DNA from: a virus
Taxonomy: Duplodnaviria; Caudoviricetes
Virus record (IMG/VR): IMGVR_UViG_3300021426_000070
Location: 65,360-129,359 of that record
DNA: 64,000 bases
Reading direction: 5' to 3' (one strand)
The notes beneath the pieces are model-generated. The model was given only the letters and a program-made list of their open reading frames with translations, ran no database searches and was not told the DNA's origin. Positions within the stretch are counted from its first letter, which is position 1. Each line of letters begins with the position of its first letter. The translations under genes were made by a program, and so were the position numbers. This document shows, in pieces, positions 1-64,000 of this stretch.

Positions 1-493
1 CTTGCTCGTCAACACCGTTATAACCGAACATATAACCCGATATCACCTCGCAAAAACGCTGTACCATCCAACGGGAACGCATCTCTACACCCAATCGCTG
101 ACAGAACCGCAAGAAGAAATGGTTGGTGAAATGTATCACACATTTGTCGTCATTTTTGAAATCGTACATGTTACGACCCACAATGAAAGCACCGACAGAC
201 CCGTACGTCTCATAGTAACAGAACGCTACGGGCATAGTGTTGACACTACCCGCATCTTTGTAGTATTGGCAGCACTCGAAGACCATCCATCTGTTACCCT
301 TCGGAGAGATATACTCTACGATATCAGAAATCTGTGTTTTCTTTGACTGCCGACATTGGAAAAGGAGCTTGTCACGCATAGCCTCATAGCCTTTGTCGCC
401 ATGATACTTCTTTCTCAGCCAAAAGAAGGCTTTCTGCTCTTCTTCGGTCAACTCGCTTACTATCTGCTTATGTGGTGTTAAGATGCTAATCAT
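1..493 (-). CDS. Hypothetical phage protein, 3'-truncated by window edge (MISILTPHKQ...FTNHFFLRFCQR...)
   Basis: Manually translated frame open from ATG at 493 to the window edge; same strand as neighbours; not in ORF track. Confidence 0.75.
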   Translation of the reverse strand, partial: MISILTPHKQIVSELTEEEQKAFFWLRKKYHGDKGYEAMRDKLLFQCRQSKKTQISDIVEYISPKGNRWMVFECCQYYKDAGSVNTMPVAFCYYETYGSVGAFIVGRNMYDFKNDDKCVIHFTNHFFLRFCQRLGVEMRSRWMVQRFCEVISGYMFGYNGVDEQ

Positions 494-504
494 AATGTTA
501 TTTT

Positions 505-942
505 TTATTTATTACCCGTATGACCGAAACCGCCATCGTTGCGCTCTGTATCATCAAGGACATCAACGGTTAAGAACTCTGCCTTCTCGTGCTTTGCGAT
601 AACCATCTGAGCGATACGCTCACCATTCTCAATAACGAAATCCTCGCTAGACAGATTGACGAGTATCACGCCTATCTCACCTCTATAATCGGCATCGATG
701 GTGCCGGGGGCATTAAGAACGGTGATACCTTTCTTTAAAGCCAACCCGCTACGTGGGCGCACCTGTGCCTCGTAACCCTTTGGCAAAGCGATAAACAATC
801 CCGTTGGAACAAGCTTGCGCTCTAACGGCTTCAACACAATGGGCTCACTATTGTTTGCCCTCAAATCCATGCCTGCGCTCTGTGCTGTGGCATACGTGGG
901 GAGCGGTTGCCCACCCTTATTCACTACTCTTACTTTTAGCAT
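505..942 (-). CDS. dut: dUTPase (trimeric type)
   Basis: Motifs [24 protein letters not shown], RxxGGFGHTG. Confidence 0.97.
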
Positions 943-1086
943 TATCTTTTTCTTTTAAACACTTCTTATAACCTTCAAGGAAGCCCAACGTCATGATGTG
1001 CTTCTCATAATCGGAGAATATAACGCCTATCGCATGCTGTTGCTGCAGCGCATACTCTTCTATAACCCATTTAGCATTGTCGTAAT

Positions 1087-1437
1087 TCATAATACAATCT
1101 TCTCACCTAACTTATACACAACTTGCGCCTTCAGATACTCTTCACCGTCTTCGACATACGACACGAGTTCGCCATTCTCGTCCTCGAAAAGCTCTATCCA
1201 CGCCTCTTCAATCTTGCATGTGTACGTATCATGCCCACAAGCAAACTGAACGATATCATAGTGCCTAGGTTGGAGCTCACCGTTCACCTCTCGCACATAC
1301 CCGTCTTCGTCCAAATCACAATACTTCTTTTGTGTGTTCGGGCGAATCTCTCTCTTGTACTCAGTTACAAGTTTCTGTCTGATAGCCTCTAGTGACTGAG
1401 GCTTTGTTGCTAACTTTAATATATCCATTTTAACCAC
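1087..1437 (-). CDS. ASCH/PUA-like domain protein
   Basis: N-terminal L..I..K..EYKREIRP pattern and C-terminal YKLGE strand resemble phage ASCH proteins. Confidence 0.5.
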   Translation of the reverse strand: MVKMDILKLATKPQSLEAIRQKLVTEYKREIRPNTQKKYCDLDEDGYVREVNGELQPRHYDIVQFACGHDTYTCKIEEAWIELFEDENGELVSYVEDGEEYLKAQVVYKLGEKIVL

Positions 1438-2086
1438 TTGTTAATCCTAACGTATTTCTGTTTACGCCACCTTTGGGCACTTCTTTGTTTCTTGCCTTAA
1501 TCATAGCATCATAGCTCTTGTGGAGCTTTACCTTGTCACCATCTACAATAGCCATACTATTATGCTTGCTGATAACCTCACCAAGTGATTTTGGCAATAC
1601 CATAGCAAAGACATCGGGACGTTCGCTGCCATCCCATCCTTCAGGAGCGTATTCGTCATTGAACTTCACCCTACCCGTTGCCTTTGCGCCATACCTAGCA
1701 TACATACTAGCTAGCTTGTCACCATAGCAGTCAAGCTTCTTGCCACCAAGAGCAACAGCATAAGGAATTAGCTTACCTAGGCTATTTGAACCCTTGACAC
1801 TAGAGAATACCGACACCACATCACCATTACGTTTGATAGCTAACCCCGCTTTGCCGTCTGAGGTAAGATACAAACGCATACGCCCATACTCTTTTTCTGT
1901 GTGTAAGTCCACCTTCCATCCGTGGGCATTAGCAGCCTTACCGCTTGCTATAGCAGCATGAAAAACCTTTGGCGACACTCTGTTAAGAGAAAGGTTGCTG
2001 TGCTTGATACCATTTCTCTCTAACTCAGAGTTTACACGGAGTGATACAGCCCTAGCGTAAATTTGTTCTCTTGTAAAACTACTCAT
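1430..2086 (-). CDS. GNAT-like fold protein
   Basis: GDVVSVFS...AVALGGKKLDCY...MYARYG...FNDEYAPEGW pattern resembles phage GNAT-like domains. Confidence 0.5.
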   Translation of the reverse strand: MSSFTREQIYARAVSLRVNSELERNGIKHSNLSLNRVSPKVFHAAIASGKAANAHGWKVDLHTEKEYGRMRLYLTSDGKAGLAIKRNGDVVSVFSSVKGSNSLGKLIPYAVALGGKKLDCYGDKLASMYARYGAKATGRVKFNDEYAPEGWDGSERPDVFAMVLPKSLGEVISKHNSMAIVDGDKVKLHKSYDAMIKARNKEVPKGGVNRNTLGLTSG

Positions 2087-2103
2087 CTTTCTTGTGACTC
2101 GGC

Positions 2104-2283
2104 TTACATAGTATAATAGTCAGCCCACTCTGTAGGGCTATCATAAGTCTTGTTTACATACTCAAGGTAGTTATCATCCATTTTGTCGATAACCGCACGT
2201 GCCTCTGTTTCACTATAAACAGACTCGCCCGTAGCTTCATTCTTTACGGCTATAAGAGCCTTATACAAACCCTCTTTTGTCAT
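2104..2283 (-). CDS. Small acidic hypothetical protein (59 aa, MTKEGLYKAL...)
   Basis: Manual translation; A-rich leader; fills gap between genes. Confidence 0.6.
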   Translation of the reverse strand: MTKEGLYKALIAVKNEATGESVYSETEARAVIDKMDDNYLEYVNKTYDSPTEWADYYTM

Positions 2284-2326
2284 ATTTAATAATTTATTTT
2301 GTTATAACCAATATTCTTTCACTTTT

Positions 2327-2557
2327 TCATTGTTCACTATCTGTTACGTGCCATTTGCCATCCAAATTCTCAGACAACCACTGACCTTTATAAGCCTTGG
2401 TAAACATCTTATCCGCCATAAGGGACGGACTGAGCAATACAACAATACCACCCTTTGCCGAACTTAACTTTTTCAGTCCTAGTACACAAGGCAGATTAAA
2501 CAAGTCCTCTAGACTCTTGAACTCTATCTTTATGCTCTGTATATAACCTCTCTTCAT
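2327..2557 (-). CDS. Hypothetical protein
   Basis: ORF track, codirectional. Confidence 0.65.
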   Translation of the reverse strand: MKRGYIQSIKIEFKSLEDLFNLPCVLGLKKLSSAKGGIVVLLSPSLMADKMFTKAYKGQWLSENLDGKWHVTDSEQ

Positions 2558-2615
2558 TTTGCCTATTTTTAAGCCGCCTACGGGCTTTTACACCCGCAAG
2601 CGGTACGTTTTACCA

Positions 2616-2708
2616 CTAATCATCTAAATCCTCGTCTGTGAGCCCGTAATCGGGGTCATGATGGTCGTAACCCGAAGGATTTGTTCTAAGCCATTCACTG
2701 AAATCCAT
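2616..2708 (-). CDS. 30-aa acidic peptide MDFSEWLRTNPSGYDHHDPDYGLTDEDLDD
   Basis: Directly downstream of promoter TATCTTTG (2757-2764) and a copy of the pseudoknot leader motif. Confidence 0.5.
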   Translation of the reverse strand: MDFSEWLRTNPSGYDHHDPDYGLTDEDLDD

Positions 2709-2813
2709 AATCTTATGCAATGTTTATCGTGTTGCCCCCACGTCTAAATGTTTTTGCAAAGATACGCATTTATACTTTAATAAACAAGAATTTAGACAAG
2801 AAAGTTATCTGAT

Positions 2814-3143
2814 TTAACTTTTATTCAGAATACGCTGCAATAATGTGCGTGATTTTAACTTTTCAATCTCGTCACGCAAATTTGCGACCTCTTCTAGCAT
2901 CTTATCATTCTTAGCTCGGTATTTTTGGCATTTCTCTTCCAACAAGTTATTGTTATGCCTAAGAGTGTCATTCTCTCTCTTGAACTTCTCGATATGCTCG
3001 GATAGAAAGGAGACTTGTCCTTTTAGGTCTCGCACCGTCTTTTCAAGTGACTTGATGGCAGCATTATTATAGAGATTATCCATTATGTTGCCTCTTATGA
3101 CTCTATTTGAGCCGCCTATACTTTCTACTTCTCTTTGTTTCAT
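2814..3143 (-). CDS. Coiled-coil hypothetical protein
   Basis: Heptad-rich; ends RTLLQRILNK. Confidence 0.7.
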   Translation of the reverse strand: MKQREVESIGGSNRVIRGNIMDNLYNNAAIKSLEKTVRDLKGQVSFLSEHIEKFKRENDTLRHNNNLLEEKCQKYRAKNDKMLEEVANLRDEIEKLKSRTLLQRILNKS

Positions 3144-3190
3144 AGTTATTCTATTGCTTTAAAAAGAGAAAAGGGCACTAAGCCCCTTTC

Positions 3191-3712
3191 TTATAGGTTG
3201 GTATTAATTACTTCGCCCATGGCGAAATAGAAAAGTAGTGGTCGGTTCTTCTCACCTCGTGCCTCGAAAGCCGCAAGGTCATCGTCAAGCTCATGACAAC
3301 CGAACTGCTCTTGTAGCATCTGAACATCTTCTTTGCAAAGAGCGATAACGCCGTTCTGAATGCACTCGCAATCCAAATGCCATGAATTGTTGTAGTTGTG
3401 GAAATGTACGCTGCGGACAATACGCAAAGGAGTGATAATACCCGCTTGCAGCATTTCTTGTGTTTCTTTGTCGTTCTTGTGCAGCTCAATGTAGCGGTCA
3501 ACGTTAGCATCGAACAGACGGCTGCAATAGTGCGGGCTGTAAGCACGGAACTCTACCGTCTTCTTACCATTCTTGATGTCCTCAGCGTAATTGCGCTTCA
3601 TAACCAAGTTAAGACTATCTACTGCCGCTGACTTAGGGCACTCGGGATGCGCCTTGTAAAAAGCTTCGTAACGCTGCATCCAAGCGTTCATTTCTTTTGC
3701 GTTCATACTCAT
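3191..3712 (-). CDS. ASCH domain protein
   Basis: LNLVMKRNYAEDIKNGKKTVEFR matches the ASCH GxKxxExR signature. Confidence 0.8.
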   Translation of the reverse strand: MSMNAKEMNAWMQRYEAFYKAHPECPKSAAVDSLNLVMKRNYAEDIKNGKKTVEFRAYSPHYCSRLFDANVDRYIELHKNDKETQEMLQAGIITPLRIVRSVHFHNYNNSWHLDCECIQNGVIALCKEDVQMLQEQFGCHELDDDLAAFEARGEKNRPLLFYFAMGEVINTNL

Positions 3713-3746
3713 TTGTTATTTTATCGTTTATTGAAATTTTTCAGAG

Positions 3747-3819
3747 TTGCGGCGGGGGAACTCGAATCCCCGACCTCCACCAAGTCAAAGTGGCAAGCTA
3801 CCATCTGCTCCACGCCGCG
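3747..3819 (-). tRNA. Atypical tRNA: initiator (fMet-type) body with GAC (Val) anticodon
   Basis: 73-nt cloverleaf CGCGGCG-TG-GAGC AGATGGTA GCTT-G-CCACT TTGACTT GGTGG-AGGTC-GGGGA TTCGAGT TCCCC-CGCCGCA-A; C1:A72 mismatch, A11:U24. Confidence 0.85.
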
Positions 3820-4318
3820 ATATTATTCTCTTGTTTATTATAAAACTTAAAGTACCTTTACTGCTTATATTATATTCTTGCATTAACTTCTTATATGATA
3901 CGCCATTTTGATTTTTCTTCTTTATCTCAAGTGCTATTTCGTCAGAAATCCTATTTTGTGTTTTTACCGCACTTGAAGCGTATTTTGCATTATAAACCCT
4001 AACTTCTTTAGGCACGTCCATCATATTTTCTTTATGTGTGCCAATATCTATATTACTATAGCTATTATCCTTAATATCGTTGTTTAAATGCCTTATTTCT
4101 AAATCTTTCTCATATATCTTATTACCAAACTTCTGATACGCTTGTAATCGATGGATATAAACCTTTATTACCTTCTTTTGGCTAACACGAACACCTAGAT
4201 ACATATAACCTTCTCTACCACAAGTACCTACTTTATTACCTCGTGGCGAATAGGCTTGTCCGCTTTTGTCAACGTAATAGCCCATTGATTTTGCAATCTC
4301 TTCGTAATGACTATACAT
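3785..4318 (-). CDS. HNH homing endonuclease (likely start 4318)
   Basis: YIHRL...IRHLNNDIKDNSYSNI...HKEN HNH_3-type motif, C-terminal HTH-like segment; AT-rich; promoter at 4339-4346. Confidence 0.85.
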   Translation of the reverse strand: MYSHYEEIAKSMGYYVDKSGQAYSPRGNKVGTCGREGYMYLGVRVSQKKVIKVYIHRLQAYQKFGNKIYEKDLEIRHLNNDIKDNSYSNIDIGTHKENMMDVPKEVRVYNAKYASSAVKTQNRISDEIALEIKKKNQNGVSYKKLMQEYNISSKGTLSFIINKRIISRRGADGSLPL

Positions 4319-4411
4319 ATCTTTTCTTTTCTCGCTTGCAAAGATAGCCACTTTATCTGACTTTGGCATATGTTTATCCATTTCTCTCGTTACCATTTAT
4401 AAAGTGTACCA

Positions 4412-4915
4412 TCAAGCGACCTTTGTTATAATAGTGCGGTATGACACGGACTTGATATTACCATCAGCGTCCATCAACCTAATCTTCTCGAGCATATAGT
4501 TAAACGAGACGAACTTGTATTCTACGCCATTGCTGACAACCCTATCGCCTACCTTGATATTACGGAAGCTGTCCTCTTCGAACTGCCGCCAAAACTCATC
4601 CTTGTCAAAGCCCTCGACCTCTTCGTCATTGGTATCGTCCCACACATCGACATTACCTATTGCATCAATGCCGTCAGCGAAAACATAGCCCGCCTCATAA
4701 TCTATCCACGTGCCGAAAACATGTTCAAAGTTATCGTCCCGAAACTCACTAGCATAAGTAACCTCTATATCTATCTGATACCTTACGCCTTCGTACTCTA
4801 CATAGATGGTAGGGTAGAAATCGAACCCGTCACCGCAGTCATAAGAAGACTGCTTATCCATAATCTTCTTATATACCTCTTTATAGAACTCTTGCGTAAA
4901 ATCAATGTGCTTCAT
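4412..4915 (-). CDS. Highly acidic hypothetical protein
   Basis: ORF track; D/E/aromatic-rich. Confidence 0.7.
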   Translation of the reverse strand: MKHIDFTQEFYKEVYKKIMDKQSSYDCGDGFDFYPTIYVEYEGVRYQIDIEVTYASEFRDDNFEHVFGTWIDYEAGYVFADGIDAIGNVDVWDDTNDEEVEGFDKDEFWRQFEEDSFRNIKVGDRVVSNGVEYKFVSFNYMLEKIRLMDADGNIKSVSYRTIITKVA

Positions 4916-4930
4916 ATCGTTGTGCAGTTT

Positions 4931-5143
4931 TTAATGTGAGTCATTTATATTGTTACCATCTAGATACCAATCATTCGTCTTCAAAACTTGCTCACCTGTT
5001 CTATTCTCACAAACTGCAATCCCACCATCATAAATACCATATGTATCTGAACAAGGGTCACATGCAAAATGGATATATACATCATACTCGTCTAATAACG
5101 ACTTGAGCTTATCTAAAAACTCTCTTTTCTTCTCATTTCTCAT
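4931..5143 (-). CDS. Hypothetical protein
   Basis: ORF track; preceded by motif-bearing leader. Confidence 0.7.
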   Translation of the reverse strand: MRNEKKREFLDKLKSLLDEYDVYIHFACDPCSDTYGIYDGGIAVCENRTGEQVLKTNDWYLDGNNINDSH

Positions 5144-5151
5144 AACTTTGT

Positions 5152-5276
5152 GCAGTTTTTAACGTGTGCCTCACGCTCTTAGAGAAAACCACCTATATCT
5201 TCACAGACGGGGTGGTTATAAACATTAGTAAAAAATTAACAAAAAATTAATAAAACTTGTAGATGATGCAAAGGTA
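5152..5276 (-). promoter_or_regulatory. Regulatory cassette: promoter TACCTTTG (5269-5276), GTGA-loop hairpin (5187-5217), pseudoknot-like leader (5152-5176)
   Basis: Same architecture repeated at 44447-44578. Confidence 0.7.
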
Positions 5277-5383
5277 AACAAAAAAATTTAACCCCGCAAG
5301 TTTTTACGGGGTTTTCTGTTCGACTTTAACGTTTATTAAACTATCAACAATCGAACAGCGTGGATGAAAGTGGTTGTTGTTAA

Positions 5384-5818
5384 TCAATCCTCGACAAACT
5401 CTAAGTGACACCCTAGGGCTTCACCTATATTGCCTAGTATATCTATTGAGACATCATAGCGTCCACACTCAATGCCATCTAGGTTACGCACCTTTATGCC
5501 AGTGGACTCTTCAATCTGTTTCAAGGTCTTGCCTTTCATCTTGCGTGTCATGGCAATGACATCACCAATCATCACCCGATGGAGGTTGCGGTTCTTGTAT
5601 TTCCGTTCACCGCCTTGTGTGCTGAGGTACGCAATCTCGTAGTTGCCGACCTTCAGCGCATTTACATTGTCGGGCATTACCTTTGTCTTTGGTGGCATAG
5701 GGAAGAACTCGGAAGAGCCGTTGATGAGCTCTATATCCTCACCATCACGTGCAGACAGATACTGAGCCAACCGCAGAGCATCGTCATAATACAATTCTGT
5801 GTACCTTATCTTTTTCAT
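5384..5818 (-). CDS. XRE-family HTH protein (C-terminal HTH; likely start 5818)
   Basis: IGDVIAMTRKMKGKTLKQIEESTG...IECGRYDVSIDILGNIGEALG. Confidence 0.85.
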   Translation of the reverse strand: MKKIRYTELYYDDALRLAQYLSARDGEDIELINGSSEFFPMPPKTKVMPDNVNALKVGNYEIAYLSTQGGERKYKNRNLHRVMIGDVIAMTRKMKGKTLKQIEESTGIKVRNLDGIECGRYDVSIDILGNIGEALGCHLEFVED

Positions 5819-5822
5819 GCTG

Positions 5823-5901
5823 CAAATATAATACATTTTCCTAAATGTAGCAAGCGAAATCAATAAAATATGTTGATTTTGTGAGAAAATAGGTAACTTT
5901 G
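5823..5901. promoter_or_regulatory. Divergent Bacteroidota promoters (TATATTTG on -, TAACTTTG on +)
   Basis: TAnnTTTG elements each 4 nt from the ATG of an HTH gene. Confidence 0.75.
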
Positions 5902-5905
5902 CGGT

Positions 5906-6103
5906 ATGGAAAAGAGTAAATTACTTCGTATTGGAGACGTTCTTAAAGAGAAGAATATAACAAACAGAGAGTTTGCAAAGCGTTTAGGCAAATCTCCGCA
6001 ATACACCAACGCCATCATCAAGGAGCGTTCGGGTGCATCATTAACCATGCTTGCGACAATGGCGGACACCCTAGGCGTGAACATAAAGGAATTATTCATT
6101 TAA
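5906..6103 (+). CDS. Cro/CI-type XRE HTH regulator
   Basis: LRIGDVLKEKNITNREFAKRLG...SLTMLATMADTLGVNIKELF. Confidence 0.9.
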   Translation: MEKSKLLRIGDVLKEKNITNREFAKRLGKSPQYTNAIIKERSGASLTMLATMADTLGVNIKELFI

Positions 6104-6114
6104 TTTTTATAGAC

Positions 6115-6411
6115 ATGTGGATAAAAGATACGCAAAAACAAGAGTACGTTCCGTTTGACACTGAGCACACATCAAAGGTGTTCTTGGACGGAGAAAAAGG
6201 TTGGGCGGTCAAACAGAAAGACGGCTCAGTCATTCATGTAACAAAAGAGCAGTATGAAAAGCAGTTGCTCCGTGAGCTCGACCCCGATGCTTATTGGAAA
6301 ATCAGAAACATCGAGGATGTGGCAAAGGGGCTTACCGATGAAGAAACTGCAAAAGTGAAGAAACTCTTAAAGCAGATTGAAAAGTCGAAAAAGAAAGAGG
6401 AGGATGATTAA
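6115..6411 (+). CDS. Hypothetical protein
   Basis: Downstream of the HTH gene on + strand. Confidence 0.7.
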   Translation: MWIKDTQKQEYVPFDTEHTSKVFLDGEKGWAVKQKDGSVIHVTKEQYEKQLLRELDPDAYWKIRNIEDVAKGLTDEETAKVKKLLKQIEKSKKKEEDD

Positions 6412-6605
6412 TCCCCCTCTTTTTCATTCTTCAGAAGCTCGATGGCAACGGCTCTGAGATAAGCATCACCCGCCTTAATCTGTTCTTCTTCCGATAGGTC
6501 TTTCACTTGCTGAAGCCTTTCTTTCCACTTTGGATAGATATTCTTCTCTGCAACCAACACGGCTTTTACGACACTCATGAAATGTGCAATTCTCTCTTCA
6601 TTCAT
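6408..6605 (-). CDS. Hypothetical protein
   Basis: ORF track; start overlaps upstream gene. Confidence 0.65.
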   Translation of the reverse strand: MNEERIAHFMSVVKAVLVAEKNIYPKWKERLQQVKDLSEEEQIKAGDAYLRAVAIELLKNEKEGD

Positions 6606-7017
6606 CGTCTTTCTTGTTTAAATAATCCAACATATCGCTTATTATCAAATCAACGCTGTTACGGAAACTCTGATAGGTGGAATAGAAAAAAAGAGCGGTC
6701 TTGTAGTCACGTGAAACGCCCGTTGGCGTACATCCTACTATTGTCGATACACTCTCCCTAAGCCTATGCCTCATCACCTCACCGACCAATGTAGCGGGTG
6801 AGAAGATATACAATATAGCATAAAGGAACTTCTTTCGGTTGTTTGTATCGTTAGGCTCTGCCGTAGGGTCTTGCTTCCTTATGGAAAGACAGAAGACATC
6901 ATACAGATTGCCTATCATGCCCATGTTCTGCGCAAAGGGTTCTGACAGCTCACGCTCCTTCTCCCTCAGCGCATCCATCTGCGCATGCACCTCTCTTAAC
7001 CTCTCTACCTTACTCAT
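6598..7017 (-). CDS. Helical phage protein, probable paralog of 43196-43591
   Basis: Similar layout: coiled coil, F(L/V)Y hydrophobic helix, HRxR, (V/I)SRxY..A. Confidence 0.6.
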   Translation of the reverse strand: MSKVERLREVHAQMDALREKERELSEPFAQNMGMIGNLYDVFCLSIRKQDPTAEPNDTNNRKKFLYAILYIFSPATLVGEVMRHRLRESVSTIVGCTPTGVSRDYKTALFFYSTYQSFRNSVDLIISDMLDYLNKKDDE

Positions 7018-7225
7018 TCTTTGCTCGCTTGAAATAAACGTCTCCTAACACTTCCCTAAACGTAGCACATGGCACATTGCCGCTGAATTGGTTATCATCG
7101 GCATAGTCATCACACAGATAGTTCAATGAACACTCGTCACACTTCGAATAGTCATCATTAAGCACCACCTTATGCTCAACACCCTCGATAACTATCACGT
7201 TTTTCTTATTCAACCGCCTTGCCAT
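7010..7225 (-). CDS. Small Cys-rich protein, probable paralog of 43610-43912
   Basis: EGVxxKVV...CxxC...C...VxF. Confidence 0.6.
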   Translation of the reverse strand: MARRLNKKNVIVIEGVEHKVVLNDDYSKCDECSLNYLCDDYADDNQFSGNVPCATFREVLGDVYFKRAKNE

Positions 7226-7230
7226 TGTCT

Positions 7231-7986
7231 TTAAGCTCTTTGTTTGCGTTTCTTCTCTTCTTCCTCTTCCACGAGCTCGTTATAAGCTGCAGTAATGTTC
7301 TTTTCTATCCTATCATAATCGAGTAGCTTGGTGTCTATGGCTTTCAATGCCTCTTGACATTTCACGCACTCGGATAAGTTCACATCACTCTCTTGCTTGT
7401 CTTTCTCGAAAAGCTCGGTAAACATCATATTCCATTTCAGCAATGCCGACTTAGGACAGAACATAGTGTATAGCGGTGAGAAGTCACGCCCAAATTTCCC
7501 TCTCAGCTCTTTCATCAGCGTGTCGTACGAATTGATGCAATATTCCAAAAGGACTAACGAGGTATTGACATGTGCGTACAACTCTGCCTCTTTGACATTA
7601 TGCGCCTCGAGCTCTTCTTTCATACTATCACGGAACGCCTTGCAGTCCGCCTCTACATCTATACAGCAATTGGTTGAATAATTCTCGAAGAGCTGCCTAT
7701 TACCATACCGCAAGATAATATTAATCGTATCATTCAGCTCCTTTCTCGCCTCCTTAGCCAAACGCTTAATCTTGTGCTTGAATACATCTAGTCTCGTGTA
7801 GAAAACCTCGAAACACTCGGATATTGCCGTAGATGCCACCTCGCAGTTCACATAACAGCAATACATCAGCAACTTCTCCGACCAACGTAATTGCTCTTGC
7901 AGCTCTTTGACCGCCTCTTGCTCATTCTTCAAGCCGATAGGAAAACTATACTTACGCCCATTATAATTAACAACTACACTTCTCAT
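7231..7986 (-). CDS. Hypothetical helical protein
   Basis: ORF track. Confidence 0.7.
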   Translation of the reverse strand: MRSVVVNYNGRKYSFPIGLKNEQEAVKELQEQLRWSEKLLMYCCYVNCEVASTAISECFEVFYTRLDVFKHKIKRLAKEARKELNDTINIILRYGNRQLFENYSTNCCIDVEADCKAFRDSMKEELEAHNVKEAELYAHVNTSLVLLEYCINSYDTLMKELRGKFGRDFSPLYTMFCPKSALLKWNMMFTELFEKDKQESDVNLSECVKCQEALKAIDTKLLDYDRIEKNITAAYNELVEEEEEKKRKQRA

Positions 7987-8426
7987 TTCTCTAACTCAAA
8001 ATTTTGGTTGACTTCACTTACAGAAAAGACACGGTCTGCCACCCCACTTGACTCCACTAACACGCCCCTTGCGTATGTGTCCTTTGACGTACAGACATTG
8101 ACAAAACCTTTAATGCGATAGGAACGCTTCACTTCTTTTTTCGCACATAAGCCGTCAATATAGGACTCCACCGTTTCTATGCACGTCACATGGTCGCCAA
8201 CCTTGAACTTACACTTGTCATTACCGCCGTAAAAACGCATTTTCGACAATGCTGTCGCTATATACTCCTGTGCCCTTATGATGTTCTCGTCATTGCCGCC
8301 TTTAAGGTCTGAGCATGCAAAGAAATTGGCAATGGGCACACCCTCATCAATGTGCCTCATCACCTCATAGATAAACATCTTCAAGTGAGCTACCTCTGTT
8401 ACTATCGTTATATCCTCAATCGTCAT
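7983..8426 (-). CDS. Hypothetical protein with C-terminal SH3-like (FKVGD) segment
   Basis: KFKVGDHV motif. Confidence 0.6.
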   Translation of the reverse strand: MTIEDITIVTEVAHLKMFIYEVMRHIDEGVPIANFFACSDLKGGNDENIIRAQEYIATALSKMRFYGGNDKCKFKVGDHVTCIETVESYIDGLCAKKEVKRSYRIKGFVNVCTSKDTYARGVLVESSGVADRVFSVSEVNQNFELEK

Positions 8427-8644
8427 ACCTCAACAAGCTTTACTAAATCACCAACAGTCTTAACGTTACGGGCATCATCGGGAATATCCATCTTGAAGAC
8501 GGTTTCCAACTCAATGATAATCTCGAGCATATCGAATGAATCCACACCCAAATCATCTTGCAACGTGGTATCATCGTTCAGCTCGTCCGTCTCGACATAC
8601 ATTTTGTCCGCTATGATACTATACACTTGGTCTCTTCTATTCAT
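8423..8644 (-). CDS. acpP: Acyl carrier protein
   Basis: 73 aa, acidic, DDLGVDSFDMLEIIIELETVF..IPDD...TVGD with the conserved Ser. Confidence 0.9.
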   Translation of the reverse strand: MNRRDQVYSIIADKMYVETDELNDDTTLQDDLGVDSFDMLEIIIELETVFKMDIPDDARNVKTVGDLVKLVEV

Positions 8645-8752
8645 GCCTTACATCTGTATTTTGTTTGTTAAAAATCTTCTTCCACACGTTTGCATCGACC
8701 TCTTTCTGACAACATACCATTGTGATAATGTTGCCCCACCAATCCTTTGTAA

Positions 8753-9253
8753 CTACTTTATACATACGAAATCCTCTACGTCCATATAGTCAATACCAAA
8801 ATTCTCAGCCGCTTTCTTGTCAGAGTTAGAGAAATCGTTCGGCTTGCCGCTAGCATCACCGACCATCAGCATCAGCTCTTTCTTCCTTAATGATGGGAGC
8901 ATAGTGAGCAAAGCCTCTTCGAACATACCCGTGTTGGGTTTACGCCTTGGATTGGATTTATCTGTGTCAGCGCAATAGTACGATGAAACGGCTACATTAC
9001 AATAGACAAAAACAAAGAACTCAACCGCCTTCATCTTTGCCTTGAAATCCTCTTCTGTCTGATACTCGGGAATACCGCCTTGGTTGGAAACGATAACCAC
9101 CCTCTGTAGGTCTTTCAGAGAGCGTATCTTATCTACGACCTCTTTTCTTATTTGGAAATCGGTTACGTCCCTAGGGAACGTATCACCCGACACCGTCTTG
9201 ATGAGCGTGTCATCAAGGTCTATGAATAATACCTTTTTCTTGTTTATATCCAT
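8753..9253 (-). CDS. HAD-IIIA phosphatase (polynucleotide 3'-phosphatase-like)
   Basis: DLDDTLI, SNQGG, RKPNTGM, VGDASG...SDKKAA. Confidence 0.9.
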   Translation of the reverse strand: MDINKKKVLFIDLDDTLIKTVSGDTFPRDVTDFQIRKEVVDKIRSLKDLQRVVIVSNQGGIPEYQTEEDFKAKMKAVEFFVFVYCNVAVSSYYCADTDKSNPRRKPNTGMFEEALLTMLPSLRKKELMLMVGDASGKPNDFSNSDKKAAENFGIDYMDVEDFVCIK

Positions 9254-9623
9254 CTATCTGAAGAATTTGATTACCATCTACTAGCCCTCTAGCGTAGCCG
9301 CTATCGAACGCAGAAATATTCTGAATCGAGTCCTTTAGTGCTGCTAGGGAGTCAAAACGAATATTCTGCTTCTCTGCCTTTACACGATAATGCACCATCA
9401 TCGCAACATGGTCAAAAGCAAAGGCTATACAGACGATAAGCAAGATTGTCTTCGGATATGTGTTCACCAACCTCTTAGCATGCTTATAAAGCCATACCGA
9501 GAAGCTTACAAGCCCCATGACCAAAGCATAGAGCGTGAGGTAAGCGAAAGAGCAAAGATTGCCAAACGCCATCTTCGCCACTTTCGCAAAACCTTTAACA
9601 TCCAATAACACCATCTTTTTCAT
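9213..9623 (-). CDS. Membrane protein with two hydrophobic segments
   Basis: Hydrophobic stretches; promoter 4 nt upstream (9628-9635). Confidence 0.65.
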   Translation of the reverse strand: MKKMVLLDVKGFAKVAKMAFGNLCSFAYLTLYALVMGLVSFSVWLYKHAKRLVNTYPKTILLIVCIAFAFDHVAMMVHYRVKAEKQNIRFDSLAALKDSIQNISAFDSGYARGLVDGNQILQIDGYKQEKGIIHRP

Positions 9624-9890
9624 GCCACAAAGATAAACATATTTTATTTACCGACAAAGAAAAAACGTATTATTTTAGACATTTTAACTTTTCGACCAAA
9701 TGCCGCTGCCTTACATGAGGGTATTCAAAGATAACAATAGCCTTGTACCACATGGGGTATTTCTCATTCAGAAAGTCCGAAACGATGTTGTCATTGTTCT
9801 TTATCGCCTTGTTGGGGAAGAGGCTCTCATCCACCTCGAACTCAGAAAATCCGTCCTTAGCATAGACTTTTAATATACACTTTCTCATAA

Positions 9891-10079
9891 TTACAGATAT
9901 TGAAATTCATAACCACCTTTATAGACCCGTCCGCTCTTTGCACATCGGCATATATGCGATGACGGGATATTCAAGTCTTTCGAGCACTCCTTTATGGAAG
10001 GATATGTTCTTACCACGTAGCCGCCCCTAGTAACCAAGACAGCCTTTCTTCTACTCAGTGTTGCATTTAACGTACTCAT
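9891..10079 (-). CDS. NUMOD1-like DNA-binding mini-protein
   Basis: YPSIKECSKDLNIPSSHICRCAK...GGYEFQY. Confidence 0.65.
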   Translation of the reverse strand: MSTLNATLSRRKAVLVTRGGYVVRTYPSIKECSKDLNIPSSHICRCAKSGRVYKGGYEFQYL

Positions 10080-10762
10080 TCGAATAAGCTTAACTCCTTT
10101 ACCTTACGTCCGTTCTTAGTCTCATATTCACCCTTGCACACCTTATCAAAGCGTGCGCATCCTTTATCAAAGTATTCTTTATCAAGTTCACAACCCACGA
10201 AATCATACCCCATCTTGTAGGCAGCTATACGGCTTGACTGACTGCCCATCATCGGGTCAAAGATAGTATCACCTTCTTGTGCAAAGTTTCTTATCAGCCA
10301 CCCGTAGAGCTCAGTAGGCTTCTGTGTAGGGTGAAACCGCTCTTTGTCTTGAGTATCGGAAATGAAACCCATCTGTCGCAGTCGGAAGATACGGACAACC
10401 TTTGACATGTTAGTCCAAGCCAATTCAGCATCGGCAAAGACACTCTTGTTCTCAGTGCCATCACACTTATCCCATACCAACCAACACTTAGACATCGGCA
10501 GTATGTGTGTGAAATAGTTTCCGCCCCATATGATGACCTTCTCCCCGACACGCAGCAACTCATCAAAGAACGCCTTTTCGGGTATTTGGCTATCCCATTT
10601 GACATCCTCTAACTCGGGTCTGTTATCACACACGCCCCACCCGTTCTTTCCTCTCGCATAGCTCACGCCATACGGAGGGTCGGCAAGAACCAACTGAAAC
10701 GCATTGTCGGGCAACGTCCTCATAAAATCTATACAATCACAATTAAACACTTCACTTCTCAT
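10076..10762 (-). CDS. DNA N6-adenine/N4-cytosine methyltransferase (beta class)
   Basis: DPPY, HPTQKP, DPMMGS. Confidence 0.93.
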   Translation of the reverse strand: MRSEVFNCDCIDFMRTLPDNAFQLVLADPPYGVSYARGKNGWGVCDNRPELEDVKWDSQIPEKAFFDELLRVGEKVIIWGGNYFTHILPMSKCWLVWDKCDGTENKSVFADAELAWTNMSKVVRIFRLRQMGFISDTQDKERFHPTQKPTELYGWLIRNFAQEGDTIFDPMMGSQSSRIAAYKMGYDFVGCELDKEYFDKGCARFDKVCKGEYETKNGRKVKELSLFE

Positions 10763-10763
10763 A

Positions 10764-11480
10764 CTAAAACAATGCTTGAGGGTTTTTCTTTTCTTCTTTT
10801 ATTCTCTTGTTGATAAGGTCGTAATACTCATCATCTATCTCTGCGCCCACGAAATGCCTACCCGAACGGATGCATGCTAGTGCTGTCGTGCCGCTACCCA
10901 TGAAAGGGTCTAAGACAATATCGCCTTTCTGTGAGCTTTCCTCGATAAGTATCTGCATAAGACTGACGGGCTTCTGCGAGTCATGGATATTCTCTCCATT
11001 AGCCTTCTTCGTCTTGACATTAGGAATAGTGATAATATCCCCTCTGCCGCAATCGTTGATGGGCACAGCCTTACCCTTTCGCAAGAAGATAATATACTCA
11101 AAGGCATTCATATAGAACGTGCCCATGATGAGATTTGTTTTGTTCCAAATAAGACATTTGATGAAATGGAAATCGCTCTCATCAATGACCTTTAGGAAAT
11201 GCACGAGGTTGATATGGTTGCACATGATATAACAATGCGAGCCGTCCTTTAGCACCCTATAAAGCTCGGGAAGATAAGTATCTATCTCTATGCCGTTATG
11301 CTCGAACACCTTGCCTTTCTTGTTGATATCCTTCTGCATCATGCCGCCGCTGTTACCCGCACTGCCACGTGCCGTTACAAGATACGGAGGGTCTGACACC
11401 ACCAAGTCAACGCTCTCACTAGGAAGACTCCTCAACAGCTCCATGCAGTCGCCGTGAAAAATGCTGTCTATCTTATCCAT
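10764..11480 (-). CDS. DNA N6-adenine/N4-cytosine methyltransferase (beta class; likely start 11480)
   Basis: DPPY, HDSQKP, DPFMGSGTT. Confidence 0.93.
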   Translation of the reverse strand: MDKIDSIFHGDCMELLRSLPSESVDLVVSDPPYLVTARGSAGNSGGMMQKDINKKGKVFEHNGIEIDTYLPELYRVLKDGSHCYIMCNHINLVHFLKVIDESDFHFIKCLIWNKTNLIMGTFYMNAFEYIIFLRKGKAVPINDCGRGDIITIPNVKTKKANGENIHDSQKPVSLMQILIEESSQKGDIVLDPFMGSGTTALACIRSGRHFVGAEIDDEYYDLINKRIKEEKKNPQALF

Positions 11481-11817
11481 GCCTATTAACCCTTTCATAC
11501 AATTCGTTCACCAATGCCAATGCCACGATGATTTTCTTTCTTATCGGTTGGTTGTTTGTGAGAATACCCGACAACAGATAGATATTACTGATATAGCTTG
11601 CCTTGATACTTCCTCTGTAGCCCTCAGTCATGCTCTTTAGGTTATCCATCTTCGACTTTGCGCACCTCAGCAGCATATCCAACACCTTTTCGATACGCTC
11701 TCTGTCATCACCATCGGAGAACGCTTCTTTCATTACCAACTGAAACATCTGATAGTCCGTAACGGGCTTCATATCCTTTTGCGCCATCATGCGCTTTTCT
11801 AATTGTGCTTTATTCAT
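11473..11817 (-). CDS. Hypothetical protein
   Basis: ORF track; overlaps both MTase neighbours. Confidence 0.65.
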   Translation of the reverse strand: MNKAQLEKRMMAQKDMKPVTDYQMFQLVMKEAFSDGDDRERIEKVLDMLLRCAKSKMDNLKSMTEGYRGSIKASYISNIYLLSGILTNNQPIRKKIIVALALVNELYERVNRHG

Positions 11818-12583
11818 CTAAATCCAAACTTAATTGTTGTTTCTCTTCTGTTATTCTCTTTTCCGCCTTACGGAAATACTCTTCATTCTTCTCAAAGCCT
11901 ACATAATGCCGACCCTCTTTGATAGCCGCTACCGCCGTTGTACCGCTACCGATAGTAGCATCAAGTACCGTATCACCTTTGTTGGTGTAGGTACGTATCA
12001 GATAGCGTATCAAGTCAACGGGCTTCTGTGTGGGATGCCATGTATCTGCAGTATGCTCTTTCGGGAAATGCAAGATACTGATAGGGTAGCCCTCCGTCTT
12101 TGACTCGGTGCTTACAGCCTCGAACTTGCCATAGCACTGATTTGTCATCTTGTTACCGCCCTTACCCCTTGCATGCGTATTACACGCCCTCTTCTGCGGG
12201 TTATAGGTAGGCTGTTTGCGATAGAACACCATGATATCCTCATGTGAGCGTAAAGGCATACGCTTTGCATTAAGAAATCCCGTTGACCGCCCTTTATCCC
12301 AAATCAGATTGTATCGCCAAATCTTAGGCTGCGACATCATCATCTGTGCCGTGAACATACCTTGCCCGAACAAGACGATAGCACCATTCTCTTTCGTCAC
12401 TCGGAGCAGATGCGCCCATAACGGCTTATCGGGTATGACCCTATCCCATGCGACTTGCTGATTGTTCTTGTGCAGCACCTCGTAAGGAAGGTCGCAGATA
12501 ACACAATCAATGCTCCCATCGGGTATGCCCGCCATCAACTCTAGGCAATCGCCGTTGTATATTCTATCAAGCTCTATCACCAT
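11810..12583 (-). CDS. DNA N6-adenine/N4-cytosine methyltransferase (beta class; likely start 12583)
   Basis: DLPY, HPTQKP, DATIGSGTT. Confidence 0.93.
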   Translation of the reverse strand: MVIELDRIYNGDCLELMAGIPDGSIDCVICDLPYEVLHKNNQQVAWDRVIPDKPLWAHLLRVTKENGAIVLFGQGMFTAQMMMSQPKIWRYNLIWDKGRSTGFLNAKRMPLRSHEDIMVFYRKQPTYNPQKRACNTHARGKGGNKMTNQCYGKFEAVSTESKTEGYPISILHFPKEHTADTWHPTQKPVDLIRYLIRTYTNKGDTVLDATIGSGTTAVAAIKEGRHYVGFEKNEEYFRKAEKRITEEKQQLSLDLDE

Positions 12584-12927
12584 AAGCCTTTTTTTCTTTG
12601 TTCCTCTTCCCAAAGGTATTGTCTATCCCAATCCTTGTAAAAAAAGCTGCATTTAAACACCAACCATGCAAAGCCTATACATAATTCGCTATGATTATAG
12701 AAATAGCATATACAAGGCAATACATAGACCTTATCCTTCATCACGTTCACATTATCATGGGCTCTCCACGTGCCGAAACGGACAACGAACCTTACAAGCT
12801 TATCGTTATCCCATTTCTCCCAACATATCTGCCGTTTCAGATGCGGCTTGACATCTTGACCATCCATGATACACGCTATCGTGTATATGATGAACGCCGC
12901 AAATATAGAAATTGTCAAAGTACCCAT
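12577..12927 (-). CDS. Hypothetical membrane-anchored protein
   Basis: N-terminal hydrophobic helix. Confidence 0.55.
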   Translation of the reverse strand: MGTLTISIFAAFIIYTIACIMDGQDVKPHLKRQICWEKWDNDKLVRFVVRFGTWRAHDNVNVMKDKVYVLPCICYFYNHSELCIGFAWLVFKCSFFYKDWDRQYLWEEEQRKKGLW

Positions 12928-13127
12928 CCGCTTGATTTTTTGAAGTCCACACCGCCTTTCCCGTCCGACTTAAACGAACCGAAATGCTTTACCACCACTT
13001 GCTCACCGCTATTGACCAACATCTTTATATGGTCAAAGATAAGGTCATAGGAATAGCGCACATCTTCGGGCTTCAACCCTAGCTCTTTTGCAATATCCTT
13101 GCACATTTTCATCTTGTAGTTTACCAT
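12915..13127 (-). CDS. HU/IHF-like DNA-binding protein with shortened arm
   Basis: IAKELGL...LVNSGEQVVVKHFGSF...VDFKKS. Confidence 0.7.
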   Translation of the reverse strand: MVNYKMKMCKDIAKELGLKPEDVRYSYDLIFDHIKMLVNSGEQVVVKHFGSFKSDGKGGVDFKKSSGWVL

Positions 13128-13139
13128 AACCGAATTTAT

Positions 13140-13964
13140 TTAATCGTCAAACAAAGACAACTGACCATAGTCATCATACTTCTTCACGTTCTTAATCTTC
13201 ACCTCTTTCGTCTCCACGCCATCTTTCAGCAGCTTTATATATCCGCAGCATACGGGACAAGAATACCACTCATCGAACCTAGCATCGTAAACCTTATGAG
13301 TGCCATTACAGCAGTTAGGAACATACATGGCGTCCTTTGTCGGTGCTTTCTGTTCTTTGTATAACACCTTCAGACTCTTATCCAACAGATAGCAATACCT
13401 ATGCTTTCTTGGTCGTTCCACCCATACGCCGTGCCTTTCCTTGGTATAGCCACGGAAATTCTTTATGCCGTCATCGGTGTAAAAGTCGCTCTTCTTATCC
13501 GTAAGCCCATAGTACTTGAAATTACATACTTGGTAGATACTGCCGACATGCCTAGATGCATCGGCTAGCGTTATCACCGCCTTAATGCCATGTTGTTTCA
13601 GCAGCTTCATCGAATTACCCAAAAGGAAAGACGTTGCATTCGTCCCATTAAGACATGGCAGCAGACAAAGCCTAGACAGCTCCAACACATATTGGCAGTC
13701 GTTCTTCAATCCGAACCACCCTTTGAGAGCAACAGTACCTTGCGGGTTGGAGAATGTTGCGACACCAACCAACTCTTCCGTGCCATCAATAGCACGATAA
13801 TACATACCATAGCCATGCACACAGAAAAACTTTGCATTGGCAAGATAGTGGTACTTTCTGACAAACGCATAGCACGTGTTCTTGTCTATCTCACGGATAG
13901 AAAAGATACTCCTTGCGCCCAATCTGCGTGTCTTAAATCCTTCCAAATCAATATCACTAATCAT
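13140..13964 (-). CDS. Mom-like (GNAT-fold) DNA modification protein with C-terminal Cys cluster
   Basis: FVRKYHYL, GVATF, ELSRLC, NATSFLLG, ITLAD...HVGSIYQVCNF.Y.G resemble the phage Mu Mom family. Confidence 0.8.
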   Translation of the reverse strand: MISDIDLEGFKTRRLGARSIFSIREIDKNTCYAFVRKYHYLANAKFFCVHGYGMYYRAIDGTEELVGVATFSNPQGTVALKGWFGLKNDCQYVLELSRLCLLPCLNGTNATSFLLGNSMKLLKQHGIKAVITLADASRHVGSIYQVCNFKYYGLTDKKSDFYTDDGIKNFRGYTKERHGVWVERPRKHRYCYLLDKSLKVLYKEQKAPTKDAMYVPNCCNGTHKVYDARFDEWYSCPVCCGYIKLLKDGVETKEVKIKNVKKYDDYGQLSLFDD

Positions 13965-13979
13965 CTTTCAGAACTTTTT

Positions 13980-14786
13980 TTATAATTCATTTCTTTCTGA
14001 TTTCTCAACCACCTCTTCTGGTGTAAGCCCATTTTTCTCAATGAACATCTTGCGCATATCCAACAGCGACTTCACGGAAACATTGTATCTGTTCTCTATA
14101 AGGGCTTTTGCGCCGTCCACAAGCGTTTCTAACGGCTTGGGCTTATAACTTACAACCCTTTGGTCTTCTGACCGCTCTACGACAAAGGAAATAGGCTCTC
14201 CTTTCGCTTCTTTCTCTTTCCGCCACTCTTCATACGACAAGGTAGGCTTTTTCTTCTGCTCTTCTATCGCCTTCTTAGCCTTGAACTCTTCATAGTCCGC
14301 ATACACATCTGACCGATACACAAGGAACTCTCGGAACGCCCTTGTAATAACCATAGGGTCAACAGTACCATAGAACTGCCCATACTGACCTAGCTTGAAC
14401 TTCTTGCAGAACACCATGAACTCTTTCACCTTTATCCATGGGTATGATGTGGCTATCAACAGAGCCGTTTCGCTTATCTGTGATTCCGTGAACTTATCCT
14501 TAGCACCGCAGAACTCCGAAAGGTTGAACAACTGAGGAACAAGAAACATCGCCGCCGTATTCTTACCATAAGTGGCATTAAGCTCTGTCAGTGTCGGTGA
14601 ATCGCTTAGTATAGCCATTGTCTCATCTTGACACAACTCATACTGCCTATCGGGTACAAAGAACATTAGAAAGTGGTTTCTATCACCAAATGTTTTAATA
14701 ATCTCGTTCTTCTTCTGCAGCAAGGTTGGCGATAACTCTTGCCGCCCCCTCTTGCCTTCGCAGTAAATCATTAGCTCGTTGCTCAT
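13980..14786 (-). CDS. Replication-associated protein, possible helicase loader
   Basis: Follows the initiator; EFMVFCKKFKLGQYGQFYGTVDP pattern. Confidence 0.6.
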   Translation of the reverse strand: MSNELMIYCEGKRGRQELSPTLLQKKNEIIKTFGDRNHFLMFFVPDRQYELCQDETMAILSDSPTLTELNATYGKNTAAMFLVPQLFNLSEFCGAKDKFTESQISETALLIATSYPWIKVKEFMVFCKKFKLGQYGQFYGTVDPMVITRAFREFLVYRSDVYADYEEFKAKKAIEEQKKKPTLSYEEWRKEKEAKGEPISFVVERSEDQRVVSYKPKPLETLVDGAKALIENRYNVSVKSLLDMRKMFIEKNGLTPEEVVEKSERNEL

Positions 14787-15564
14787 CCCTAGACAAATTA
14801 TTGTTGTTAAACGTTGTTGTTCTGTTATCGTAATTACCTTCTAATACCTTGGGGAAATTATTAGGCTTGAATAGCCAATCAAAATCGGCAGTCCACCCTC
14901 TGTTATTCTTTCCATTCAGAAAATCCGATGCCGCAGCTTTACGGATAACCTCTTCTACCGATTGATAGCCATACTCACGCAATCTTGCTCTCATGCTCTG
15001 CTTACGTTTATCCGTAAGCCTTGATATGGGCTTGATAGCCTTGTTACTCATAACAGCATTATAGAGAGAAACGATATTATCCAACTCTGACTCCTTTTTG
15101 TTCGAAAGTGTACTTTCGACTTCAATAGATACGTTAGTATCTTGTTTTCTCTCTGTTATATATATATCTTGTTTCTCTATATTATCTCTTTTATTTAGTG
15201 TGGGGTTTTCTCCGTGTCGGGAAAAGTCCGTGTCGGTATTTTCCGTGCACGGTTTTTTCCGTGTCGGTATTTCTTTGTTTGCCTTCAGTGTATATACAAC
15301 CGACCCAAACTGCCCCTTCTCATTAGTACCCTGCTGACCTTTGGTTATCCACCCACTCAAAGCAAGCTCATTAAGGTACTTTCTAAGTGTCTCCACACTA
15401 TACCCCAACTCATTTGCCATCGGCTCAAGCAAGAAATCCCAACCTTCGGGCTTACAAGCCATATAGACATACACAAACCTAGCTCTGTCTGATAGTGTCT
15501 TATCAAAGACAAGGCTTCTAGGAACACTTTCGTAATTCTTTAATTCGCTTTTAAAATTACCCAT
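14695..15564 (-). CDS. Phage replication initiator (N-terminal wHTH, conserved C-terminal domain)
   Basis: LSDRARFVYVYM, WTADFDWLFKPNNFPKVLEGNY; internal iterons. Confidence 0.85.
   Translation of the reverse strand: MGNFKSELKNYESVPRSLVFDKTLSDRARFVYVYMACKPEGWDFLLEPMANELGYSVETLRKYLNELALSGWITKGQQGTNEKGQFGSVVYTLKANKEIPTRKKPCTENTDTDFSRHGENPTLNKRDNIEKQDIYITERKQDTNVSIEVESTLSNKKESELDNIVSLYNAVMSNKAIKPISRLTDKRKQSMRARLREYGYQSVEEVIRKAAASDFLNGKNNRGWTADFDWLFKPNNFPKVLEGNYDNRTTTFNNNNLSRDEQRANDLLRRQEGAARVIANLAAEEERDY
15211..15267. repeat. Iterons, putative replication origin
   Basis: TCCGTGTCGG at 15211, 15227, 15258 and variant TCCGTGCACGG at 15242 (15-16 nt period), next to an AT-rich tract. Confidence 0.75.
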
Positions 15565-15575
15565 ATCATTAATTG

Positions 15576-17693
15576 TTAATCGTTTTGCAACCTTGCTTTC
15601 AACATAGTATTTCTTTTGAGCACCACCATGTTCTTGATGGCACGTCCCAACGCCCTAGAGTCACCTACGATGATACACAACTTCTTAGCTCGTGTAACAG
15701 CCGTATAGACGAGATTACGCTGCAGCATGATATAATGGCTCATAAGCAACGGAACGACCACCACGGGGTATTCTGAGCCTTGTGACTTATGGATAGTGGT
15801 CGCATACGCCAATGTAAGCTCGCTCAAGTCCTCACTCTCATAGACAACAGCTTGGTCGTTGAAATTCACCCTCAGCATACGCTCTTCGGTGTCTATGAAG
15901 TCGATAGTGCCAACGTCACCATTGAACACGTTCTTATCATAGTCATTCTTAATCTGCATGACTTTATCACCGCTACGGAACTTGTACTGCCCGACTTGGA
16001 TATACTCACCCTCGGGGTTCACCGCCTCTTGCAGAGCATTGTTCAGACTGACAGTACCCGCCTGCCCGTTCTTCATCGGCACTAGGACTTGCATATCATC
16101 AATAGTGTAGTTATATGCGTTAGGTATTCGGTTCTTGATAAGGTCAACGATACTATTAGCTGCCAACTGAGCATCCTCTTGCTTGATAAAGAAGAAATCC
16201 GTATCTTTGCCGTTTGACACATCGGGATATTCGCCCTTGTTAATCAAGTGGGCATTGGTCACGATACGGCTTGTAAGAGCTTGTCGGAAGATACGTGTGA
16301 GCCTTACCACGGGCACGACACCCGAATCAATGACATCCCTCAGCACGTTACCCGCACCGACACTCGGTAATTGGTCTATATCACCTACGAGTATCAGCCC
16401 CATCTTCTCGGGAATAGCCTTCATCAGCGAATGCATCAGCATGACATCTATCATCGAACTCTCGTCAACGATAAGCACATCACCATTCAATGGGTCATTC
16501 TCATTCTTCGTGAAACCTTTGTCGGGCATATATCCTAGCAGTCTATGGATAGTCTTTGCATCCTTACCCGTTGCCTCGCTCATACGCTTTGCGGCACGAC
16601 CCGTTGGAGCAGCACAGAGGATAACCTTGTCTTGCATCTCGAGGGCAGTAATGATACCTTGAACGGTTGTTGTCTTACCAGTGCCCGGAAGTCCCGTAAG
16701 CACCATCACCTTTGAGCGCATGGCTTGACGGATAGCATCGGCTTGTATATCGTCATAGTCCATCTGCGTTTTCTCGGAGACAGCCTTAATATCCACCTCT
16801 TTGTTCGACACACTACCCGACTTCAACAGCAGCTTCATCTTCTCTGCAATCCTCAGTTCGGAATAGTAGTACATCGGAAGGAAATACTTTTCATCTTCTT
16901 CTATAACCTCGAAAGCGAACGTCAGCAGCCCTAGACCCTCTTCAATAGCCGCCTCATCAGAGCCTAACAACTCTTTGGCAGTAGCCATAAGCTGAGACCT
17001 TTCGGCATAGCAGTGCCCGTCATTGGATAGCTGCGACAGCGTATATAGAATACCCGCCTTACACCTACGGACATCATTGAGCCCATAGCCAAAGGAACGG
17101 GCTATTTGGTCAGCCATCTTAAAGCCGATACCCGTCACATCATCAGCAAGCACATAAGGGTTTTCTTTAACCGTCTCAATACTCTTATCGCCGTATTGTC
17201 TGTAAATCTTTACCGCATATGCGGGGCTTATATCATGCCCTTGTAGGAAAAGCATAATCTCACGAACCTCTTTGTTCTTACCCCACGAGTCCTTAATCCT
17301 CTTAACCTTATCCTTGCCTAAGCCCTTGACCTTAAACAGCTCATCGGGATTATTATCCAAGATATTCAGCGTGTCCTTGCCGAAATGCTTGACAATAAGC
17401 TTTGCCGTCTTCTTGCCTATGCCCTTGATACAACCGCTAGCAAGATAACTCTCGATACCTTTCTCTGTAGCGGGCAGCTCTTCATACCATTTCTGTACGG
17501 CTAGCTGCCTACCATACTTTGTAGTCTGCCACTCACCTTCACAAACAAGCGTAGCACCGACAGAAACGCCTTGAAACGTACCCGTTATCGTATGATAGAC
17601 GAAACCACCATCGACAGACACTTGAAAAACTGAATAGCCGTTTTCTTCATTTCGAAAAACAACCCGTTCGATTACACATTTTAATTTATCCAT
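15576..17693 (-). CDS. recD2: RecD2-like SF1B helicase (likely start 17693)
   Basis: HhH motifs, GLPGTGKTT, APTGRAA, DESSM, GDIDQLPSV, TIHKSQGSE, YTAVTRA. Confidence 0.95.
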   Translation of the reverse strand: MDKLKCVIERVVFRNEENGYSVFQVSVDGGFVYHTITGTFQGVSVGATLVCEGEWQTTKYGRQLAVQKWYEELPATEKGIESYLASGCIKGIGKKTAKLIVKHFGKDTLNILDNNPDELFKVKGLGKDKVKRIKDSWGKNKEVREIMLFLQGHDISPAYAVKIYRQYGDKSIETVKENPYVLADDVTGIGFKMADQIARSFGYGLNDVRRCKAGILYTLSQLSNDGHCYAERSQLMATAKELLGSDEAAIEEGLGLLTFAFEVIEEDEKYFLPMYYYSELRIAEKMKLLLKSGSVSNKEVDIKAVSEKTQMDYDDIQADAIRQAMRSKVMVLTGLPGTGKTTTVQGIITALEMQDKVILCAAPTGRAAKRMSEATGKDAKTIHRLLGYMPDKGFTKNENDPLNGDVLIVDESSMIDVMLMHSLMKAIPEKMGLILVGDIDQLPSVGAGNVLRDVIDSGVVPVVRLTRIFRQALTSRIVTNAHLINKGEYPDVSNGKDTDFFFIKQEDAQLAANSIVDLIKNRIPNAYNYTIDDMQVLVPMKNGQAGTVSLNNALQEAVNPEGEYIQVGQYKFRSGDKVMQIKNDYDKNVFNGDVGTIDFIDTEERMLRVNFNDQAVVYESEDLSELTLAYATTIHKSQGSEYPVVVVPLLMSHYIMLQRNLVYTAVTRAKKLCIIVGDSRALGRAIKNMVVLKRNTMLKARLQND

Positions 17694-17699
17694 GACTAG

Positions 17700-17833
17700 A
17701 AACACCAAGAGAAGGATAAATACTCAACGCTTCTACTCGTCTTTCTTCACCCCTCTCTTTTTCGGTGTGTATTTTATTGTTCTGCGCCTAGTGTAGAAGT
17801 CAACGCTAAACCTTTATTCTGAGTGCAAAGGTA
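17700..17833 (-). promoter_or_regulatory. Promoter (17826-17833) and structured 5' leader of the replication operon
   Basis: TACCTTTG; overlapping inverted repeats CTTCTAC/GTAGAAG and ACACC..AGAG/CTCT..GGTGT. Confidence 0.6.
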
Positions 17834-17877
17834 TATAAAACTATCAACACTAGCAAATTTTCAGCCGATTTATAACA

Positions 17878-18117
17878 TTAATTAAGAATTAGATTCTTTC
17901 TTTCACTTTCTTCTTGCTCATTAGCGTCACGTAACGCCTCCTCGATAATCTCTTTCGCCGTTTCATAGTTTGTGCATAAAGCACGTATGGAATTATAGAT
18001 TAAATCACCTTCACAATGCACTATAGATAGCACTGCGTGGTCTTGCTCCACGAAACACATATAGCCCTTATCTAAATCGGTAAGTGCCTTTTCCAACTTC
18101 TTCTCTTTATCGCCCAT
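17878..18117 (-). CDS. Hypothetical protein
   Basis: ORF track. Confidence 0.6.
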   Translation of the reverse strand: MGDKEKKLEKALTDLDKGYMCFVEQDHAVLSIVHCEGDLIYNSIRALCTNYETAKEIIEEALRDANEQEESERKNLILN

Positions 18118-18118
18118 A

Positions 18119-18424
18119 CTACTTCAATTTATCTAATCGCCCATACTGCTTCAATTTATCTATTTGCCTTATACGCTCTTCACAGTCATGGATTATCTTC
18201 TCATAATCCAACCTACGAGGGTCTGTTTTCTTGTTCCTCAGCACACGCTTGACTATATCCGCATCCCAAGAATTAAGATTATATTCAAGCCACAAAGTCC
18301 ATGCTTGAATGATATGTTCCGAGTAATCGGATTCACCAACATTGCTACTACGTACGTCATTGGGGATAATGCCCAATATATCAAGCTGCTCGTACAGCTC
18401 ATCACTTATCTCTTTCATCTTCAA
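18119..18424 (-). CDS. DUF3310-like phage protein
   Basis: NVGESDY..HIIQAW...WDADIVKRVLRNK...LDYEKIIH. Confidence 0.65.
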   Translation of the reverse strand: MKMKEISDELYEQLDILGIIPNDVRSSNVGESDYSEHIIQAWTLWLEYNLNSWDADIVKRVLRNKKTDPRRLDYEKIIHDCEERIRQIDKLKQYGRLDKLK

Positions 18425-18626
18425 ATATGTTTAATGAATAATAATCTTGTCTTTCTCTCTTATACTCTTTCTTAGGGTGTCGTTGCTTATAGATTTTTTG
18501 GCAGTCCTTGCAATAGCTCTGTATCTTCCCTTTGGAGATATAGAACTCAGATATATCCTTAACCCTCTTGCAGTAAGGGCATTGTTTCTTCGGCATGTAA
18601 CCGCCAAAAATATCTTTCTGCATCAC
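18402..18626 (-). CDS. Small Zn-finger protein
   Basis: CPYC...YCKDC. Confidence 0.6.
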   Translation of the reverse strand: MMQKDIFGGYMPKKQCPYCKRVKDISEFYISKGKIQSYCKDCQKIYKQRHPKKEYKRERQDYYSLNIFEDERDK

Positions 18627-19147
18627 ATTTCCTTTTTCAATTCCAAAACTTTCTCTGCGAAATACATATACCTAGCTTTTAACTCGTCCACATCCCATTT
18701 CTTGGATTCATACTTCTGTTTCTCCAACTCTTCCACACGCTGCTCACCCATCTTCTTGATAAGCAACAGCTTCTTGTCGTTAGGAAGGCTCTGTGCGACA
18801 ACACTTCTGTCAACTATCTTACGTCCTAGCTTTAATATCAGATTCTTCCGATACCCTAGCAAATGGTCGCCCTGCAGCCTATTGCATTTGCTACACTCCG
18901 CATGGACGTTGTCCTCCTCCCACCTTAGCGGCATACAGTTTCGGCTTACAAAATGTCCCGCATCAAACATATCATAAGGCTTTACTTTACCGCAAGAGAT
19001 ACACCTACACCCTTTGAAATGGAACTCTTTAGAATCCCTCAAACGGATATATAAGGAGAAGACCCTATCAAGCTTCTCTATCCACGTCTTACGCTCGTCT
19101 GAGCCACGTTTCCGTTTTGTCTTTTTTTTATTCTTACTTATAAACAT
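18623..19147 (-). CDS. ninG: NinG/Rap-like recombination endonuclease
   Basis: FSLYIRLRD, CISCG, DAGHF, NVHAECSKCN. Confidence 0.9.
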   Translation of the reverse strand: MFISKNKKKTKRKRGSDERKTWIEKLDRVFSLYIRLRDSKEFHFKGCRCISCGKVKPYDMFDAGHFVSRNCMPLRWEEDNVHAECSKCNRLQGDHLLGYRKNLILKLGRKIVDRSVVAQSLPNDKKLLLIKKMGEQRVEELEKQKYESKKWDVDELKARYMYFAEKVLELKKEM

Positions 19148-19165
19148 AACTCTTAATTAGAAAAT

Positions 19166-19193
19166 CCCGCCCTATTCTCACGAACGAGGCGGG
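19166..19193 (-). terminator. GTGA-loop hairpin terminator
   Basis: CCCGCC-TCG-TTC-GTGA-GAA-TA-GGGCGGG followed by ATTTT. Confidence 0.65.
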
Positions 19194-19223
19194 CAAACTT
19201 ATAAACTCTCAGAAACAATCCCC

Positions 19224-19676
19224 TTAACGGGTTACTTCCTTTGTCTCGCAGACAATGATATCTTCGATGACTGTCTCATGAACGCTTTCGACAACATAGT
19301 CTGCCATGCTGTCGTGCATGACCTCATCAAACACCTTCTGAGCTCCCTCGATAGAATCTGCCTGTACGAGATATGTTACCTTTGACTTCTTCTGCTTCTC
19401 TGTCTTCTCATCAATGGTGATAAACGCCACCTTCAGCTTGTAGAACTTCTCGCCTTCGGTGAGGAACACCTCCTTGTAGGCGGCTTTATTCTCAGTCAGC
19501 ACCTCAAACTCACCATGGTAGTTGTCACCCGCATACTCGTTGATACGTGTCTCACACTCACTGAAAGACAGAGCGTCAACAACCAAAAGGCTATTCATCT
19601 TCACTTGTGTACCATCTTCCGTTGTGCTCTCGTGTCTTACCTTAGACTCAAAGAAATTACTTACAATACTTTTCAT
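19224..19676 (-). CDS. DUF4494-like Bacteroidota protein
   Basis: VDALSFSECE, FITIDEKTEKQKK...YLVQA. Confidence 0.8.
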   Translation of the reverse strand: MKSIVSNFFESKVRHESTTEDGTQVKMNSLLVVDALSFSECETRINEYAGDNYHGEFEVLTENKAAYKEVFLTEGEKFYKLKVAFITIDEKTEKQKKSKVTYLVQADSIEGAQKVFDEVMHDSMADYVVESVHETVIEDIIVCETKEVTR

Positions 19677-19855
19677 AATCTTTATGTTTAATAATTAATT
19701 GAAACAACCTAACTTCTCATTACGCTTAACCTTCCGTTTGAACTTCATGCAAAAGCCATACTTCCGACACATAGCGTCTGAAAAAGAGTGGCAATACTCA
19801 CATGTATCTTTGTCGTAATTAACCTTTCTCATCTTATATCGACTTTCTAAATTAG

Positions 19856-19933
19856 TGGGCTTTGTCGGGTTCGAACCAACGTCACTCTTGCGAGTTCACT
19901 AGTACAAGCTCTACCAAATTGAGCTAAAAGCCC
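19856..19933 (-). ncRNA. tRNA-like RNA with collapsed anticodon arm
   Basis: Intact acceptor (GGGCTTT/AAAGCCC), D arm and T arm, ACTC-GCAA-GAGT extra arm, but only ~12 nt where the anticodon arm should be. Confidence 0.75.
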
Positions 19934-19942
19934 GTATTATAG

Positions 19943-20013
19943 TTAGCTCAATCGGATTCGAACCGATAATAACAGAACCAAAATCTGTTGTGTTACCATT
20001 ACACCATGAGCCA
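19943..20013 (-). tRNA. tRNA-Gln(TTG)
   Basis: Cloverleaf; ACAGA TTTTGGT TCTGT. Confidence 0.93.
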
Positions 20014-20018
20014 GTGTG

Positions 20019-20099
20019 TAGGGGTAATAGGACTCGAACCTATATACATTTCTGTGCTTGCTTTTGAAACAAGTGCGTCTACCATTTCGCCATACCCCC
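20019..20099 (-). tRNA. tRNA-Leu(CAA)
   Basis: Cloverleaf, long variable arm; loop TTCAAAA. Confidence 0.9.
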
Positions 20100-20169
20100 G
20101 TTTCCCGCCGCTGCGGGACTTGTTCTTTGTCGAACTAATAAGCTTAAGAATTTTATCACATTTTATAGT

Positions 20170-20258
20170 GGAGGGGAGACGGACTCGAACCGCCGACCAT
20201 ACAGCTATAGCGCAAAGCCTATAAGTTACTGCTGCTCTACCAACTGAGCTATCCCCCC
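20170..20258 (-). ncRNA. tRNA-like RNA with elongated anticodon arm
   Basis: Canonical acceptor/D/T arms; GCAG...CTGT encloses an extra TATAG/CTATA helix. Confidence 0.75.
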
Positions 20259-20329
20259 ATGCCCCACCGCTGTGGGAATTATGAAATTTAAAGTTATAAA
20301 TATTGCTATTCGTTTCACAACGTTTTTTG

Positions 20330-20410
20330 TGCCCCGAAAGGGAGTCGAACCCTTACGCCTTACGGCAAATGCTCTTAAAACATTCGTGTCTGCCATTTCA
20401 CCATCAGGGC
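20330..20410 (-). tRNA. tRNA-Leu(TAA)
   Basis: Cloverleaf, long variable arm; loop TTTAAGA. Confidence 0.93.
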
Positions 20411-20439
20411 TACCTCAATATGCCAAAGAAATACATCAG

Positions 20440-20512
20440 TGCAACGTGTGGGATTCGAACCCACGACCCCGAGATTAAAAATCACGTGCTCTGCCTACTG
20501 AGCTAACGTTAC
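20440..20512 (-). tRNA. tRNA-Lys(TTT)
   Basis: Cloverleaf; CGTGA TTTTTAA TCTCG (one U-U mismatch). Confidence 0.9.
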
Positions 20513-20522
20513 GGATTACCTT

Positions 20523-20700
20523 GCACACCGCCATGTCGTCACAGGCAACATCCCCAAGGATTTTAGGAGAAATCCACCCACATGCTACCCTTTCGGTCTT
20601 TTTGGGAATTACACCGATACTATCACATGCTTTAGTCCCGCTTTCTATATAGGTTGCGCCCCTTAACGCTTCCAAATGTACTCACTCGTGGTGCGTGTGC
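20523..20700 (-). ncRNA. Putative ~180-nt structured ncRNA between tRNA-Glu and tRNA-Lys
   Basis: Closing helix GCACAC/GTGTGC; internal hairpins GGATT..AATCC, ATGTTG..CGACAT, ACC-GAAA-GG. Confidence 0.45.
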
Positions 20701-20714
20701 TGATACAATACTTG

Positions 20715-20786
20715 TAGTCGTATGGAGAATCGAACTCCAATTATGAGAATGAAAATCTCACGTCCTAACCATTAGACGATACGACC
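20715..20786 (-). tRNA. tRNA-Glu(TTC)
   Basis: Cloverleaf; TGAGA TTTTCAT TCTCA. Confidence 0.92.
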
Positions 20787-20897
20787 TTGTTTTTTTTCAA
20801 AGAACTCACGACCAAAAGGTCTTTTGGAAACCTATACGGCTTTCACAAGTGGTATAGGTTGAATATCTCAAATCTAATCAATGAAAAACTGTTGTAT

Positions 20898-21365
20898 CTA
20901 AAGGAACTCACGGTTTTCCTCGATTATCTTCTCTGCGTGAAGCATAAAGGCATAGTCCGTGGAGTCGGGGATATATATCTGATACTCGAAAGAACAGAAA
21001 TTGCGCCATCGTGTGATTGCCAACGACAACTCACCCATATCCAACTCGTCCATATGACGGACGTAACCTATTTCTTCACCTTTTCTGTTAAGCTTTTTTT
21101 TGTAGAAGATATCGTGGTTCACCCTATTCTTGAAATACTCCATTTCCGCTTCGTACTTCGAGATGCCATACTCTGCGGCAAAATAGCCTATGCAGACGAA
21201 AGCAAACCTAAGCTGCTGCCCGCTTTGATGGGGCTTGAGGGCTTTCAGCTCTGCGCCGAAAGCACTCTTACCCTCTGCCTCTGCTTTCTCACCCCTTGCT
21301 ATGAGTGCCTTTGCATCGGCAAGCATTTTCTCTCTGTCGTATTTGGAAACAAGATTGTATTTCAT
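20898..21365 (-). CDS. NinB/Orf-like protein
   Basis: SxQQLRF...IGYFA and late ELDMGELS.AI..W pattern; position after SSB. Confidence 0.55.
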   Translation of the reverse strand: MKYNLVSKYDREKMLADAKALIARGEKAEAEGKSAFGAELKALKPHQSGQQLRFAFVCIGYFAAEYGISKYEAEMEYFKNRVNHDIFYKKKLNRKGEEIGYVRHMDELDMGELSLAITRWRNFCSFEYQIYIPDSTDYAFMLHAEKIIEENREFL

Positions 21366-21381
21366 ACCGCTTGGTTAATTA

Positions 21382-21834
21382 TCAGAAAATCTGTGGAACG
21401 CCCTGCTGACCATTGCCTTGAGTCTGTGGCTGTGGCTGCTGTGTCTGCGGCTGCTGCTGTGGGCGGTTCTGTGTCTGTGGCTGTGACGGCATAGGAAGAT
21501 TGACGTTAAGCCGCTCAATACGCAGTGCTCGTACAGAGTTGAAATAGCGCACATTGTGGTTTTGGTCTTCATAAGAACGACCCTCAATAGCGATGCCTAC
21601 CTTTACAACATCACCGACCTTAAAGCCATCGAGCATACCGACCTTGTTTTCGCCGTTAATCTCGAGGATAGGTGTATTGGTATCACTCAGCTCGGGAGTA
21701 CCGTCCTCGGGATTAAAGCGCATAGCACGGATTACAAACTCACGCTTGATAAGCGCATTACCTTGCCCATTCTTTGGGGCGATTGTCTGTGTCTGACCGA
21801 TTGCAAGAATCTGTCCCGAAATTAAATTTGCCAT
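21382..21834 (-). CDS. Single-stranded DNA-binding protein (DUF3127-like)
   Basis: OB-fold pattern KREFV...VGDVVKV...IEGR...YFNSV; Q/P-rich tail. Confidence 0.8.
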   Translation of the reverse strand: MANLISGQILAIGQTQTIAPKNGQGNALIKREFVIRAMRFNPEDGTPELSDTNTPILEINGENKVGMLDGFKVGDVVKVGIAIEGRSYEDQNHNVRYFNSVRALRIERLNVNLPMPSQPQTQNRPQQQPQTQQPQPQTQGNGQQGVPQIF

Positions 21835-21838
21835 AATT

Positions 21839-22765
21839 CTAATCTCTATAAGTTATTTTAATCGTTTCTTTCGTCTCAGAAGTCTTCAGATATTCTTTAT
21901 ACATATCTTGGTGCTCTTCTTGAAATTTCTTTGCATCAAAGGTGTTACGGACTGAGCCCTTAACCCTAGTAAATAGTATCAATCCCGAGTCAATACTCTC
22001 AGACTTGTCTTTCTTCATGTGCTCGAAAATCTCAGACACGATAGCATCCCTCTCAGCAGAGAGCGCAGCAATACGCTCTTTGAGGAAAGCCAACTTATCC
22101 ATGTTCTCAGCAATATAGCTAGGCAATACAGACGTGTTGAAAGGTCTGTCCTCGATATCACACATGATAAGCTCTATAATCTTTTCTACGGGCTTACGCT
22201 CGATAGGATAGTACTTAGCGATAGAACCACGCTTTGCATCCTCTCTAATCCACAGCCCCGAAAGTCTTGCAACCCTCAGCTTTGGATTCATAAGCTCAAA
22301 GAAATAGGCATAGACACTGAGCTGCCATGATACATACTCTCGGTTAAAACGATAGGTTGTCTTCACATCGGAAATCTCGACCTCGTTGTCGGCAAGACCC
22401 TTAGCATGAAACACCTTATCAATGGCACTAGCGTAATTCTCGTCATCTGATACAAGGTACTCACTAGCGATATGCTCGAGTCCGTTCTCTTCACACAGCC
22501 GCTTGTAATTCTGTACCTCGGGCATATCATCACCTAACCCCATGTTATCGTACAGCTCGAGGCGGGAATGGATTAAGTGCCCTCTGTTTGCAGCGTTATC
22601 TAACACCGCTTGACTGACCCCCGAATAGCTATCCATGAAGATACGCCTTTTGAGGATGCCCGTCACGCCATTCAGCTCTTTGCCATCTTTGTTAAAGTAT
22701 CGGTGCTCGTCAGCAATGAACGAGCCCGACCACTTTTTCAGCTTTATCCGATTTACATTCATCAT
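21839..22765 (-). CDS. PD-(D/E)xK exonuclease
   Basis: HRY...GVT, RGHLIH, EYLVSD, ASAID, DVKT, WQLSVY. Confidence 0.85.
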   Translation of the reverse strand: MMNVNRIKLKKWSGSFIADEHRYFNKDGKELNGVTGILKRRIFMDSYSGVSQAVLDNAANRGHLIHSRLELYDNMGLGDDMPEVQNYKRLCEENGLEHIASEYLVSDDENYASAIDKVFHAKGLADNEVEISDVKTTYRFNREYVSWQLSVYAYFFELMNPKLRVARLSGLWIREDAKRGSIAKYYPIERKPVEKIIELIMCDIEDRPFNTSVLPSYIAENMDKLAFLKERIAALSAERDAIVSEIFEHMKKDKSESIDSGLILFTRVKGSVRNTFDAKKFQEEHQDMYKEYLKTSETKETIKITYRD

Positions 22766-23490
22766 GACACCTTATTCTTGTAGCTCATAATAACGTCAAT
22801 GAACTTCTGTAACTTTTGGTAGTCTGCGTACTCGTCCCATACCCTCTTCACATCTTCTTGTGTTCGGGCTTGTTCGAGTGCGGGGATAATGTACCCGTTG
22901 AGCACATCGTTAAAATCACGCTCTTCGTCAGACATAGAGCTAGGCTCTTTCTGTGGCTCTTCGTTCAGCTTGTAACGGGTATTACCAACCCTATCAACAA
23001 TGACAAGCTTATTGATATTTCGGGCTTCATCATAGCCAATTTCTTTCACGATGAAAATCGTCTTAGCAGATACCTTGACCTTACCATTATCATCTTTCCA
23101 CTCGTCTTTATTGAGGTTGATAAAAATCTTCGGTGAAGTATAGAGCTCACGACCAATACCCCAATTGAAACAAGCTCGCTTGAACGAGTCAGAGAAAGAG
23201 CCCTTGACAGCCTCCGTGTTACTCTCTACGCCAACGTCTTGCTTTCCTATCCACTCACCCGTTGCTTGGTCTTTGATGGATACGGTACAACACATCTGAC
23301 CATTGATAACATCGTGCTTGCGCTGCCAACCGAACATGCCGAAAAGCTCATCGAGTATTCGTTGGTCGCAACGTGCATCCTTATACAAAAGGAGAGAGCA
23401 CCATGCACCGTTTTGTGTCTTGCCGCACTGACCAACTCGACATTCAATCTCGTCAGCCCTCAGCACTCGAATTTCTTTTGTTTCTGCCAT
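22762..23490 (-). CDS. Rad52/Sak-like single-strand annealing protein
   Basis: YKDAR...ILDELFG..GW, KQDVG, KGSFSDSFKRA...WGIGRELY. Confidence 0.88.
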   Translation of the reverse strand: MAETKEIRVLRADEIECRVGQCGKTQNGAWCSLLLYKDARCDQRILDELFGMFGWQRKHDVINGQMCCTVSIKDQATGEWIGKQDVGVESNTEAVKGSFSDSFKRACFNWGIGRELYTSPKIFINLNKDEWKDDNGKVKVSAKTIFIVKEIGYDEARNINKLVIVDRVGNTRYKLNEEPQKEPSSMSDEERDFNDVLNGYIIPALEQARTQEDVKRVWDEYADYQKLQKFIDVIMSYKNKVS

Positions 23491-23517
23491 ATCTTATAAG
23501 TTTAAAAGTTACCAAAA

Positions 23518-23724
23518 CTACTTGTTACACTTGACCGCCATCGTACCTAGTTTCTTACTCTCTACTATAGAGTATTTGACATAGCCCGCTTCTTTGTTCA
23601 GCCGACTAGCCACCGTTCGCCACGACTGAGGATTAACATCTTCTAACGGGTATTGTCGAAATTCGCCCGCCCTCAGCGTTGTCATTATCTGACGCATGTA
23701 ACCATCTTCTACTTTATTAACCAT
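23518..23724 (-). CDS. Small basic protein, first gene of the recombination operon
   Basis: A-rich leader and promoter at 23790-23797. Confidence 0.6.
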   Translation of the reverse strand: MVNKVEDGYMRQIMTTLRAGEFRQYPLEDVNPQSWRTVASRLNKEAGYVKYSIVESKKLGTMAVKCNK

Positions 23725-23891
23725 CTTTTTTCTCTTTAATTTCAAACATAAAACACATGCCGTTTGCAGTGTTATAAACATCACGAGTGCAAAGGTAATA
23801 CATTATTTTGTATATTGCAAATGTTTTGCCAATTTTCTTTCTTTATTTTGCATTTATTAACTTATAAACACCTCACGCACGTACATAATAT

Positions 23892-23921
23892 AAAAAGGCG
23901 GCAATCTCAACGACCACCGCC
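23892..23921 (-). terminator. Intrinsic terminator
   Basis: GGCGGT...GCCGCC followed by TTTTT. Confidence 0.65.
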
Positions 23922-24181
23922 ATGTTATCAGTCCCAACCGAAAAGCGAATAGATATCACCGCACTTCTCTCGCACAAGCTTTCGGAAGGCATCCTCTCTC
24001 ATTCCGTGCTGCCTAGCGAAATCACGCCAAACGCCATCTATCCACTTTATGATGATGATATAGGTATAGACGTTCTTCCGTTCCTCGGGCATGTAACGCT
24101 CACAGACACCCAACAGCATTTGCTCCTTGTTGCTGTTCGCCTTGTTCGCCCGCTCTATCTTTCGTAAATCATAAATCAGAC

Positions 24182-24827
24182 TCATAGATTCTCGTATAAT
24201 AAAGTTAAATGGTTCTTCTTTATTTCTGGCAACTCGTATGATTTTCCAAACTGCCACTCGAACTGTTTTTTAAACTCTGCAACGTCAAACGGACGACATA
24301 TAAGATGAAATCCACTTTTTGTTGGAAAACTCATCATAACATTCTGCTTATTCTTGGAGCGTATATCATTTATATATCTTACAAGCCGTGTAAAATAATG
24401 CCCATCAGTGATATTGTCAGTATCAACCACCCACAGATTATTATCCTTAGCCTTGTATTTCCCGCAACAAGAATCAAAGATATGGTCAAACTGCTTATAG
24501 TCATGGGCAGCTATCCTACGTGCCTCTTCCGCTATCGTATCGAGGGCTATCTGCGACATCAGCTTGTAGTTGACGGATGCATACGCTCTGCAGTGTAACA
24601 GAGTGCATATATCCTTTATCTCTTGCTCATATTTCCGCAAGTCTGCCATGGAAAAGATATGGTAGTTCTTGAAGTGATAGTTTGCCGCTGGCATATCGGC
24701 ATTATCCTTTCCTCTGCGTATCAGCTCTATAACATAGAACTTATCAAGATTACCCTTCTCATTGTCCTCGGGCAACCCACCACATAGCTCTATAAGTTTT
24801 CTGTATAATTCAAAATTATCGGTCATA
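24182..24827 (-). CDS. Possible primase-polymerase (AEP)-like fold protein
   Basis: WVVDTD and PTKSGFHL motifs. Confidence 0.45.
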
Positions 24828-27800
24828 CTAACAATTATTACACCCAACACAAATCTCGTTACCACAGACGGGGCACGTGATATAATACTGATACTCGTTC
24901 ATGTGGCTCTGCTCCCTGCGGCATTCATTTGGGAAATAGCCCAACTCAGAACCACACTTATAGCACTTGGTACGCTTTTCTAAGCTACCTTTCTTGATAA
25001 TCCTTACCATAACTATTCTTGTTTTAGACTTATTTTTGCCAACGGCTCACTTCCTATCGCACTCGTCGGGTTCTCAGCGTCAACAGTCCATAGCGACCTT
25101 TCGGGAGCTTCCTTCCACAGCTGATGACGCATAACCCGATGTATATCCCAAAGGATATCAGCCGCATCGTCATAATGAATACCATACTGCCGTCCTCTGC
25201 CGCAATTCCAAAAACGGCTTTTTATCTGAGCGCATATCTCTTCTGCATCATGGCGCATATTATGCCAACCGCCTTCCCACTCGTCATCCATAAACGAGCC
25301 TACAGCCTTCTTGCAGCGTTTCTCCCAAGCATCCTCAAACAGACCTTGATAAGCAGAACCTTGACCTTGTATGAGCCTCGGAAACTGGTCACAGACATAC
25401 GATAGAAGTTTTGCTTGTCGCTCTGACAGCTCTAACAGATATCTCTTTTCCATATCACTTCTTGTTTACCTCAATCTCAATCTTTGACGTAAAAACAGAA
25501 TCAAGCACCTCACACGTCTCAAGCTGACGCTTCACCTTACAACGCTCACACGTACATAGATGCTGCTGCTTAATAGGGAATAACGAGCGTTTCGCTACAT
25601 CATACAGCGTCTCACCAATCACAACGCCTACCAATGCTGCAGACGCATACACAACCCAAACAATTAAATACTTTTTCATTTATAAATCCTTTCTTTTATA
25701 TACAAATAATCACTTTCCCTCAATAAGAAAAAATTCTCACACTCATACCAAAAGCCATCAAGCTCAAAGGAAACACTGCTTATAAGCATGCCTATATCTA
25801 TATTTGTATGCCCCGTCTTCTCTACTATAAGATAGGTCATTTCTCGCAGCTCTTTAAACACCTCTCCTAATGACTTGATACTATTAGCACCAACGAGCCA
25901 CGGCTTACCAAACATATAATACAAGTCTTTTCTTAGCTCAATCATGACAACGCCGCCCATTTCAAAGAACTTTTTCACTCTTATCTTGTTGTTCATTTTT
26001 CTCTCTTTCTATTCGTTTTAAAACTTGTGTTACCTTTCTCGAATATTGCACTTTCTCACGCCCACCTTTGTAGCGATACCAATTACGCCACTCTTCCTTG
26101 CGGCTCTTCTTTTCGGTTCGGGGCTCTTTTTCCCTACCGCCGCAGAAGGTCTTACGCTCCAATAGGCTATCCGTGTTTAGCTTACTGCAATAGTAAAAGC
26201 CGTGCCCACCGCCCTCAGAGGCGAAAAGCCAATGCTTACAGCCCGCACAGAATATAGTATTTGCCATTACTTAATCTTTTATTCTTTTAGTTCTTTTCTT
26301 GTCATAGCTGTTTTTGATTCTTATCTCCCCAAGTTACTTTATAATCTTCTTTAAATGATAAAACGCTACCACGAAAAGCAACACTACATTCCATATAGTC
26401 GCTATTCATAATACGCTCTATCTGCTTCTTAACGTAAGTATCTCCTACACCGATGCAGTTAAGATAACCGCTATCTGTTGACTGCCATTCTTCCTTTTTC
26501 ATAACCTATTCCTCTATAACATCTATTAGCGCACAATGCTCCAACAAATCCTCTTTGAGCTTTGCAAATTGGCAGCTAGAGACAACATGCTTTATCAATT
26601 CTCTTTTATGCGTCACCGTCATAATATGCTTGCCGTCATTTGTGGTGGCAATAATCTGTAATGATTCAATATCGTCTGATGTCATTTCTCTTTCCTTTCC
26701 TTATAGTCTTTGAAACGTTTAAATACTTCTTGATAAAATCCCCAATCTCTTATTCCATCCCATGGTGTACTATGTAACCATTCATCTTCTAAAAGATTGG
26801 CAATTTTTACAATTTCTGCCATGTCTCTCCAATTGGGTTCTAAGTCACTCACCGCTTTATTGTAGCCTTTAACAAACGCATGTACGCATTCAATATCAAC
26901 CTCCGCTGGCTCATAGTCACCCGTCCCAAACGCACCGCTTGATGGGGTTGTATATAGCTGTACCGCATAATCTTCTATCTTACTCATATCTCGTCATCAT
27001 CATTTAATTTCATACCATACCGATAAACATCAACAACTATTCTTTCATTGGGCTTTTTGGTCTTCACCAACTCATTAATACCCTCCATAAATGAATAAAA
27101 CTCTGCATTATTCATCTGTCATTGCTTGTTTTAAATCGCTAATAAAATCTTCTGTCATACCCGACTCTCCTTTAAATTCATTATACCATGTGTAGGTGTC
27201 AGCATGCTCTTTTAGCCACTCATAGATTTCGTTCCTCGCAATCTCCACAGCCCTCCTTGCTTGGTCGGGAGTGAGCCATGGGTGATATTCTTTCAAACGT
27301 CTAATGCCATTTTCAAAATATTCGGGAAAATCATATTCATTGCTACAATTTCTTGTGCAATTACTGATAAATTCTTCTGCTTTACTCATAATTCTATTTC
27401 AATTTAATCTTACATACATGCAAGTGCTTTGTTTTCAAATCTTTTGTAGATGTTCCGAAGTACGTTTTTGGTGTTCTCGGAATCTTTTGCAATTGGGTGC
27501 GAGCAACGAGAAAAGAACACATCTTCAAGGTCTCTTGCATCCCAATCAAACTCAAGTCCTTTGTGGTAAGGGCACTTTCTACATCTGACACTTCCCACTT
27601 TTATAGGCAAACCACTCAAACGACACTTCTCATCATTCCGTCTGATATGCCAATCACGGGTGATTTTTGTTGTATTGTAATCATAGGTCATCATACGTCA
27701 GTCCTCCCAATCTTGTGTAGCTTTATCAAACACGCCCATAACGGCATCATAATCCCATTCATACAAAGGAACGCCATTACAACAAAGCACCTTACAGCAC

Positions 27801-30800
27801 TCAATAATCGACTCTACAATACTCGAATCCATACATTCAAGTTCTTCTCTTATTTCTTTCTTACCCATACGTCAGTCAGCATTAATTGTGATTACTTTTA
27901 CTTTGTCGCCGCTATGTAAAGGGTGTGTTATACCTTCTTGTTTTATAAGGTGTCCTCCAAGCAATGTTCCATCAACAGCCTTTGCCATTAGCTGCTCTTT
28001 CTGCAACCTCATCCCATACTTGATAGCATCGTCAAAGGTTGGCGGGCGGTGTTCTTTCTCAATTATATCAAACACAAAGTCACGTTCTACCTCTGCCTCT
28101 TCCTCTGTCTGTGCATCACAGGCAGCAAGGCTGTTCTTTTCAAACTGCCCTATTTGCCAATTAGCACCAAAGCAAACAGCACGTCTTAATTGCAGTCTGT
28201 AGCCTAACTTGTCTGTGATGTTGTTAGCATACTCTTTTGCAGCAGTATTCAAGTCCTCGCTTATAGGCTCTTCTTTATGATACTCATTGACAATGAATTG
28301 GTGGTACTCGTCCATCGCCTTTCTTATCGGTCTTGTGTCACTTGTAAGATATGCCATGTTGGAGTACATCTTATCAGCCAATTCCTTAATCTTTTCAAGT
28401 TTTTCTTTGTCTGTCATAATCAATCTTTCTTAATTAGAACTACACTATACTTATCACCTTCTTTTGCCAAAGGAATATCCTTGTCATAGTCGTAGAGTTC
28501 CATTTGTGGGATATATGGGTAGTTACCATTATCAATGTGTACTGTAACATCAACAGCTTTTTTCATCATCTGCTCTTTCTGCCAGTTAGCACCGAACTTG
28601 ATAGCCTTTATTATTAGAGGTATATCATCTTTCTTTATAGGACTTTGCTTAAATCCGACATCTATGTAGGTTATAAAGTTTTCGGGGTTTGAACAGTACT
28701 CGCCTATTGCCTCTTCCAAATCCTCGATTATAGGCTCATCTTGCAAATATTCTATTGCTTTTATAATTGGAAGGCGATGTGGACTTGTTACGCCCAAGTC
28801 ATCAAGCACATCTTTTAGATTTGATATTATTTTCTGTACTTTGTCTGTCATATTTTATCCCTCTTTAATGATAATCATCTTACATTTGTCCGTGTCTTTT
28901 AATCCCAAATCATCAAGGCAGATTGGGTAATGGGCAATAGTTCCATAGGCTTTTCCTTCAATCCCATAAAACTCAAAAGTAGCGTGCCCATCAACAGCTT
29001 TTTTCATCATCTGTGCCAAACGCCACTCAGCACCCGAAATAAAGCCGCTGTACCTATCAAGGTTATACCCTACTTCGGTATCATCAGACCTCACGACTTT
29101 AGCATCTTCCCTTGCCGCCTTGTCTAATTCATCGCTTACAGGCTCTTGTGTTAAGGAATTGCCATTTTCTTTACACGTTTTATCATCATGTTTAGAAACA
29201 AGTGATTCTTTAACTTGTTCCTCGCTTACAGGCTCATCTTCTATGGAGTCGATATACATTTCCAATGTGGTGCAAATTCTATCTGCATAGTTTACGGAAA
29301 TGTTATCACCATCCATAGTTGGTAGTAAGTTATGCAGTCTTACAACCTCTTCACGGATTTTCTGTACTTTGTCTTTCATAACTCGCTATTCTTTTGTTCT
29401 ATTATGTTTGGATGCACGTTTTTTCAAAACAGCACCCCACCACTCAAGTCCTCTTCCTTCGGCTATCGCCTCTTCTTGAGTCATTTCCTCAATTGGTTTT
29501 ATTATATCATTCATAACTTATAGTTTTAATAAATCCTCAGTTCTCGCCCAAGAAAGTACATCACTAAGCTTGCAATTAATGCAACACTCGCTCACGCAAC
29601 CCGTATAAAAGAGCCCGTTAGCATAGATACAAACATATTTGCCATATTTACTAACGATAAGGCACTCGTTCTTTGCGGATGGCTCTTCGGTAGCCTTATG
29701 CCACACATCGGTTGGTCGCTCGTTTTGCTGCTCAATGAATCCAAGCAACTCCGTTAAAACCGCCTTCTGCCCGACTGCAAAATCGGACTTAAGCCCCATC
29801 ACCTTTAGCCGCAGCCTTTCTATCTCTCTGTATATCTTTGTAACTGCATCCATGTTATTTATTCATCTTTGAGGTTGTTTGCGCCCCACGCAGCAAAATC
29901 CAAACACAACTGCTTAACGATATGCTTTGCCACATGTGCAAATTGTAGGCAGTTTATTGTCTGCCATAACGTGTTAAACTCGTTCTCAAAGGCTGCTTTC
30001 TTCTCACCACGCAGCACGATAGGAGTTCGCTTTCTGTTCAGCCGACTTACAAAACCTTCAGCCACCTCTTTTTCAATACCCTCTAACCGCTCACCATCCA
30101 TGCTGTCAAGCAAACAATCAACCTCTGACAAGGCATTGTACCTACCCTCATCAAAGAACGAACGGAAATTCTTGTTTTCGTCCATGGTGTCGCTCTGCAG
30201 TTTGGCTATCTGTTCTCTCAGCATCTTTATTTCGTCACTAAGCTGCTTTCTGCCATCGTCTGCGCTCTTTTGCTTATCACCACGATAACCAAGACGTGAT
30301 GCAGCAAACTCAACGAAATCATTTTGCAGTCTTGCGGCTTCTTCAGCGGAAAGGTTATATCCGCCCGTACCCGTAAGCATACCCCAACCACGGACACACA
30401 GCAACGGAGTGTGACCATCACATATATACTGCCCGTCAGCACTGATGCCGATGTCATCAAACCCCTTAGCATTATGTACGTAATTAAGGCAGTCAGCAAT
30501 GCGCTCACCAAGCTTTGCATCCCGCTCGTCCATCACGTCAAAGCATACTTGTGTACCGCCATTACACCAAATGTAACAGCAATTCTCATCAGCCTTGAAC
30601 GGGGCTTTGAAAACGTCATAATATTCTAACTTTGCCATAATCAAAATACTCTATGTTCGATAATCTCCACGTCCTTGAAATCCTTAGTGTACTCTTCTGC
30701 ATACTCTAAGGTAGAGAAAAACTTTCTCTCTTTATACGGCGTATCATTACACTTGTAGATAGCCTCATAGACACAAGCTTTCACATCAAGAGTATTGGCT

Positions 30801-33100
30801 AACTCTATCATTTCAGAATACGCTTCTGCTTTACCTAGATAATAACCTTTGTTTTCTTGAGTTCGCAAGTCCAACACAACTTTTTGGCAAATATCTTTTT
30901 TTCTTTCTACCTCAGCTAACAAAGCGTCCTTGCTAATATACTTTCCCATAACTATTATTCTTTTGTAACAAAAACCTTTACCTTATCACCAAACCTTAAT
31001 CCCTTGAAGGCTGGGTGCATCTGCATAGACGGGTCATAATCCACACAAGTATCATCAGAGAATTTGATGTAACTATCGGACGTAACAACGCCCTCTTTTG
31101 CAACACCCTCTTTCACTTCAAGGGTGTTAATAGTCTCTTTTACCACACCCAAGGCTTGTAATTCGGCAGCGGTCATACACTCTTCCATACTACCAAACGG
31201 ATTTGGGTTGCAAGCGTTTTTCAAAGCTTTTTCAAGCTTCTCTATCTCTGCCAATAAAGCGTCTTTGTCTATATACTTTTTCATAATCTAACCTTTAAAT
31301 TTACCATCCCACTTATCTAACTTATTGTATTTGGCATAGAAATCACTTCTAACCAGTGTATATAAAATCTGCTCATGAGCAAGCTGCAAATCTTCCCATA
31401 ACTGTTCGATTACCATAGAGAGGTCTATATCATCATCTTCTATGTTAGCGATAATCTTTTCGATTTGTTTGTCCCTCTGATAAAGATACCTACTAATAAG
31501 GTGGTGACGTTTCGTAATACTATCCTCAGAATTTATCTGTTCAAGCAATTTTTCAGTCCAAAACTGCTCATACTTACCATCAATCTTTGCCATAATCTAT
31601 TTCTCTTTCTGTAATGCTAATCCACGTTCAAGGAAATGTCTTGCAATTAATATTACAGGACTTTCTTTGTTTTCAATAAATTCTTTTGTTTGAACAAATC
31701 TTTCTGCCTCTTTAACTAAATCAACCTCTTTCACTTCGAGGGAGTCAAGAAAATGTTTAAGTTCACCAAGCAATTGACCTTCAATTATTAGTTGATGTCT
31801 TTTCTCTGGTATATCTTCCCATTCTTTACGTTCTTTATTGCGAGATATTCGTTTTTCTATCTCTGCCAATACAGCGTCCAACGATATATACTTTGCCATA
31901 ATTACTATTCTTTTGGATATGCTGTTATAATATATGGATAAACCCCAATCAGAGGAATAGACACACCTCTTGTAAAAAAGTGGTATGTGCTATCTTTTTC
32001 GAGAGTGCCGAAACTACTAGAAGCAAATATGCCATTTGGAGATATGCTATAAGTGCCCCTACTCGTCCCAACGATGTACGAATAACTTGTACTAAAGCCC
32101 TCTTTGTCACCATAAGTGTTCTGTTGCACATTAACAGAATAAACTTTGGCATCAAATGACTTTGTGGTTTTGTAATTAGCCACTGCACCAAATACAAATA
32201 TGGAGATGCAGATAACTATAATCGTAAATTTGTATTTCTGTATCATACCTTACTCTTCTTTCATATACTTTTTAAAGTCTTCTGCCATTACACCACTGTC
32301 AACAAATTCTGTGTCCCAATACTCATTAGCATTATCATTAATCCACTCACATGCCTTCTTGATAAAAGCATCGGTGCGGATATACTCAATATCATTATCC
32401 GTTATAGGATGGTTTTCTCTTATATCACCATATGGTGCATAATACAATTTCTTTGGAGCTTCTTTTTTCATAGCCTTATTCTCCATACTGCTTTAATCTG
32501 TTGTATATGCCATCAATCTCGTGTTCTAAAAGAACGCCACCAAGACGATGTATATTATTTCTAATAAAACGTAGTTTCTCTTCTCGGACAAGTCTTGCTT
32601 TATACGCCACCTCGCTTTCTTCAAGGTGGTATATAGACCAATCAACACAATAATATGTCTCTTTGTCAAACTTGTATTTTCTACCATATTCATCTGTAGC
32701 CGTTATGTATTTGCTACCAATTGATGTGATTGTAGCGTTAAATCCTCTCCGCCTACTATCACTTGATGCTATATAGACACTTTGCCCTTTTTTAAATCCC
32801 ATAACTTTACCCTTTCATATATTTTTCAAAATCAGCAGCCAATGTTTCTCTGTCAAGTTCGGTTTCACCCCATTTTTCTGTCAGATAACCATAGGTTGAG
32901 TTTTTCAGCCATTTACAAGCCTTCTTGATAAAGGAATCGTCTTTTGCCTCAAGGGTGTCGATGAATTTTTCTATTGCAAAATAAGCATCCGCCATCCCCT
33001 GCCCATGTCTTGTGGATAAATCAACGTTACTTCTTAGTTTCTCTATCCCCTCTACCAAGTCGGCTTTTGACACAAACTTCGTTTTACTTGTTGAATCCAT
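24828..33100 (-). other. Array 1 of about 25 tightly packed small hypothetical ORFs with shared modules
   Basis: Abutting or overlapping ORFs sharing MSKAEE, M.DKVQKI, M.KYI..DA.LAE, EPxSE, GANWQ..QMM.KAVD and FIKKAC.W boxes. Confidence 0.8.
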
Positions 33101-33231
33101 ATATCTATCACAGTTTTCTAACGTGTGTCTCACGCTCTAATTGAACTTTCATGGTGCAAAGATAGCACTTTTTATTTTAATTTGCAACTTTCTGAGCAAA
33201 AATATTATTAAATTTAACATTAATTAAGGAA

Positions 33232-33259
33232 CCGCCCCTATCTTCACAGACAAGGGCGG
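33232..33259 (-). terminator. GTGA-loop hairpin after the distal-tail gene
   Basis: CCGCCC-TTG-TCT-GTGA-AGA-TA-GGGGCGG. Confidence 0.6.
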
Positions 33260-33294
33260 CGTACAAAAAAATTATCAAGTAAAACGAGAAAAAA

Positions 33295-33735
33295 TTATAT
33301 TGTAATTACATTGGTATTTGGTTGTGCTGTTCTATTTGAAGGGTTGGGTTCGACAAAGCCACACGTGATAACGCCAAACACTCCGTTGTACGAGTGCTTG
33401 TAACTCACACTCTTGCCCGTATATACAAGGTGGTACACTTCTGTACGCCCCGCTATCTGCATTGTCACCACGCCATTATACAAGGCGTTCTCGAAAGCCG
33501 CCTTATTGGTAAGGTACTCAGCCTTTGTCCTACCATGGACGTTAAAGGACAGCGTAACGTTACGTTTATCCTTCTTCCTTGTGACTATCATCCTTACGCC
33601 ATGTTCTAGCCGTGATGAGTTCTCCAAAGGGTCTTTTAAGGGTACGCCCGCTTCAATGGCATCAATAAACCCTCTACCCATGCGCACCTTATATGTTGTA
33701 TATGCGCCTAAAGAATTAATATACAAATCATCCAT
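33295..33735 (-). CDS. Distal tail/baseplate hub-like protein
   Basis: Immediately after TMP; LYIN...ENSSRLEHG...EPNPSNR pattern. Confidence 0.7.
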   Translation of the reverse strand: MDDLYINSLGAYTTYKVRMGRGFIDAIEAGVPLKDPLENSSRLEHGVRMIVTRKKDKRNVTLSFNVHGRTKAEYLTNKAAFENALYNGVVTMQIAGRTEVYHLVYTGKSVSYKHSYNGVFGVITCGFVEPNPSNRTAQPNTNVITI

Positions 33736-33736
33736 A

Positions 33737-36700
33737 CTATTGTTCCTCTACGTATTTTCTTATTCTTGATAGTTCCGAATCCATGTTCTTGATACGGGGC
33801 ACGAGGGTATCAACCACGCCGTCCCTAATCTCTTCCACATGGATAGCCATGCCCGCTAGGATATCCCTCGAGTCGTCAGCTACATCATAGCTCTCTCTCA
33901 TATGGATAAACATTTCATCAAAGCGGGTATTGATAATATCCAACCTCTCACGAGACTGCTCAACGGCAGCTTGTGTGGATATGCCTATTCCGACAAGCGA
34001 ATTGGCTTGGTCATAGGATATGTTTGCCATGCTCTTTGCCGTGGCACTCTGATTGAAGTTATCCGTGCTAGCGATAATACCCGCCTCCTTATATTCGTTA
34101 ATGTCGCTCTGTGCTTTCTTAACGATGTCTTGGTATTCGGCATTGAGGTCTCTTAACCGCTGCTTGTATATATCATTGGTCATCAAATCATCCTTATTCT
34201 CTTGCTTTTGCTTATTCAGTTCATAAAGCTTCTGCCGCCACCTACTCAATTCATCTTGGTACTTCTCTCCGACAAGGTTGTTGATAACCATCTTATTGAC
34301 CATTTCTTGCCAACCCTTTGATATGTCGGTGAACACCTCTTGCGAGCCGTCACCGAGCGCATAGAGCTGATTAAGGAAATCGCTGAACACACTTTCCTCT
34401 GTCGTGGTGGTCAGCTTCTCCATGATACGCTCCGTCAACTCTTCGGTCTTACCCGCCTGCTCAACAACAGCATCCCAATATTCGGACTTGTCATATTTTC
34501 CTACTTCTGTAAGATAACGCCAAAGGTCGGGTGCGAAATCCCTAATAGCCTTCAGTTGCTCGGGGGTGAGGTTATAGATAGACTGCAGACCCGTGACAGT
34601 TGACACTTTCACGCCCGCAGTACGCATAGCCTCTTGTGCCGCCGCATTATACTTCCTTATCTCTTCATCATCAGCATAGTAGGCATTAGAGTGGTGTGAG
34701 CTGTGATACCCCATCTGAGCTTGCAGTATCTCCATGTTGTTCTTGTTCACTTTCTCTTGCGACTCCAACGCTTTCTGATAGACAGACAACGCCTTGCTAC
34801 CATAGGACTTATCCATGATACCCGTCAGCGACTCGATGGCACGTATAAGGTCTTCGTTCTTCTTTGTCAACCTCTCTGTGGTCTCAGCAACCTCTTTTTC
34901 ATTACCGCCACCCCAATTGATACCAAAAGCCCTACCGATAGCACTTCCAAACCCTTGTATTCCGTCAACAACACCATTGATAGCACCAAACACATCACCT
35001 TGCATTAGGCTCTGAACTCCTTTTTGGAAACCATCCATACCTTTTGCAAAATCGGCAAACCCCTTTCCAAATTCAGTATTACCTAGTCCGATATTACCAA
35101 GCAATGCATTTGCACTCTGCGCATTTTGGTTTATTAAGCTAAAGATACCCGTAGCATCCATACCTGCTGTCACGTCCTTGAAATATTGTCCGATATTTCC
35201 ACTCTTAGTAAAATTCTTTAGCGCATCTTGACGTGCCTTTTGATTAGCTTGAGCTTGTTTTAAGTCCTCTTCTGCCTTTGATAAGTCGTATGTTGTCGTC
35301 TCTAATACCTCAAACGCCTTTTTGACAGATTCGGAAGATTCAATCTCATTTTTATATCTCTCTTTTATACTATCAAGACTACCGTTATCAATCTTCTGCC
35401 ATTGTTGACGGAAAGAACCCTCAGTAATATTTGCGCCCTTTTTATTAACGGCACTTACAAACTGAGAAATAGCCTTTTCTTGACTTACACCCTTTTTGTT
35501 TCTAACAGTAGTCAAACCATTTATCTGTTGTTCTACCTCAAGAATTTCTTGTGTCAGTCGCTTTCTTTCCCTAAGTCCCGGCAGCCACGATGAAAACACA
35601 TCTGTCCTACGGGCAATATTATCTTCTATCTCCCTTATCTTCTCAGCGAGCACCTTTGCGTTCTCAGCTGTGATATCTTTTGCATCGAGGGCTTGGGCGA
35701 GCTGCTTTTTCAATGTCCGTAACGCATCTACACTCTGATATTCGAGATTATTAAAAACCGTCTCCCAATCAAGTGACTGCTGCAACTCTTTCATATTCAG
35801 CTCTGAGATAAGCCTTTCTTTCTGTCGAGCCAAAGCCGCCTTTTGGATTTCGTCTTGTTCCTTATCTATCTTTAGGTCGTATTCCTTAGTGATAGCAGCA
35901 CGCCTTGTTTGGAAATCACCATACTCTTTCTGATAATCAAGTAATGCTTGAATGCGTTTTTCATTCTCACTCTCCATGGACTGCTGCATTTGTTTATCAG
36001 CGGCAATAAGTCGAATATCCCTATTCTCTATTTCTTTCGGGTCTCTATACGAAGAAGTCTCTTTATACTCGTCTGAATCAAAGAAGTTCTTCCCTTTATT
36101 TTTCTCGTCTTTCTCCCACAAAGCTTTTGCTGCTTCTATACGTTTAATACGCATATCCTCGTACGAACGTTGAATAGCCAACACCTCTTTATCGTGGTCA
36201 AGCTTTATGCGCTCAATCACTTTTTCTGTTGACTCGTCCATAGCCTTAATTCGGGCTTCACGGGTTGAAATCTCCAAATCCTCTTCTGCACGTTTCTGTT
36301 CACGTGCTTGCTTATCCATAAGCTCCTTACGCTCTTGTGCTAGCTCCGCTGCTGTCTTGCCACCACCGCCTTTACCACCTTTATCTGTCGGCTCATAAGT
36401 CTTGATGTTGGCATTGGCAAGCTTATTCTTTTCCTTCTCCAACTCCTTATTCGCCTTATCAGTTAGTTTCTTCTGCTCGTCTTCGTACTTCTTGTTACGC
36501 TTTTTATCTTCTGCAGCAGCTTTGGCACGTTGACTAGCTGCATAATTACTACTATATTGATTAACACGTCTTGCTCCTTGCTCAGTCCATTTACCGTCTT
36601 TGGTGTCGCCTTCCATAAACGTATAACCAGCCTCTTTTGCATTCTTATATGCAAGACTTCTTCTATCCGTGGTATTACCTCCCGCCTTTACACGATAAGA

Positions 36701-39208
36701 ATACTGACCACCTTTTGCCGTTGCATTATTTTGGTCAGCTTTCATTTGTTCCTCTATCTGCTTCTTAAAGCTCTCAGTCATCAGCTCTTGATATGCAAGT
36801 GCCTTTGCCCTAGCCATGATAGATTCAACTACTGCATCGGTATTCTTCACTAGAAGATTCTCTGCATCTGTCACGCCGCCAACTGCAAACCCGAGGTCGT
36901 TAAAAGCCTTTTGGTTATCCTTGACAAACTTCTTTTTCTTTGCCATATCATCACCAAGCTTATTCCAACTATCTTGCAGCTTTCTATAAGACATTATCTG
37001 TTTCGATGCACTTTCAGCAACAGAACGTGCCCAACTCTCTTGCTGCTCCTTGATAGCCTTGATATGTGCCTCTTTCTCTTCTCTCGCTTTCTTCTCAGCA
37101 TCCGTCTCAGACATAAGAGCCTTTGTAACAGCAAAGATAGCTGCTCCCAAAGTAACAAGAATAGCGACAATAGCACCCCAAGGAGTCTTTGACATAGCCG
37201 CATTAAGCCCCTCTTGCGCTGCCGTTGCTGCTGTGGTCGCAGCCGCTTGTACGCCACGAGCCTTAGCCAAAGCCCACGTCTTAGCCTCCTCAATGGCAAT
37301 CATGAAGACACTCGTCTTCTTAACGAGGTTATATGTAGTCTCTAATCCTACAACTATTCCGAGGATAGATTGGACTTTGGTTTGAATCTCCATCATCTTC
37401 TTACTATCCTCATTGAATATTCCTATAACGGAAGTAACCATACTAGCCGCTCCCGCCACACCTTGAAGACCAACCTTTAACGCCGTCAGTCCTCTGTTCG
37501 GGTCATCGAAATAGCTCATATAGGCATTTGCCAACTGCATTTCCTCTCGCATATCGCCCGCTTTCTCTGCAAGCTCCATAAACTCAGCCGACCCTTTCTT
37601 TCCTTCCTCTATGAGCTGTATCATTTCTTCACGGGCTTTCATAATCCTAGTACGCATAGTACCAGAATGTATGGCACGTTGCTCCGCTTCTTGCTCTTGT
37701 ATGCGAGCTAACTCAGCTTGCTTTTTCTGTTCTTCAATAATATTCTTTTCCTCTTCATCTATCTCTCCTAGACGTTCGAGTATATTCAAAAGCCTTTCAT
37801 ACCTCAGACTGCCGACTTCTGTACCAGACCTGTCGAACATATCTGCAGTTGATTTGACTTCGCTTAATTTTGCTCCTATTTTCTCTGCCTCCTTCACGAG
37901 CTTATCACCTTCAGAGGTCATATACATATCCTTTGCCTTCTCTTTTATCTGTTGAAGAATCTCAGGATATTTACCCATCACCTCTTGGGCTTGCTCTGCA
38001 CGTATACGTGCGTCTTGAGCATTATCACCCCATACAACAAAGGATTTTCCTATTTCGTCTGTGAACGTAAGAAAGTAAGCGAATTTTTCTCCGCTTTCAC
38101 CTAACTCTTCATTCTTTTGTTTAAGAGACTCTTCTTTCTCTTCTAACTCGGCAATCTTATTTCTCAGTCCTTCTAAAAGCAGTTCTTTTTCCCTAATTAT
38201 CTCATTAGCTTGTATAGCTGCTGGGTCATTTTCAGACAACCCCTTTATACCTTCCTTAAGGTCGCCAATAGTAGATTCAATAGAAAGAGCGTCTTCTTTC
38301 AACTCTTCTAAATAACTATCTCCTTGTACCTTTTTAAGTTTGATAGTTAATTCGTCTATCTCATTATTAAGATTACTAATTCGTGTCTGAGCACCTTCCC
38401 ACTCTAAAGAACCTTGAGGTAGAGTTAAAGATTTCTTTACGGTTTCTTGTAACTCTTTCGTCTTTTCCTCTATCTCTCTCTTTATTGTATCAGTATAAGA
38501 GGGGATTTTCGGCGGCTCTGCTCCCATCTCTTCTTTTTGATTCTTTATAGCTTCTGTGTTCTCATTTACCGCCGTAGTTTGCTTTTTAATCGTTGCTGTT
38601 GTGTCATCAATAGAACCTTTCACCTCTTCCTCAATAGCTGCACGCTCGCTTGCTGCCTCATTCAAGCTTTGGGCTTTGATATTCTGCTGTGTCATAGACA
38701 TAACGCCCGCTTGCTGCTGCTGTAGGATATTGGTATTCTGTGCGGCTTGGTTAGAAAGGTTCAACTCTTGCCGCTTCGTCTCATCAGACAGCTCAGACAT
38801 ACAATCAGTAATCTTCGATATAACATCGGAAGACTCTGTAAGACTGCCTATAAGGTCTTTCGTCTCTTTGATATAGTCGTAGAGCTCACACACCTTTCCA
38901 ATGACTTCATCAAAGGACTTGCTAATGGTCTTTGTCGCTTGGTCGGCATTATCCTCTATACCCTTGTAAGGGTTGTTAGACGAGCCACTGAACACATCGG
39001 AAAGCTTATCATTCGCCTGCTGAGTGGTCTGTATGATATCTTCATACTTTCCTTTGAGCTCATCAAGCTTTGATATAAGCCTACCAATCTCTTCACGGGG
39101 TGCATCGGTATTTGACTTCTCCAAAGCACTATTAAGCTTCATAATCTCATTATAAAGCCTCTCTACCTCTTTCCAATCTGTCGATACGTGATATATCAGT
39201 TCTGCCAT
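33737..39208 (-). CDS. Tape measure protein
   Basis: 1823 aa, coiled-coil, Ala-rich hydrophobic segment (PWGAIVAILV), followed by distal-tail-like gene. Confidence 0.85.
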   Translation of the reverse strand: MAELIYHVSTDWKEVERLYNEIMKLNSALEKSNTDAPREEIGRLISKLDELKGKYEDIIQTTQQANDKLSDVFSGSSNNPYKGIEDNADQATKTISKSFDEVIGKVCELYDYIKETKDLIGSLTESSDVISKITDCMSELSDETKRQELNLSNQAAQNTNILQQQQAGVMSMTQQNIKAQSLNEAASERAAIEEEVKGSIDDTTATIKKQTTAVNENTEAIKNQKEEMGAEPPKIPSYTDTIKREIEEKTKELQETVKKSLTLPQGSLEWEGAQTRISNLNNEIDELTIKLKKVQGDSYLEELKEDALSIESTIGDLKEGIKGLSENDPAAIQANEIIREKELLLEGLRNKIAELEEKEESLKQKNEELGESGEKFAYFLTFTDEIGKSFVVWGDNAQDARIRAEQAQEVMGKYPEILQQIKEKAKDMYMTSEGDKLVKEAEKIGAKLSEVKSTADMFDRSGTEVGSLRYERLLNILERLGEIDEEEKNIIEEQKKQAELARIQEQEAEQRAIHSGTMRTRIMKAREEMIQLIEEGKKGSAEFMELAEKAGDMREEMQLANAYMSYFDDPNRGLTALKVGLQGVAGAASMVTSVIGIFNEDSKKMMEIQTKVQSILGIVVGLETTYNLVKKTSVFMIAIEEAKTWALAKARGVQAAATTAATAAQEGLNAAMSKTPWGAIVAILVTLGAAIFAVTKALMSETDAEKKAREEKEAHIKAIKEQQESWARSVAESASKQIMSYRKLQDSWNKLGDDMAKKKKFVKDNQKAFNDLGFAVGGVTDAENLLVKNTDAVVESIMARAKALAYQELMTESFKKQIEEQMKADQNNATAKGGQYSYRVKAGGNTTDRRSLAYKNAKEAGYTFMEGDTKDGKWTEQGARRVNQYSSNYAASQRAKAAAEDKKRNKKYEDEQKKLTDKANKELEKEKNKLANANIKTYEPTDKGGKGGGGKTAAELAQERKELMDKQAREQKRAEEDLEISTREARIKAMDESTEKVIERIKLDHDKEVLAIQRSYEDMRIKRIEAAKALWEKDEKNKGKNFFDSDEYKETSSYRDPKEIENRDIRLIAADKQMQQSMESENEKRIQALLDYQKEYGDFQTRRAAITKEYDLKIDKEQDEIQKAALARQKERLISELNMKELQQSLDWETVFNNLEYQSVDALRTLKKQLAQALDAKDITAENAKVLAEKIREIEDNIARRTDVFSSWLPGLRERKRLTQEILEVEQQINGLTTVRNKKGVSQEKAISQFVSAVNKKGANITEGSFRQQWQKIDNGSLDSIKERYKNEIESSESVKKAFEVLETTTYDLSKAEEDLKQAQANQKARQDALKNFTKSGNIGQYFKDVTAGMDATGIFSLINQNAQSANALLGNIGLGNTEFGKGFADFAKGMDGFQKGVQSLMQGDVFGAINGVVDGIQGFGSAIGRAFGINWGGGNEKEVAETTERLTKKNEDLIRAIESLTGIMDKSYGSKALSVYQKALESQEKVNKNNMEILQAQMGYHSSHHSNAYYADDEEIRKYNAAAQEAMRTAGVKVSTVTGLQSIYNLTPEQLKAIRDFAPDLWRYLTEVGKYDKSEYWDAVVEQAGKTEELTERIMEKLTTTTEESVFSDFLNQLYALGDGSQEVFTDISKGWQEMVNKMVINNLVGEKYQDELSRWRQKLYELNKQKQENKDDLMTNDIYKQRLRDLNAEYQDIVKKAQSDINEYKEAGIIASTDNFNQSATAKSMANISYDQANSLVGIGISTQAAVEQSRERLDIINTRFDEMFIHMRESYDVADDSRDILAGMAIHVEEIRDGVVDTLVPRIKNMDSELSRIRKYVEEQ

Positions 39209-39214
39209 ATCCGT

Positions 39215-39529
39215 TTAGTTTAATCTTGATAACATATCATTATACGAGCTTATTTCCGACTCATAGAACCGCCTTTGCTCATCTATATCCTTTAACGCCC
39301 TCTTCTTGCGCATCCTCTGATACCAACCTTCCGCCTTGTACTCTTTCAGTTTGGCATAGCACTCATCAAGTCGCTTGATATAATACCGATAATGCTCTAT
39401 CATAAGATTACAATAGGAGCTTATATCTTTATCAAGCCCCACTATATCAGCACCATCGGGCTTATGAGTGCTAATATACCTCAGCATAGCAACGCCCTTC
39501 GAATACCTCTCTATCTTCTTGTCGTCCAT
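39215..39529 (-). CDS. Hypothetical protein (likely start 39529)
   Basis: Promoter TAATTTTG at 39548-39555. Confidence 0.6.
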   Translation of the reverse strand: MDDKKIERYSKGVAMLRYISTHKPDGADIVGLDKDISSYCNLMIEHYRYYIKRLDECYAKLKEYKAEGWYQRMRKKRALKDIDEQRRFYESEISSYNDMLSRLN

Positions 39530-39718
39530 TACAAAATAATTTTGGTACAAAATTAAGCTAAAATCCCCACATCGACAAACAATATTGAAGACGATAAAAC
39601 ACACTTTAAAAATAGTACCATATATAACGTAAAGAAATGTTAAATTTATATTTTTTTGCACAACGTAACGAAATTTTACTTATATTTGCCACCATTATAT
39701 ACTTTAAAACATTTTATT

Positions 39719-40174
39719 ATGAAGAGATTTAGTTTCGTTTTTGTATTAATTTGTTCCCTTGTGTTGGCAGCATGCTCATCGTCTGACAAGGGTAATGAAA
39801 CACCTATCGACCCTATCACCCAATATAAAAAGGACATCATAGGCAAGTGGGTGTTTGTTGGCAACAAGCCGTCAAAGGGCACTGAGGACTATGCTCCCGT
39901 GGAAAACTACGAGAAGACATTTATCTTCAATGATGATAACACATGCCGTATCATCATTACGGACAACTCAGTACCGAAAACATCGGTACACAGAGACATC
40001 AATGGGACATATATTATCAGAGAGACAACAAAGGGCGTAGCAGTCAGAATAGAAATCAATGGGCTTATCTCCTACAGCATTATCAAGTTCTCTGATAACA
40101 AAAGGATTTTATATATGCTAGACGATGACCCCGATGGCTACTATGCTACCGATGAAAAATACATAAAGGGCTAG
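39719..40174 (+). CDS. Lipoprotein with lipocalin-like domain (moron; likely start 39719)
   Basis: Signal II LAAC-SSSD, IIGKW motif, own promoter TATATTTG at 39681. Confidence 0.8.
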   Translation: MKRFSFVFVLICSLVLAACSSSDKGNETPIDPITQYKKDIIGKWVFVGNKPSKGTEDYAPVENYEKTFIFNDDNTCRIIITDNSVPKTSVHRDINGTYIIRETTKGVAVRIEINGLISYSIIKFSDNKRILYMLDDDPDGYYATDEKYIKG

Positions 40175-40264
40175 TTTTTATCGACAAACGCCGACAAACA
40201 TTAAATATGTGTTAAATACACACTAAAAGGCAGGAGATACAGAGAATTTTCCTACCTTTGTCAT

Positions 40265-40345
40265 GTGATAAGGATATTAGTATTTCTTGCTTGCTTTATA
40301 GCGGGCGCATGGGTTTGCCACACCACATATAAGAAACGGCACTAG
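40265..40345 (+). CDS. Leaderless 26-aa hydrophobic peptide MIRILVFLACFIAGAWVCHTTYKKRH
   Basis: GTG 4 nt after TACCTTTG (40253-40260); one hydrophobic helix plus basic tail. Confidence 0.45.
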   Translation: MIRILVFLACFIAGAWVCHTTYKKRH

Positions 40346-42542
40346 ATTATCGTCTTGCCTTTCTTACCAACCTCAACCAACCATAGAAAAGGATGAGGCT
40401 GTACTCTTTCTTTCTCAACGAGAATCCCGCAACAGCCTTTCTTTGCAACTCTCTTTCATTTCAAAGTGAAATTTCTTAGCATACATATAGCAAGCGTCAC
40501 CACCTTCGCCGTAGCCTACTTCCTCTAAGATTAGGTCGTGGGTCTCGGGTGACACGATGACACCTTCGTCTGTTGTCGGGTGCTCTGCCATAAAATCCCA
40601 TATCTTATGCTTTAACGCCTTAAGATTATCCTCTACTTCCTTTTGCATCAGATTGTAGAGTTCATCAGAAATCTCTGGTAGATTCAAGCTTGCTTCATAG
40701 TGGTTATTCCAACTTGACAACTCATAGCGAGCAATCGAGTTTTCTTCTGAAGATGGTGTAAGCCCGTAGATATTCGGGATATCACCATTAAGACAATATC
40801 CTTTCGGCTCACCCCATACCGTAAGGTGTTTGTTTGTAAGTATCTGTTTCTTTGCCATAATTCACTCTGCTAATTCTCTTTTTAATAGTTCAACAATCTC
40901 AGCCTTACGCTTTTCCCACTTGATAGAATCACGCTCTGCACAAAACTTACAATTACCCTTGTGTGCCATTTTATCTGATATATTTGAGTAAACATACTCA
41001 CAACTATCATAAATAATATCCACATAGTTCATTGATGATTTTTCTACTTCACAACCATCCCAAAGACACCCCTCCATTATCACGGCTAAGAGTGCTAACA
41101 ATATCAGTTTCTTCATTTTTTTCTTCTTTTGTGAAACAATCTTCCATTATTATACATAGCGTACACCCAAGTCTCGAGACAATCCCTTTCACTTTCCGTT
41201 AGGTCTTCCTCGTCTATCTTATAGCCCCCTCTGAATAGATTCCAATCTCTTCCGTTAGGGTAAACAGAGACAACCATCCACGTAGTTTCCTTCCCTATGC
41301 TATTTAGAATCTTCTCAACCGTTTTAGCGGGCTTATACACTTCATTGTCGTGCTCTTCAAGAAATTCAAAGAACGCTTCACGCACGGCTTCCATCGTGTA
41401 GTTCGGCTTACTGAGCTTTGCGCCCGTCACCATATCGAGCATGGCGCAGTAGTCACTTTCTAACCTATCATAGTCCTTGACCTTGTAAATTATTTCTTTA
41501 ATTTTGCTAAGTATGTTCATTTCTCTTTCCTTTCTTTTAAATAGCGTTTCAATATCTCGCCATAATAATCTTCTCCTTTTGGGTAGGTTTCTATAACTAA
41601 TTCTTTCTGGCTATTACACTCACGAAGAATATCATTTTCCGCATCAAGAATAATTCTTATATCTTTCAAAGTTAGCTCAAGGTCTTTCTCCGCTTGATGG
41701 TAGCCTTGTATAATTGAATTACGTGCCAAATCATATAACACACCTTTCCTATCTTTGGGATATTTACTATATGCAAATTCTTCTGCCTTACTCATTTCTT
41801 TTTCTGTAAAAATCGTCTTAATACTTCCGAATAATAGCCAATCGTTTCAGACTTAATATCAGTTTGGCAAAGTTCTATTTCAGTGTCAACTTCTGCAAAG
41901 ATGATATATAATTCCCACATATCTTCCCATGTCAGAAAATCTTGCTCTGCTTGATGGTAGCCTTCAATAAACCCTTCACGTTTCATCATGTTATCATAAA
42001 GACCATCCTTCGGGTATCTTTTAAATGCCACTTCCTCTGCCTTGCTCATAATTAATCTTTATTTGGGTCATAATTAAACATCTTGCATACCTCATCCTTG
42101 TTGGTATCGGCATATTTATAAATCCACCTTACCTTTTCAAGAACTACATTATTAGAGTCCACTTTATTTATGTGGTCATAGAACAAGCTTTTGAAAATGC
42201 AGTTGTCTGCCTCGTGGATAATCTTATCCTTTTCGGAAAGCTTTTCTTTTAGTCTTTCCGTATAGATATAGTTTATATCCGTTATGTCAATCTTGTCAAT
42301 AAACATCATGTCCGATATTAGGTAGCACAATGTTTTCTTGTCAAGACCTTCTAGCTTTTCTCTGAGTGTACTATATTCTTCCGCCTTACTCATAATCCTA
42401 TAATAAATCTTTGCGCCTTTATCACGTCTCCAATATCCTCAAATAGTATGTCATACGCAAGTCTTTCCGCTTCTTGCTCACTGCAGCTTGCATATACTTT
42501 TAATATTCTCTCAAAAGTTACTTTCTTTCTTTTCATTCATAT

Positions 42543-42707
42543 TCAATCTATTATGAGTCCTTCCTCGTCAATATACGCATCTAACGCTTTGTCGCAGTAG
42601 TTACCCTCACAGCCGCCTATACGTGGCTTGTTGACCTCGTTGTTAGTCCATGGGCAATATTGGCACAAGTCCTCACCGAGATAATCTTTTAACTGTTCTC
42701 TTGTCAT
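42543..42707 (-). CDS. 54-aa CxYCPW...GGCxGxYC mini-protein, copy 1
   Basis: Manual translation; tandem paralog adjacent. Confidence 0.7.
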   Translation of the reverse strand: MTREQLKDYLGEDLCQYCPWTNNEVNKPRIGGCEGNYCDKALDAYIDEEGLIID

Positions 42708-42718
42708 ATTCAGCCTCC

Positions 42719-42874
42719 TCATATCAGACCTTCTTCAACATACGCTTCTAATAGTTTGCTGCAATAAACACCATCACAGCCGCCTATATGTAGTTTGTCA
42801 ACCTCATATTTAATCCACGGACAGTACGGACACAAGCCCTCACTGAGATAGTTTACTTTCACTTCTTTTGCCAT
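42719..42874 (-). CDS. 51-aa CxYCPW...GGCxGxYC mini-protein, copy 2
   Basis: Manual translation; tandem paralog adjacent. Confidence 0.7.
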   Translation of the reverse strand: MAKEVKVNYLSEGLCPYCPWIKYEVDKLHIGGCDGVYCSKLLEAYVEEGLI

Positions 42875-43026
42875 ATTCCGCCTCCCTCAATATACGTTTC
42901 AAATTCCGCTTCCCTATATTTTTTTAGTTCTCTTAACCAATCTGCAAGTTGCTTATGCTCTGCAGCACATTCTGAATTGCCACATGACTTTTCATCACAA
43001 TGGGCAATAGCTTCATCTAACGTCAT
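42859..43026 (-). CDS. Small phage protein MTLDEAIAHC...CAAEHKQLADWLRELK
   Basis: Manual translation; pattern familiar from other phage minis. Confidence 0.7.
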   Translation of the reverse strand: MTLDEAIAHCDEKSCGNSECAAEHKQLADWLRELKKYREAEFETYIEGGGIWQKK

Positions 43027-44446
43027 CATATCTATCTTATTTATAAAACCTTATTCTTTCTCTCAATCTTTTTGATTATCAACCTCAGCCTACGGGCTGC
43101 ATTATACTCTCTGTTTGTCGGACTCTTGCTCTGCACAAGGCATACGCACTTCTCAGCAAGCTCTAACAAAGCCTTATAGTCCGTTTTGCCAATCTCTATC
43201 TGCATCCTTCCAAAATCTGATTTAACAAGTTTCGATAGCCCTCGTCAGTCTTCACCCGTTTTACAGCACTTGCATATATTCGGGATATTGCCGTCCCTTG
43301 TTTTTTCAGTATCAAGGACAGCAAAAAACGTGACCTATGCGGCATCATACCACAGCACGATGACTGAAACACCAAGACAAACAGATAGACGAAAGACTCT
43401 GTACGCATCCTTTGGAGCGAGTTCTTTTTCTTTTCGCCATAGACAAGGCTATCGCATTGAATCCTCAGTTCGTTAGCCAAATCCAAGTCAATCTCTTTGC
43501 GCACATCGTCAAGCTGCTTTTTAAGAGCATTAATATCTTTCTGCTTGTCTGCGATAGCGTCCGTTATTCTAAAATAATCCTCTATCCTCATATTTATAAA
43601 TAGTAATTATCAAACCTCTACAAACACCACGTGCCGCCCGTCTTTCCTCGTGTGCTTAGTACACATGTTTCCATGGGTACAGCATGACAGACGTGGAAGA
43701 CCTCTTTTGTCACGCTCGTAGTCAGAGAAATAACACCCAGAGCACTCTGCCTTGTCAAATATTGAGGGCACTACTTTCAGCTTCACACCCTCGTATGTTA
43801 TCATACCACCAATCTCTGTATAAGTCATCTTCACCTCACACATCTTTCTTATCTTTAAAAGGACAATGCTTACAACGCTCTGTGCGCTTTTCTTTGCACA
43901 CAAACGTATCATCTATCTCAACGGATATTATCTCGTCACCACGCACCTTATAATTAAAGGTACGCTCTAAATCCCCTCTCTCAGTGGTAAGTGGGCAAAT
44001 CATACGCCCTTGCCTTGTCTGCAGACAGAAACACTTTATTGCACCCATAGCTATTTCTCTTTTATAATACGTTTAAGCTCACTAACCAAATCTTGTTTGG
44101 TACACTGATACAAAGACCCTTTAAGATGCGGCTTGAAAGCCACAATAAGACCAACCAAATCAGCCTTCGTCAACCTAAATAAATGTTCGTAATCCATATT
44201 TATTTATTATAAAACTCAAACATATACCCCTTGCAGATACCATCTTTCTCTTGAAACACACATGCCTCTTTACCAACAAAAGGGTATTTCTCACGAAGCT
44301 TTGCCTCAATCCTATCGCCGTTGGCTCTCAGCTCTTCAATCGAAGAAAAACCACCGACTTGAGCACATGCCCATCCATGACCAATGCTAGGTAGCCTTGT
44401 TATCTTAATCAGATACATTCTGTTTGTTGTCTTACTCATTGTCTTT

Positions 44447-44578
44447 GACAGTTTTACGAGTGCCTCTCGTTTTATATCGTTTTACTTTTCTTCTAAGAAA
44501 ACCACCTATATCTTCACAGACGATGGTGGTTGCAAACATTTTTAAATATTAATTATTGCATATGGTATTGCAAAGGTA
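44447..44578 (-). promoter_or_regulatory. Regulatory cassette: promoter (44571-44578), GTGA hairpin (44500-44531), pseudoknot-like leader (44447-44470)
   Basis: Hairpin nearly identical to 5187-5217. Confidence 0.7.
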
Positions 44579-44744
44579 ATCATTTATAATTTAATAAACA
44601 AGCGTTTAACGAATTTTAAAACAGACTTTAACATTTGTTTATATTTACGCTTGACATACCTATCCAACATCACCCTAATCTCTTTTTGCCCCATGCCTTT
44701 AAGCACGAGGTCGTAGAGTGTTGCCATATCGTTTGATGTGAGTA

Positions 44745-45146
44745 TCATACACAAGGCTCTGCAATCTCTTCAACGGTCTTTCGCATAAGATAGCCCATCG
44801 TCCAAGCTCCATCTTCCGTGTCGGCTTCCACATCATAGTACTTGCATATCGCTTGCTGCACATGATAGAGCTCATGGATAACGGTGTCCCAAAACTGCTC
44901 TTTGTTGGTCGCATTGCCTATAAAGACAAAGGACATCTGCAGTCTGTCATTTGACACGCAAAACCCCGTGTTCTTTTCGTTAAGTAGGATTTCCACCGCA
45001 TCGTCAATGGATTTCCCTCTCATACCAAGCGATATCATCATCGAGCGCATCTCGTATTCATCGAGCCGCCCGAAGTCGTAGCTTATCACCACGCCCCAAC
45101 AACCCCGAACATCAATATAGCCGTTCTTCATATCATACGCTCCCAA
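44745..45146 (-). CDS. HExxH zincin-like metallopeptidase
   Basis: DTVIHELYHV followed by downstream E (TEDGAW). Confidence 0.65.
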   Translation of the reverse strand: MGAYDMKNGYIDVRGCWGVVISYDFGRLDEYEMRSMMISLGMRGKSIDDAVEILLNEKNTGFCVSNDRLQMSFVFIGNATNKEQFWDTVIHELYHVQQAICKYYDVEADTEDGAWTMGYLMRKTVEEIAEPCV

Positions 45147-45523
45147 AATATCGGTATTCCCGCATTACACATCTTTGCCTCGAAGCAAGCGAGGACATCA
45201 CCACTCTCTCCGTCTGGGTCGTTGAGCGTTTCCTTGACGTACATTGACCTTGCAGCATCAGTAGGCAGCGACTCCTTGTAGTCGGCACGTGCCATATTGA
45301 AGAGATACCAAGCGGTGTATCTGTATTCCTCGGGCAGCTTAACGCCGTTGGTCTTCAATATATCATACACATCATCTGAGGATATGGGGATAAGCCTTTC
45401 CAAGCTACCCGCTCCCTTGTCAACCCTCATCATGCTTATCGCCCACTCAGCGAGCCGTTTGCTGAATAACCCATGATAGTAATCATAGTACAAGGTCTTC
45501 TCTTCCGAAATATAATGTCTCAT
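45128..45523 (-). CDS. Hypothetical helical protein of the CCC operon
   Basis: YHGLFSKRLAEWAISMM...NMARADY...DPDG...IFWE. Confidence 0.75.
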   Translation of the reverse strand: MRHYISEEKTLYYDYYHGLFSKRLAEWAISMMRVDKGAGSLERLIPISSDDVYDILKTNGVKLPEEYRYTAWYLFNMARADYKESLPTDAARSMYVKETLNDPDGESGDVLACFEAKMCNAGIPIFWERMI

Positions 45524-45584
45524 AGTCTTTTCGTTTTAGTTGTTAATAAAAAAATCGAGAGAGCCGAAGCCCCCTCGACCAATG

Positions 45585-45812
45585 TTATACGTACCTACCC
45601 ATAGAGTCACGTCCACGTCTCATGTGCTCGTCACTTTCGTCCCAAGCTCCATCTTTATAGCCGTGTTCATAGCCCTCTTTGTAGGCTTCGTCCGAGTGGT
45701 AGCTGCCACCACGGTAGTTCATCACTCCGCCACGATAATTGCGGCGCATCTGTTCTCTCATACTTGAGCGCATTTGCTCTTTGTTATCATCATTGATTAC
45801 AATAAATGGCAT
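45585..45812 (-). CDS. Low-complexity R/G/Y/E-rich protein (likely start 45812)
   Basis: NYRGG twice, AYKEGYEHGYKDG, RRGRDSMGRYV. Confidence 0.75.
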   Translation of the reverse strand: MPFIVINDDNKEQMRSSMREQMRRNYRGGVMNYRGGSYHSDEAYKEGYEHGYKDGAWDESDEHMRRGRDSMGRYV

Positions 45813-45825
45813 AGTCGTAATGTTT

Positions 45826-46365
45826 TTAGTTCTGTTTCTTTGAAGGAGCGGTAAGCTCACGCATAAAGGATAGTATCTCATCAAGCTTAGAGTCCGTTTC
45901 CTTACGATGGTTCACGAGCTCTTTAATCGTCCTATCACGCTCTTTGTCGGCGGCATAGGTAGGATTAAGCGTCTCTAGCATTTTCTCGCCCTCAGAGAGC
46001 ACGAGATTATGATAAGGCACTTGCTCGATGGCTTTCTTAGAGGTCTGTATCATTCCGTCCACTGCTTGCAGCATGGCTTCACGGCTACAGCTCACGAAAG
46101 TAGAGCCGTTGTTATACGATGACGACTCGGCATTAAGCGGCAGATTACTGAAAGGAACATCTGCCCCACCGATGGTAGCCACAATATCCACTACAAGGCT
46201 CTGCCCCTGCATTGTTGCCAACCCGTTGAAGATAGACGGCTGATTAGTCTGATAAGGCGATTTTGGCTCGCCCTTTGACTTTACGACACCTATCTGAAGA
46301 CTAGGCTTCTCACTCTTCTGTAATACGTAGAACGGCTGACCCGCTCCCAAAGTTCCAAAATCCAT
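45826..46365 (-). CDS. Hypothetical protein (beta N-terminus, coiled-coil C-terminus)
   Basis: ORF track; in operon. Confidence 0.75.
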   Translation of the reverse strand: MDFGTLGAGQPFYVLQKSEKPSLQIGVVKSKGEPKSPYQTNQPSIFNGLATMQGQSLVVDIVATIGGADVPFSNLPLNAESSSYNNGSTFVSCSREAMLQAVDGMIQTSKKAIEQVPYHNLVLSEGEKMLETLNPTYAADKERDRTIKELVNHRKETDSKLDEILSFMRELTAPSKKQN

Positions 46366-46384
46366 TGTTTTCTACTTTTTTTGA

Positions 46385-46720
46385 TTAAACGATTGTTCTT
46401 GACACCAACTGAAGAATACCATCGAAACGATTATTGAACACTAGGAACACACCCGTACCACCGATGAGGTCTGCAGCCGTAACTGCAGTGCCGTCAAAGA
46501 GTGTCAGCGACCTTGTAGTACCATTCAAGGTAATGGTGATAGGAAGTGTTGTCGTTGTGCCCGTAGGTATAGCATCAGAGAGCTTTACCGTGAAATAGCC
46601 GATAGGCTGTATTCGTCTGAACCCAAGGGCAATGTCAACCGCATCTGTGCCAACCGTGATATTCGTTGATGGAAGATAGGCGATACCACCCGCATTAGTA
46701 GTAATGTTATTCACACACAT
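46385..46720 (-). CDS. Small Thr-rich beta-strand protein
   Basis: ORF track; in operon. Confidence 0.75.
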   Translation of the reverse strand: MCVNNITTNAGGIAYLPSTNITVGTDAVDIALGFRRIQPIGYFTVKLSDAIPTGTTTTLPITITLNGTTRSLTLFDGTAVTAADLIGGTGVFLVFNNRFDGILQLVSRTIV

Positions 46721-46741
46721 ACTTTACCTCCTTTCGCCCTA

Positions 46742-47710
46742 TCAGAACACGATGTTTCCACCGAATCCGTTGCCATAGTAGCCATTAAAGCCGCCCATAT
46801 AAGGGGTAGTGTTTACCACTGCAACTTGTGGATATTCTACATTAATGGTATTCGGCAGCTTCCCCTTGATGTCCTCAACCTCTTTTGCGACACTTGCAAT
46901 CTGTCCGAGGATAGGAGCAACAGCCTGCTGAACGACACCCGTTGTGAAGTTCTGACTCTTCAACGCTGCTACCTCTGATGTGAGGGTCGCAATCTCTCTG
47001 TCCTTTCTACTTGACTCGAGCGCATCAATCTTGTTATCAAGAGCAAGATAATTGCGGTTCATAGTGTCGTTAAGCGAATAAGTTTGCTGGCACATAGCCA
47101 ATTGGTCTGCAGCACTCTTTGTAGCGATGGACTGATTAACGCTGTTGAAACCCTGCTGATTTGCAAAGGCGTTAGCTGTTATGCCCTGCTGTAAGGTGTT
47201 TGTCTGCTGGCACATAGCAAGTTGGTTCTGACAGCAACAATTTTGGAACTGAGCTGCCAAAGAAGCGTTTCCGCTCTGAATAGCATTGATTACTTGCAGA
47301 GCGTTCATGCCTTGATTAGCTCCGATGGTGTTCAACGCACTCTGAATACCTTGTATCTGCGAATTTACAAGGTTAAAGTCCTGACCTAACATAGAGCTAA
47401 GTGTCTGAACGGCTGTTCGCTGTGCCTCGCCCTGTGATGTGATAGCGTTCATGATAAGCTCACGTCCGCTGTCATTTGATAACTGATTACTGAGGAAGCT
47501 AGCTCCGTTGTTTCCGCCATTACCGAACAAGCCGTTGCCGTTGCCGCCCCAACCGAAGATAGAGGCTACGATAGCAAGACCGATAAGCTCTCCGATGGTG
47601 TTACCACCGTTGCCGAAGAGACCATTACCATTGTTACCGATGGGAATGCTGAGAGGAATACCTCCTACGTTTCCGTTTGCCGAATCGGGCAATTGATAGA
47701 TTTCTGCCAT
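46742..47710 (-). CDS. Gly/Asn-rich membrane-segment plus Q/N coiled-coil protein with CCC motif
   Basis: GNGLFGNGG twice, LIGLAIVASIFGWGG, QNCCCQ, QLAMCQQT twice; promoter at 47769-47776. Confidence 0.8.
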   Translation of the reverse strand: MAEIYQLPDSANGNVGGIPLSIPIGNNGNGLFGNGGNTIGELIGLAIVASIFGWGGNGNGLFGNGGNNGASFLSNQLSNDSGRELIMNAITSQGEAQRTAVQTLSSMLGQDFNLVNSQIQGIQSALNTIGANQGMNALQVINAIQSGNASLAAQFQNCCCQNQLAMCQQTNTLQQGITANAFANQQGFNSVNQSIATKSAADQLAMCQQTYSLNDTMNRNYLALDNKIDALESSRKDREIATLTSEVAALKSQNFTTGVVQQAVAPILGQIASVAKEVEDIKGKLPNTINVEYPQVAVVNTTPYMGGFNGYYGNGFGGNIVF

Positions 47711-47936
47711 AGATAAATCTTTTTTTTGGTGAATACTTATGTTTACTTGTCCTTGCGCTTAGACAATGCAAAGTTATGAAGTATTCAACCTCGTTGGTCG
47801 GGTTATGCCCCTATCTGCAACGACACACTACGGCATATATTAACGCCCTATAATACGGCTTTCCCAAACAGAAAAACCCCGTTTTATTGACTTAAAGCCC
47901 CCTTTTCAGTTTCTTCCTATGTCGTTCCGTTTAACA

Positions 47937-48037
47937 CAAAAAAAAGATAGCCTACTTTCACAAGCAAGCTACTTCGGAAAATCTTATAAAAATAAGTGTT
48001 TAATAGAACAATTTTTTCTGTTGTTTGTGCAAAGTTA
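47937..48037 (-). ncRNA. Putative ~90-nt small RNA (promoter 48030-48037 to GTGA hairpin terminator 47948-47971)
   Basis: Promoter, no ORF, hairpin and U-tract. Confidence 0.45.
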
Positions 48038-48137
48038 TAAAAATATTTAATTTATATAATATATATGGCTATTTTCTTGCAAAATATTAAGTTTTTTTTG
48101 TATCTTTGCTATGTTTAATAGAATAAAAATAATAATT

Positions 48138-49127
48138 ATGGCAAAAAATTTTAATTACCTTATAGGTAAAAAGTATGGTAAACTTACTGTTGTTGGTTAC
48201 GAAAAAGGCAAGGGATGTAAATGTAGGTGCGATTGCGGAAAAATTTATTTTTCCATTCCATACTACCTTATAAACGGTAGGGTTTCTTCTTGTGGCTGTG
48301 CGCAATACGAACATAACAAACTAACAACACACCCATCAAGAGAACATTCTGTTTCACATTCTGATATTATAAACAAAACATTTGGTCATCTTAAAGTTAT
48401 AGAATCAGTCGGATTTATTAAAGGGCACGAACACTTTAAATGTTTATGCGATTGTGGAAAAGAAAAGATTGTAGATTATTATAAATTAACCTCTGGTCAT
48501 ACTTCTTCATGTGGTTCATACATTCATAAAAGAAAAATAGATATTACGGGGAAAAGATTTGGTAGATTAGTTGCTATTCGCCCCGTCCATATAAAAGGCA
48601 GTAAAGAAGCTATGTGGGAGTTTAAATGTGATTGCGGAAATATTAAACTTATACCTGCTCGAAACGTTCTTGTTAATGGTACTAAATCGTGTGGATGCTT
48701 AAAAGCAGAGAGAAACAAAAGAAAAGAATCCAAAACACGCTTACATAGCATATGGGCAAATATGAAAGGACGTTGCTATAATAAAAAACTTAAAGAATAT
48801 AAGAATTATGGTGGTCGTGGTATAAAAATATGTGAAGAATGGAACGAATACAAGAATTTTAAAGAATGGGCACTAAATAATGGTTACAAAGAAAATCTTA
48901 CTATTGAAAGAATTGATGTTAATGGAAATTATTGCCCCGAAAATTGCAAATGGATTACATTAGCTGAACAATGCTTAAACAAACGTAATACATTACATTA
49001 TTTGTATAAAGGAAGGATTATTACTCTTGCAGAATTAGCCAAAACAACGAATTTGAGCTATGATAGCATTCATCATCATTATCATAGAAACGACCTAGAA
49101 AAATGGTTAAGAGATAGGGGACTTTAA
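48138..49127 (+). CDS. Free-standing homing endonuclease-like protein with three CxCDCG repeats
   Basis: G.L.V...CxCDCG...SCG three times; WANMKGRC...YGGRGI...TIERIDVNGNYCPENCKW; AT-rich; opposite strand. Confidence 0.85.
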   Translation: MAKNFNYLIGKKYGKLTVVGYEKGKGCKCRCDCGKIYFSIPYYLINGRVSSCGCAQYEHNKLTTHPSREHSVSHSDIINKTFGHLKVIESVGFIKGHEHFKCLCDCGKEKIVDYYKLTSGHTSSCGSYIHKRKIDITGKRFGRLVAIRPVHIKGSKEAMWEFKCDCGNIKLIPARNVLVNGTKSCGCLKAERNKRKESKTRLHSIWANMKGRCYNKKLKEYKNYGGRGIKICEEWNEYKNFKEWALNNGYKENLTIERIDVNGNYCPENCKWITLAEQCLNKRNTLHYLYKGRIITLAELAKTTNLSYDSIHHHYHRNDLEKWLRDRGL

Positions 49128-49130
49128 CCC

Positions 49131-49586
49131 CTACCTCTTTCTATGAAAATATATAAATAACGATATCACACAAAGTACAAAGAAAAATGGGAACACCTTA
49201 CCTAAATACAAAAATGTTCTATCTTTAAAACTTAACTTCTTCTCAATCGGTATAGGAACACGGATGGAGTCAACCCTCTCCGACAGCAACGTATCGTGGA
49301 CTAGCTTGTACTTGTATTGCGTATGCCATTTTGTCGTTTCCACATAAAGGGTATCGCCATAGGCATACTTCTCCACAAGAACAGAGTCATGCTTATAGAT
49401 GGAGTCGTACTCTACCTTTGTGATATACACCGAGTCATGGTGATATTCGGGTACGGGCACATACTGAACGCTCTTACAGCCCGTGAACAGCAGCGCAGCC
49501 GTCAGCAGCACTACGCTGACAAAACTAAGAGCAAACAGCCTCATGCTGCCACCGCTCCGTGATAGTTTTCTCTCATAGTAATCCAT
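49131..49586 (-). CDS. Probable unimolecular spanin
   Basis: Lipobox LFTGC, beta-rich DS/DT repeats, C-terminal hydrophobic helix; downstream of lysin. Confidence 0.7.
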   Translation of the reverse strand: MDYYERKLSRSGGSMRLFALSFVSVVLLTAALLFTGCKSVQYVPVPEYHHDSVYITKVEYDSIYKHDSVLVEKYAYGDTLYVETTKWHTQYKYKLVHDTLLSERVDSIRVPIPIEKKLSFKDRTFLYLGKVFPFFFVLCVISLFIYFHRKR

Positions 49587-49672
49587 ATCATAGTAAAATT
49601 AAAACAACAATCAGTCCGTATAACATCATCTGAGTACCGCAGCCACAGTACTTTACCTCTTCCTCAATCTTA

Positions 49673-50572
49673 TCAATATCTTCTTGTGTCATAGCTTACG
49701 TATTTTATAAAACCATTTTCTATCTCTATTTTTTCTCCATTACATTTTAAAATTTCTATTTTTATTTTTGATATTTTTTTATTCTGCTTCACCTTACCAT
49801 TTACTAACCTTCTTAAACTGTCTTGACTAATATTTATTTTTTCACAGAAAGACTTCAATCTATTTTCCTCTATAACATATCCCTCTTTATATATTGCTTT
49901 AAATAAACATTGACAACGTTTTATAATTCTTTTTTGATACACATCTTTTTTATATCTAAAATGCAACCCTCTTGCATTAGTTATTCTATTTTCACAACAC
50001 TGATAAACTAACGAACGGGAAATATGATTCTTTATTGCTGCATCTTTTAATGTTTCATAACTTTCTATTATCTCACCTTCATATGTGTATAACACAACAG
50101 GAGAATTATAATTATTCTCTATTCTTTTTAATCTTATCCTTTTTTTTCTTGTTCCATAATTAGAATTATATTTAGGCGTACACCATTCTAAATTAGACAC
50201 ACAATTATTAACAGTGTTCTCATCTCTATGATTTATAAAAGGATAATTATTAGGATTTAGAATAAATGCTTCTGCAACTAGACGATGTATCACAAAACCT
50301 ACTTTCTTGTTGCCACCAACACATATTGATAGAATATAATATCCATTTCCCGATTTATTGCATCGATATATTTTTGCCCCATATTTACAATCTGTTTTCA
50401 GTCGCTTATTATAAGACAAATGTTCTTTTCTTTTTAATCGACCATAATTACTTATTGAGAGTATTTTCTCATACCCCCTTACATCACGCCATTCCTCGCC
50501 TTCAATATTATCTAGCGATAACCATCGCTCACTGTTTACAACTGGTAATTCCTCAAAACTAAGCATAGGCAT
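49673..50572 (-). CDS. NUMOD4-HNH-NUMOD1 homing endonuclease
   Basis: EEWRDVRGYE..ISNYGR, HRLVAEAF, INHRDE...NLEWCT..YN. Confidence 0.92.
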   Translation of the reverse strand: MPMLSFEELPVVNSERWLSLDNIEGEEWRDVRGYEKILSISNYGRLKRKEHLSYNKRLKTDCKYGAKIYRCNKSGNGYYILSICVGGNKKVGFVIHRLVAEAFILNPNNYPFINHRDENTVNNCVSNLEWCTPKYNSNYGTRKKRIRLKRIENNYNSPVVLYTYEGEIIESYETLKDAAIKNHISRSLVYQCCENRITNARGLHFRYKKDVYQKRIIKRCQCLFKAIYKEGYVIEENRLKSFCEKINISQDSLRRLVNGKVKQNKKISKIKIEILKCNGEKIEIENGFIKYVSYDTRRY

Positions 50573-51259
50573 TTATTTTAAGCCAAACTCTTTTTTAAAT
50601 CTTCTGTATAGCAATAATCTTTGCGCTATACCATTATTACCTCCATTAATTACTTTGGTAATCCTTTTTACTATCTCTTCACCAAACATTCCACCATTAT
50701 CACCATCTGCGATTTGGTTTATTTTATTTTTTTCCCAAAACCACATAGCACTTAACTGAGCAAGGTAATACTTCGGATTACTCTTATTCGCCTTACCCAC
50801 AGAATCGGGGTCGCTGAGTACGTTAGCCGTGCATAGGTCATACTTACTGAACGCCATGTAGTTATCCTTGCCCGTCAATTGAATATATCCACGTCCTCTG
50901 TACTTCCACCCGTCACCGCTTGCCTCGCTGCCATTACCCATGCGGTTAGCATAGACCTTATTAGCAATCTTCTGAGGGTTACGGGCATAGGCTTGTGCCG
51001 TCTGTGCATTGAAATACTTTGGAAAGGTCTTTAACAAGCCATCGGCGGAATAATTCAGATTTTCTTCTGTGGCTTTTAAGTAGTTCGATTCGAAAACTGC
51101 TTGTGAAAGATAATGAATAATCCTCTTTGTAGAATTTATACCCATACTTTCAGCCCACATATTAAAACTTGCTACAAAGCAATCAAGCTCTTCATCGGTA
51201 GGCGATGCTATGCCTACAAGAGCCCTTACAATCTGTTGTTTTGTCAATTGCATAATCAA
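50573..51259 (-). CDS. Endolysin, glycoside hydrolase family 19
   Basis: ES..L...EENLNYS, YANRMGNG, DGWKYRGRGYIQLTG, ITKVINGG. Confidence 0.92.
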   Translation of the reverse strand: MIMQLTKQQIVRALVGIASPTDEELDCFVASFNMWAESMGINSTKRIIHYLSQAVFESNYLKATEENLNYSADGLLKTFPKYFNAQTAQAYARNPQKIANKVYANRMGNGSEASGDGWKYRGRGYIQLTGKDNYMAFSKYDLCTANVLSDPDSVGKANKSNPKYYLAQLSAMWFWEKNKINQIADGDNGGMFGEEIVKRITKVINGGNNGIAQRLLLYRRFKKEFGLK

Positions 51260-51349
51260 TCTTCCATATTATTTTCCTTATCATAATGCTCTTCATCACC
51301 TTTCTCTTCGTACTCGGTAAAAAGAGCATTGATAAATCTGATGATATTT

Positions 51350-51841
51350 TTAAACTTTCTCATTGCTTTCCTTGAAAAAATCTTCGGTAGATAGACGCAC
51401 ACGATTTGGGCAACCGACAACTTGACATACAAAAGGGAGAGCCTTCTGCAGTTTAAGTGAGTTATCAAGCATGACCTTTTTCATTTCTGATATCTCGCCC
51501 TCATGCTTCTTCTTAATGTTCGACATTTCTTCCTCATAAGCACTCATCTTCGTACGCATCTGCTCCTTGTCAGCATCATACTCACGGAACTTCTGAAGGA
51601 TATTATTGTAGTCATCAAGAAGGCGTTGGTTCTCTTCCCTCAGCTTTGAGTTCACGCTGTTACTCATCTGTAAGGCGTTTGTATAAACCTCTTGCCACTC
51701 CTTAGCTGCCACAGCCTCTTGTTGGATAGCTGCGCTTTTCGCTTTCTTACGCTCCCATCTTGCAGTGAAGAGCCATCCTAGACCGCCACCGCCCAACAGC
51801 GTAAGTATATTCATTAACATATCGGAATACTGCTCTACCAT
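51350..51841 (-). CDS. Holin-like membrane-anchored coiled-coil protein
   Basis: N-terminal LLGGGGLGWLF helix, coiled coil, C-terminal C....C..R; upstream of lysin; promoter at 51862-51869. Confidence 0.55.
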   Translation of the reverse strand: MVEQYSDMLMNILTLLGGGGLGWLFTARWERKKAKSAAIQQEAVAAKEWQEVYTNALQMSNSVNSKLREENQRLLDDYNNILQKFREYDADKEQMRTKMSAYEEEMSNIKKKHEGEISEMKKVMLDNSLKLQKALPFVCQVVGCPNRVRLSTEDFFKESNEKV

Positions 51842-51961
51842 CTATCTATCTATCTTTTTTGCAAAGATACGCAGAAAATTGACAATCTGTATCTTCTGCC
51901 GCAGAACAATATGGAACATTTTTAAAAGTGTATGAAAAGAGAGGCGTTTAAGCCCCTCTAA

Positions 51962-52195
51962 TCACACCTTACACTCACCTCTGAGACGTTTGAAAGCCCG
52001 TTCTAACGTCCGTGTGCTAACACCGAGCTCTTCCGCTAGCTCTGTAATCGCCGCAATGTGCTTTACATGATAACCTCGCATACAAAGATACTCTTCGTAA
52101 GCCTTTACATACTTGTAATCATCAAGAAACAAACCATTTTGGTTCATCAACGATAGCACGTGAGTGCTAATTTTAAGTAGCTCAACCACTTTCAT
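51962..52195 (-). CDS. Small HTH protein (likely start 52195)
   Basis: LAEELGVSTRTLERAFKRL. Confidence 0.75.
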   Translation of the reverse strand: MKVVELLKISTHVLSLMNQNGLFLDDYKYVKAYEEYLCMRGYHVKHIAAITELAEELGVSTRTLERAFKRLRGECKV

Positions 52196-52455
52196 AATAA
52201 ATGTTTTTAAAATTATTACTATATTTGCAACGTGGTTGGTAAAGAGAGGAATTACTTGCTTGCGAAAGTAGGTGTTCCTCTTACTTTTTACAAAGATAGT
52301 CATTTTTGAGGTTACAGCATACAAACCACACCAAGAAACAAGTCACACTTTTGAATATGTGCGCAAATTTAAAATTGGTTAAATATTTGGCTGTTTATAT
52401 TTTTATTATTACCTTTGCCTAAAAAATAAGAGAGGCACTCATAAAAAACTGTTGT

Positions 52456-53010
52456 ATGAAACGCATCGAGCTTTACATGATTGACGGCATGATACATGCT
52501 AAAGAAGACGATAGGTCTTTTGTTGTCAACGAGTCTGCAAGGGATTTCATTGACAAGGTTCTGAACGTTATCAAAGATAACTACCCTATTACGTACAAGT
52601 CTTTGGACGAGTATTACAAAGATAGTGCGTTGAACAAGCCGTATCACAAATTCCGTATTGTCAACAGATTCTTGAAATGCAACTTTGCCAAACTCGACAC
52701 CACACACTACGACATCGAGACAGACAAAGGCGATATGGTCATGAATTTCGAGAATGTTGATTGTCCGTTAAAGGACGAGTGTAAACTGAAAGGTATCGTC
52801 TGTATGCCTAAGTTCAACTCCAACCTATCGAACAGAGAACTCGAGGTTGCAAAACTTTGGCTCGATGGGCTTGATGCTGAGAGTATCGCAGAGAAACTTT
52901 ATCTTTCAACGGACACCGTCAAAAACCATGTAAGAAACATATATGATAAGATTGGTGTTCACACGAAAATGGATTTTGCGAAATATATGATTAGACATAA
53001 TATTTATTAA
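52456..53010 (+). CDS. LuxR-type HTH transcriptional regulator with Cys-containing N-terminal region
   Basis: LSNRELEV...IAEKLYLSTDTVKNHVRNIYDKIG; CPLKDEC...VC. Confidence 0.9.
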   Translation: MKRIELYMIDGMIHAKEDDRSFVVNESARDFIDKVLNVIKDNYPITYKSLDEYYKDSALNKPYHKFRIVNRFLKCNFAKLDTTHYDIETDKGDMVMNFENVDCPLKDECKLKGIVCMPKFNSNLSNRELEVAKLWLDGLDAESIAEKLYLSTDTVKNHVRNIYDKIGVHTKMDFAKYMIRHNIY

Positions 53011-53091
53011 CATTAATAACAACTGCCTTTCTTATTTAAAACAGAGGACGAGTTTTTAACCCGCCCTCTATTTTTTTGTGAATTGTCCCTA

Positions 53092-53262
53092 TTACAGATT
53101 GAGACGTTTATACAGCTTGCGAACCGTAAAGCATGCAAGAGCTCCGTTACCCAATGCCGCAAAAGCAAAAATATACAACTTGTAATAGAACAAGTAGCCA
53201 AAACAGCCGATTGTGCCTAATATCCAAACGGCTAACGCAAAAATAAAAAGTAATCCTTTCAT
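53092..53262 (-). CDS. 56-aa membrane protein with two hydrophobic segments (MKGLLFIFALAVW...)
   Basis: Manual translation; basic C-terminus. Confidence 0.6.
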   Translation of the reverse strand: MKGLLFIFALAVWILGTIGCFGYLFYYKLYIFAFAALGNGALACFTVRKLYKRLNL

Positions 53263-53286
53263 AACTTAATATTTAGGGGTTAATAA

Positions 53287-56220
53287 TCATGCAGCAATCT
53301 CTACAGTCCAACCGCTTGGAATACCACTTGCTCCTTCGGGGATTTCTACACCATCTGCCTTAACGAACGTACCTGTGGCGGAAGCACGACTGAGCCAACC
53401 ACTCAAACAAGAACTTGCACTAATATCTGTTGCCAACATTTTTACATAGTTGATATTTGTGCAGCCTTGGAACATTTGATAATAGCAATTGTCTGTGAGC
53501 GTTGTAGCGGGCAGCACAGGTGCAGTTGTCAACGATGTGCAATCAATGAACATAGAATTATAGCAACCGTTTGCAAGTGTTGTTGCTGGCAGTTCGGGTG
53601 CAGAGGTAAGTGACCGACAACCATTGAACATATAATAATAGCAACTGTTTGCGAGCGTTGTAGCGGGCAGTGTATTTGGCGCAGTGGTCAACGATGTGCA
53701 GCCACTGAACATATTTTCACAGCAACGGCTTTCGAGTGTTGTAGCAGACAGTTCGGGTGCTGACGCCAACGATGTGCAACCACGGAACATAGAAGCATAG
53801 CAAGAGTCAAAGAGCGTTGTAGCGGGCAGTATATTTGGCGCAGTGGTCAAAGATGTGCAACCACTGAACATATTTTCATAACAAGAGGCTGATAGCGATG
53901 TTGCGGGCAGTTCGGGTGCTGACGCCAACGATGTGCAACCATTGAACATATAATAATAGCAATTGATTGTGAGTGTCATTGCGGGCAGTATATTTTGCGC
54001 AGTGGTCAACGATGTGCAGCCTTGGAACATATAAGCATAGCTACGGCTTTCGAGTGTTGTAGCGGGCAGTTCGGGTACTGATATAAGTGAACTACAACCA
54101 TTGAACATGCTAGTATAGCCATTGGATGTGACTTTTTTAGCGGGCAGCACTAAGCTTTCAGCCTTGCGTACTTTTGAATTTTTAAACAAGTAACGGAACA
54201 CAGAACCCTCCCCATTAAGACTTGTTTGTCCTACAAAGTTATCTCCGTAAAGCAACGACATTATGTTACCCTCGACATCAAAGTTTTTCGATGAAGTGAA
54301 TGTACCGATACCATCACTTGATGTAGGTGTAAGCGTGGTGTTGTTCTTCCACATAATCTTTTTACCAACGGCTACTGTAGGTGTAGTGCCATTAGCGGCT
54401 AACTCCGTCCAATGCCTACCCTCATCGAGTGAGTAGCTTAGTCCCGCTTTTGAAAAGCCAAAGGTGCTATCCTCAACGGGAATAAAGGTAAGATAATCTT
54501 CAGAGAAAGGGACGTAGGAGTTTACCGTCCAACCGCTAGGTATGCCACTTGAGCCACTTGGTATTTCTACACCATCAGCTTTCACGAACGTACCCGTGGC
54601 GGCAACACCACTGAGCCAATCACTCAAACAGCCAATTGCGCTTATATCTGTTGCAAGCATCTTGACGTAATTGAGATGGGTACAGCCTTTGAACATAAAT
54701 TGATAACAACTGCCTGAAAGAGTTGTTGCGGGGAGTTCGGGGGCGGTAGTTAACGATGTACAGTCTTTGAACATGCTGCCACAGCAATAGACTGCGAGCG
54801 TTGTAGCGGGAAGAATCAAATTATTTGCGTTTCTTATATTGCCGTTATAAAACAATCCCTTAAACGCATGATTCTTTCCACTCAAACTTGTCTGACCAAC
54901 AAAGTTATCGCCAAAGAACAACGACATTATGTTACCTTGTGCATCAAACTTCTTGCTAGAAGAGAAAGTACCGATACCATTGTTTGAAGAAGGTGTGAGA
55001 GTTGTGTTGTTCTTCCACATAATCTTTGAACCCGCTGTTACGGTTGGTGTTGTGCCGTTGGCGGCTAACTCCGTCCAAGTAGAGCCATTATCGGTAGAAT
55101 AGCTCAGACCATCTTCGCTAAAGCCGAATGTAGAGTCCTCTACTGGAACGAAAGTAAGATACTTAGCAGAATAATCCAAAGGTACAGCAGTAATCTGATA
55201 CTGAGCAGTTGCACCCTCATAGTTAGCGTTTGCAGCAACAGAAGCAATGATATTACAAGTACCTTGCGCTACACCATTAACGACATTGCCCTCAACAGTA
55301 GCCACGTTCTCATCACTTGAGAAATAGCTGATATTACCACCGCCAGCAGATACAGCAGCAGCGACCTCAACGGTATCACCAACATCTACGCTACTTGGAG
55401 CAGAGGTAAAGCTGATTGTACGAGCCGCCTTTGCGATATTGAAGGTGGTAGAGCCAATAACCTCATAGTTACCCGCAATATTATCCTTGATAACTACATT
55501 GGCAGTACCCGCATTGATATTGTTGGAAATCTCTACGGTGTACTCTGCTGTTGGGATAACCCTCTGTCCGTCCTTTACAACTACCGAAGGCACACATGGA
55601 CTGCCGTTATATGTAAAGCTGCTTGGTGTCAGCTCAATAGTCGGGTCGTTGACGAACTTCTCAGCGATAGTGCAACGGAGCGTCTTAGGCTCTATGCCCT
55701 CGTACAAATCGTTTGCCTCCATCTTATACTCGACTTTATAAACGCCAACATTTGTTGCTGTGGGTACAGAGTCAGACCACTCACCACCATTAAGGCGATA
55801 CTTGACAACGCCCGTACCGCTACCCGCTGTGACAAGTGCTTGTGCTTCGCCCGAATAGCGTGTAGAAACGGCTGTCGGCTCTGTGTAGTACTTACCCTTG
55901 CCCTTGGTGATACTAAAGCCTGTGCCCCAATACAAATCCACACTCTCGAGGATGTCGGCATTAGGCGCAATGGACTCGAGATAGAGCTTGTTCCACTCGT
56001 TAAGGCGCACGGGTATTTCCGCAGCCTTATCATCGGTCATACATTTAACACTCAGCACAATGTCGGGTGTTGCTATTTCAGCACCTACCTTTGGTCGTGC
56101 ATAAATCGTAAACCCCTCCTTATTCGGCAAAGAGAAGCCATTGGCAAGACTTTCAATCTTGCCGTGTGCCACAATCCTTGACGCACTTACATATTCGGGG
56201 ATATAAGAATTGCTTCCCAT
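53287..56220 (-). CDS. Ig-like plus BspA-type leucine-rich-repeat protein, probably virion-associated (likely start 56220)
   Basis: Repeats LPATTL..CY..MF.GCTSL..AP; Ig-like domains; duplicated LRR module. Confidence 0.85.
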   Translation of the reverse strand: MGSNSYIPEYVSASRIVAHGKIESLANGFSLPNKEGFTIYARPKVGAEIATPDIVLSVKCMTDDKAAEIPVRLNEWNKLYLESIAPNADILESVDLYWGTGFSITKGKGKYYTEPTAVSTRYSGEAQALVTAGSGTGVVKYRLNGGEWSDSVPTATNVGVYKVEYKMEANDLYEGIEPKTLRCTIAEKFVNDPTIELTPSSFTYNGSPCVPSVVVKDGQRVIPTAEYTVEISNNINAGTANVVIKDNIAGNYEVIGSTTFNIAKAARTISFTSAPSSVDVGDTVEVAAAVSAGGGNISYFSSDENVATVEGNVVNGVAQGTCNIIASVAANANYEGATAQYQITAVPLDYSAKYLTFVPVEDSTFGFSEDGLSYSTDNGSTWTELAANGTTPTVTAGSKIMWKNNTTLTPSSNNGIGTFSSSKKFDAQGNIMSLFFGDNFVGQTSLSGKNHAFKGLFYNGNIRNANNLILPATTLAVYCCGSMFKDCTSLTTAPELPATTLSGSCYQFMFKGCTHLNYVKMLATDISAIGCLSDWLSGVAATGTFVKADGVEIPSGSSGIPSGWTVNSYVPFSEDYLTFIPVEDSTFGFSKAGLSYSLDEGRHWTELAANGTTPTVAVGKKIMWKNNTTLTPTSSDGIGTFTSSKNFDVEGNIMSLLYGDNFVGQTSLNGEGSVFRYLFKNSKVRKAESLVLPAKKVTSNGYTSMFNGCSSLISVPELPATTLESRSYAYMFQGCTSLTTAQNILPAMTLTINCYYYMFNGCTSLASAPELPATSLSASCYENMFSGCTSLTTAPNILPATTLFDSCYASMFRGCTSLASAPELSATTLESRCCENMFSGCTSLTTAPNTLPATTLANSCYYYMFNGCRSLTSAPELPATTLANGCYNSMFIDCTSLTTAPVLPATTLTDNCYYQMFQGCTNINYVKMLATDISASSCLSGWLSRASATGTFVKADGVEIPEGASGIPSGWTVEIAA

Positions 56221-56239
56221 AATCTTTTTTGTTTTTTTG

Positions 56240-56722
56240 TTATTTTTGTTCACAGATAATCTCAGACAGAACAACCGTCTGACCAAAAGACCACTCGTTG
56301 CTTGCCATCAGCTTACCGAAAGCCTCGTCAGAAAGTGGCTCAAACTCCACCTCGACCTCTTTGTTGGCATACTCTTCCAAAGCCTTACCAACGAGCTTAT
56401 TGTAAGGCACAAGAACCTCATTGATGAATTGGTCGTACTCAGCAGCACCCATAGGCAGCTTGCTTGCATCAAGGTTAGGCGTACGCTTCATGCGCTCATA
56501 CTCTTGCGCCTTCTGATACTTCTCAGTAAAGTCCTTGTCCTTTGGCTTCAGCTTATCGGCGGCATCCTTGGAATCCTCTTCAAACTTGGTAGCGATAGGC
56601 TTCAAGGTGCGTGCAATCTTCCATACCTTCACCTTGTCATCGTCACCCATTGATGCATACTTAGCAGCGTTGAGGATGTTGTAAGCTGCCAAAATCTCAT
56701 TTGTCTTGATTTTCTTCTTCAT
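56240..56722 (-). CDS. Hypothetical helical protein of the tail region
   Basis: ORF track; promoter at 56752-56759. Confidence 0.7.
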   Translation of the reverse strand: MKKKIKTNEILAAYNILNAAKYASMGDDDKVKVWKIARTLKPIATKFEEDSKDAADKLKPKDKDFTEKYQKAQEYERMKRTPNLDASKLPMGAAEYDQFINEVLVPYNKLVGKALEEYANKEVEVEFEPLSDEAFGKLMASNEWSFGQTVVLSEIICEQK

Positions 56723-56835
56723 AATTTTGTTTTCGTTAAATATAAACCTTGCAAATATAAGAAAAAAATATCATCTATACAAGATTATTCACATCTTTTA
56801 AGAAAAAGCAAAGAGGGCACGAAGCCCTCAGTACC

Positions 56836-57132
56836 TTAATCATTCGGTGGGGTGATGATGTTTGACTCGATTTCATCAATAGCATCCCACACAAGGTTGC
56901 TGTCTCTGCGGCTCATCTGAGAGAGGTCGTAAGTGAACTCATTACCGCTGGGGTAGCCATTAAAATACCCAATGTTAGCACCGATGTTGCCGCCATCGTT
57001 GCGATAGCAGTCACCGTGGATATTGGTGATAGTGTTGTTACTAACGTCCTTGGTGTAGTTACCATTGACGATGATTGAATCTTGCGCACAAGTAAATGTG
57101 CTGTTTTCTGTTGTACTTAAAATGTTGAACAT
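56836..57132 (-). CDS. Hypothetical protein of the tail region
   Basis: ORF track. Confidence 0.7.
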   Translation of the reverse strand: MFNILSTTENSTFTCAQDSIIVNGNYTKDVSNNTITNIHGDCYRNDGGNIGANIGYFNGYPSGNEFTYDLSQMSRRDSNLVWDAIDEIESNIITPPND

Positions 57133-57166
57133 AATAAAAACGTTTTTAAATTGTTAATAAATTATT

Positions 57167-58645
57167 TTATGATGCAACTGCCGTTGCTGTATTAGTTCCC
57201 GTTTTTCGTGGGTCTATTGTAAATTCGAGATTATAATATTTTCTCTCCATACCAGTACTACCATTGTTTTGATAGACGGGGACAAGGACACTTACCTTTG
57301 CGGACGTTCCACTACCACTGAACTGTATTCTACTTCGCAAGCCACTGTAGCTCATTGTGCCACTTATAAGATGTGCGCCATTACCGCTATTGCTTGAGAA
57401 TGTAGAATATCTGTAACCACTCTTAGCATCATAATTTGTACCATAGTTGGACGTTACATAAGATTGGAGATTGCCCGTGCTGTCTGCTGGGAGTATAGAG
57501 CATTGGTTTGTCGTGAAATAGATGCGATTGTCCGCACTGGTACGATAGCCACTAAGATTAAACGTAAAACTTGACACGCTACTAAAATATATATCATACG
57601 TGCGGTCTTCAACCCTATAGTATGTGATAGTTGCGGAAAGACTTGTTACACGCATATTCGTGTATGATGGTGCAGAACTACTATCAAGTAGTGTTTTCGA
57701 TGTACTCGACATGCCCATGATGTTCATACCAAAGAATACGTATTTGTTCAGCGTGTTCTTTGCAAGAATGAACGGCAAAACATACACAGAGTCGCCATAT
57801 TTAAACCCTTTTGAGCCAGTTCCATCTACCAATGATGATGTTGGGAAAAATACGGCTCTTGCGTCTGTAAGTCCTGTAACTGGGTCTGCCGTTGTACCAA
57901 TAGTCGTTATAGCATCACGTGAGATAACACAAGTGGTTGTGCGTGGATTCCACACCATCACACCGAAAAACTTGTATGCTCTTTTAGTGCCGACATTAAA
58001 CTGCTGCCCACCGAATGTTGCCATGCGGCTATCATATTCGATTGAAAACAAGTCGTTCACTCCGAGGTGAGCACCTATACCATCACTTACGCTGTCATAC
58101 TGATAGAATATTTGAGCACCCGCATCTATTACGTTACGACCTCCAGACTGAGGTAACGAGCACGATATAGAAAATGGTCTCGAACCACCGTATTTGTAAT
58201 AATACGGATTATGTGTGTATCGGTAAAAATCAGATAATCGCCCGTATGATGGTGAAATTCTACTCGATTGCGCTGTCATAGCACCACCACTTGCAGATAT
58301 TAAGGCATAAGGATAGCTTGTAGAACCTTCAAGATAGTTATATAATGACATCACAGCATCATTGACTGAGGTAATCTGTGTGCTTACATCTAAGACCAAA
58401 GATGCCATACTGAAACCGCAGCCAATATATAGACTGTCCTTCGGGTTTCCTCTCCACGCCAATTCTATGCCATTTGTTCCAACAGCAAAGCCACCGCCGA
58501 TAAAATCGGTGGGCTTGTACTTGCTCATCATACTTACATGGCTATCTTGACACAATGGCTTCACAGAATCAGAGGTAGCTCCGAGCACCTCCTGTATATC
58601 ATCTACCGATACGGGCATGTTTACAACATTATTGCTTACTGGCAT
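57167..58645 (-). CDS. Tail-fibre-associated protein
   Basis: N-terminal PVSVDDIQEVLG...LC...SMMSKYKP; S/T/G-rich; follows the fibre gene. Confidence 0.7.
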   Translation of the reverse strand: MPVSNNVVNMPVSVDDIQEVLGATSDSVKPLCQDSHVSMMSKYKPTDFIGGGFAVGTNGIELAWRGNPKDSLYIGCGFSMASLVLDVSTQITSVNDAVMSLYNYLEGSTSYPYALISASGGAMTAQSSRISPSYGRLSDFYRYTHNPYYYKYGGSRPFSISCSLPQSGGRNVIDAGAQIFYQYDSVSDGIGAHLGVNDLFSIEYDSRMATFGGQQFNVGTKRAYKFFGVMVWNPRTTTCVISRDAITTIGTTADPVTGLTDARAVFFPTSSLVDGTGSKGFKYGDSVYVLPFILAKNTLNKYVFFGMNIMGMSSTSKTLLDSSSAPSYTNMRVTSLSATITYYRVEDRTYDIYFSSVSSFTFNLSGYRTSADNRIYFTTNQCSILPADSTGNLQSYVTSNYGTNYDAKSGYRYSTFSSNSGNGAHLISGTMSYSGLRSRIQFSGSGTSAKVSVLVPVYQNNGSTGMERKYYNLEFTIDPRKTGTNTATAVAS

Positions 58646-58661
58646 ATCTCACTCTCCTTTC

Positions 58662-61600
58662 TTATGCAATTTTTAATCTAAGTTGTTTATTCTCTTCTCT
58701 CAATCTCTCACACTCGCTTTCAAGTGCCTTGATGCGGGCTTCATGGTCAACGACCTTCTTGGCGGTCACAATACTTGCAATCATAGCAGCCACGCCGTAA
58801 TTGATAGACAGCGTACCCTCAATGTCATTAGCAACACTTACCACTTCGGGCAATATCCTCTGCCAATTCTGAGCAATAGAACCAACATGTAGGTCGTTAT
58901 CCCGTCTGTCGTTCCACTTGTAGGTGATAGCGGGCATTTCGGCTATCTGCTCTACTCTCAGCTTAGTGTCGCCCATGATGGTCTTGTGGCGGGCATCTGA
59001 CAATGATGTTACACCACCCGTTGCGTAGATGTCGCCTGATACGTGCAGCTTGTAGGATGGTGATGATGTGCCGATACCAACGTTACCACCGCCCATGAAA
59101 GTGTTAGTGCCATTGTAACCGACTATCCAATTATTGGAATCATACAATCCTCGATTTGAATCTGTTGCCCAATGAAGGGCTATCCAATTGCCCGCCTCAT
59201 TACTTACATAAACCGCAGGGGCAGAACCTTTTGCCCAAAGGAATTTGCCACGGATATGTTCCCACCGGTAGCTGTCGCTACCGAGGCTATAAGTAATGTT
59301 AGCTGATGGCAGAATATCACCACTACTATTAATGCCGCTTACATAAGCTGTACCCCATCTTTCGCTTGAGCTACCTATTGCGTGTGCTCCGCTATATGGG
59401 TACAAACCGCCAATAGTGTAAACTGAGCGATTGAAAATAAAGTTGATGTTTGCTGAATTGTAGATATGACACCAAGAGGTATTTTGAGAACCGATGGTAG
59501 TCGTATTACTACTTGCGGTAACATACAGTAATCCGTTTACATTTCCCGTTCCATCAAAACTTTGTCCCCAAATGCTTCTCGCTGTCTGTAACTTTGTGGC
59601 TGATGCAGCGTTACCAGTAATGCTTGCACTGCTTGTTATATAACCGCTGTCGTTCGTAAACGAGGATACGTTTGTAGGTCTTCCGCTAACATTGCTCCAA
59701 GCAACACTACCTGCTGAATTTGCGTAGCTAACCGATTGACTACCAATATTACGGCTATCAATGTTTTTAGCCCAACTACTCCATGTTGAACCATTATATG
59801 TCCTGATTTGCAGTTCCCATTGATTAGAGCTATTTCTTCCCCAATACTTTTGAAAGAGATAACTTGATGAATTGTTACACCCTATAACCTCTAACCTCAT
59901 TTCTCCAGCAATGGTATCAGATGGATTGTTGGTAAAAGTACCGATAGTAGCACCACTTAGTTGTCCGTAGACACCCGTAGTCTTGTAGTCATTTAAATTT
60001 GCATTTTCAGGAATCGTGGTCGAAGCAAGATGCGATGCTGTTGTTGCAGAAGCACAAGAACCGCTACTTGTTATGTAGCCGCTATCATTAATGAATGATG
60101 ATAATGCGGTTGGTCTACCACTTACATTACCCCAAGCAACAGAGCCAGCAGAGGTTGCGTAGTTTACTGACTGAGAGCCAATGTTTGCGCCCGTAATAAC
60201 ATTATACCACGATGTGCCGTTATGGAAGACAAGTTTGTTTTCAGTCAAATTAGCAGTCAACTTAACACCAGTGGTATATAAATCCGAAGTCCATTTTATA
60301 GTCAGTGCCTCGCCATAACCATAACCTACATCGTTAAGTATTATTCCGTCTTGATAACCGCTGATATTCGAAGGATTGATTGTCAGCGCACCAGTAAGCG
60401 TTCCACCAGTCAAAGGTAGATAGTTGCTCAATGAGTTATACGCACTCTCTCCGTGACTGATATACGTCTGATAGGTTGAGTTAATAGAGATTGTTCCCGT
60501 GGAAGTAATTGTGCCGCCCGTAAGTCCTGTGCCCGTAGCAACACTTGTTACGCCACTTGATGTAACAAATCCCGCTCCATTGGTAAGCTGATTGGTGTTA
60601 TTAGGAATGGAGATAGTCTTTGCCTCTGAGCCGTTGTAAGACCCGCTTGAATATCCCGACCATGAAAGTGTGGCGAGTGTGGGTATATCTGATTTGAGGG
60701 CAAAATTGGTGCTTACCCACGACTTAGTAGCATAATCTGTAAGTGCGCCAGTGAGGTGCGACAGCGCAATAGGTCTTTCATCACTATTATTTGCCAAAAG
60801 TGCCCAAGTAACATCACCTTGACCACCGCCTCCACCGCCTTCGCTCGCGCCTAATGCGCTAACACCGCCGATGGCATAGAAATTGGCAGCACCTGTTCCG
60901 TCTGCGTTCTTGCTAACACGGATAGCGTTATTGGTCGAATCATAAGAAAGGTAAGCATCGCCAATCTTGATGTAGCCACTCATTGTAATGTTGGTAACAC
61001 TACTGAGTGCGCCACTGATAGAGGTTGGTACACCACCCGAAGTCCAGAATGTCTGACCCCAAGCAGTCTTTGATACAGTGGATAACTTTGAAGCAGTTGT
61101 AGCAGTTGTTGCCGAGGTAGCTGATGTGGCATTACCCGCGCTAGAGGCATAGCTAACGCTCTGAGAACCTATGTTACGGCTATCTATATTTTTTGCCCAA
61201 TCAGTCCAGCCTGTACCATGATAGTACGTTCTGATATACAAATCCCAATTATCACCACTTCTTGCCCAATATTTCTGAAAGAGATAGTTGTTCGAATTGT
61301 TGCCGCAACCGATAACCTCTAATCTCATTTCACCAGCACTATATGTAGAGGGTCTGTTAGTAAATGTTGCTATAATACTGCCTTGCAATTGTCCGTAGAC
61401 ACCCGTAGTCTTGTAGTCGTTTATATCGGCATTTTCGGGTATTGAAGCAGAACTAAGAACACTAGCACTGCTTGCGCTGCCCGCAGAAGTAGCATAATTC
61501 ACACTTGCGTTAGCATACGCAGTACAAGCTATAAAACCGCTTCCGTCCCAATATACTGGTGTTGTCGAACCGCCAGCAGCAGCAGGCTTACTTGTCACAT

Positions 61601-64000
61601 TACTCCAAGAAACTGCACCCGCACTTGCAGCATAGTTTACTGACTGAGAGCCAATATTGTTTTCTGTAATAATTTGTTTCCACGATTGCCACTCGCCACT
61701 ACCATTACGCTGTCTGATAGATAAATTGTATGTTGGGTCAGTATCTACGTATATCTGTGCTCCATAAGCATTTGCAAAACCCCAACTGAGGGCGAGAATA
61801 AAACCATCGCCACCAACAGGAGCTATAGACGTATCTGTGATTCCTACGTAGCGATACAGGTATGCGCCGACAGTTGTTTCTATGGCATCAGCACTAGTAG
61901 AAACATCACCACTATACCATCTAACACTACGTGTAGCATACGGAATAGTCAAATCAACGTCTGTGCCATTAGTGTTTACACGAAGATGATTGCCGTTGAT
62001 TGTGGTAGCACGAACACCACTGTTCGAGAATGTAGTGCCAGAAAGTGAAATGCCATTACCAGCAGAGTAAGTAGTATTCTCCCAAGGAACATTAACATAC
62101 GCTTGTCCGTTAGATAATTGTACGGCATAGTTCTTACCGCTTGTGGTGTAACCTATCTTAATACCTCCAAGTGCTGCCGCCGTAGCCGTTGGTAATACGT
62201 ATGTTTCGGGTGTAGGTGCGGCATACCAATGGTTTGTTGAGCCATTGTAAGTAAGCACATATCCGTCAGCAGCACCTAATACGCCATCACCAGCAGCGTT
62301 CTTCGATACGTCATTGAGTCCGTAGAGTGTTGTAGAACCGCCGCCGCCACCGCCTCCTTGTGAGCCTTGACCGAGGGCTGTGATACCGCCTTGCGACCAG
62401 AAGTCGAACTTTGCCTTGATGCTGATATTCGTAGTATCGGTAGGCAGTCCACTTGACTTATAGGTAGTGGTATAGTTTGTATTGCCATTATAGACATCGA
62501 ATAGGTCAAAGAACCTCTCGATAAGCAAATAGCGGGCATCATTCTCCGAACGTTTGAGTACGGCATCGCCAGCATCCGTGCCACCTATCTTCAAAGAAGT
62601 AAATGGTACTTGTGGAGTAATGCTAAGAAGCGTAGAACCTCCTTGACCGCTTGTTTGGAATGTAAAGGCGGCATTGAACGTGGCAAGCTCATTGAGGATA
62701 TTCTTGTTGTTGCTGTCCGAAAGCGTGGTGATATTCTTAATTGTCAGACTACCATCCTTATCCCAAGAGATATTTCCATCAGCACGATAACCAGAACCAT
62801 CAAATCGGTCAAGACCCTTTGCCCAACGTAGGGTATTCCATCCTTGCCCAATCTGTGCAGCGGATAGTTCCTCCTTGTCAAGCATATTACCGCCATACCA
62901 TGCCGCTATGCCATGACCTTTTGCGTGGGTAACAGTCCAATCATCATATTCTCCGCTGATACCAGCCCATGTGGTGTAGCTTGATAGCTGCGACCTATCA
63001 CCGCCGTTATATTGGCGCATACCGATAAGCGAGGTAAGCAAAAGACCACCATCAACAACAGTTGCACCACCAAGCGCATTGAGTATCGCTGTTCTTGCCG
63101 CATCTTGCAGATATGCTGATGCCGCATCTGCAATTTCGGTATCGTAAGTGCCACCCGTCAGCTTTTGGTAGTATTGGTTAGCAAGAATCGAATCAGCCTT
63201 CGTATCATCGGTATAGCGTACTCGCTTTGACCAATGCGTCTCAGAGTACGTTTCTGAGTCTGTGGATGCAGTAAGCACATCACCCGCCTTGTAAGATACT
63301 CCGTTGATGGTCTGGTCAGATTGCAATATCCAAAGGTCTCCAGCCTTGTATTTTGATGGACGAGTGAGGTAGGTAGTCGATTTGCCATCTGCCGTTTCTT
63401 GTGCATGTGCCGCATTTTCGAGTGCCCTTGCAATATCCTCGTCAGCGATAGGAGTCCAAAGATAGACCTCTTCCTCGTTATCGAACATAAAGCGATAACC
63501 ATGACCTGTAGCCTTGTCGTAGTAGAGGTCTCCGATGTGGTTATTCTTTTCCTCGGCTGTAGTCCATGTATTGGCGGGTGCGTTCTGTAAGGTAGGTACG
63601 CCCGTTAGAAACCACGACTCGATAGCTCCGTCTATTTGGTCTTGGAGGTTATCCATTTTGCTCCAAACCGCACTATCATCATAGGTCGTTTGGTGCTCTT
63701 GAACGAGTGCATCAAGCTCCGCATCGCTATTGGTGAACTCAACGTGCGCCTTGATTTTCAACTCTCCCTGACCTTGATTAGCTTGAGAGTCGTACTTGAT
63801 ATAGCTGCCCGTGTTGAGTGGTGAGCCAAAGCGGAAGTTACCCGCAACATTCATACGAGCCAATCCCGTCTGACTGTCAAAGCCCATATCAATCATGCAC
63901 TTGCCACTCAGCGAGTAGGTATTGATACCTTGATAGATTTGGTATGCGGGTGCGTTATCGCCACCGACAAACTCGATGATAGCACCTTGACGCTCCGTGT
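58662..64000 (-). CDS. Tail fibre/receptor-binding protein with C-terminal intramolecular chaperone (peptidase S74-like), 5'-truncated
   Basis: Frame open to window edge; GGVTSLSDARHKT cleavage-type motif, terminal coiled coil, repeated internal domains. Confidence 0.9.
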   Translation of the reverse strand, partial: TERQGAIIEFVGGDNAPAYQIYQGINTYSLSGKCMIDMGFDSQTGLARMNVAGNFRFGSPLNTGSYIKYDSQANQGQGELKIKAHVEFTNSDAELDALVQEHQTTYDDSAVWSKMDNLQDQIDGAIESWFLTGVPTLQNAPANTWTTAEEKNNHIGDLYYDKATGHGYRFMFDNEEEVYLWTPIADEDIARALENAAHAQETADGKSTTYLTRPSKYKAGDLWILQSDQTINGVSYKAGDVLTASTDSETYSETHWSKRVRYTDDTKADSILANQYYQKLTGGTYDTEIADAASAYLQDAARTAILNALGGATVVDGGLLLTSLIGMRQYNGGDRSQLSSYTTWAGISGEYDDWTVTHAKGHGIAAWYGGNMLDKEELSAAQIGQGWNTLRWAKGLDRFDGSGYRADGNISWDKDGSLTIKNITTLSDSNNKNILNELATFNAAFTFQTSGQGGSTLLSITPQVPFTSLKIGGTDAGDAVLKRSENDARYLLIERFFDLFDVYNGNTNYTTTYKSSGLPTDTTNISIKAKFDFWSQGGITALGQGSQGGGGGGGSTTLYGLNDVSKNAAGDGVLGAADGYVLTYNGSTNHWYAAPTPETYVLPTATAAALGGIKIGYTTSGKNYAVQLSNGQAYVNVPWENTTYSAGNGISLSGTTFSNSGVRATTINGNHLRVNTNGTDVDLTIPYATRSVRWYSGDVSTSADAIETTVGAYLYRYVGITDTSIAPVGGDGFILALSWGFANAYGAQIYVDTDPTYNLSIRQRNGSGEWQSWKQIITENNIGSQSVNYAASAGAVSWSNVTSKPAAAGGSTTPVYWDGSGFIACTAYANASVNYATSAGSASSASVLSSASIPENADINDYKTTGVYGQLQGSIIATFTNRPSTYSAGEMRLEVIGCGNNSNNYLFQKYWARSGDNWDLYIRTYYHGTGWTDWAKNIDSRNIGSQSVSYASSAGNATSATSATTATTASKLSTVSKTAWGQTFWTSGGVPTSISGALSSVTNITMSGYIKIGDAYLSYDSTNNAIRVSKNADGTGAANFYAIGGVSALGASEGGGGGGQGDVTWALLANNSDERPIALSHLTGALTDYATKSWVSTNFALKSDIPTLATLSWSGYSSGSYNGSEAKTISIPNNTNQLTNGAGFVTSSGVTSVATGTGLTGGTITSTGTISINSTYQTYISHGESAYNSLSNYLPLTGGTLTGALTINPSNISGYQDGIILNDVGYGYGEALTIKWTSDLYTTGVKLTANLTENKLVFHNGTSWYNVITGANIGSQSVNYATSAGSVAWGNVSGRPTALSSFINDSGYITSSGSCASATTASHLASTTIPENANLNDYKTTGVYGQLSGATIGTFTNNPSDTIAGEMRLEVIGCNNSSSYLFQKYWGRNSSNQWELQIRTYNGSTWSSWAKNIDSRNIGSQSVSYANSAGSVAWSNVSGRPTNVSSFTNDSGYITSSASITGNAASATKLQTARSIWGQSFDGTGNVNGLLYVTASSNTTTIGSQNTSWCHIYNSANINFIFNRSVYTIGGLYPYSGAHAIGSSSERWGTAYVSGINSSGDILPSANITYSLGSDSYRWEHIRGKFLWAKGSAPAVYVSNEAGNWIALHWATDSNRGLYDSNNWIVGYNGTNTFMGGGNVGIGTSSPSYKLHVSGDIYATGGVTSLSDARHKTIMGDTKLRVEQIAEMPAITYKWNDRRDNDLHVGSIAQNWQRILPEVVSVANDIEGTLSINYGVAAMIASIVTAKKVVDHEARIKALESECERLREENKQLRLKIA

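Follow-up and report, generated by a model that had tools for sequence, protein, structure and literature searches.

A covarying, predicted mini-pseudoknot unit upstream of start codons in phages of two phyla, with a possible role in translation initiation

A recurrent leader unit at six start codons

The window, a 64,000-nucleotide stretch of a 129-kb gut phage genome, carries six short hairpin-and-tail elements directly upstream of ORFs. The original prediction had placed these sites about 2–10 nt before start codons. All six are present, and they end 8, 8, 8, 9, 7 and 2 nt before the ORF-opening ATGs at 2708, 4915, 5143, 33100 and 44439 (minus strand) and 52456 (plus strand), respectively. 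The ORF at 2708 spans 30 codons, and that at 52456 encodes a LuxR/GerE-type regulator of 184 aa. The unit is 24–30 nt long and is predicted to form an H-type mini-pseudoknot, in which the loop of a small hairpin pairs with a tail just 3′ of it. The hairpin (S1) has 3–6 bp and is capped by the loop A-G-R-C-A; an A-rich linker of 5–10 nt follows, with AAAC at its end, and a tail U-G-Y pairs back to the loop R-C-A (S2). The 3′ edge of the unit lies ~8 nt upstream of the AUG, the usual place of a Shine-Dalgarno (SD) duplex. Two of the six sites are atypical, one degenerate and one with a 7-nt loop:

5152..5177, minus strand: canonical unit; stem AGCGUG/CACGUU, loop AGGCA, linker AAAAAC, tail UGC (GCA/UGC); ATG at 5143; E = 4.9e-9; hairpin −5.4 kcal/mol
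33110..33136, minus strand: canonical unit; stem AGCGUG/CACGUU, loop AGACA, linker AGAAAAC, tail UGU (ACA/UGU); ATG at 33100; E = 1.5e-8
44447..44470, minus strand: canonical unit; stem ACGAG/CUCGU, loop AGGCA, linker AAAAC, tail UGUC (GGCA/UGUC, one G-U); ATG at 44439; E = 4.7e-8
52430..52453, plus strand: canonical unit with a 3-bp stem, GAG/CUC; loop AGGCA, linker AUAAAAAAC, tail UGUU; ATG at 52456; E = 9.1e-8
2717..2742, minus strand: divergent unit; stem CGUG/CACG, 7-nt loop GGGGCAA, linker AUAAACA, tail UUGC (GCAA/UUGC, 4 bp); ATG at 2708
4924..4945, minus strand: weak or degenerate unit between two genes, with no promoter; AAUG/CAUU, loop ACUCA, AAAAAC, UGC; ATG at 4915; E = 8.3

A covariance model built from 12 in-genome copies (R1) scored 11 sites across the 129-kb genome, with E-values from 1.7e-9 to 1e-5, but did not recover the divergent unit at 2717..2742. 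The site at 4924–4945 has no stable hairpin (0.0 kcal/mol) and one mismatch in its loop-tail helix. The six sites are far beyond chance: GAGRCAC and AAAACTG each occur singly near chance frequency in the window, and lie within 15 nt of one another four times. The other half of the genome holds eight further copies that the original prediction did not list, at genome coordinates 7862, 16287, 16509–16544, 26606–26714 (three in tandem), 29868, 40200 and 61798, for about 14 copies in the whole genome. Every copy is oriented with its downstream gene.

Five of the six sites lie downstream of a promoter, as originally proposed, with a TA[TC]CTTTG box 23–113 nt before the loop; the site at 4924–4945 has no box. 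Two of the leaders also carry a second hairpin:

52410..52417, plus strand: Bacteroidota-type −7 promoter box TACCTTTG, 12 nt before the unit at 52430..52453
33157..33164, minus strand: promoter box TATCTTTG, 20 nt before the unit at 33110..33136
2757..2764, minus strand: promoter box TATCTTTG, 14 nt before the unit at 2717..2742
5269..5276, minus strand: promoter box TACCTTTG, ~105 nt upstream of the loop, with the second hairpin between box and unit 5152..5177
44571..44578, minus strand: promoter box TACCTTTG, ~113 nt upstream of the loop, with the second hairpin between box and unit 44447..44470
5188..5216, minus strand: second leader hairpin ACCACC/GGUGGU, conserved 17-nt loop (..GUCUGUGAAGAUAUA), then UUUUCU; terminator- or attenuator-like
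44501..44530, minus strand: another copy of the second leader hairpin, ACCACC/GGUGGU, with the same loop core

The unit keeps its place relative to the start codon and not to the promoter. From loop to ATG there are 26–30 nt in the 11 minus-strand copies measured and 23 nt at 52430–52453, while promoters in the same genome lie 20–134 nt upstream or are absent. Across 27 protein families other than the scaffold, with each ORF read from its first ATG (two of the families begin like the scaffold family), the UG-to-AUG distance is 10–13 nt in 19 and exactly 11 nt in 12, with outliers of 16, 18, 35 and 63 nt in some families. Where a phage uses an SD, the final unit directly adjoins it. We rejected a DNA-level signal, whether intrinsic terminator or sigma-type promoter: the hairpin is followed by an A-tract and no U-tract, the unit lies downstream of the TAnnTTTG boxes, and an ATG falls within 2–10 nt 3′ or an SD directly 3′.

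Covariation in the hairpin and the proposed loop-tail helix

Among 121 distinct units (alignment A6), the 5-nt loop AGRCA and the tail are invariant and the stem sequence is free. Stems around the loop include GUG/CAC, GAG/CUC, GGG/CCC, CGG/CCG and GUGC/GCAC, and each of the three inner pairs (4–14, 5–13 and 6–12) shows 2–4 Watson-Crick types, bearing out the proposal that the stem varies compensatorily. The S1 covariation score was 0.44 versus 0.136 for shuffles, a value reached by 0 of 500 shuffles, and sliding the partner columns by 1–3 positions gave at most 0.153. When sequences were anchored on loop plus tail, with no stem required, 127 of 177 had at least three inner pairs (46 expected; maximum of 61 in 1000 shuffles). 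G-U pairs are common, and their opposite-strand equivalents would be A-C mismatches. By this sequence evidence the unit is genuine, an RNA-type structure of 5′ leaders that covaries, is strand-specific and is tied to start codons.

S2 is less strongly supported than S1. A tail C occurs in 15 of 29 distinct sequences with a loop G and in none of 92 with a loop A, and the same test at independent loci gave 7 of 15 versus 0 of 29 (p = 1.7e-4). The third S2 pair, the other two being fixed by the search anchor, is A-U in 68 units, G-C in 15, G-U in 13 and unpaired in 25. Variants also remain complementary, four divergent copies doing so with other letters: two orthologous leaders carry ACA/UGU and GCA/UGC, paralogous leaders within the genome change from ACA/UGU to GCC/GGC, and other units have GCAA/UUGC, GGCA/UGCC or GGGA/UCCC or UCUC. 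In ~20% of distinct units, above all in tandem arrays of SD-using phages, the third pair is an A-A or A-G mismatch, and 2 bp are left.

The H-type fold is a prediction supported by the covariation and the compensatory variants. S2 uses the last 3 nt of the loop, so that L2 = 0, and the hairpin-to-UG distance varies from 7 to 10 nt. Since S2 has at most 3–4 bp and 3-bp S1 hairpins are marginal alone (−1.6 kcal/mol; energies are from ViennaRNA, whose model covers S1 but not pseudoknots), folding may need a partner.

Distribution and closest known systems

A strict pattern for the unit matches more than 115 IMG/VR contigs. Large Bacteroidales-type phages of 95–222 kb carry 11–23 dispersed copies each. 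SD-using Lachnospiraceae phages and prophages of 19–41 kb carry a single tandem array of 2–3 units. The array starts right behind an intrinsic terminator and runs up to the SD and ATG of a scaffold-like gene, whose product is needed in high copy. The core is near-identical in the two phyla and the flanks are unrelated. Downstream genes include regulators of early type and small ORFs (WYL_2, an HTH/sigma-r4-like protein, a LuxR/GerE regulator and DUF3846), and also an amidoligase, scaffold-like proteins and unclassified ORFs. The original prediction had tied the element to a phylum largely without SD signals; that restriction falls, as Blautia/Lachnospiraceae prophages carry tandem arrays of the same unit immediately 5′ of a canonical SD, AAAGGAG.

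Comparison with Rfam, which the original prediction had called for, gave no match to any catalogued family, preQ1-I included. The preQ1-I aptamer is a very small H-type pseudoknot in 5′ leaders, adjoining the ribosome-binding site and sometimes tandem, with a 5-bp P1 and an A-rich 3′ strand ending in AAAC right before a weak 3–4-bp P2 strand. The unit resembles it as a tiny leader knot whose A-rich strand ends in AAAC before a weak S2. However, its loop has 5 nt, compared with about 11 nt including L2 and the ligand-pairing C in preQ1-I, and it occurs in 11–23 copies per genome. The preQ1 model (RF00522) had no match at E<=10 in positions 4880–5280, at E<=5 in the whole window or at E<=1 in the tandem arrays, and there are no queuosine genes downstream. 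The hairpin-loop-to-3′-tail topology that had suggested preQ1-I is supported by covariation and compensatory variants, but we rejected membership in that class, for want of a covariance-model match, of an L2 pocket and of queuosine genes downstream.

The frameshifting pseudoknots of luteoviruses (BWYV-type) have an S1 of 5 bp, an L1 of 2 nt, an S2 of 3 bp and an A-rich L2/L3 of 6–8 nt in the S1 minor groove. These dimensions nearly equal those of the unit, but luteovirus knots belong to eukaryotic RNA viruses and follow a slippery site within a coding region, whereas the unit lies upstream of start codons in phage mRNAs. The T4 gene 32 leader likewise has a small H-type phage pseudoknot and an A/U-rich stretch before the start, and controls translation; it is, however, one autoregulatory site for one gene, further from the AUG, where it nucleates gp32 binding, and the unit precedes many unrelated genes (PMC3014915).

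The SAS/ESAS motifs of Cluster K mycobacteriophages are short, repeated many times per genome in one orientation a few nt before ATGs of non-structural genes from unrelated families, with a suggested role in translation initiation (PMC3203893). SAS is a 13-nt sequence, GGGATAGGAGCCC, with an SD core 3–7 nt from the start; it is confined to one phage cluster and is not a covarying pseudoknot (PMC3203893). We rejected identity with SAS/ESAS, as consensus and spacing differ from GGGATAGGAGCCC and only the start-associated multi-gene distribution is common to both. STAXI (RF01728) is also a pseudoknot unit in two to three tandem repeats with mobile-element association, but it is found in Enterobacteriales, with UUCG tetraloops, near ssb, antirestriction and integrase genes (PMC2864571). 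It too was rejected: the tandem arrays L023 and L065 gave no RF01728 match, and their loops are AGACA, not UUCG.

Candidate roles of the unit

The sequence does not decide among enhancer, operator and riboswitch, of which riboswitch is the least likely. Our preferred reading, to which we give a probability of just under 0.4, is that the unit is a cis-acting leader pseudoknot that acts on translation initiation through ribosome docking or standby. The knot is compact and leaves ACA and A-rich nucleotides exposed; with these it would hold the 30S subunit (by the platform or S1) beside the start codon, and selected phage mRNAs would gain efficient initiation. In large Bacteroidales phages the targets would be the genes that open early transcription units driven by host promoters, and in small Firmicutes phages the scaffold gene. 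We infer both the action on the ribosome and its positive sign; the sign is a guess, since inhibition of initiation would be just as plausible for a folded unit so near the AUG. That two phyla have near-identical cores favours a universal partner such as the ribosome over a phage-specific protein. We found no convincing complementarity of the unit to 16S rRNA. In this phage, many genes next to a promoter have a short, A-rich leader with neither structure nor unit, which makes the unit dispensable for translation there.

Precedents for the preferred reading come from E. coli, where a 5′ pseudoknot and a single-stranded region form an S1-dependent standby site in tisB (PMC7708055), and from ACA motifs and A-rich leaders that raise initiation, ACA being found in loops of S1-selected pseudoknots (PMC3879156). 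The likeness to the unit is the combination of a 5′ pseudoknot with an A-rich single strand, which in these precedents loads 30S through S1 and in the unit might do so (PMC7708055, PMC3879156). Yet tisB is a single locus whose standby site lies ~100 nt upstream of a sequestered RBS, and it has no sequence similarity to the unit (PMC7708055).

We consider it doubtful, if conceivable, that the unit is a phage-borne ribosome-recruitment signal independent of SD pairing and docking on a universally conserved 30S feature. Its self-folded helix would take the very place of an SD:anti-SD duplex, ~8 nt upstream of the AUG. The anti-SD is sequestered in Bacteroidota, and phage mRNAs would there out-compete host mRNAs; in Firmicutes the unit would serve as a standby pad. 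As a more speculative variant, the unit might mimic rRNA: its hairpin apex UGAGACAC, folded into a 3-bp stem and an AGACA loop, has the same sequence as the apex of helix 13 in 16S rRNA, a universally conserved site contacted by bS20.

Alternatively, though this is unlikely, the unit could be an operator for a trans-acting RNA-binding protein of phage or host, which would bind loop and tail beside the ribosome-binding site and repress or time translation of an early-gene regulon, much as T4 RegA, gp32 and E. coli ThrRS do; phage precedents have been reviewed (PMC3014915). An invariant loop and tail on a free stem is typical of protein-recognised hairpins, the unit is limited to some of the promoter-proximal genes, and it lies at a point for which a bound protein and the 30S subunit would compete; weak hairpins would also gain from stabilisation by a partner. 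However, a phage protein in common is unlikely given the same unit in unrelated phages of two phyla (95–222-kb Bacteroidales, 19–41-kb Lachnospiraceae), we found no candidate partner gene, and arrays of 2–3 units before a scaffold gene fit early-gene shut-off poorly.

Less probable is a 5′ mRNA stabiliser or processing boundary, in which the knot, possibly with an A-minor triplex, would block 5′-to-3′ or 5′-end-dependent decay, or else mark a cleavage site, and so protect the downstream cistron. Consistent with this, several units lie near the transcript 5′ end, the Firmicutes arrays directly follow an intrinsic terminator before the scaffold gene, and conservation could reflect the needs of the fold itself and not of a partner. 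But the stems are short and of low stability, and neither the sharp 10–13-nt spacing to the AUG nor the retention of the unit beside the ATG when the promoter is >100 nt away is explained.

A transcription-elongation signal appears improbable, either as a hairpin-stabilised pause (hairpin, 7–10-nt spacer, Y-G) or as a nut/put/ops-like antitermination loading site. The unit does occupy operon leaders just after promoters, its UG 7–10 nt after the hairpin loosely resembles a class I pause, and RNA polymerase and Nus factors would be universal partners; Bacteroides CPS leaders offer a precedent in pause hairpins acting with NusG paralogues (PMC11685472). However, the unit is fixed to the start codon and not to promoter or terminators, one copy lies between genes with no promoter, and the terminator-like hairpin of the long leaders is upstream of the unit, not downstream. 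The hairpin-to-UG spacer is also variable and often shorter than the 10–11 nt of known pause hairpins, and a boxA-like U-rich core is absent.

More improbable still is a ligand-sensing mini-riboswitch, in which a small molecule or ion would steady the weak S2 as in preQ1-I. The H-type topology, an A-rich L3 whose closing AAAC directly precedes the S2 strand, the weakness of S2, the tandem arrangements and the aptamer-like conservation across phyla all fit; the lack of any Rfam riboswitch match, a 5-nt loop that leaves no L2 and no evident pocket, heterogeneous downstream genes with no common metabolic theme, a copy number unlike that of known riboswitches (11–23 per phage genome), and an S2 that sequesters neither start codon nor SD do not.

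We give very little credence to a promoter-leader cassette that merely spreads as recombination-boundary DNA with no RNA function of its own, like the PeSLs of T4-type phages, early promoter plus stem-loop repeated between small accessory ORFs (PMC2839356, PMC4122927): paralogous leaders in this genome do match in promoter, flank and unit over ~70 nt, and units do flank small accessory ORFs, but PeSLs are composite terminator/promoter DNA, thought recombinational, with no start-codon tie and no pseudoknot covariation reported (PMC2839356, PMC4122927), and spread may explain the copying of the unit but not its kept pairing, with compensatory changes preserving both helices, a core kept across phyla amid unrelated flanks, and a fixed ATG spacing.

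How start codons are chosen without SD pairing in Bacteroidota and in the dominant phages of the human gut virome is an open question. The unit is compact (25–30 nt), abundant and covarying, and lies at a fixed distance from the start codons of many unrelated genes. Should it act instead as an operator or stabiliser, it would still define a large uncatalogued RNA family. If ribosome recruitment or initiation control is true, the unit would represent a new class of translation signal, a marker by which real starts and early transcription units could be annotated in uncultured gut phages, and a portable expression part for Bacteroides.

Copies of the unit and their link to the start codon

CheckV rates the parent IMG/VR record, one phage genome of 129,359 bp whose second half is the window, as complete; of its ~238 ORFs, 215 lie on the minus strand. 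Megablast of 20 kb of the phage against GenBank phages returned no match, and tblastn with its helicase matched human faecal phage fragments only; the phage therefore has no cultured relative in GenBank phages. The six sequences of the original prediction are found in the window exactly as written and, as claimed, end 2–9 nt upstream of an ATG that opens a same-strand ORF. Beyond the window, a whole-genome scan located eight further copies of the unit, which typically comprises a predicted hairpin (S1), the loop AGRCA, an A-rich linker (L3) ending in AAAC and a UGY tail. A second leader or intergenic hairpin also recurs.

Copies of the unit and of the second hairpin
Window 2717–2742, minus strand: unit, atypical 7-nt loop
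Window 4924–4945, minus strand: unit, atypical
Window 5152–5177, minus strand: unit
Window 33110–33136, minus strand: unit
Window 44447–44470, minus strand: unit
Window 52430–52453, plus strand: unit
Genome 7862: unit
Genome 16287: unit
Genome 16509–16544: unit
Genome 26606–26714, minus strand: three units in tandem
Genome 29868: unit
Genome 40200: unit
Genome 61798: unit
Window 5188–5216, minus strand: second hairpin
Window 44501–44530, minus strand: second hairpin
Window 33225–33260, minus strand: second hairpin
Genome 29900–29935, minus strand: second hairpin
Genome 40230–40265, minus strand: second hairpin

The motif halves GAGRCAC and AAAACTG each occur in the window at about chance frequency, but lie at most 15 nt apart four times. 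A covariance model (R1) trained on 12 copies from this genome recovered 11 sites in the genome at E = 1.7e-9 to 1e-5; site 4924–4945, where no hairpin is predicted, scored E = 8. At the tandem array, which lies outside the window downstream of a TATCTTTG promoter, an ATG 10 nt past unit 1 opens a 355-codon frame running through units 2 and 3 into an amidoligase. Because Pfam and PHROG matches to this frame begin only at residues 63–110, the true start may lie downstream of the array. Elsewhere, at window 3746–3819 (minus strand), ARAGORN calls a tRNA with anticodon GAC where the Rfam tRNA model is silent even at E ≤ 5.

The predicted promoter association holds, with a TA[TC]CTTTG box upstream of 11/12 copies in this genome, at box-to-loop distances ranging from 20 to 134 nt. 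The loop-to-ATG distance is 26–30 nt in the 11 minus-strand copies measured, 23 nt in the plus-strand copy at 52430–52453, and still 26 nt in an intergenic copy that has no promoter. In four long leaders the second hairpin, with its conserved loop and U-tract, stands between promoter and unit, and the unit still adjoins the ATG. Given this steady ATG spacing against a variable promoter distance, the element is tied to the start codon and not to the transcription start. For spacing across contigs, each ORF was started at its first ATG that yields ≥35 aa, and families were defined by the leading 25 residues. UG-to-AUG spacing was 10–13 nt in 19 of the 27 families not flagged as scaffold-like (exactly 11 in 12/27), two of these 27 actually starting like the scaffold family; the remaining families gave 6, 8, 15, 16, 18, 19, 27, 35 or 63 nt.

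The genes that follow a unit code for small proteins of early type: a 296-aa HTH/sigma-region-4/alpha-CTD-like protein, WYL_2, DUF3846, an amidoligase, a LuxR/GerE regulator and others without assignment. Many of the phage's other promoter-proximal genes lack the unit and have leaders that are short and A-rich. One unit family lies 18 nt upstream of the gene for a 378-aa protein (L032:9942–9970, L052, L064, L073, L085, L111). This protein of large phages, with N-terminus MISYKYKLYRTKKTKHL..., is presumably of the TnpB/IS605 OrfB type.

The second hairpin varies in its stem (ACCACC/GGUGGU, CUGCC/GGCAG, GCCGCCC/GGGGCGG) around a conserved 15–17-nt loop that contains GUCUGUGAAGAUA, and UUU(C) follows. 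Its loop resembles the tail–spacer–AUG region of motif-bearing leaders (CUGUAAGAUAUAUG), and a search of 1.2 Mb of related loci for the hairpin with its GUCUGUGAAGAUAUA loop did not find it. Candidate roles are those of an attenuator, a decoy or the end of a short sRNA.

Covariation in the hairpin and the proposed loop–tail helix

As a guard against circularity, we anchored sequences on the loop (AGRCA) and tail (AAC-UG) only, leaving the stem free. At least three inner pairs formed in 127/177 distinct anchored sequences, against a mean of 46 and a maximum of 61 in 1000 shuffles of the 3′ arm. Because R1 misaligned units closed by a C–G pair, we used a reference-based alignment of the distinct units, which came out clean for 121 (A6). 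Its inner pairs were GC 107/CG 14; UA 75/GC 42/AU 4; and GC 86/CG 20/UA 12/AU 3, and the stems observed include GUG/CAC, GAG/CUC, GGG/CCC, CGG/CCG, AGG/CCU and GUGC/GCAC. The covariation score of S1 was 0.44, compared with 0.136 when shuffled; 0/500 shuffles reached it, and sliding the 3′ partner columns by 1–3 positions gave at most 0.153. The compensatory stem changes originally proposed are thus borne out.

Both the outer stem and the loop–tail helix (S2) contain G–U pairs, which on the opposite strand would be A–C mismatches, and all copies point toward the gene that follows, so the mRNA is the functional strand. We rejected a dimeric DNA operator on these features: half-sites covary, G–U pairs are used, and orientation tracks the gene.

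For S2, the A–U and C–G pairs are uninformative because the search anchors fix both. The third pair, between loop R and tail Y, is AU in 68, GC in 15, GU in 13 and unpaired in 25 of the 121 units. A tail C never accompanies loop A (0/92 distinct sequences) and accompanies loop G in 15/29; at independent loci the counts are 0/29 and 7/15 (p = 1.7e-4 with two chance-like cellular hits dropped, p = 0.003 with both retained). Four kinds of variant change the letters yet keep loop–tail complementarity. Orthologous leaders of one unannotated gene in two Bacteroidota genomes carry AGACA..UGU and AGGCA..UGC. Two paralogous leaders in the present genome have identical promoters and flanks; between them the loop changes from AGACA to AGAGCCA and the tail from CUGU to UAGGC, so that S2 passes from ACA/UGU to GCC/GGC. 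Site 2717–2742 has GCAA/UUGC, and other contigs have AGAGGCA/UGCC, or AGCGGGA with UCCC or UCUC. Against S2, about one fifth of units, mostly in tandem arrays, have an A–A or A–G mismatch at the third pair, leaving 2 bp, and a small subclass with UGGCA or CGGCA loops and CCGU or GGUC tails pairs in a shifted register only. The loop-to-tail covariation of the original prediction has weaker support than that of the stem. Judged by these patterns, the unit probably folds as a pseudoknot, with predicted lengths of 3–6 bp for S1, 2 nt for L1, 3 bp for S2 and 5–10 nt for the A-rich L3. Classical small H-type knots, luteovirus frameshifting knots and preQ1-I among them, have these dimensions.

Distribution across phages and hosts

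The strict pattern GTGAGRCACACGT-N(0-5)-AAAACTG occurs in >115 IMG/VR contigs among the matches listed. Across 596 Gb of prokaryote genomes it occurs only 26 times, with roughly a dozen estimated by chance. Cellular matches come from Bacteroidota contigs on the one hand and Blautia/Lachnospiraceae genomes on the other, the latter carrying tandem arrays of 2–3 units within prophages. A second covariance model (R2), built from the 121 units of A6 and run on 30 whole records, found 11–23 dispersed copies per 95–222-kb Bacteroidales-type phage and one array only per 19–41-kb SD-using phage. In the SD-using phages the array immediately precedes AAAGGAG and the ATG start of a gene whose product begins M..PMNLQxFAE and matches Pfam Phage_scaffold below threshold; the units of one tandem array each have a different stem. 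The element is phage-borne and abundant in gut viromes, and this distribution does not confine it to a phylum without SD signals, contrary to what had been proposed.

At the Firmicutes prophage locus L143:3090–3125 (plus strand), a canonical intrinsic terminator lies ~30 nt upstream of the tandem array, and the interval shows no obvious sigma-A promoter; L130 has, at the equivalent place, only a hairpin without a U-tract. Scaffold and capsid expression in these prophages may depend on read-through or processing. In a Paraprevotella MAG contig (L135), spacer 60 of a 65-repeat CRISPR array takes in the mini-pseudoknot together with its spacer region and is identical at 32/33 nt to the IMG/VR contig behind L028, a match that links that motif-bearing phage lineage to Paraprevotella (Bacteroidales). 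CRISPR spacers gave no convincing match to the present phage beyond the 24-nt motif core.

Known RNAs and possible function

Rfam 15, searched at gathering and permissive E-values with the window, one site region and two tandem arrays, returned only tRNAs and noise, so no family matches any site or array examined. The likeness to preQ1-I noted originally covers topology and an A-rich strand but fails on model match, loop architecture and gene context. The searched passages of a large catalogue of candidate phage RNAs (PMC10690425) do not mention the element. STAXI, a tandem pseudoknot of enterobacterial mobile elements, has different loops and does not match the unit arrays. Candidate phage RNAs are also catalogued on a large scale in PMC8040213. 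The nearest analogue in distribution is SAS/ESAS of Cluster K mycobacteriophages, which precedes many unrelated genes in one orientation, a few nt before the ATG, but is an SD-containing sequence repeat, unlike the unit; the knot of T4 gene 32 occupies one autoregulatory site.

The unit is linked to the start codon and specific to the mRNA strand, and its 3′ edge lies ~8 nt before the AUG, where an SD duplex would sit; together these features point to initiation of translation. We tentatively favour, at a probability somewhat under 40%, a positive role in which the unit would promote initiation by ribosome docking or standby. That phages of two phyla carry a nearly identical core speaks for a universal partner, and in the small phages the sole site is a multi-unit array ahead of a high-output scaffold gene. 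ACA and A-rich leaders are known enhancers of initiation, ACA also occurring in loops of pseudoknots selected by ribosomal protein S1 (PMC3879156), and the S1-dependent standby site of tisB combines a 5′ pseudoknot with a single-stranded stretch (PMC7708055).

A regulon-like distribution and a recognition pattern typical of proteins would both suit a repressor operator, but such an operator requires a protein common to unrelated phages and we consider it unlikely. Arrays sited after a terminator would fit an mRNA stabiliser or processing boundary, a reading made quite improbable by the fixed ATG spacing it leaves unexplained. Slightly less probable still is a pause or antitermination signal, which suits the leader location but not the start-codon linkage; an explanation outside those named here we rate just below it. 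A riboswitch, compatible with the topology, is rendered highly improbable by the missing pocket, the heterogeneous downstream genes and the 11–23 copies per large phage. A pure recombination cassette like T4-type PeSLs may account for spread but not for compensatory changes, and is the least credible.

A further candidate was rejected. An N4-like hairpin promoter for a phage RNA polymerase is at odds with units that lie downstream of host-type promoters, are present in temperate Firmicutes prophages and run directly into an SD. Neither of the two giant ORFs examined gave a recognisable RNA polymerase: the 1744-aa ORF (window 58662–63896, minus strand) has a C-terminal Peptidase_S74 (endosialidase chaperone) domain typical of tail fibres and spikes, and the 1823-aa ORF (window 33737–39208, minus strand) has no Pfam match. 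Loop or tail complementarity to host 16S rRNA (Bacteroides intestinalis, Blautia) amounts to buried 6–8-nt matches at chance level, G–U included, and was set aside as evidence. The motif core UGAGACAC is identical to the universally conserved apex of 16S helix 13 (B. intestinalis L156 nt 323; Blautia L154 nt 336), which folds CUG-AGACA-CGG, the same 3-bp stem and AGACA loop as the unit; bS20 contacts U323/G324 of this loop (PMC2847233). The 8-nt identity has a chance of ~0.5 for any motif 8-mer and ~0.02 for the core 8-mer alone, and could reflect chance or rRNA mimicry.

The original observation is confirmed and extended; its interpretation is supported in part, the element being neither limited to an SD-less phylum nor a match to preQ1-I. 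As read from sequence comparison, the element is an uncatalogued, widespread, start-codon-linked candidate leader RNA that would take its place among cis-acting leader pseudoknots.

What the first reader, a model, noticed from the sequence alone, without database searches (positions are those of the whole stretch)
3747..3819. tRNA with an initiator (fMet) body but a valine GAC anticodon
Seen: a 73-nt cloverleaf with C1:A72 mismatch, G2:C71, C3:G70, A11:U24 and A73; the anticodon is GAC, the three G:C anticodon-stem pairs of initiators are missing, and position 37 is U. Known: C1:A72 and A11:U24 are formyltransferase determinants; A35, C36 and A73 are ValRS determinants; engineered E. coli tRNAfMet(GAC) is valylated and can initiate at GUC. 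Inference: a natural formyl-Val-tRNA that could allow non-AUG initiation, act as a decoy for host enzymes attacking initiator tRNA, or donate an aminoacyl group outside the ribosome.
Basis: partly seen in the sequence, partly recalled or inferred. Interest (0 to 1): 0.85.

Follow-up and report, generated by a model that had tools for sequence, protein, structure and literature searches.

The report
Phage initiator tRNA reading GUC starts
This phage carries a start-type (initiator) tRNA whose anticodon is changed from CAU to GAC, and it and its relatives have genes that begin with GTC instead of ATG, so these Bacteroidota phages seem to have a private start codon.

Summary
Window 3747-3819, minus strand, holds a 73-nt cloverleaf with an initiator body (C1•A72, G2:C71, C3:G70, A11:U24, A73), anticodon GAC, U37, and no GGG/CCC anticodon stem.

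It belongs to a conserved family seen in over 250 loci. These include the isolated Bacteroides phage BS-TP2 and prophages of Bacteroides, Parabacteroides, Phocaeicola, Prevotella and Chryseobacterium. The stems covary (12 of 20 pairs change on both sides). The loop UUGACUU and the 1:72 mismatch never change.

The tRNA always sits just upstream of a small ASCH-fold gene. Carriers also hold genes with no usable ATG/GTG/TTG that open at an invariant GA|GTC:
- seven paralogs of a small basic protein in this phage's own genome;
- a small Arg/Gly-rich protein in 187 of 188 loci;
- a PAPS-reductase and a 222-aa protein in relatives.

Relatives whose module tRNA reads CAU, or that have no tRNA, start the same genes with ATG.

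The mRNA bases -1 and -2 (A, G) can pair with U37 and U38. This could explain the odd loop.

Best reading: a Val-charged, formylated initiator that decodes GUC starts. Nothing has been tested biochemically, and the link traces to one evolutionary transition. Earlier notes of this scan describe similar systems on other DNA. I found none in the literature searched.

The parts
3747..3819 (-). Initiator-type tRNA with anticodon GAC (loop UUGACUU)
   Evidence: ARAGORN, sequence, covariation over 19 variants. Over 250 homologous loci.
3191..3712 (-). ASCH-like gene, 173 aa, starting 34 nt after the tRNA. It is the conserved partner gene of the module.
   Evidence: Weak Pfam ASCH hit, 18.1 bits against a cut-off of 21.2. 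Aligns with the ASCH-like genes that follow the tRNA in every locus with room. A relative's model (pLDDT 94) matches ASCH structures: Z 8.9 to 3iuw, 6.5 to ZmASCH, 5.5 to YqfB.
1430..2098 (-). Candidate client gene, 222 codons from GTC at 2098 in the family context gccGA|GTC. An ATG lies 4 codons downstream at 2086, so either start is possible here.
   Evidence: It is 41% identical (E 3e-54) to a 222-codon ORF of a 116-kb relative. That ORF opens TGA|GTC and has its first canonical start only at codon 53, inside the conserved part.
3785..4396 (-). HNH_3 homing-endonuclease ORF inserted just upstream. Its last 35 nt overlap the 5' part of the tRNA. It is a neighbour, not part of the system.
   Evidence: Pfam PF13392, E 4.6e-8. 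In other phages a TAnnTTTG promoter box occupies this place.

Best explanation
The gene encodes an initiator-type tRNA re-aimed from AUG to GUC. INFERRED, by analogy with engineered E. coli initiator tRNAs: host ValRS charges it through A35, C36 and A73. Host formyltransferase then formylates it through the 1:72 mismatch, G2:C71, C3:G70 and A11:U24, and the same mismatch keeps it away from EF-Tu. It then enters the ribosomal P site on GUC codons preceded by G-A. SHOWN by comparison: a set of phage genes can only start at GA|GUC, namely small basic proteins next to the terminase genes and, in relatives, a PAPS-reductase and a 222-aa protein. Sister phages whose tRNA keeps CAU, or that lack the tRNA, use AUG at the same codon. 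INFERRED: U37 and U38 pair with A(-1) and G(-2) of the mRNA. That would extend the codon-anticodon helix to about 5 bp and could make up for the missing GGG/CCC stem in SD-less Bacteroidota. The loss of G29:C41 may also favour ValRS charging. The result is a start codon that only the phage can read. The role of the always-adjacent ASCH-fold protein is unknown.
For: (1) Initiator hallmarks are conserved across diverged variants. The 1:72 mismatch is kept as C•A, A•A or C•U. G2:C71, C3:G70, A11:U24, A73 and the loop are invariant. (2) In the window's own genome, seven paralogs have no ATG/GTG/TTG near the 5' end and each opens at (G/A)A|GTC|A(G/A)A just after an in-frame stop. In one, the first ATG is codon 86 of 109. 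(3) In 187 of 188 tRNA(GAC) loci an Arg/Gly-rich ORF opens GA|GTC 18-35 nt after the ASCH gene. Codons upstream of its first ATG show synonymous changes. (4) Database homologs start MARR... with ATG. Their loci carry a CAU tRNA in the same place (L231, L233) or no tRNA (L232 and 14 others). (5) The second family shows the same switch at the homologous codon: V-RKKSINDIF with GTC against M-ARRKSVNDIM with ATG. (6) The PAPS-reductase of one relative opens TGA|GTC. Its Pfam domain begins at residue 21 and its next canonical start is codon 33. The BS-TP2 ortholog uses ATG. (7) GAGTC-start candidates number 83 in 227 kb of GAC loci. In 87 kb of non-GAC loci there are 3, all inside the ASCH gene in another frame. 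(8) Bases -1 and -2 are A and G at GTC starts (57 and 54 of 66 contexts). At ATG starts of the same genomes -1 is T in 27-64%, the commonest base in five of seven (G005 and G002 have A), and GA is only 1-9%. CAU-type sisters have A37 A38 and TT before the ATG. (9) A Bacteroidota -7 promoter box lies 8-15 nt upstream of the tRNA in 61 of 75 distinct upstream sequences. (10) An engineered i-tRNA(AAC) is charged by ValRS and starts proteins with Val or fVal. The same preprint notes that C29:G41 in place of U29:A41 lowers ValRS charging 50-fold (10.1101/2021.05.25.445580).
Against: There is no expression, charging, formylation or N-terminal protein data. The tRNA lacks the three G:C pairs that E. 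coli initiators need for P-site selection, so use in initiation is not assured. On the ASCH tree the start-codon state changes only once, so the tRNA/start-codon table counts as one evolutionary event. Within the window itself the only candidate client gene also has an ATG 4 codons downstream. The clear clients lie 21-27 kb away, outside the window. GAGTC could also be a DNA-level motif: CTGAGTCAG is a 4-1-4 palindrome.
Confidence: 0.78

Rival explanations
1. It is an ordinary elongator tRNA-Val(GAC) that supplements GUC decoding for the phage. Its initiator-like body is only a relic of descent.
For: ARAGORN types it as Val. A35, C36 and A73 fit ValRS identity. The phage carries other elongator tRNAs.
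Against: The 1:72 mismatch is held as three different mismatches (C•A, A•A, C•U) across lineages, and A11:U24 is invariant. U37 is abnormal for an elongator. GUC is the least used Val codon in the phage: 9.5 per 1000 against 16-18 for the others. This reading does not explain the startless GA|GTC genes.
Confidence: 0.05
2. It is a decoy or replacement RNA against host enzymes that attack initiator tRNA or tRNA-Val. The GTC-opening ORFs are translated by some other route.
For: Phage tRNAs with altered anticodon loops have been proposed to evade host anticodon nucleases (PMC10264068; title and abstract seen). The loop differs at every position from a normal initiator loop.
Against: No defence or counter-defence gene is linked to it. 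A decoy would not need a loop complementary to GAGUC. The anticodon tracks the start codon of the neighbouring genes.
Confidence: 0.05
3. The tRNA-like element is mainly a cis-acting processing or regulatory signal at the 5' end of the ASCH operon (RNase P / RNase Z cleavage), or a ligand of the ASCH protein. GAGTC is a DNA or RNA motif unrelated to decoding.
For: A promoter box sits directly upstream and the ASCH gene 16-40 nt downstream in nearly all loci. One variant (L278) keeps only the acceptor stem and anticodon arm, with altered D and T arms. ASCH is a PUA-like RNA-binding fold.
Against: ASCH and the downstream genes also occur without any tRNA. A mere processing signal would not need an invariant 7-nt loop, A73 and the formylation determinants. 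Nor would its anticodon switch together with the start codons.
Confidence: 0.08

Closest known systems
Engineered anticodon mutants of E. coli initiator tRNAfMet: i-tRNA(GAC) reading GUC (from my own knowledge: Chattapadhyay, Pelka and Schulman 1990), i-tRNA(AAC) reading GUU (bioRxiv 10.1101/2021.05.25.445580), and the amber initiator CUA
   Same: An initiator body with a Val-type anticodon. In the engineered cases it is charged by ValRS, formylated, and starts proteins with Val or fVal at the matching non-AUG codon, orthogonal to AUG.
   Different: This one is natural and phage-encoded. The whole anticodon arm is remodelled: there is no GGG/CCC, and it has U32, U37 and U38. The client genes carry a fixed GA before the codon. 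The host group does not use Shine-Dalgarno pairing.
Canonical bacterial initiator tRNAfMet (CAU)
   Same: The 1:72 mismatch, G2:C71, C3:G70, A11:U24, A73 and variable loop AGGUC. Outside the anticodon arm and T stem it is nearly identical to canonical initiators found in the same scan.
   Different: Anticodon GAC, a pyrimidine at 37, no three G:C pairs, and A53:U61 in the window copy.
Phage suppressor tRNAs that recode stop codons in gut phages (from my own knowledge: Borges et al. 2022; Peters et al. 2022)
   Same: A phage-borne tRNA changes how particular phage genes are read, giving the phage a private code for part of its genome.
   Different: Here a sense codon is turned into a start codon through an initiator tRNA. 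It is not a stop codon turned into a sense codon through an elongator.
Extended codon-anticodon pairing at initiation, U(-1) and A(+4) with A37 and U33 (from my own knowledge: Ganoza; Esposito et al. 2003)
   Same: The base before the start codon matches base 37 of the initiator: U before AUG with A37, and A before GUC with U37.
   Different: Here base 37 and the -1 base have both switched, and -2 with 38 as well. This has not been described to my knowledge.

Membership tests
Bacterial initiator tRNA (tRNAfMet type) | Mismatch at 1:72 | tested here: met
   C1•A72 in the window. It is kept as C•A, A•A (L130) or C•U (Chryseobacterium) in all variants.
Bacterial initiator tRNA (tRNAfMet type) | G2:C71, C3:G70 and A11:U24 (formyltransferase determinants) | tested here: met
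   All three are invariant in 19 of 19 variants.
Bacterial initiator tRNA (tRNAfMet type) | Three consecutive G:C pairs (29:41, 30:40, 31:39) in the anticodon stem | tested here: not met
   The stem is CCACU/GGUGG: A29:U41, C30:G40, U31•G39. Canonical initiators from the same scan do have GGG/CCC.
Bacterial initiator tRNA (tRNAfMet type) | Anticodon CAU | tested here: not met
   GAC in the window and in all family members. Sister modules L231 and L233 have CAU.
Bacterial initiator tRNA (tRNAfMet type) | Formylated, and used in the P site to start proteins | not testable with these tools
   Only indirect evidence: genes that can start only at GA|GTC.
Elongator tRNA-Val | A35, C36, A73 (ValRS identity) | tested here: met
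   Invariant in the family.
Elongator tRNA-Val | Watson-Crick 1:72 pair, pyrimidine11:purine24, purine at 37 | tested here: not met
   1:72 is mismatched, 11:24 is A:U, and 37 is U.
tRNA (Rfam RF00005) | Scores at or above the gathering threshold (29 bits) | tested here: not met
   Not reported at the gathering score or at E<=10. The cloverleaf is nevertheless supported by ARAGORN and by covariation.
ASCH domain (PF04266), neighbouring gene | Pfam match and ASCH/PUA-like beta-barrel fold with the N-terminal G-x-K-x-x-E-x-R motif | tested here: inconclusive
   The window protein scores 18.1 bits against a cut-off of 21.2. Five of 11 relatives match, best E 1.6e-5. The motif is conserved. A relative's model gives Z 8.9 to 3iuw and 6.5 to ZmASCH. 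The window protein's own model was poor, pLDDT 56.

The most novel reading that the evidence does not exclude
This would be a natural start-codon reassignment: a phage-private initiation system in which a dedicated Val-accepting initiator tRNA recognises a five-base start signal (GA-GUC) through bases 34-38 of its loop. That pairing would replace the usual GGG/CCC stem check. The always-adjacent ASCH (PUA-like) protein would serve as a phage factor that loads or protects this tRNA. The system would gate packaging-region proteins so that they are made only when the phage operon is on.
Probability: 0.3. Interest if true: 0.95.

Novelty: new variant of a known kind. Interest (0 to 1): 0.88.

Why it matters
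All known natural bacterial initiation uses one initiator tRNA (CAU), reading AUG or near-cognates. A natural initiator with a different anticodon, matched to its own start codon, would be a new way for a virus to alter the genetic code. It would parallel the stop-codon recoding seen in gut phages.

It has a practical side. Gene callers truncate or miss these genes: BS-TP2 gp53 is annotated from an internal ATG, and database copies are 42-aa stubs.

It would also offer a ready-made orthogonal initiation pair for Bacteroides engineering.

Finally, it bears on an old question: how much bases 37 and 38 and the -1 and -2 mRNA bases contribute to start-site selection where Shine-Dalgarno pairing is absent. 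The family is common in human-gut Bacteroides prophages, and one carrier (BS-TP2) is in culture, so it can be tested directly.

Tried and rejected
- Rfam did not call the tRNA at either threshold.
- attP or tRNA-fragment reading: rejected. The full cloverleaf covaries, and in BS-TP2 it lies far from both integrases.
- Read-through or frameshift fusion of ASCH with the small ORF: rejected. The spacing varies over 18-35 nt with no fixed frame, and an in-frame TGA often directly precedes the GTC.
- Stop-codon recoding that joins the tandem paralogs: rejected. They are separated by TAA or TAG stops, and each unit restarts at GA|GTC.
- A simple genome-wide count of startless ORFs per pentamer did not discriminate.
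- Pairing of the GCUGA upstream consensus with the 3' strand of the anticodon stem: no covariation (read).
- The first ASCH-anchored locus search failed because the divergent window protein was used for confirmation. It was redone with other first sequences.
- The fold model of the window ASCH protein was poor. A PDB sequence search, NCBIfam, Pfam and PHROGs for the small proteins and the protein atlas gave nothing useful.
- The independent-pairs test on the ASCH tree found only one transition, so no statistical claim can rest on the locus counts.

Full report
**1. What is there**

ARAGORN finds seven tRNAs in the window. One is tRNA-Val (gac) at 3746-3819 on the minus strand. Read in the tRNA sense, it is a 73-nt cloverleaf:
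- acceptor stem with C1 opposite A72, then G2:C71 and C3:G70;
- D stem with A11:U24;
- anticodon stem CCACU/GGUGG and loop UUGACUU (anticodon GAC, U37, U38);
- variable loop AGGUC;
- T arm with A53:U61;
- discriminator A73, with no encoded CCA.

The Rfam tRNA model does not report it at either threshold.

The window is the second half of a 129,359-base IMG/VR virus record, rated complete. That genome has eight other ARAGORN tRNAs and no CAU initiator of its own.

**2. It is a conserved RNA family**

A DNA search of phage records hit only this 80-nt stretch, in Bacteroides phage BS-TP2 and in a faecal contig. It is not annotated in either.

Four kinds of search recovered the family:
- a pattern anchored in the tRNA body;
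- a pattern anchored in the loop;
- two searches anchored only on the neighbouring protein;
- a scan of bacterial genomes.

Together they gave more than 250 loci. The bacterial hits are prophages of Bacteroides, Parabacteroides, Phocaeicola, Prevotella, Alloprevotella, Hallella, Mediterranea, Candidatus Azobacteroides and Chryseobacterium.

Nineteen distinct variants were aligned. Of all cells, 98.4% form standard pairs, and 12 of 20 pairs change on both sides. Column shuffles give 82% paired, and slid partners give 36-48%.

These features never vary: G2:C71, C3:G70, A11:U24, A73 and all seven loop bases. Position 1:72 is always a mismatch, but not always the same one. It is C•A in most, A•A in L130, and C•U in Chryseobacterium. 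That pattern points to selection for the mismatch itself, which is the hallmark of bacterial initiators.

Outside the anticodon arm and T stem, the sequence is nearly that of canonical CAU initiators found by the same scan. Those canonical copies do carry the GGG/CCC stem.

**3. Its surroundings**

In every locus with enough room, a 117-142-aa gene starts 16-40 nt after the tRNA (rarely up to about 250 nt). The window has a 173-aa version at 3712-3191.
- Pfam gives ASCH for 5 of 11 members. The window protein falls just under the cut-off.
- A model of a relative (pLDDT 94) matches ASCH structures: Z 8.9 to 3iuw, 6.5 to ZmASCH, 5.5 to YqfB.

A Bacteroidota -7 promoter box (TAnnTTTG) ends 8-15 nt upstream of the tRNA in 61 of 75 distinct upstream sequences. 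In the window an HNH homing-endonuclease ORF (4396-3785) occupies that place, and it overlaps the 5' end of the tRNA by 35 nt.

**4. Genes that start at GTC**

Earlier notes of this scan describe phage initiator tRNAs matched to non-AUG starts on other DNA. Prompted by these, I looked for ORFs without a usable start.

*The window's own genome.* The clear cases lie outside the window, at genome 42.4-48.4 kb, around the small terminase subunit and an intein-bearing large terminase. They are seven paralogous small basic ORFs.
- Each opens just after an in-frame stop with (G/A)A|GTC|A(G/A)A.
- Their N-termini read VRTNR, VKRLK, VRRRE, VRASK, VRRTK, VRRNK and VRGKS.
- Most have no ATG, GTG or TTG until far inside. 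In one, the first ATG is codon 86 of 109.

*Other carriers.* The same signature recurs.
- In 187 of 188 loci with room, an Arg/Gly-rich ORF of 47-84 codons opens GA|GTC 18-35 nt after the ASCH stop. An in-frame TGA often directly precedes the GTC.
- Its codons upstream of the first internal ATG differ between variants mostly at synonymous positions. So that stretch is translated.
- BS-TP2 gp53 is annotated from the internal ATG.
- Further GTC-opening genes appear in whole relatives. One is a PAPS-reductase whose Pfam domain begins at residue 21. Its next canonical start is codon 33, and its BS-TP2 ortholog uses ATG.
- Another is a 222-codon ORF whose conserved part begins before its first canonical start at codon 53. 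It is 41% identical to window ORF 1433-2098. That window ORF has gccGA|GTC four codons upstream of an ATG.

**5. Anticodon and start codon go together**

Database homologs of the Arg/Gly-rich protein include full-length forms starting MARR.... Their loci show the same gene order:
- L231 and L233: the tRNA in the same place reads CAU (loops CUCAUAA and CCCAUAA). It still has a 1:72 mismatch and still lacks GGG/CCC.
- L232: no tRNA at all.
- L234: a GAC tRNA. The small protein starts with ATG, but two other ORFs there open GA|GTC.

One of those L234 ORFs has an ortholog in the CAU phage L231. That ortholog starts with ATG at the homologous codon.

An ASCH-anchored sample gave these counts:

| tRNA type | start of the small ORF | loci |
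|---|---|---|
| GAC | GTC | 63 |
| none | ATG | 14 |
| CAU | ATG | 2 |

There was one apparent exception. It turned out to carry a degenerate tRNA-like element with the same acceptor stem and anticodon arm.

GAGTC-start candidates number 83 in 227 kb of GAC loci. In 87 kb of non-GAC loci there are 3, and all three lie inside the ASCH gene in another frame.

*Caveat.* On an ASCH tree the start-codon state changes only once. The locus counts therefore reflect one transition and are not independent. The stronger argument is that several unrelated gene families acquired GTC starts, and only in carriers of the GAC tRNA.

**6. The odd loop**

I collected 66 distinct GTC-start contexts without requiring any upstream base. 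Base -1 is A in 57 and base -2 is G in 54.

At ATG starts in the same genomes, T at -1 ranges from 27% to 64%. It is the commonest base at that position in five of the seven genomes; in G005 and G002 it is A. GA at -2,-1 occurs in only 1-9%.

A(-1) and G(-2) can pair with U37 and U38. The CAU sisters have A37 and A38, and TT before their ATG. This is inference only.

The missing G29:C41 may also help ValRS charging. In E. coli, C29:G41 lowers charging 50-fold, as cited in 10.1101/2021.05.25.445580.

**7. Known or new**

Three literature searches found engineered initiators only: GAC, AAC and CUA anticodons. I found no natural phage system of this kind.

The mechanism matches the engineered i-tRNA(GAC)/GUC pair. 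I therefore rate it a new natural variant of a known kind, of high interest.

It fails strict membership of tRNAfMet on two defining features, the CAU anticodon and the GGG/CCC stem. It also fails membership of elongator tRNA-Val, on the 1:72 pair, the 11:24 pair and base 37.

**8. Limits**

No expression, charging or protein-end data could be obtained. The role of the ASCH protein is open. It also occurs in phages without the tRNA, yet it stays next to the tRNA even in the two large phages, whose gene order is otherwise different.

Noticed in passing
window 19856-20786 (minus strand): A tRNA array: Gln-ttg, Leu-caa, Leu-taa, Lys-ttt, Glu-ttc. It also holds two odd members with long insertions in the anticodon region. 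The one at 20170-20258 is called 'tRNA-???' by ARAGORN with a 4-base anticodon (Rfam 44.4 bits). The one at 19856-19933 is found only by Rfam (43.2 bits). They may carry introns or be non-standard tRNAs.
   Followed up: no
own genome 42924-45230 (outside the window; L216:2924-5230, minus strand): The large terminase subunit is interrupted by an intein (Hint plus LAGLIDADG homing-endonuclease domains).
   Followed up: partly
L278:1405-1480: A degenerate relative of the tRNA. It keeps the acceptor stem and the CUACU-UUGACUU-GGUAG arm but has different D and T arms, and ARAGORN misses it. The GTC-start ORF downstream is intact.
   Followed up: partly
L231:3038-3110 and L233:5499-5571: Sister modules carry an initiator-type tRNA(CAU) that also lacks the GGG/CCC anticodon stem. 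So the unusual stem predates the anticodon change. It is unclear why phages that use ATG keep such a tRNA.
   Followed up: partly
two loci among L003-L111 (sequence listed): An initiator-body tRNA with loop UUCAUUC, that is anticodon CAU with U37 and C38. This is another non-standard initiator loop in viral contigs.
   Followed up: no
window 1433-2098 (minus strand) and L220:17286-17951: A conserved 222-aa protein with no Pfam, NCBIfam or PHROG match, shared by the two large phages. It starts at GTC in the 116-kb relative.
   Followed up: partly
own genome 49413 and 24431 (minus strand, outside the window): Two further ORFs opening GAGTCAGA and GGGTCAGA (123 and 91 codons). They may be additional GTC-start genes.
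   Followed up: no

Follow-up and report, generated by a model that had tools for sequence, protein, structure and literature searches.

Nearly all DNA methylases of a Bacteroidales-type 129-kb phage, together with its Mom-type enzyme, appear to end in a peptide of the clamp-docking type. These C-terminal peptides are likely to represent putative sliding-clamp-binding motifs, by which DNA modification would take place just behind the host replication fork. Judged from the sequences, the phenomenon is probably real and would be new for phage biology, and mechanistically it would be a variant of the known clamp clients. The enzyme cluster in question is located in a window of 64,000 nucleotides, i.e. 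positions 65,360 to 129,359 of the viral record IMGVR_UViG_3300021426_000070, and comprises the genes compiled in Table 1.

Modification enzymes and their C-terminal tails

Based on Pfam scores and the DPPY or DLPY motifs visible in their translations, MT1, MT2 and MT3 are predicted PF01555 methyltransferases, all scoring above the gathering cut-off of 26.7 bits. The Mom-like protein is a predicted member of the Mom family, likewise by a Pfam score above the respective cut-off (27.1 bits for PF25680), and carries a Cys-rich, zinc-ribbon-like C-terminal segment plus an extension of ~25 residues, as delineated by open reading frame, Pfam match, alignment and AF2 model. For two of the enzymes the translation start may need adjustment: the true start of MT2 may be an ATG six codons downstream, as a 98%-identical database entry is shorter by 6 residues, and that of MT3 is probably found 10-11 codons further downstream than the TTG, where its homologues begin (the alignment consensus opens with MxELDxIYN, and homologue P0121 comprises 256 aa).

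Table 1 Features of the modification cluster and its surroundings (window positions)
Feature	Position	Strand	Description
MT1	10076..10762	-	PF01555 (beta-class N6/N4) DNA methyltransferase; 228 aa; ORF and Pfam, 60 bits
ELSLF in MT1	10082..10096	-	off-consensus clamp-type pentapeptide, E for Q, one residue before the C-terminus
MT2	10764..11498	-	PF01555 DNA methyltransferase; 244 aa as longest ORF; Pfam 128.8 bits
NPQALF in MT2	10767..10784	-	L-F at the extreme C-terminus; weakest of the four tails
Small ORF	11473-11817		inside the cluster
MT3	11810..12613	-	PF01555 DNA methyltransferase; 267 aa from TTG; Pfam 116.5 bits
QLSLDL in MT3	11819..11836	-	canonical hexameric clamp-binding motif, two residues before the C-terminus
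Small ORF	12577-12927		inside the cluster
HU-like DNA-binding protein	12915..13127	-	context, within the cluster; Pfam PF00216, 28.8 bits
Mom-like	13140..13964	-	Mom-family (PF25680) enzyme; 274 aa; Pfam 86.5 bits over residues 21-203
QLSLF in Mom-like	13149..13163	-	perfect pentameric clamp-binding motif, two residues before the C-terminus
Replication initiator / DnaD-like helicase loader	14695..15564	-	context; PHROG 19658, 10469, 345; E down to 8e-33
RecD2-type helicase	15576..17708	-	context; Pfam AAA_19, AAA_30, HHH_RecD2, SH3_13, UvrD_C_2

The ORF translations of the four enzymes, all encoded on the minus strand between 10076 and 13964, end in GRKVKELSLFE (MT1), KKNPQALF (MT2), EKQQLSLDLDE (MT3) and YGQLSLFDD (Mom-like), exactly as quoted in the preliminary description, and the Pfam matches of all four exclude these tails. 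The published clamp-binding motif reads Q-aliphatic-x-[L/M]-[F/L] or Q-aliphatic-x-[L/M]-x-[F/L] (PMC11139829). This definition covers QLSLF of the Mom-like protein and QLSLDL of MT3 as well as QLTLGF on a methylase outside the window. Hence, the earlier statement that only the Mom-like motif is perfect has to be corrected, since QLSLDL is also a full match as canonical hexamer. The tails of MT1 and MT2 fail the canonical rule, as ELSLF carries E at position 1 and NPQALF is neither pentamer nor hexamer; Glu at position 1 of the consensus peptide is reported to cut affinity strongly (PMC11139829). Both look like weakened variants of the motif, because close homologues mostly end in Q-x-x-L-F. 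Moreover, the codons differ among the four tails, which therefore do not constitute a DNA repeat.

Occurrence of the motif within the phage genome

The last 10 residues of 224 non-overlapping ORFs from the entire 129-kb genome were scanned for the motif, with QLxLF or QLxLx[LF] regarded as canonical. Three of seven DNA-modification enzymes, but none of the 217 other ORFs, carry the canonical motif (Fisher p = 1.9e-5), and with a relaxed motif the numbers are five of seven versus two of 217 (p = 1e-7). Both of the latter two matches are plus-strand ORFs and, since nearly all genes of this genome are located on the minus strand, are probably not genes. The occurrence of tails on modification enzymes far exceeds chance. 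While the preliminary description had attributed tails to "all four" DNA-modifying enzymes, which is correct for the window, its count was incomplete, as three more methylases are encoded outside: a further PF01555 methylase 49 kb upstream of the window, which ends in QLTLGF and was picked out by the motif scan itself, a second methylase with a doubtful tail (QTKTLFDL), and a Dam-type methylase (PF05869), for which the motif scan found no tail. The claim that the window contains no phage DNA polymerase is borne out and can be extended: using Pfam models, which very divergent proteins could escape, neither a polymerase nor a clamp was found in the whole 129-kb genome.

Conservation among homologues and predicted structure

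Among homologues ending in F, Q is found at position -5 in 72/89, 44/49, 30/44 and 19/24 sequences of the four enzyme families, and L at position -2 in 83/89, 46/49, 33/44 and 19/24 (same order), although these sequences are related to each other and the counts thus overstate their independence. Position -3 is free, while position -4 is occupied by L, P or T. The linkers preceding the conserved last five residues vary with the key positions being kept, which is the behaviour of a short linear motif, and the C-terminal 10 residues contain the canonical motif more than 300-fold more often than do internal windows taken from these proteins.

This pattern is found in each of the families. At E<=0.001, a library clustered at 50% contains 27,512 relatives of MT1, many of them ending in Qxx[LM]F, and the ends of the related methylases P0252 (KVKELSLFD), P0258 (VKQLSIFDV) and P0433 (RYRQLSLFE) are homologous to the MT1 tail. 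The nearest homologues of MT2 end in NPPSLF, QLTLF, QLSLF, QLRLF, QPKLF or QTELF; in total, 49 of its 120 homologues terminate in F, and these are the ones with Q at -5 in 44 and L at -2 in 46 cases. For MT3, the consensus of 121 homologues ends in ExxQLTLF, with QLTLDL(F) and QLTLDFDP as variants. Of the 33 closest homologues of the Mom-like protein (63-98% identity), 26 have retained QLxLF at their C-terminus or close to it, preceded by a variable linker, and in more distant homologues the protein ends after the zinc ribbon. In addition, many homologues from cultured phages of Bacillus, Salmonella, Lactococcus and Geobacillus are devoid of the tail, which is therefore not needed for activity.

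According to the AF2 models, the tails of the Mom-like protein and MT3 are unstructured and located outside the folds. The Mom-like model displays a mean pLDDT of 87.8, with residues 264-274 below 50, and in the MT3 model the last helix extends to residue 259, the final residues 261-267 having a mean pLDDT of 56.

Distribution across mobile elements and replisome types

MT3 orthologues encoded in tra operons of Bacteroidales conjugative transposons carry the tail in none of 60 loci, in contrast to 13 of 19 loci for the non-transposon copies, one of which is adjoined by phage virion PHROGs. This contrast separates two clades, however, and could reflect no more than one event in evolution.

The type of tail can also be compared with the replisome encoded by a phage. 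In the related 178-kb phage G043, for which no PolA, PolB, PolIII-alpha, beta clamp or gp45 clamp was found, all nine PF01555 and Mom enzymes display a tail of LF/IF type (eight [ST]-L-F, one QTIF), and among the remaining sizeable ORFs only a gamma-class methylase (PF02384) carries a canonical tail (YTQLSLF). The tail is thus present on ten of ten modification enzymes, which represent three unrelated families. A different tail is observed in genome fragment G045, which encodes a T4-like PolB ending in SSLDSLFV, a gp45 clamp (PF09116, 49.6-51.4 bits) and RNase H. When the tails of its 59 ORFs were scanned, four proteins only were matched, namely PolB itself, a PF01555 methylase (QTLEGVFENE), a Mom protein (NTLEEAFE) and a probable methylase of 422 aa (STLESFF) that weakly matches a PHROG methyltransferase family. 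All four tails conform to [ST]L[DE]xxF, the residue immediately before F being hydrophobic, so that hydrophobic and acidic C-termini resembling the one of PolB coincide with an encoded gp45-type clamp. Going by this resemblance, the Mom and methylase tails of G045 appear to copy the C-terminal clamp peptide of the polymerase. Furthermore, a phage-encoded beta clamp gene is located directly upstream of Mom and methylase in G044 and G046, and a group of jumbo myoviruses possesses a conserved [IL]x[DKT]WF tail. The latter points to a new clamp-binding code or to another partner.

Taken together, a general rule is suggested by these sequences, which we favour on balance: modification enzymes belonging to no fewer than three unrelated families (Mom-type enzymes as well as methylases of the beta class, PF01555, and the gamma class, PF02384) would repeatedly have gained C-terminal docking peptides matching the clamp that replicates the phage, the motif being that for the host beta clamp in replisome-free phages and of gp45 type in T4-like ones. 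Such a rule is not described in the searchable literature.

Comparison with known clamp clients

Bacterial beta-clamp clients with terminal motifs include Pol II, Pol IV, the Pol III alpha C-terminus, UmuC, Hda and MutS/MutL (PMC11139829). The tails resemble those of such clients in presenting QLxLF or QLxLx[LF] at an unstructured terminus, with Q1, L4 and F5 conserved, position 2 tolerant and position 3 free. In contrast to the known clients, the predicted carriers here are phage-encoded DNA methyltransferases and a Mom-type hypermodification enzyme. A 2024 review on the clamp makes no mention of methyltransferase, methylase or methylation (PMC11139829), and the searchable literature yielded no publication that connects methylases of bacteria or phages with the clamp.

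Precedents exist in phages as well as in eukaryotes. T4 gp43, gp55 and gp33 carry C-terminal clamp-binding peptides (PMC2988020), and MuC of phage Mu binds the host beta clamp (10.1101/2025.01.04.631326; PMC12867686), demonstrating that the host clamp is usable by a phage protein. By analogy, non-polymerase phage proteins would also here ride the sliding clamp by a polymerase-type C-terminal peptide, although the T4 and MuC cases concern transcription factors instead of DNA-modifying enzymes. The eukaryotic maintenance methyltransferase DNMT1 is tethered to PCNA, the replication clamp, via a PIP-box (PMC9690074), and a short clamp-docking peptide could similarly bring a DNA methyltransferase to newly replicated DNA. 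Unlike in the DNMT1-PCNA case, however, the clamp would be the beta dimer, the motif is another one, the enzymes are unrelated, and several of them are tagged together in the phage, including one for a non-methyl modification; the presumed purpose is restriction escape rather than epigenetic inheritance. The Mom-like protein itself resembles Mu Mom (PF25680; PMC7261163, PMC13219725) in its Pfam-matched part but differs by its zinc-ribbon-like segment and QLSLF tail, found only in the closest clade. Carbamoylmethylation of adenine in DNA characterises the Mom family, and the homologue encoded here may catalyse it as well. Neither the clamp nor a C-terminal tail is mentioned in a 2026 paper on Mom (PMC13219725).

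A proposed clamp-docking model and its alternatives

In the proposed mechanism, the phage supplies its own initiator/helicase loader and helicase, but copying of its DNA would be left to Pol III and DnaN of the host, as judged from a gene content that includes neither polymerase nor clamp. Each clamp loaded on new phage DNA would present two hydrophobic clefts, in which the flexible tails of methyltransferases and Mom-type enzyme could dock, so that the enzymes would concentrate on and slide along fresh duplex. The DNA would then be modified soon after synthesis, ahead of host restriction enzymes cutting unmodified sites. Differences between strong (QLSLF, QLSLDL and, outside the window, QLTLGF) and weak tails (ELSLF, NPQALF) may determine the order of access. 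Mu Mom is reported to act post-replicatively on dsDNA (PMC13219725), which fits a clamp-tethered enzyme. Apart from the corrected detail on perfect matches, the clamp interpretation of the preliminary description is partly supported, namely by the conserved C-terminal motif pattern, the unstructured models, the distribution over elements and replisomes and the finding of neither polymerase nor clamp in the genome. Host-type DnaN is represented by Prevotella DnaN (L140:736-1857:-) and an alignment of 30 Bacteroidales DnaN sequences.

Any partner common to all enzymes of one phage could explain their single tail type, be it a phage scaffold joining the modification enzymes or another host hub protein. 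Candidates for a scaffold, the small unassigned ORFs and the HU-like gene, sit within the cluster, and the [IL]x[DKT]WF tail of the jumbo phages may dock on a different partner. Yet, the tail corresponds to the published beta-clamp motif position by position, the G045 replicative polymerase bears the same tail form as its modification enzymes, a form which in T4 is the clamp-binding peptide, and one scaffold is hard to imagine for thousands of tailed methylases from very different phages, which renders this explanation unlikely. Hydrophobic C-termini can serve as protease tags, so that the tails might have nothing to do with docking and be degradation or stability signals, or else by-products of shared gene-end ancestry, as one ancestral end could be inherited by PF01555 paralogues. 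Such an origin is very improbable, given that the tails differ in their codons, occur on the unrelated folds PF01555, PF02384 and Mom, are conserved at precisely the clamp-motif positions, switch type with the replisome and are missing from transposon-borne orthologues in the same hosts.

Clamp binding might also serve mainly for takeover, with some six abundant phage proteins saturating the clefts and displacing host clients in mismatch repair, translesion synthesis and initiation control, and enzyme targeting being secondary. Overproduced MuC, which contains a clamp-binding motif, exerts toxicity via the clamp and interferes with the control of initiation (preprint 10.1101/2025.01.04.631326), phage clamp inhibitors such as Twort Gp168 are known (PMC8565349), and many tailed proteins are encoded by this phage. 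A pure inhibitor, however, needs no catalytic body, and phage replication itself requires working host clamps. Moreover, canonical tails on sizeable ORFs of the scanned phage genomes belong to DNA-modifying enzymes or a replicative polymerase, the few remaining matches being short ORFs or ORFs without assigned function, and tails are kept in phages with their own clamp. Takeover as the main role is therefore considered quite improbable.

Implications

If the tails bind the clamp, this would explain how multi-methylase phages, which replicate very fast, modify their daughter genomes at the same pace and thereby never expose them to restriction. A large new client class, apparently thousands of methylases, would join the bacterial sliding-clamp network, recent reviews of which list no DNA-modifying enzyme. 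For practical purposes, the tail affords a simple sequence marker distinguishing phage-type from conjugative-transposon-type orphan methylases, and the data suggest that the tail motif of a phage may report which clamp replicates it. It is further predicted that inhibitors of the clamp cleft would sensitise such phages to restriction. Should the general rule hold true, it would constitute a viral/bacterial counterpart of DNMT1-PCNA, with replication-coupled modification as a counter-restriction strategy.

C-terminal tails of the modification cluster

The modification cluster comprises a Mom-like enzyme and three methylases of family PF01555, i.e., beta-class N6-adenine/N4-cytosine DNA methyltransferases, here designated MT1, MT2 and MT3. 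All genes around the four enzymes lie on the minus strand, and a megablast search with the cluster as query gave zero matches in 50,697 phage records. Translation of the window ORFs yields exactly the four C-termini quoted in the preliminary description, and a Pfam search places each tail beyond the end of the family match. As for the N-termini, the longest ORFs of MT2 and MT3 probably start too far upstream, as a 98%-identical entry for MT2 is shorter by 6 residues and the TTG of MT3 lies 10-11 codons upstream of the point where its homologues begin.

Features of the modification cluster and of related loci
Feature	Location	Strand	Remarks
73-aa ORF	window 8423-8644	minus	acyl-carrier-protein-like LGVDSFD motif by eye
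PNK3P-type polynucleotide 3'-phosphatase	window 8753-9253	minus	PF08645, 90.6 bits; adjoins 73-aa ORF
MT1, PF01555 methylase	window 10076-10762	minus	228 aa; ends ..KVKELSLFE; Pfam 60 bits
MT2, PF01555 methylase	window 10764-11498	minus	244 aa; ends ..KKNPQALF; Pfam 128.8 bits
MT3, PF01555 methylase	window 11810-12613	minus	267 aa; ends ..EKQQLSLDLDE; Pfam 116.5 bits
HU-like gene	window 12915-13127		adjoins cluster
Mom-like enzyme, PF25680	window 13140-13964	minus	274 aa; ends ..YGQLSLFDD; Pfam 86.5 bits
Replication initiator/DnaD-like helicase loader	window 14695-15564		adjoins cluster; PHROG matches down to 8e-33
RecD2-type helicase	window 15576-17708		adjoins cluster
Three methylases in a row	G000:C1:16684-18728 (L001:2685-4729)		this genome, ~47-49 kb before window start
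Fifth PF01555 methylase	genome 16684-17430		108 bits; QAQLTLGF
Tail-less MT3 orthologues, Bacteroidales	L073-L138 (e.g. L112:6001-6786)		between TraM and TraN (DUF4138)
DinB-type polymerase, Bacteroidales genome G019	L263:874-1959	minus	ends ..VQLRIDFDFEDDNKL
PF02384 methylase, phage G043	L276:10635-11531	plus	298 aa; ends ..YTQLSLF
267-aa protein, phage G044	L283:4314-5117	plus	ends ..DDDQTTLFDDE; weak sub-threshold SWIM zinc-finger match
WF-tail loci, jumbo myoviruses	L023-L031, L181-L224 (e.g. L028:119-4748)		

Natural beta-clamp-binding motifs have been described by two patterns, Q-aliphatic-x-[L/M]-[F/L] or else Q-aliphatic-x-[L/M]-x-[F/L], of which QLxLF and QLxLxF are the strongest versions; Gln-1 matters without being indispensable, substitutions are tolerated at position 2, any residue may stand at position 3, and positions 4 and 5/6 are strictly constrained (PMC11139829). 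By this rule, both QLSLF of the Mom-like enzyme and QLSLDL of MT3 are canonical, so that the preliminary description, which had accepted only the Mom-like motif as a perfect match, counted too few. The other two tails are off-consensus: MT1 carries Glu in place of Gln (ELSLF), an exchange which strongly weakens a consensus clamp peptide (PMC11139829), and NPQALF of MT2 fits neither the pentamer nor the hexamer form. AlphaFold2 models were obtained for the two canonical cases. In the Mom-like model (mean pLDDT 87.8) residues 264-274 fall below 50, and in that of MT3 residues 261-267, behind a last helix that ends at 259, have a mean pLDDT of 56; from this low confidence, both tails are predicted to be free ends outside the fold.

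Distribution of the motif within the genome

The last residues of 224 non-overlapping ORFs taken from the whole genome were checked for clamp-type motifs. Canonical QLxLF or QLxLx[LF] ends occur in only three of them, namely the Mom-like enzyme, MT3 and an ORF which was picked out by the motif scan itself and is a fifth PF01555 methylase, with a canonical hexamer. Next to it lie a sixth PF01555 methylase with a doubtful tail (EQTKTLFDL) and a Dam-type PF05869 enzyme without one; an alpha-CTD/sigma-r4/HTH protein and a DUF932 protein are encoded just downstream of this three-methylase row. Altogether, the canonical motif is found in 3/7 modification enzymes versus 0/217 other ORFs (Fisher p = 1.9e-5), and a relaxed motif in 5/7 versus 2/217 (p = 1e-7). 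A shared DNA repeat as the source of the tails was ruled out, since they are encoded with different codons.

Conservation among homologues

Among the 33 closest relatives of the Mom-like enzyme (63-98% identity), 26 keep QL[S/E/T/N]LF at most three residues from the end, behind a linker that is freely variable. More distant relatives end right after a Cys-rich, zinc-ribbon-like segment or have extensions of another kind. Different conserved C-terminal extensions are found on other Mom homologues, ..EDNY[FI]EDFxKEFY.. in forms of ~330 aa and ..DYPxE(K/N)xxYxYxV.. in forms of ~300 aa (P0047, P0048, P0054, P0056, P0061, P0065, P0089, P0090, P0105; P0034, P0038, P0068, P0082, P0114), and these may represent further docking modules. 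For MT3, the consensus of 121 relatives (~60-68% identity) ends in ExxQLTLF with the variants QLTLDL(F) and QLTLDFDP, and its own QLSLDLDE thus falls among the hexamer variants. The nearest relatives of MT2 end in NPPSLF, QLTLF, QLSLF, QLRLF, QPKLF, QTELF or RQGDLF, and distant ones are without a tail. MT1 homologues were drawn from a much less redundant library of 50%-identity cluster representatives, in which the relaxed motif lies in the last ten residues of 59 of the 150 best matches. In sequences ending in F, the four families have Q at position -5 in 72/89, 44/49, 30/44 and 19/24 cases and L at -2 in 83/89, 46/49, 33/44 and 19/24, with position -3 variable and L, P or T at -4, which is the position pattern of the clamp motif. 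The canonical motif is also concentrated at the very end of these proteins, its frequency in the last ten residues exceeding that in their internal windows by more than 300-fold.

Relatives of MT3 were further collected from 80 loci, one genome per prokaryotic species and nearly all Bacteroidales, and a locus also carrying TraM, TraN (DUF4138) or a coupling protein was assigned to a conjugative-transposon transfer operon (n = 60). None of these 60 methylases has a clamp-type tail, the proteins ending instead in polar, low-complexity sequence, whereas 13 of 19 loci without tra genes have one (Fisher p = 1e-10) and three more of the 19 have near-variants (QYKLEL, QLTFDF). The two groups are, however, two clades, and the contrast may reflect one evolutionary event. 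At one tailed locus, phage virion PHROGs lie beside the methylase gene. The tail-less orthologues between TraM and TraN occur in many Bacteroidales genera, often with a PF05869 Dam-type gene ~1.2 kb upstream.

Replisome content and tail type

The complete IMG/VR virus record comprises 129,359 bp (100% complete according to CheckV), the window being its second half. Family searches in all six frames of this record, which are independent of start codons, found no PF00712 beta clamp, PF09116 gp45-type clamp, PolA, PolB or Pol III alpha, and the earlier observation that the window lacks a phage DNA polymerase thus extends to the entire record. Because Prevotella and other Bacteroidales genomes contain the closest genomic relatives of one methylase, the host probably belongs to the order Bacteroidales. 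Prevotella DnaN (L140:736-1857, minus strand) is clearly a beta clamp, its best PDB match scoring 249 bits. Y-family polymerases from five Bacteroidales genomes had for the most part uninformative C-termini, the only motif-like end being VQLRIDFDFEDDNKL, a hexamer-type clamp motif of a DinB-type host polymerase resembling the methylase tails QLTLDFDP and QLSLDLDE.

Relatives of the Mom-like enzyme are encoded on 57 viral contigs, and within one phage a single tail type is common to all modification enzymes. In G043 (178,667 bp, 96% complete), where searches for a polymerase and a clamp found none, all nine PF01555 and Mom enzymes carry an LF/IF-type tail (QLSLF four times, QPTLF twice, QPTLDLF, EQSLF and LQTIF). 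Among the remaining sizeable ORFs of G043, just one has a canonical tail, a gamma-class PF02384 methylase, and the tail occurs here on a third, unrelated enzyme family. The phage fragment G045 has a T4-like PolB, a PF09116 clamp of the gp45 type, a homologue of T4 RNase H and, by eye, a RecA/UvsX-like ORF. When its 59 ORFs were scanned for PolB-like ends, only four proteins were recovered, namely PolB itself (SSLDSLFV), a PF01555 methylase (QTLEGVFENE), a Mom enzyme (NTLEEAFE) and a 422-aa protein (STLESFF) weakly matching a PHROG methyltransferase family (E = 2.4e-6). Taken together, these two cases suggest that the tail type follows the phage's replisome, a phage with a gp45 clamp using a gp45-type peptide and a phage without a clamp the bacterial one. 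G044 and G046 each encode a beta clamp of their own, with the gene immediately upstream of Mom and a methylase; the 267-aa G044 protein is possibly another clamp client.

Another conserved tail type is found in jumbo-myovirus fragments, where 5-6 adjacent methylases and Mom enzymes end in [IL]x[DKT]WF and 1-2 further residues (e.g., TLKEWFD, IGDWFE, LGDWFG, MEKWFN, INTWFE), which are similar to PIP-box or gp45-type peptides. In 80 related contigs with 2,330 ORFs, such ends are confined to proteins of the modification islands; the island lies among tail-sheath genes and adjoins one of 1131 aa. No replisome was found on the tail-bearing contigs, which are fragments of 4-18 kb (two checked with CheckV were each estimated at 3% of a genome), or near two further methylases with WF-like tails (P0414, P0377) on their contigs. 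In a distant relative of 209 kb, PolB ends in ..FQTLFEF and PF01555 methylases are absent.

In cultured phages, only seven distant matches to the Mom-like enzyme (<34% identity) were found. The phage-type methylase locus of the isolate Prevotella sp. P2-180 (L063) has a tail ending in ..NPTLF. Two of six cultured-phage homologues examined are tailed, methylase BAR92371.1 of Pseudomonas phage PS-1 (..QFDLFEEVAHG) and the yhdJ-like methylase of Acinetobacter phage MD-2021a (..QPDLFGEAV), and those of Bacillus, Salmonella, Lactococcus and Geobacillus phages are not; hence, the tail is common but optional.

Implications for phage DNA modification

Full-text literature searches, with subscription journals mostly outside their range, found no paper in which Mom, or a DNA methyltransferase from bacteria or phages, binds a sliding clamp, though an older one is possible. 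The words methyltransferase, methylase and methylation are absent from a 2024 beta-clamp review (PMC11139829), and a 2022 review lists DNMT1-PCNA as the only such case (PMC9690074). The phage Mu transcription factor MuC uses the host beta clamp via such a motif (10.1101/2025.01.04.631326; PMC12867686), and a 2026 study describes Mom as acting post-replicatively on double-stranded DNA with the clamp unmentioned (PMC13219725).

From several independent directions, the sequence evidence argues strongly for clamp docking. We infer DnaN binding, timing and a benefit against restriction alike; the most likely reading, in which we have reasonably good confidence, is that the tails would dock these enzymes on the DnaN clamp of the host and thereby keep modification of the phage DNA close behind its replication.
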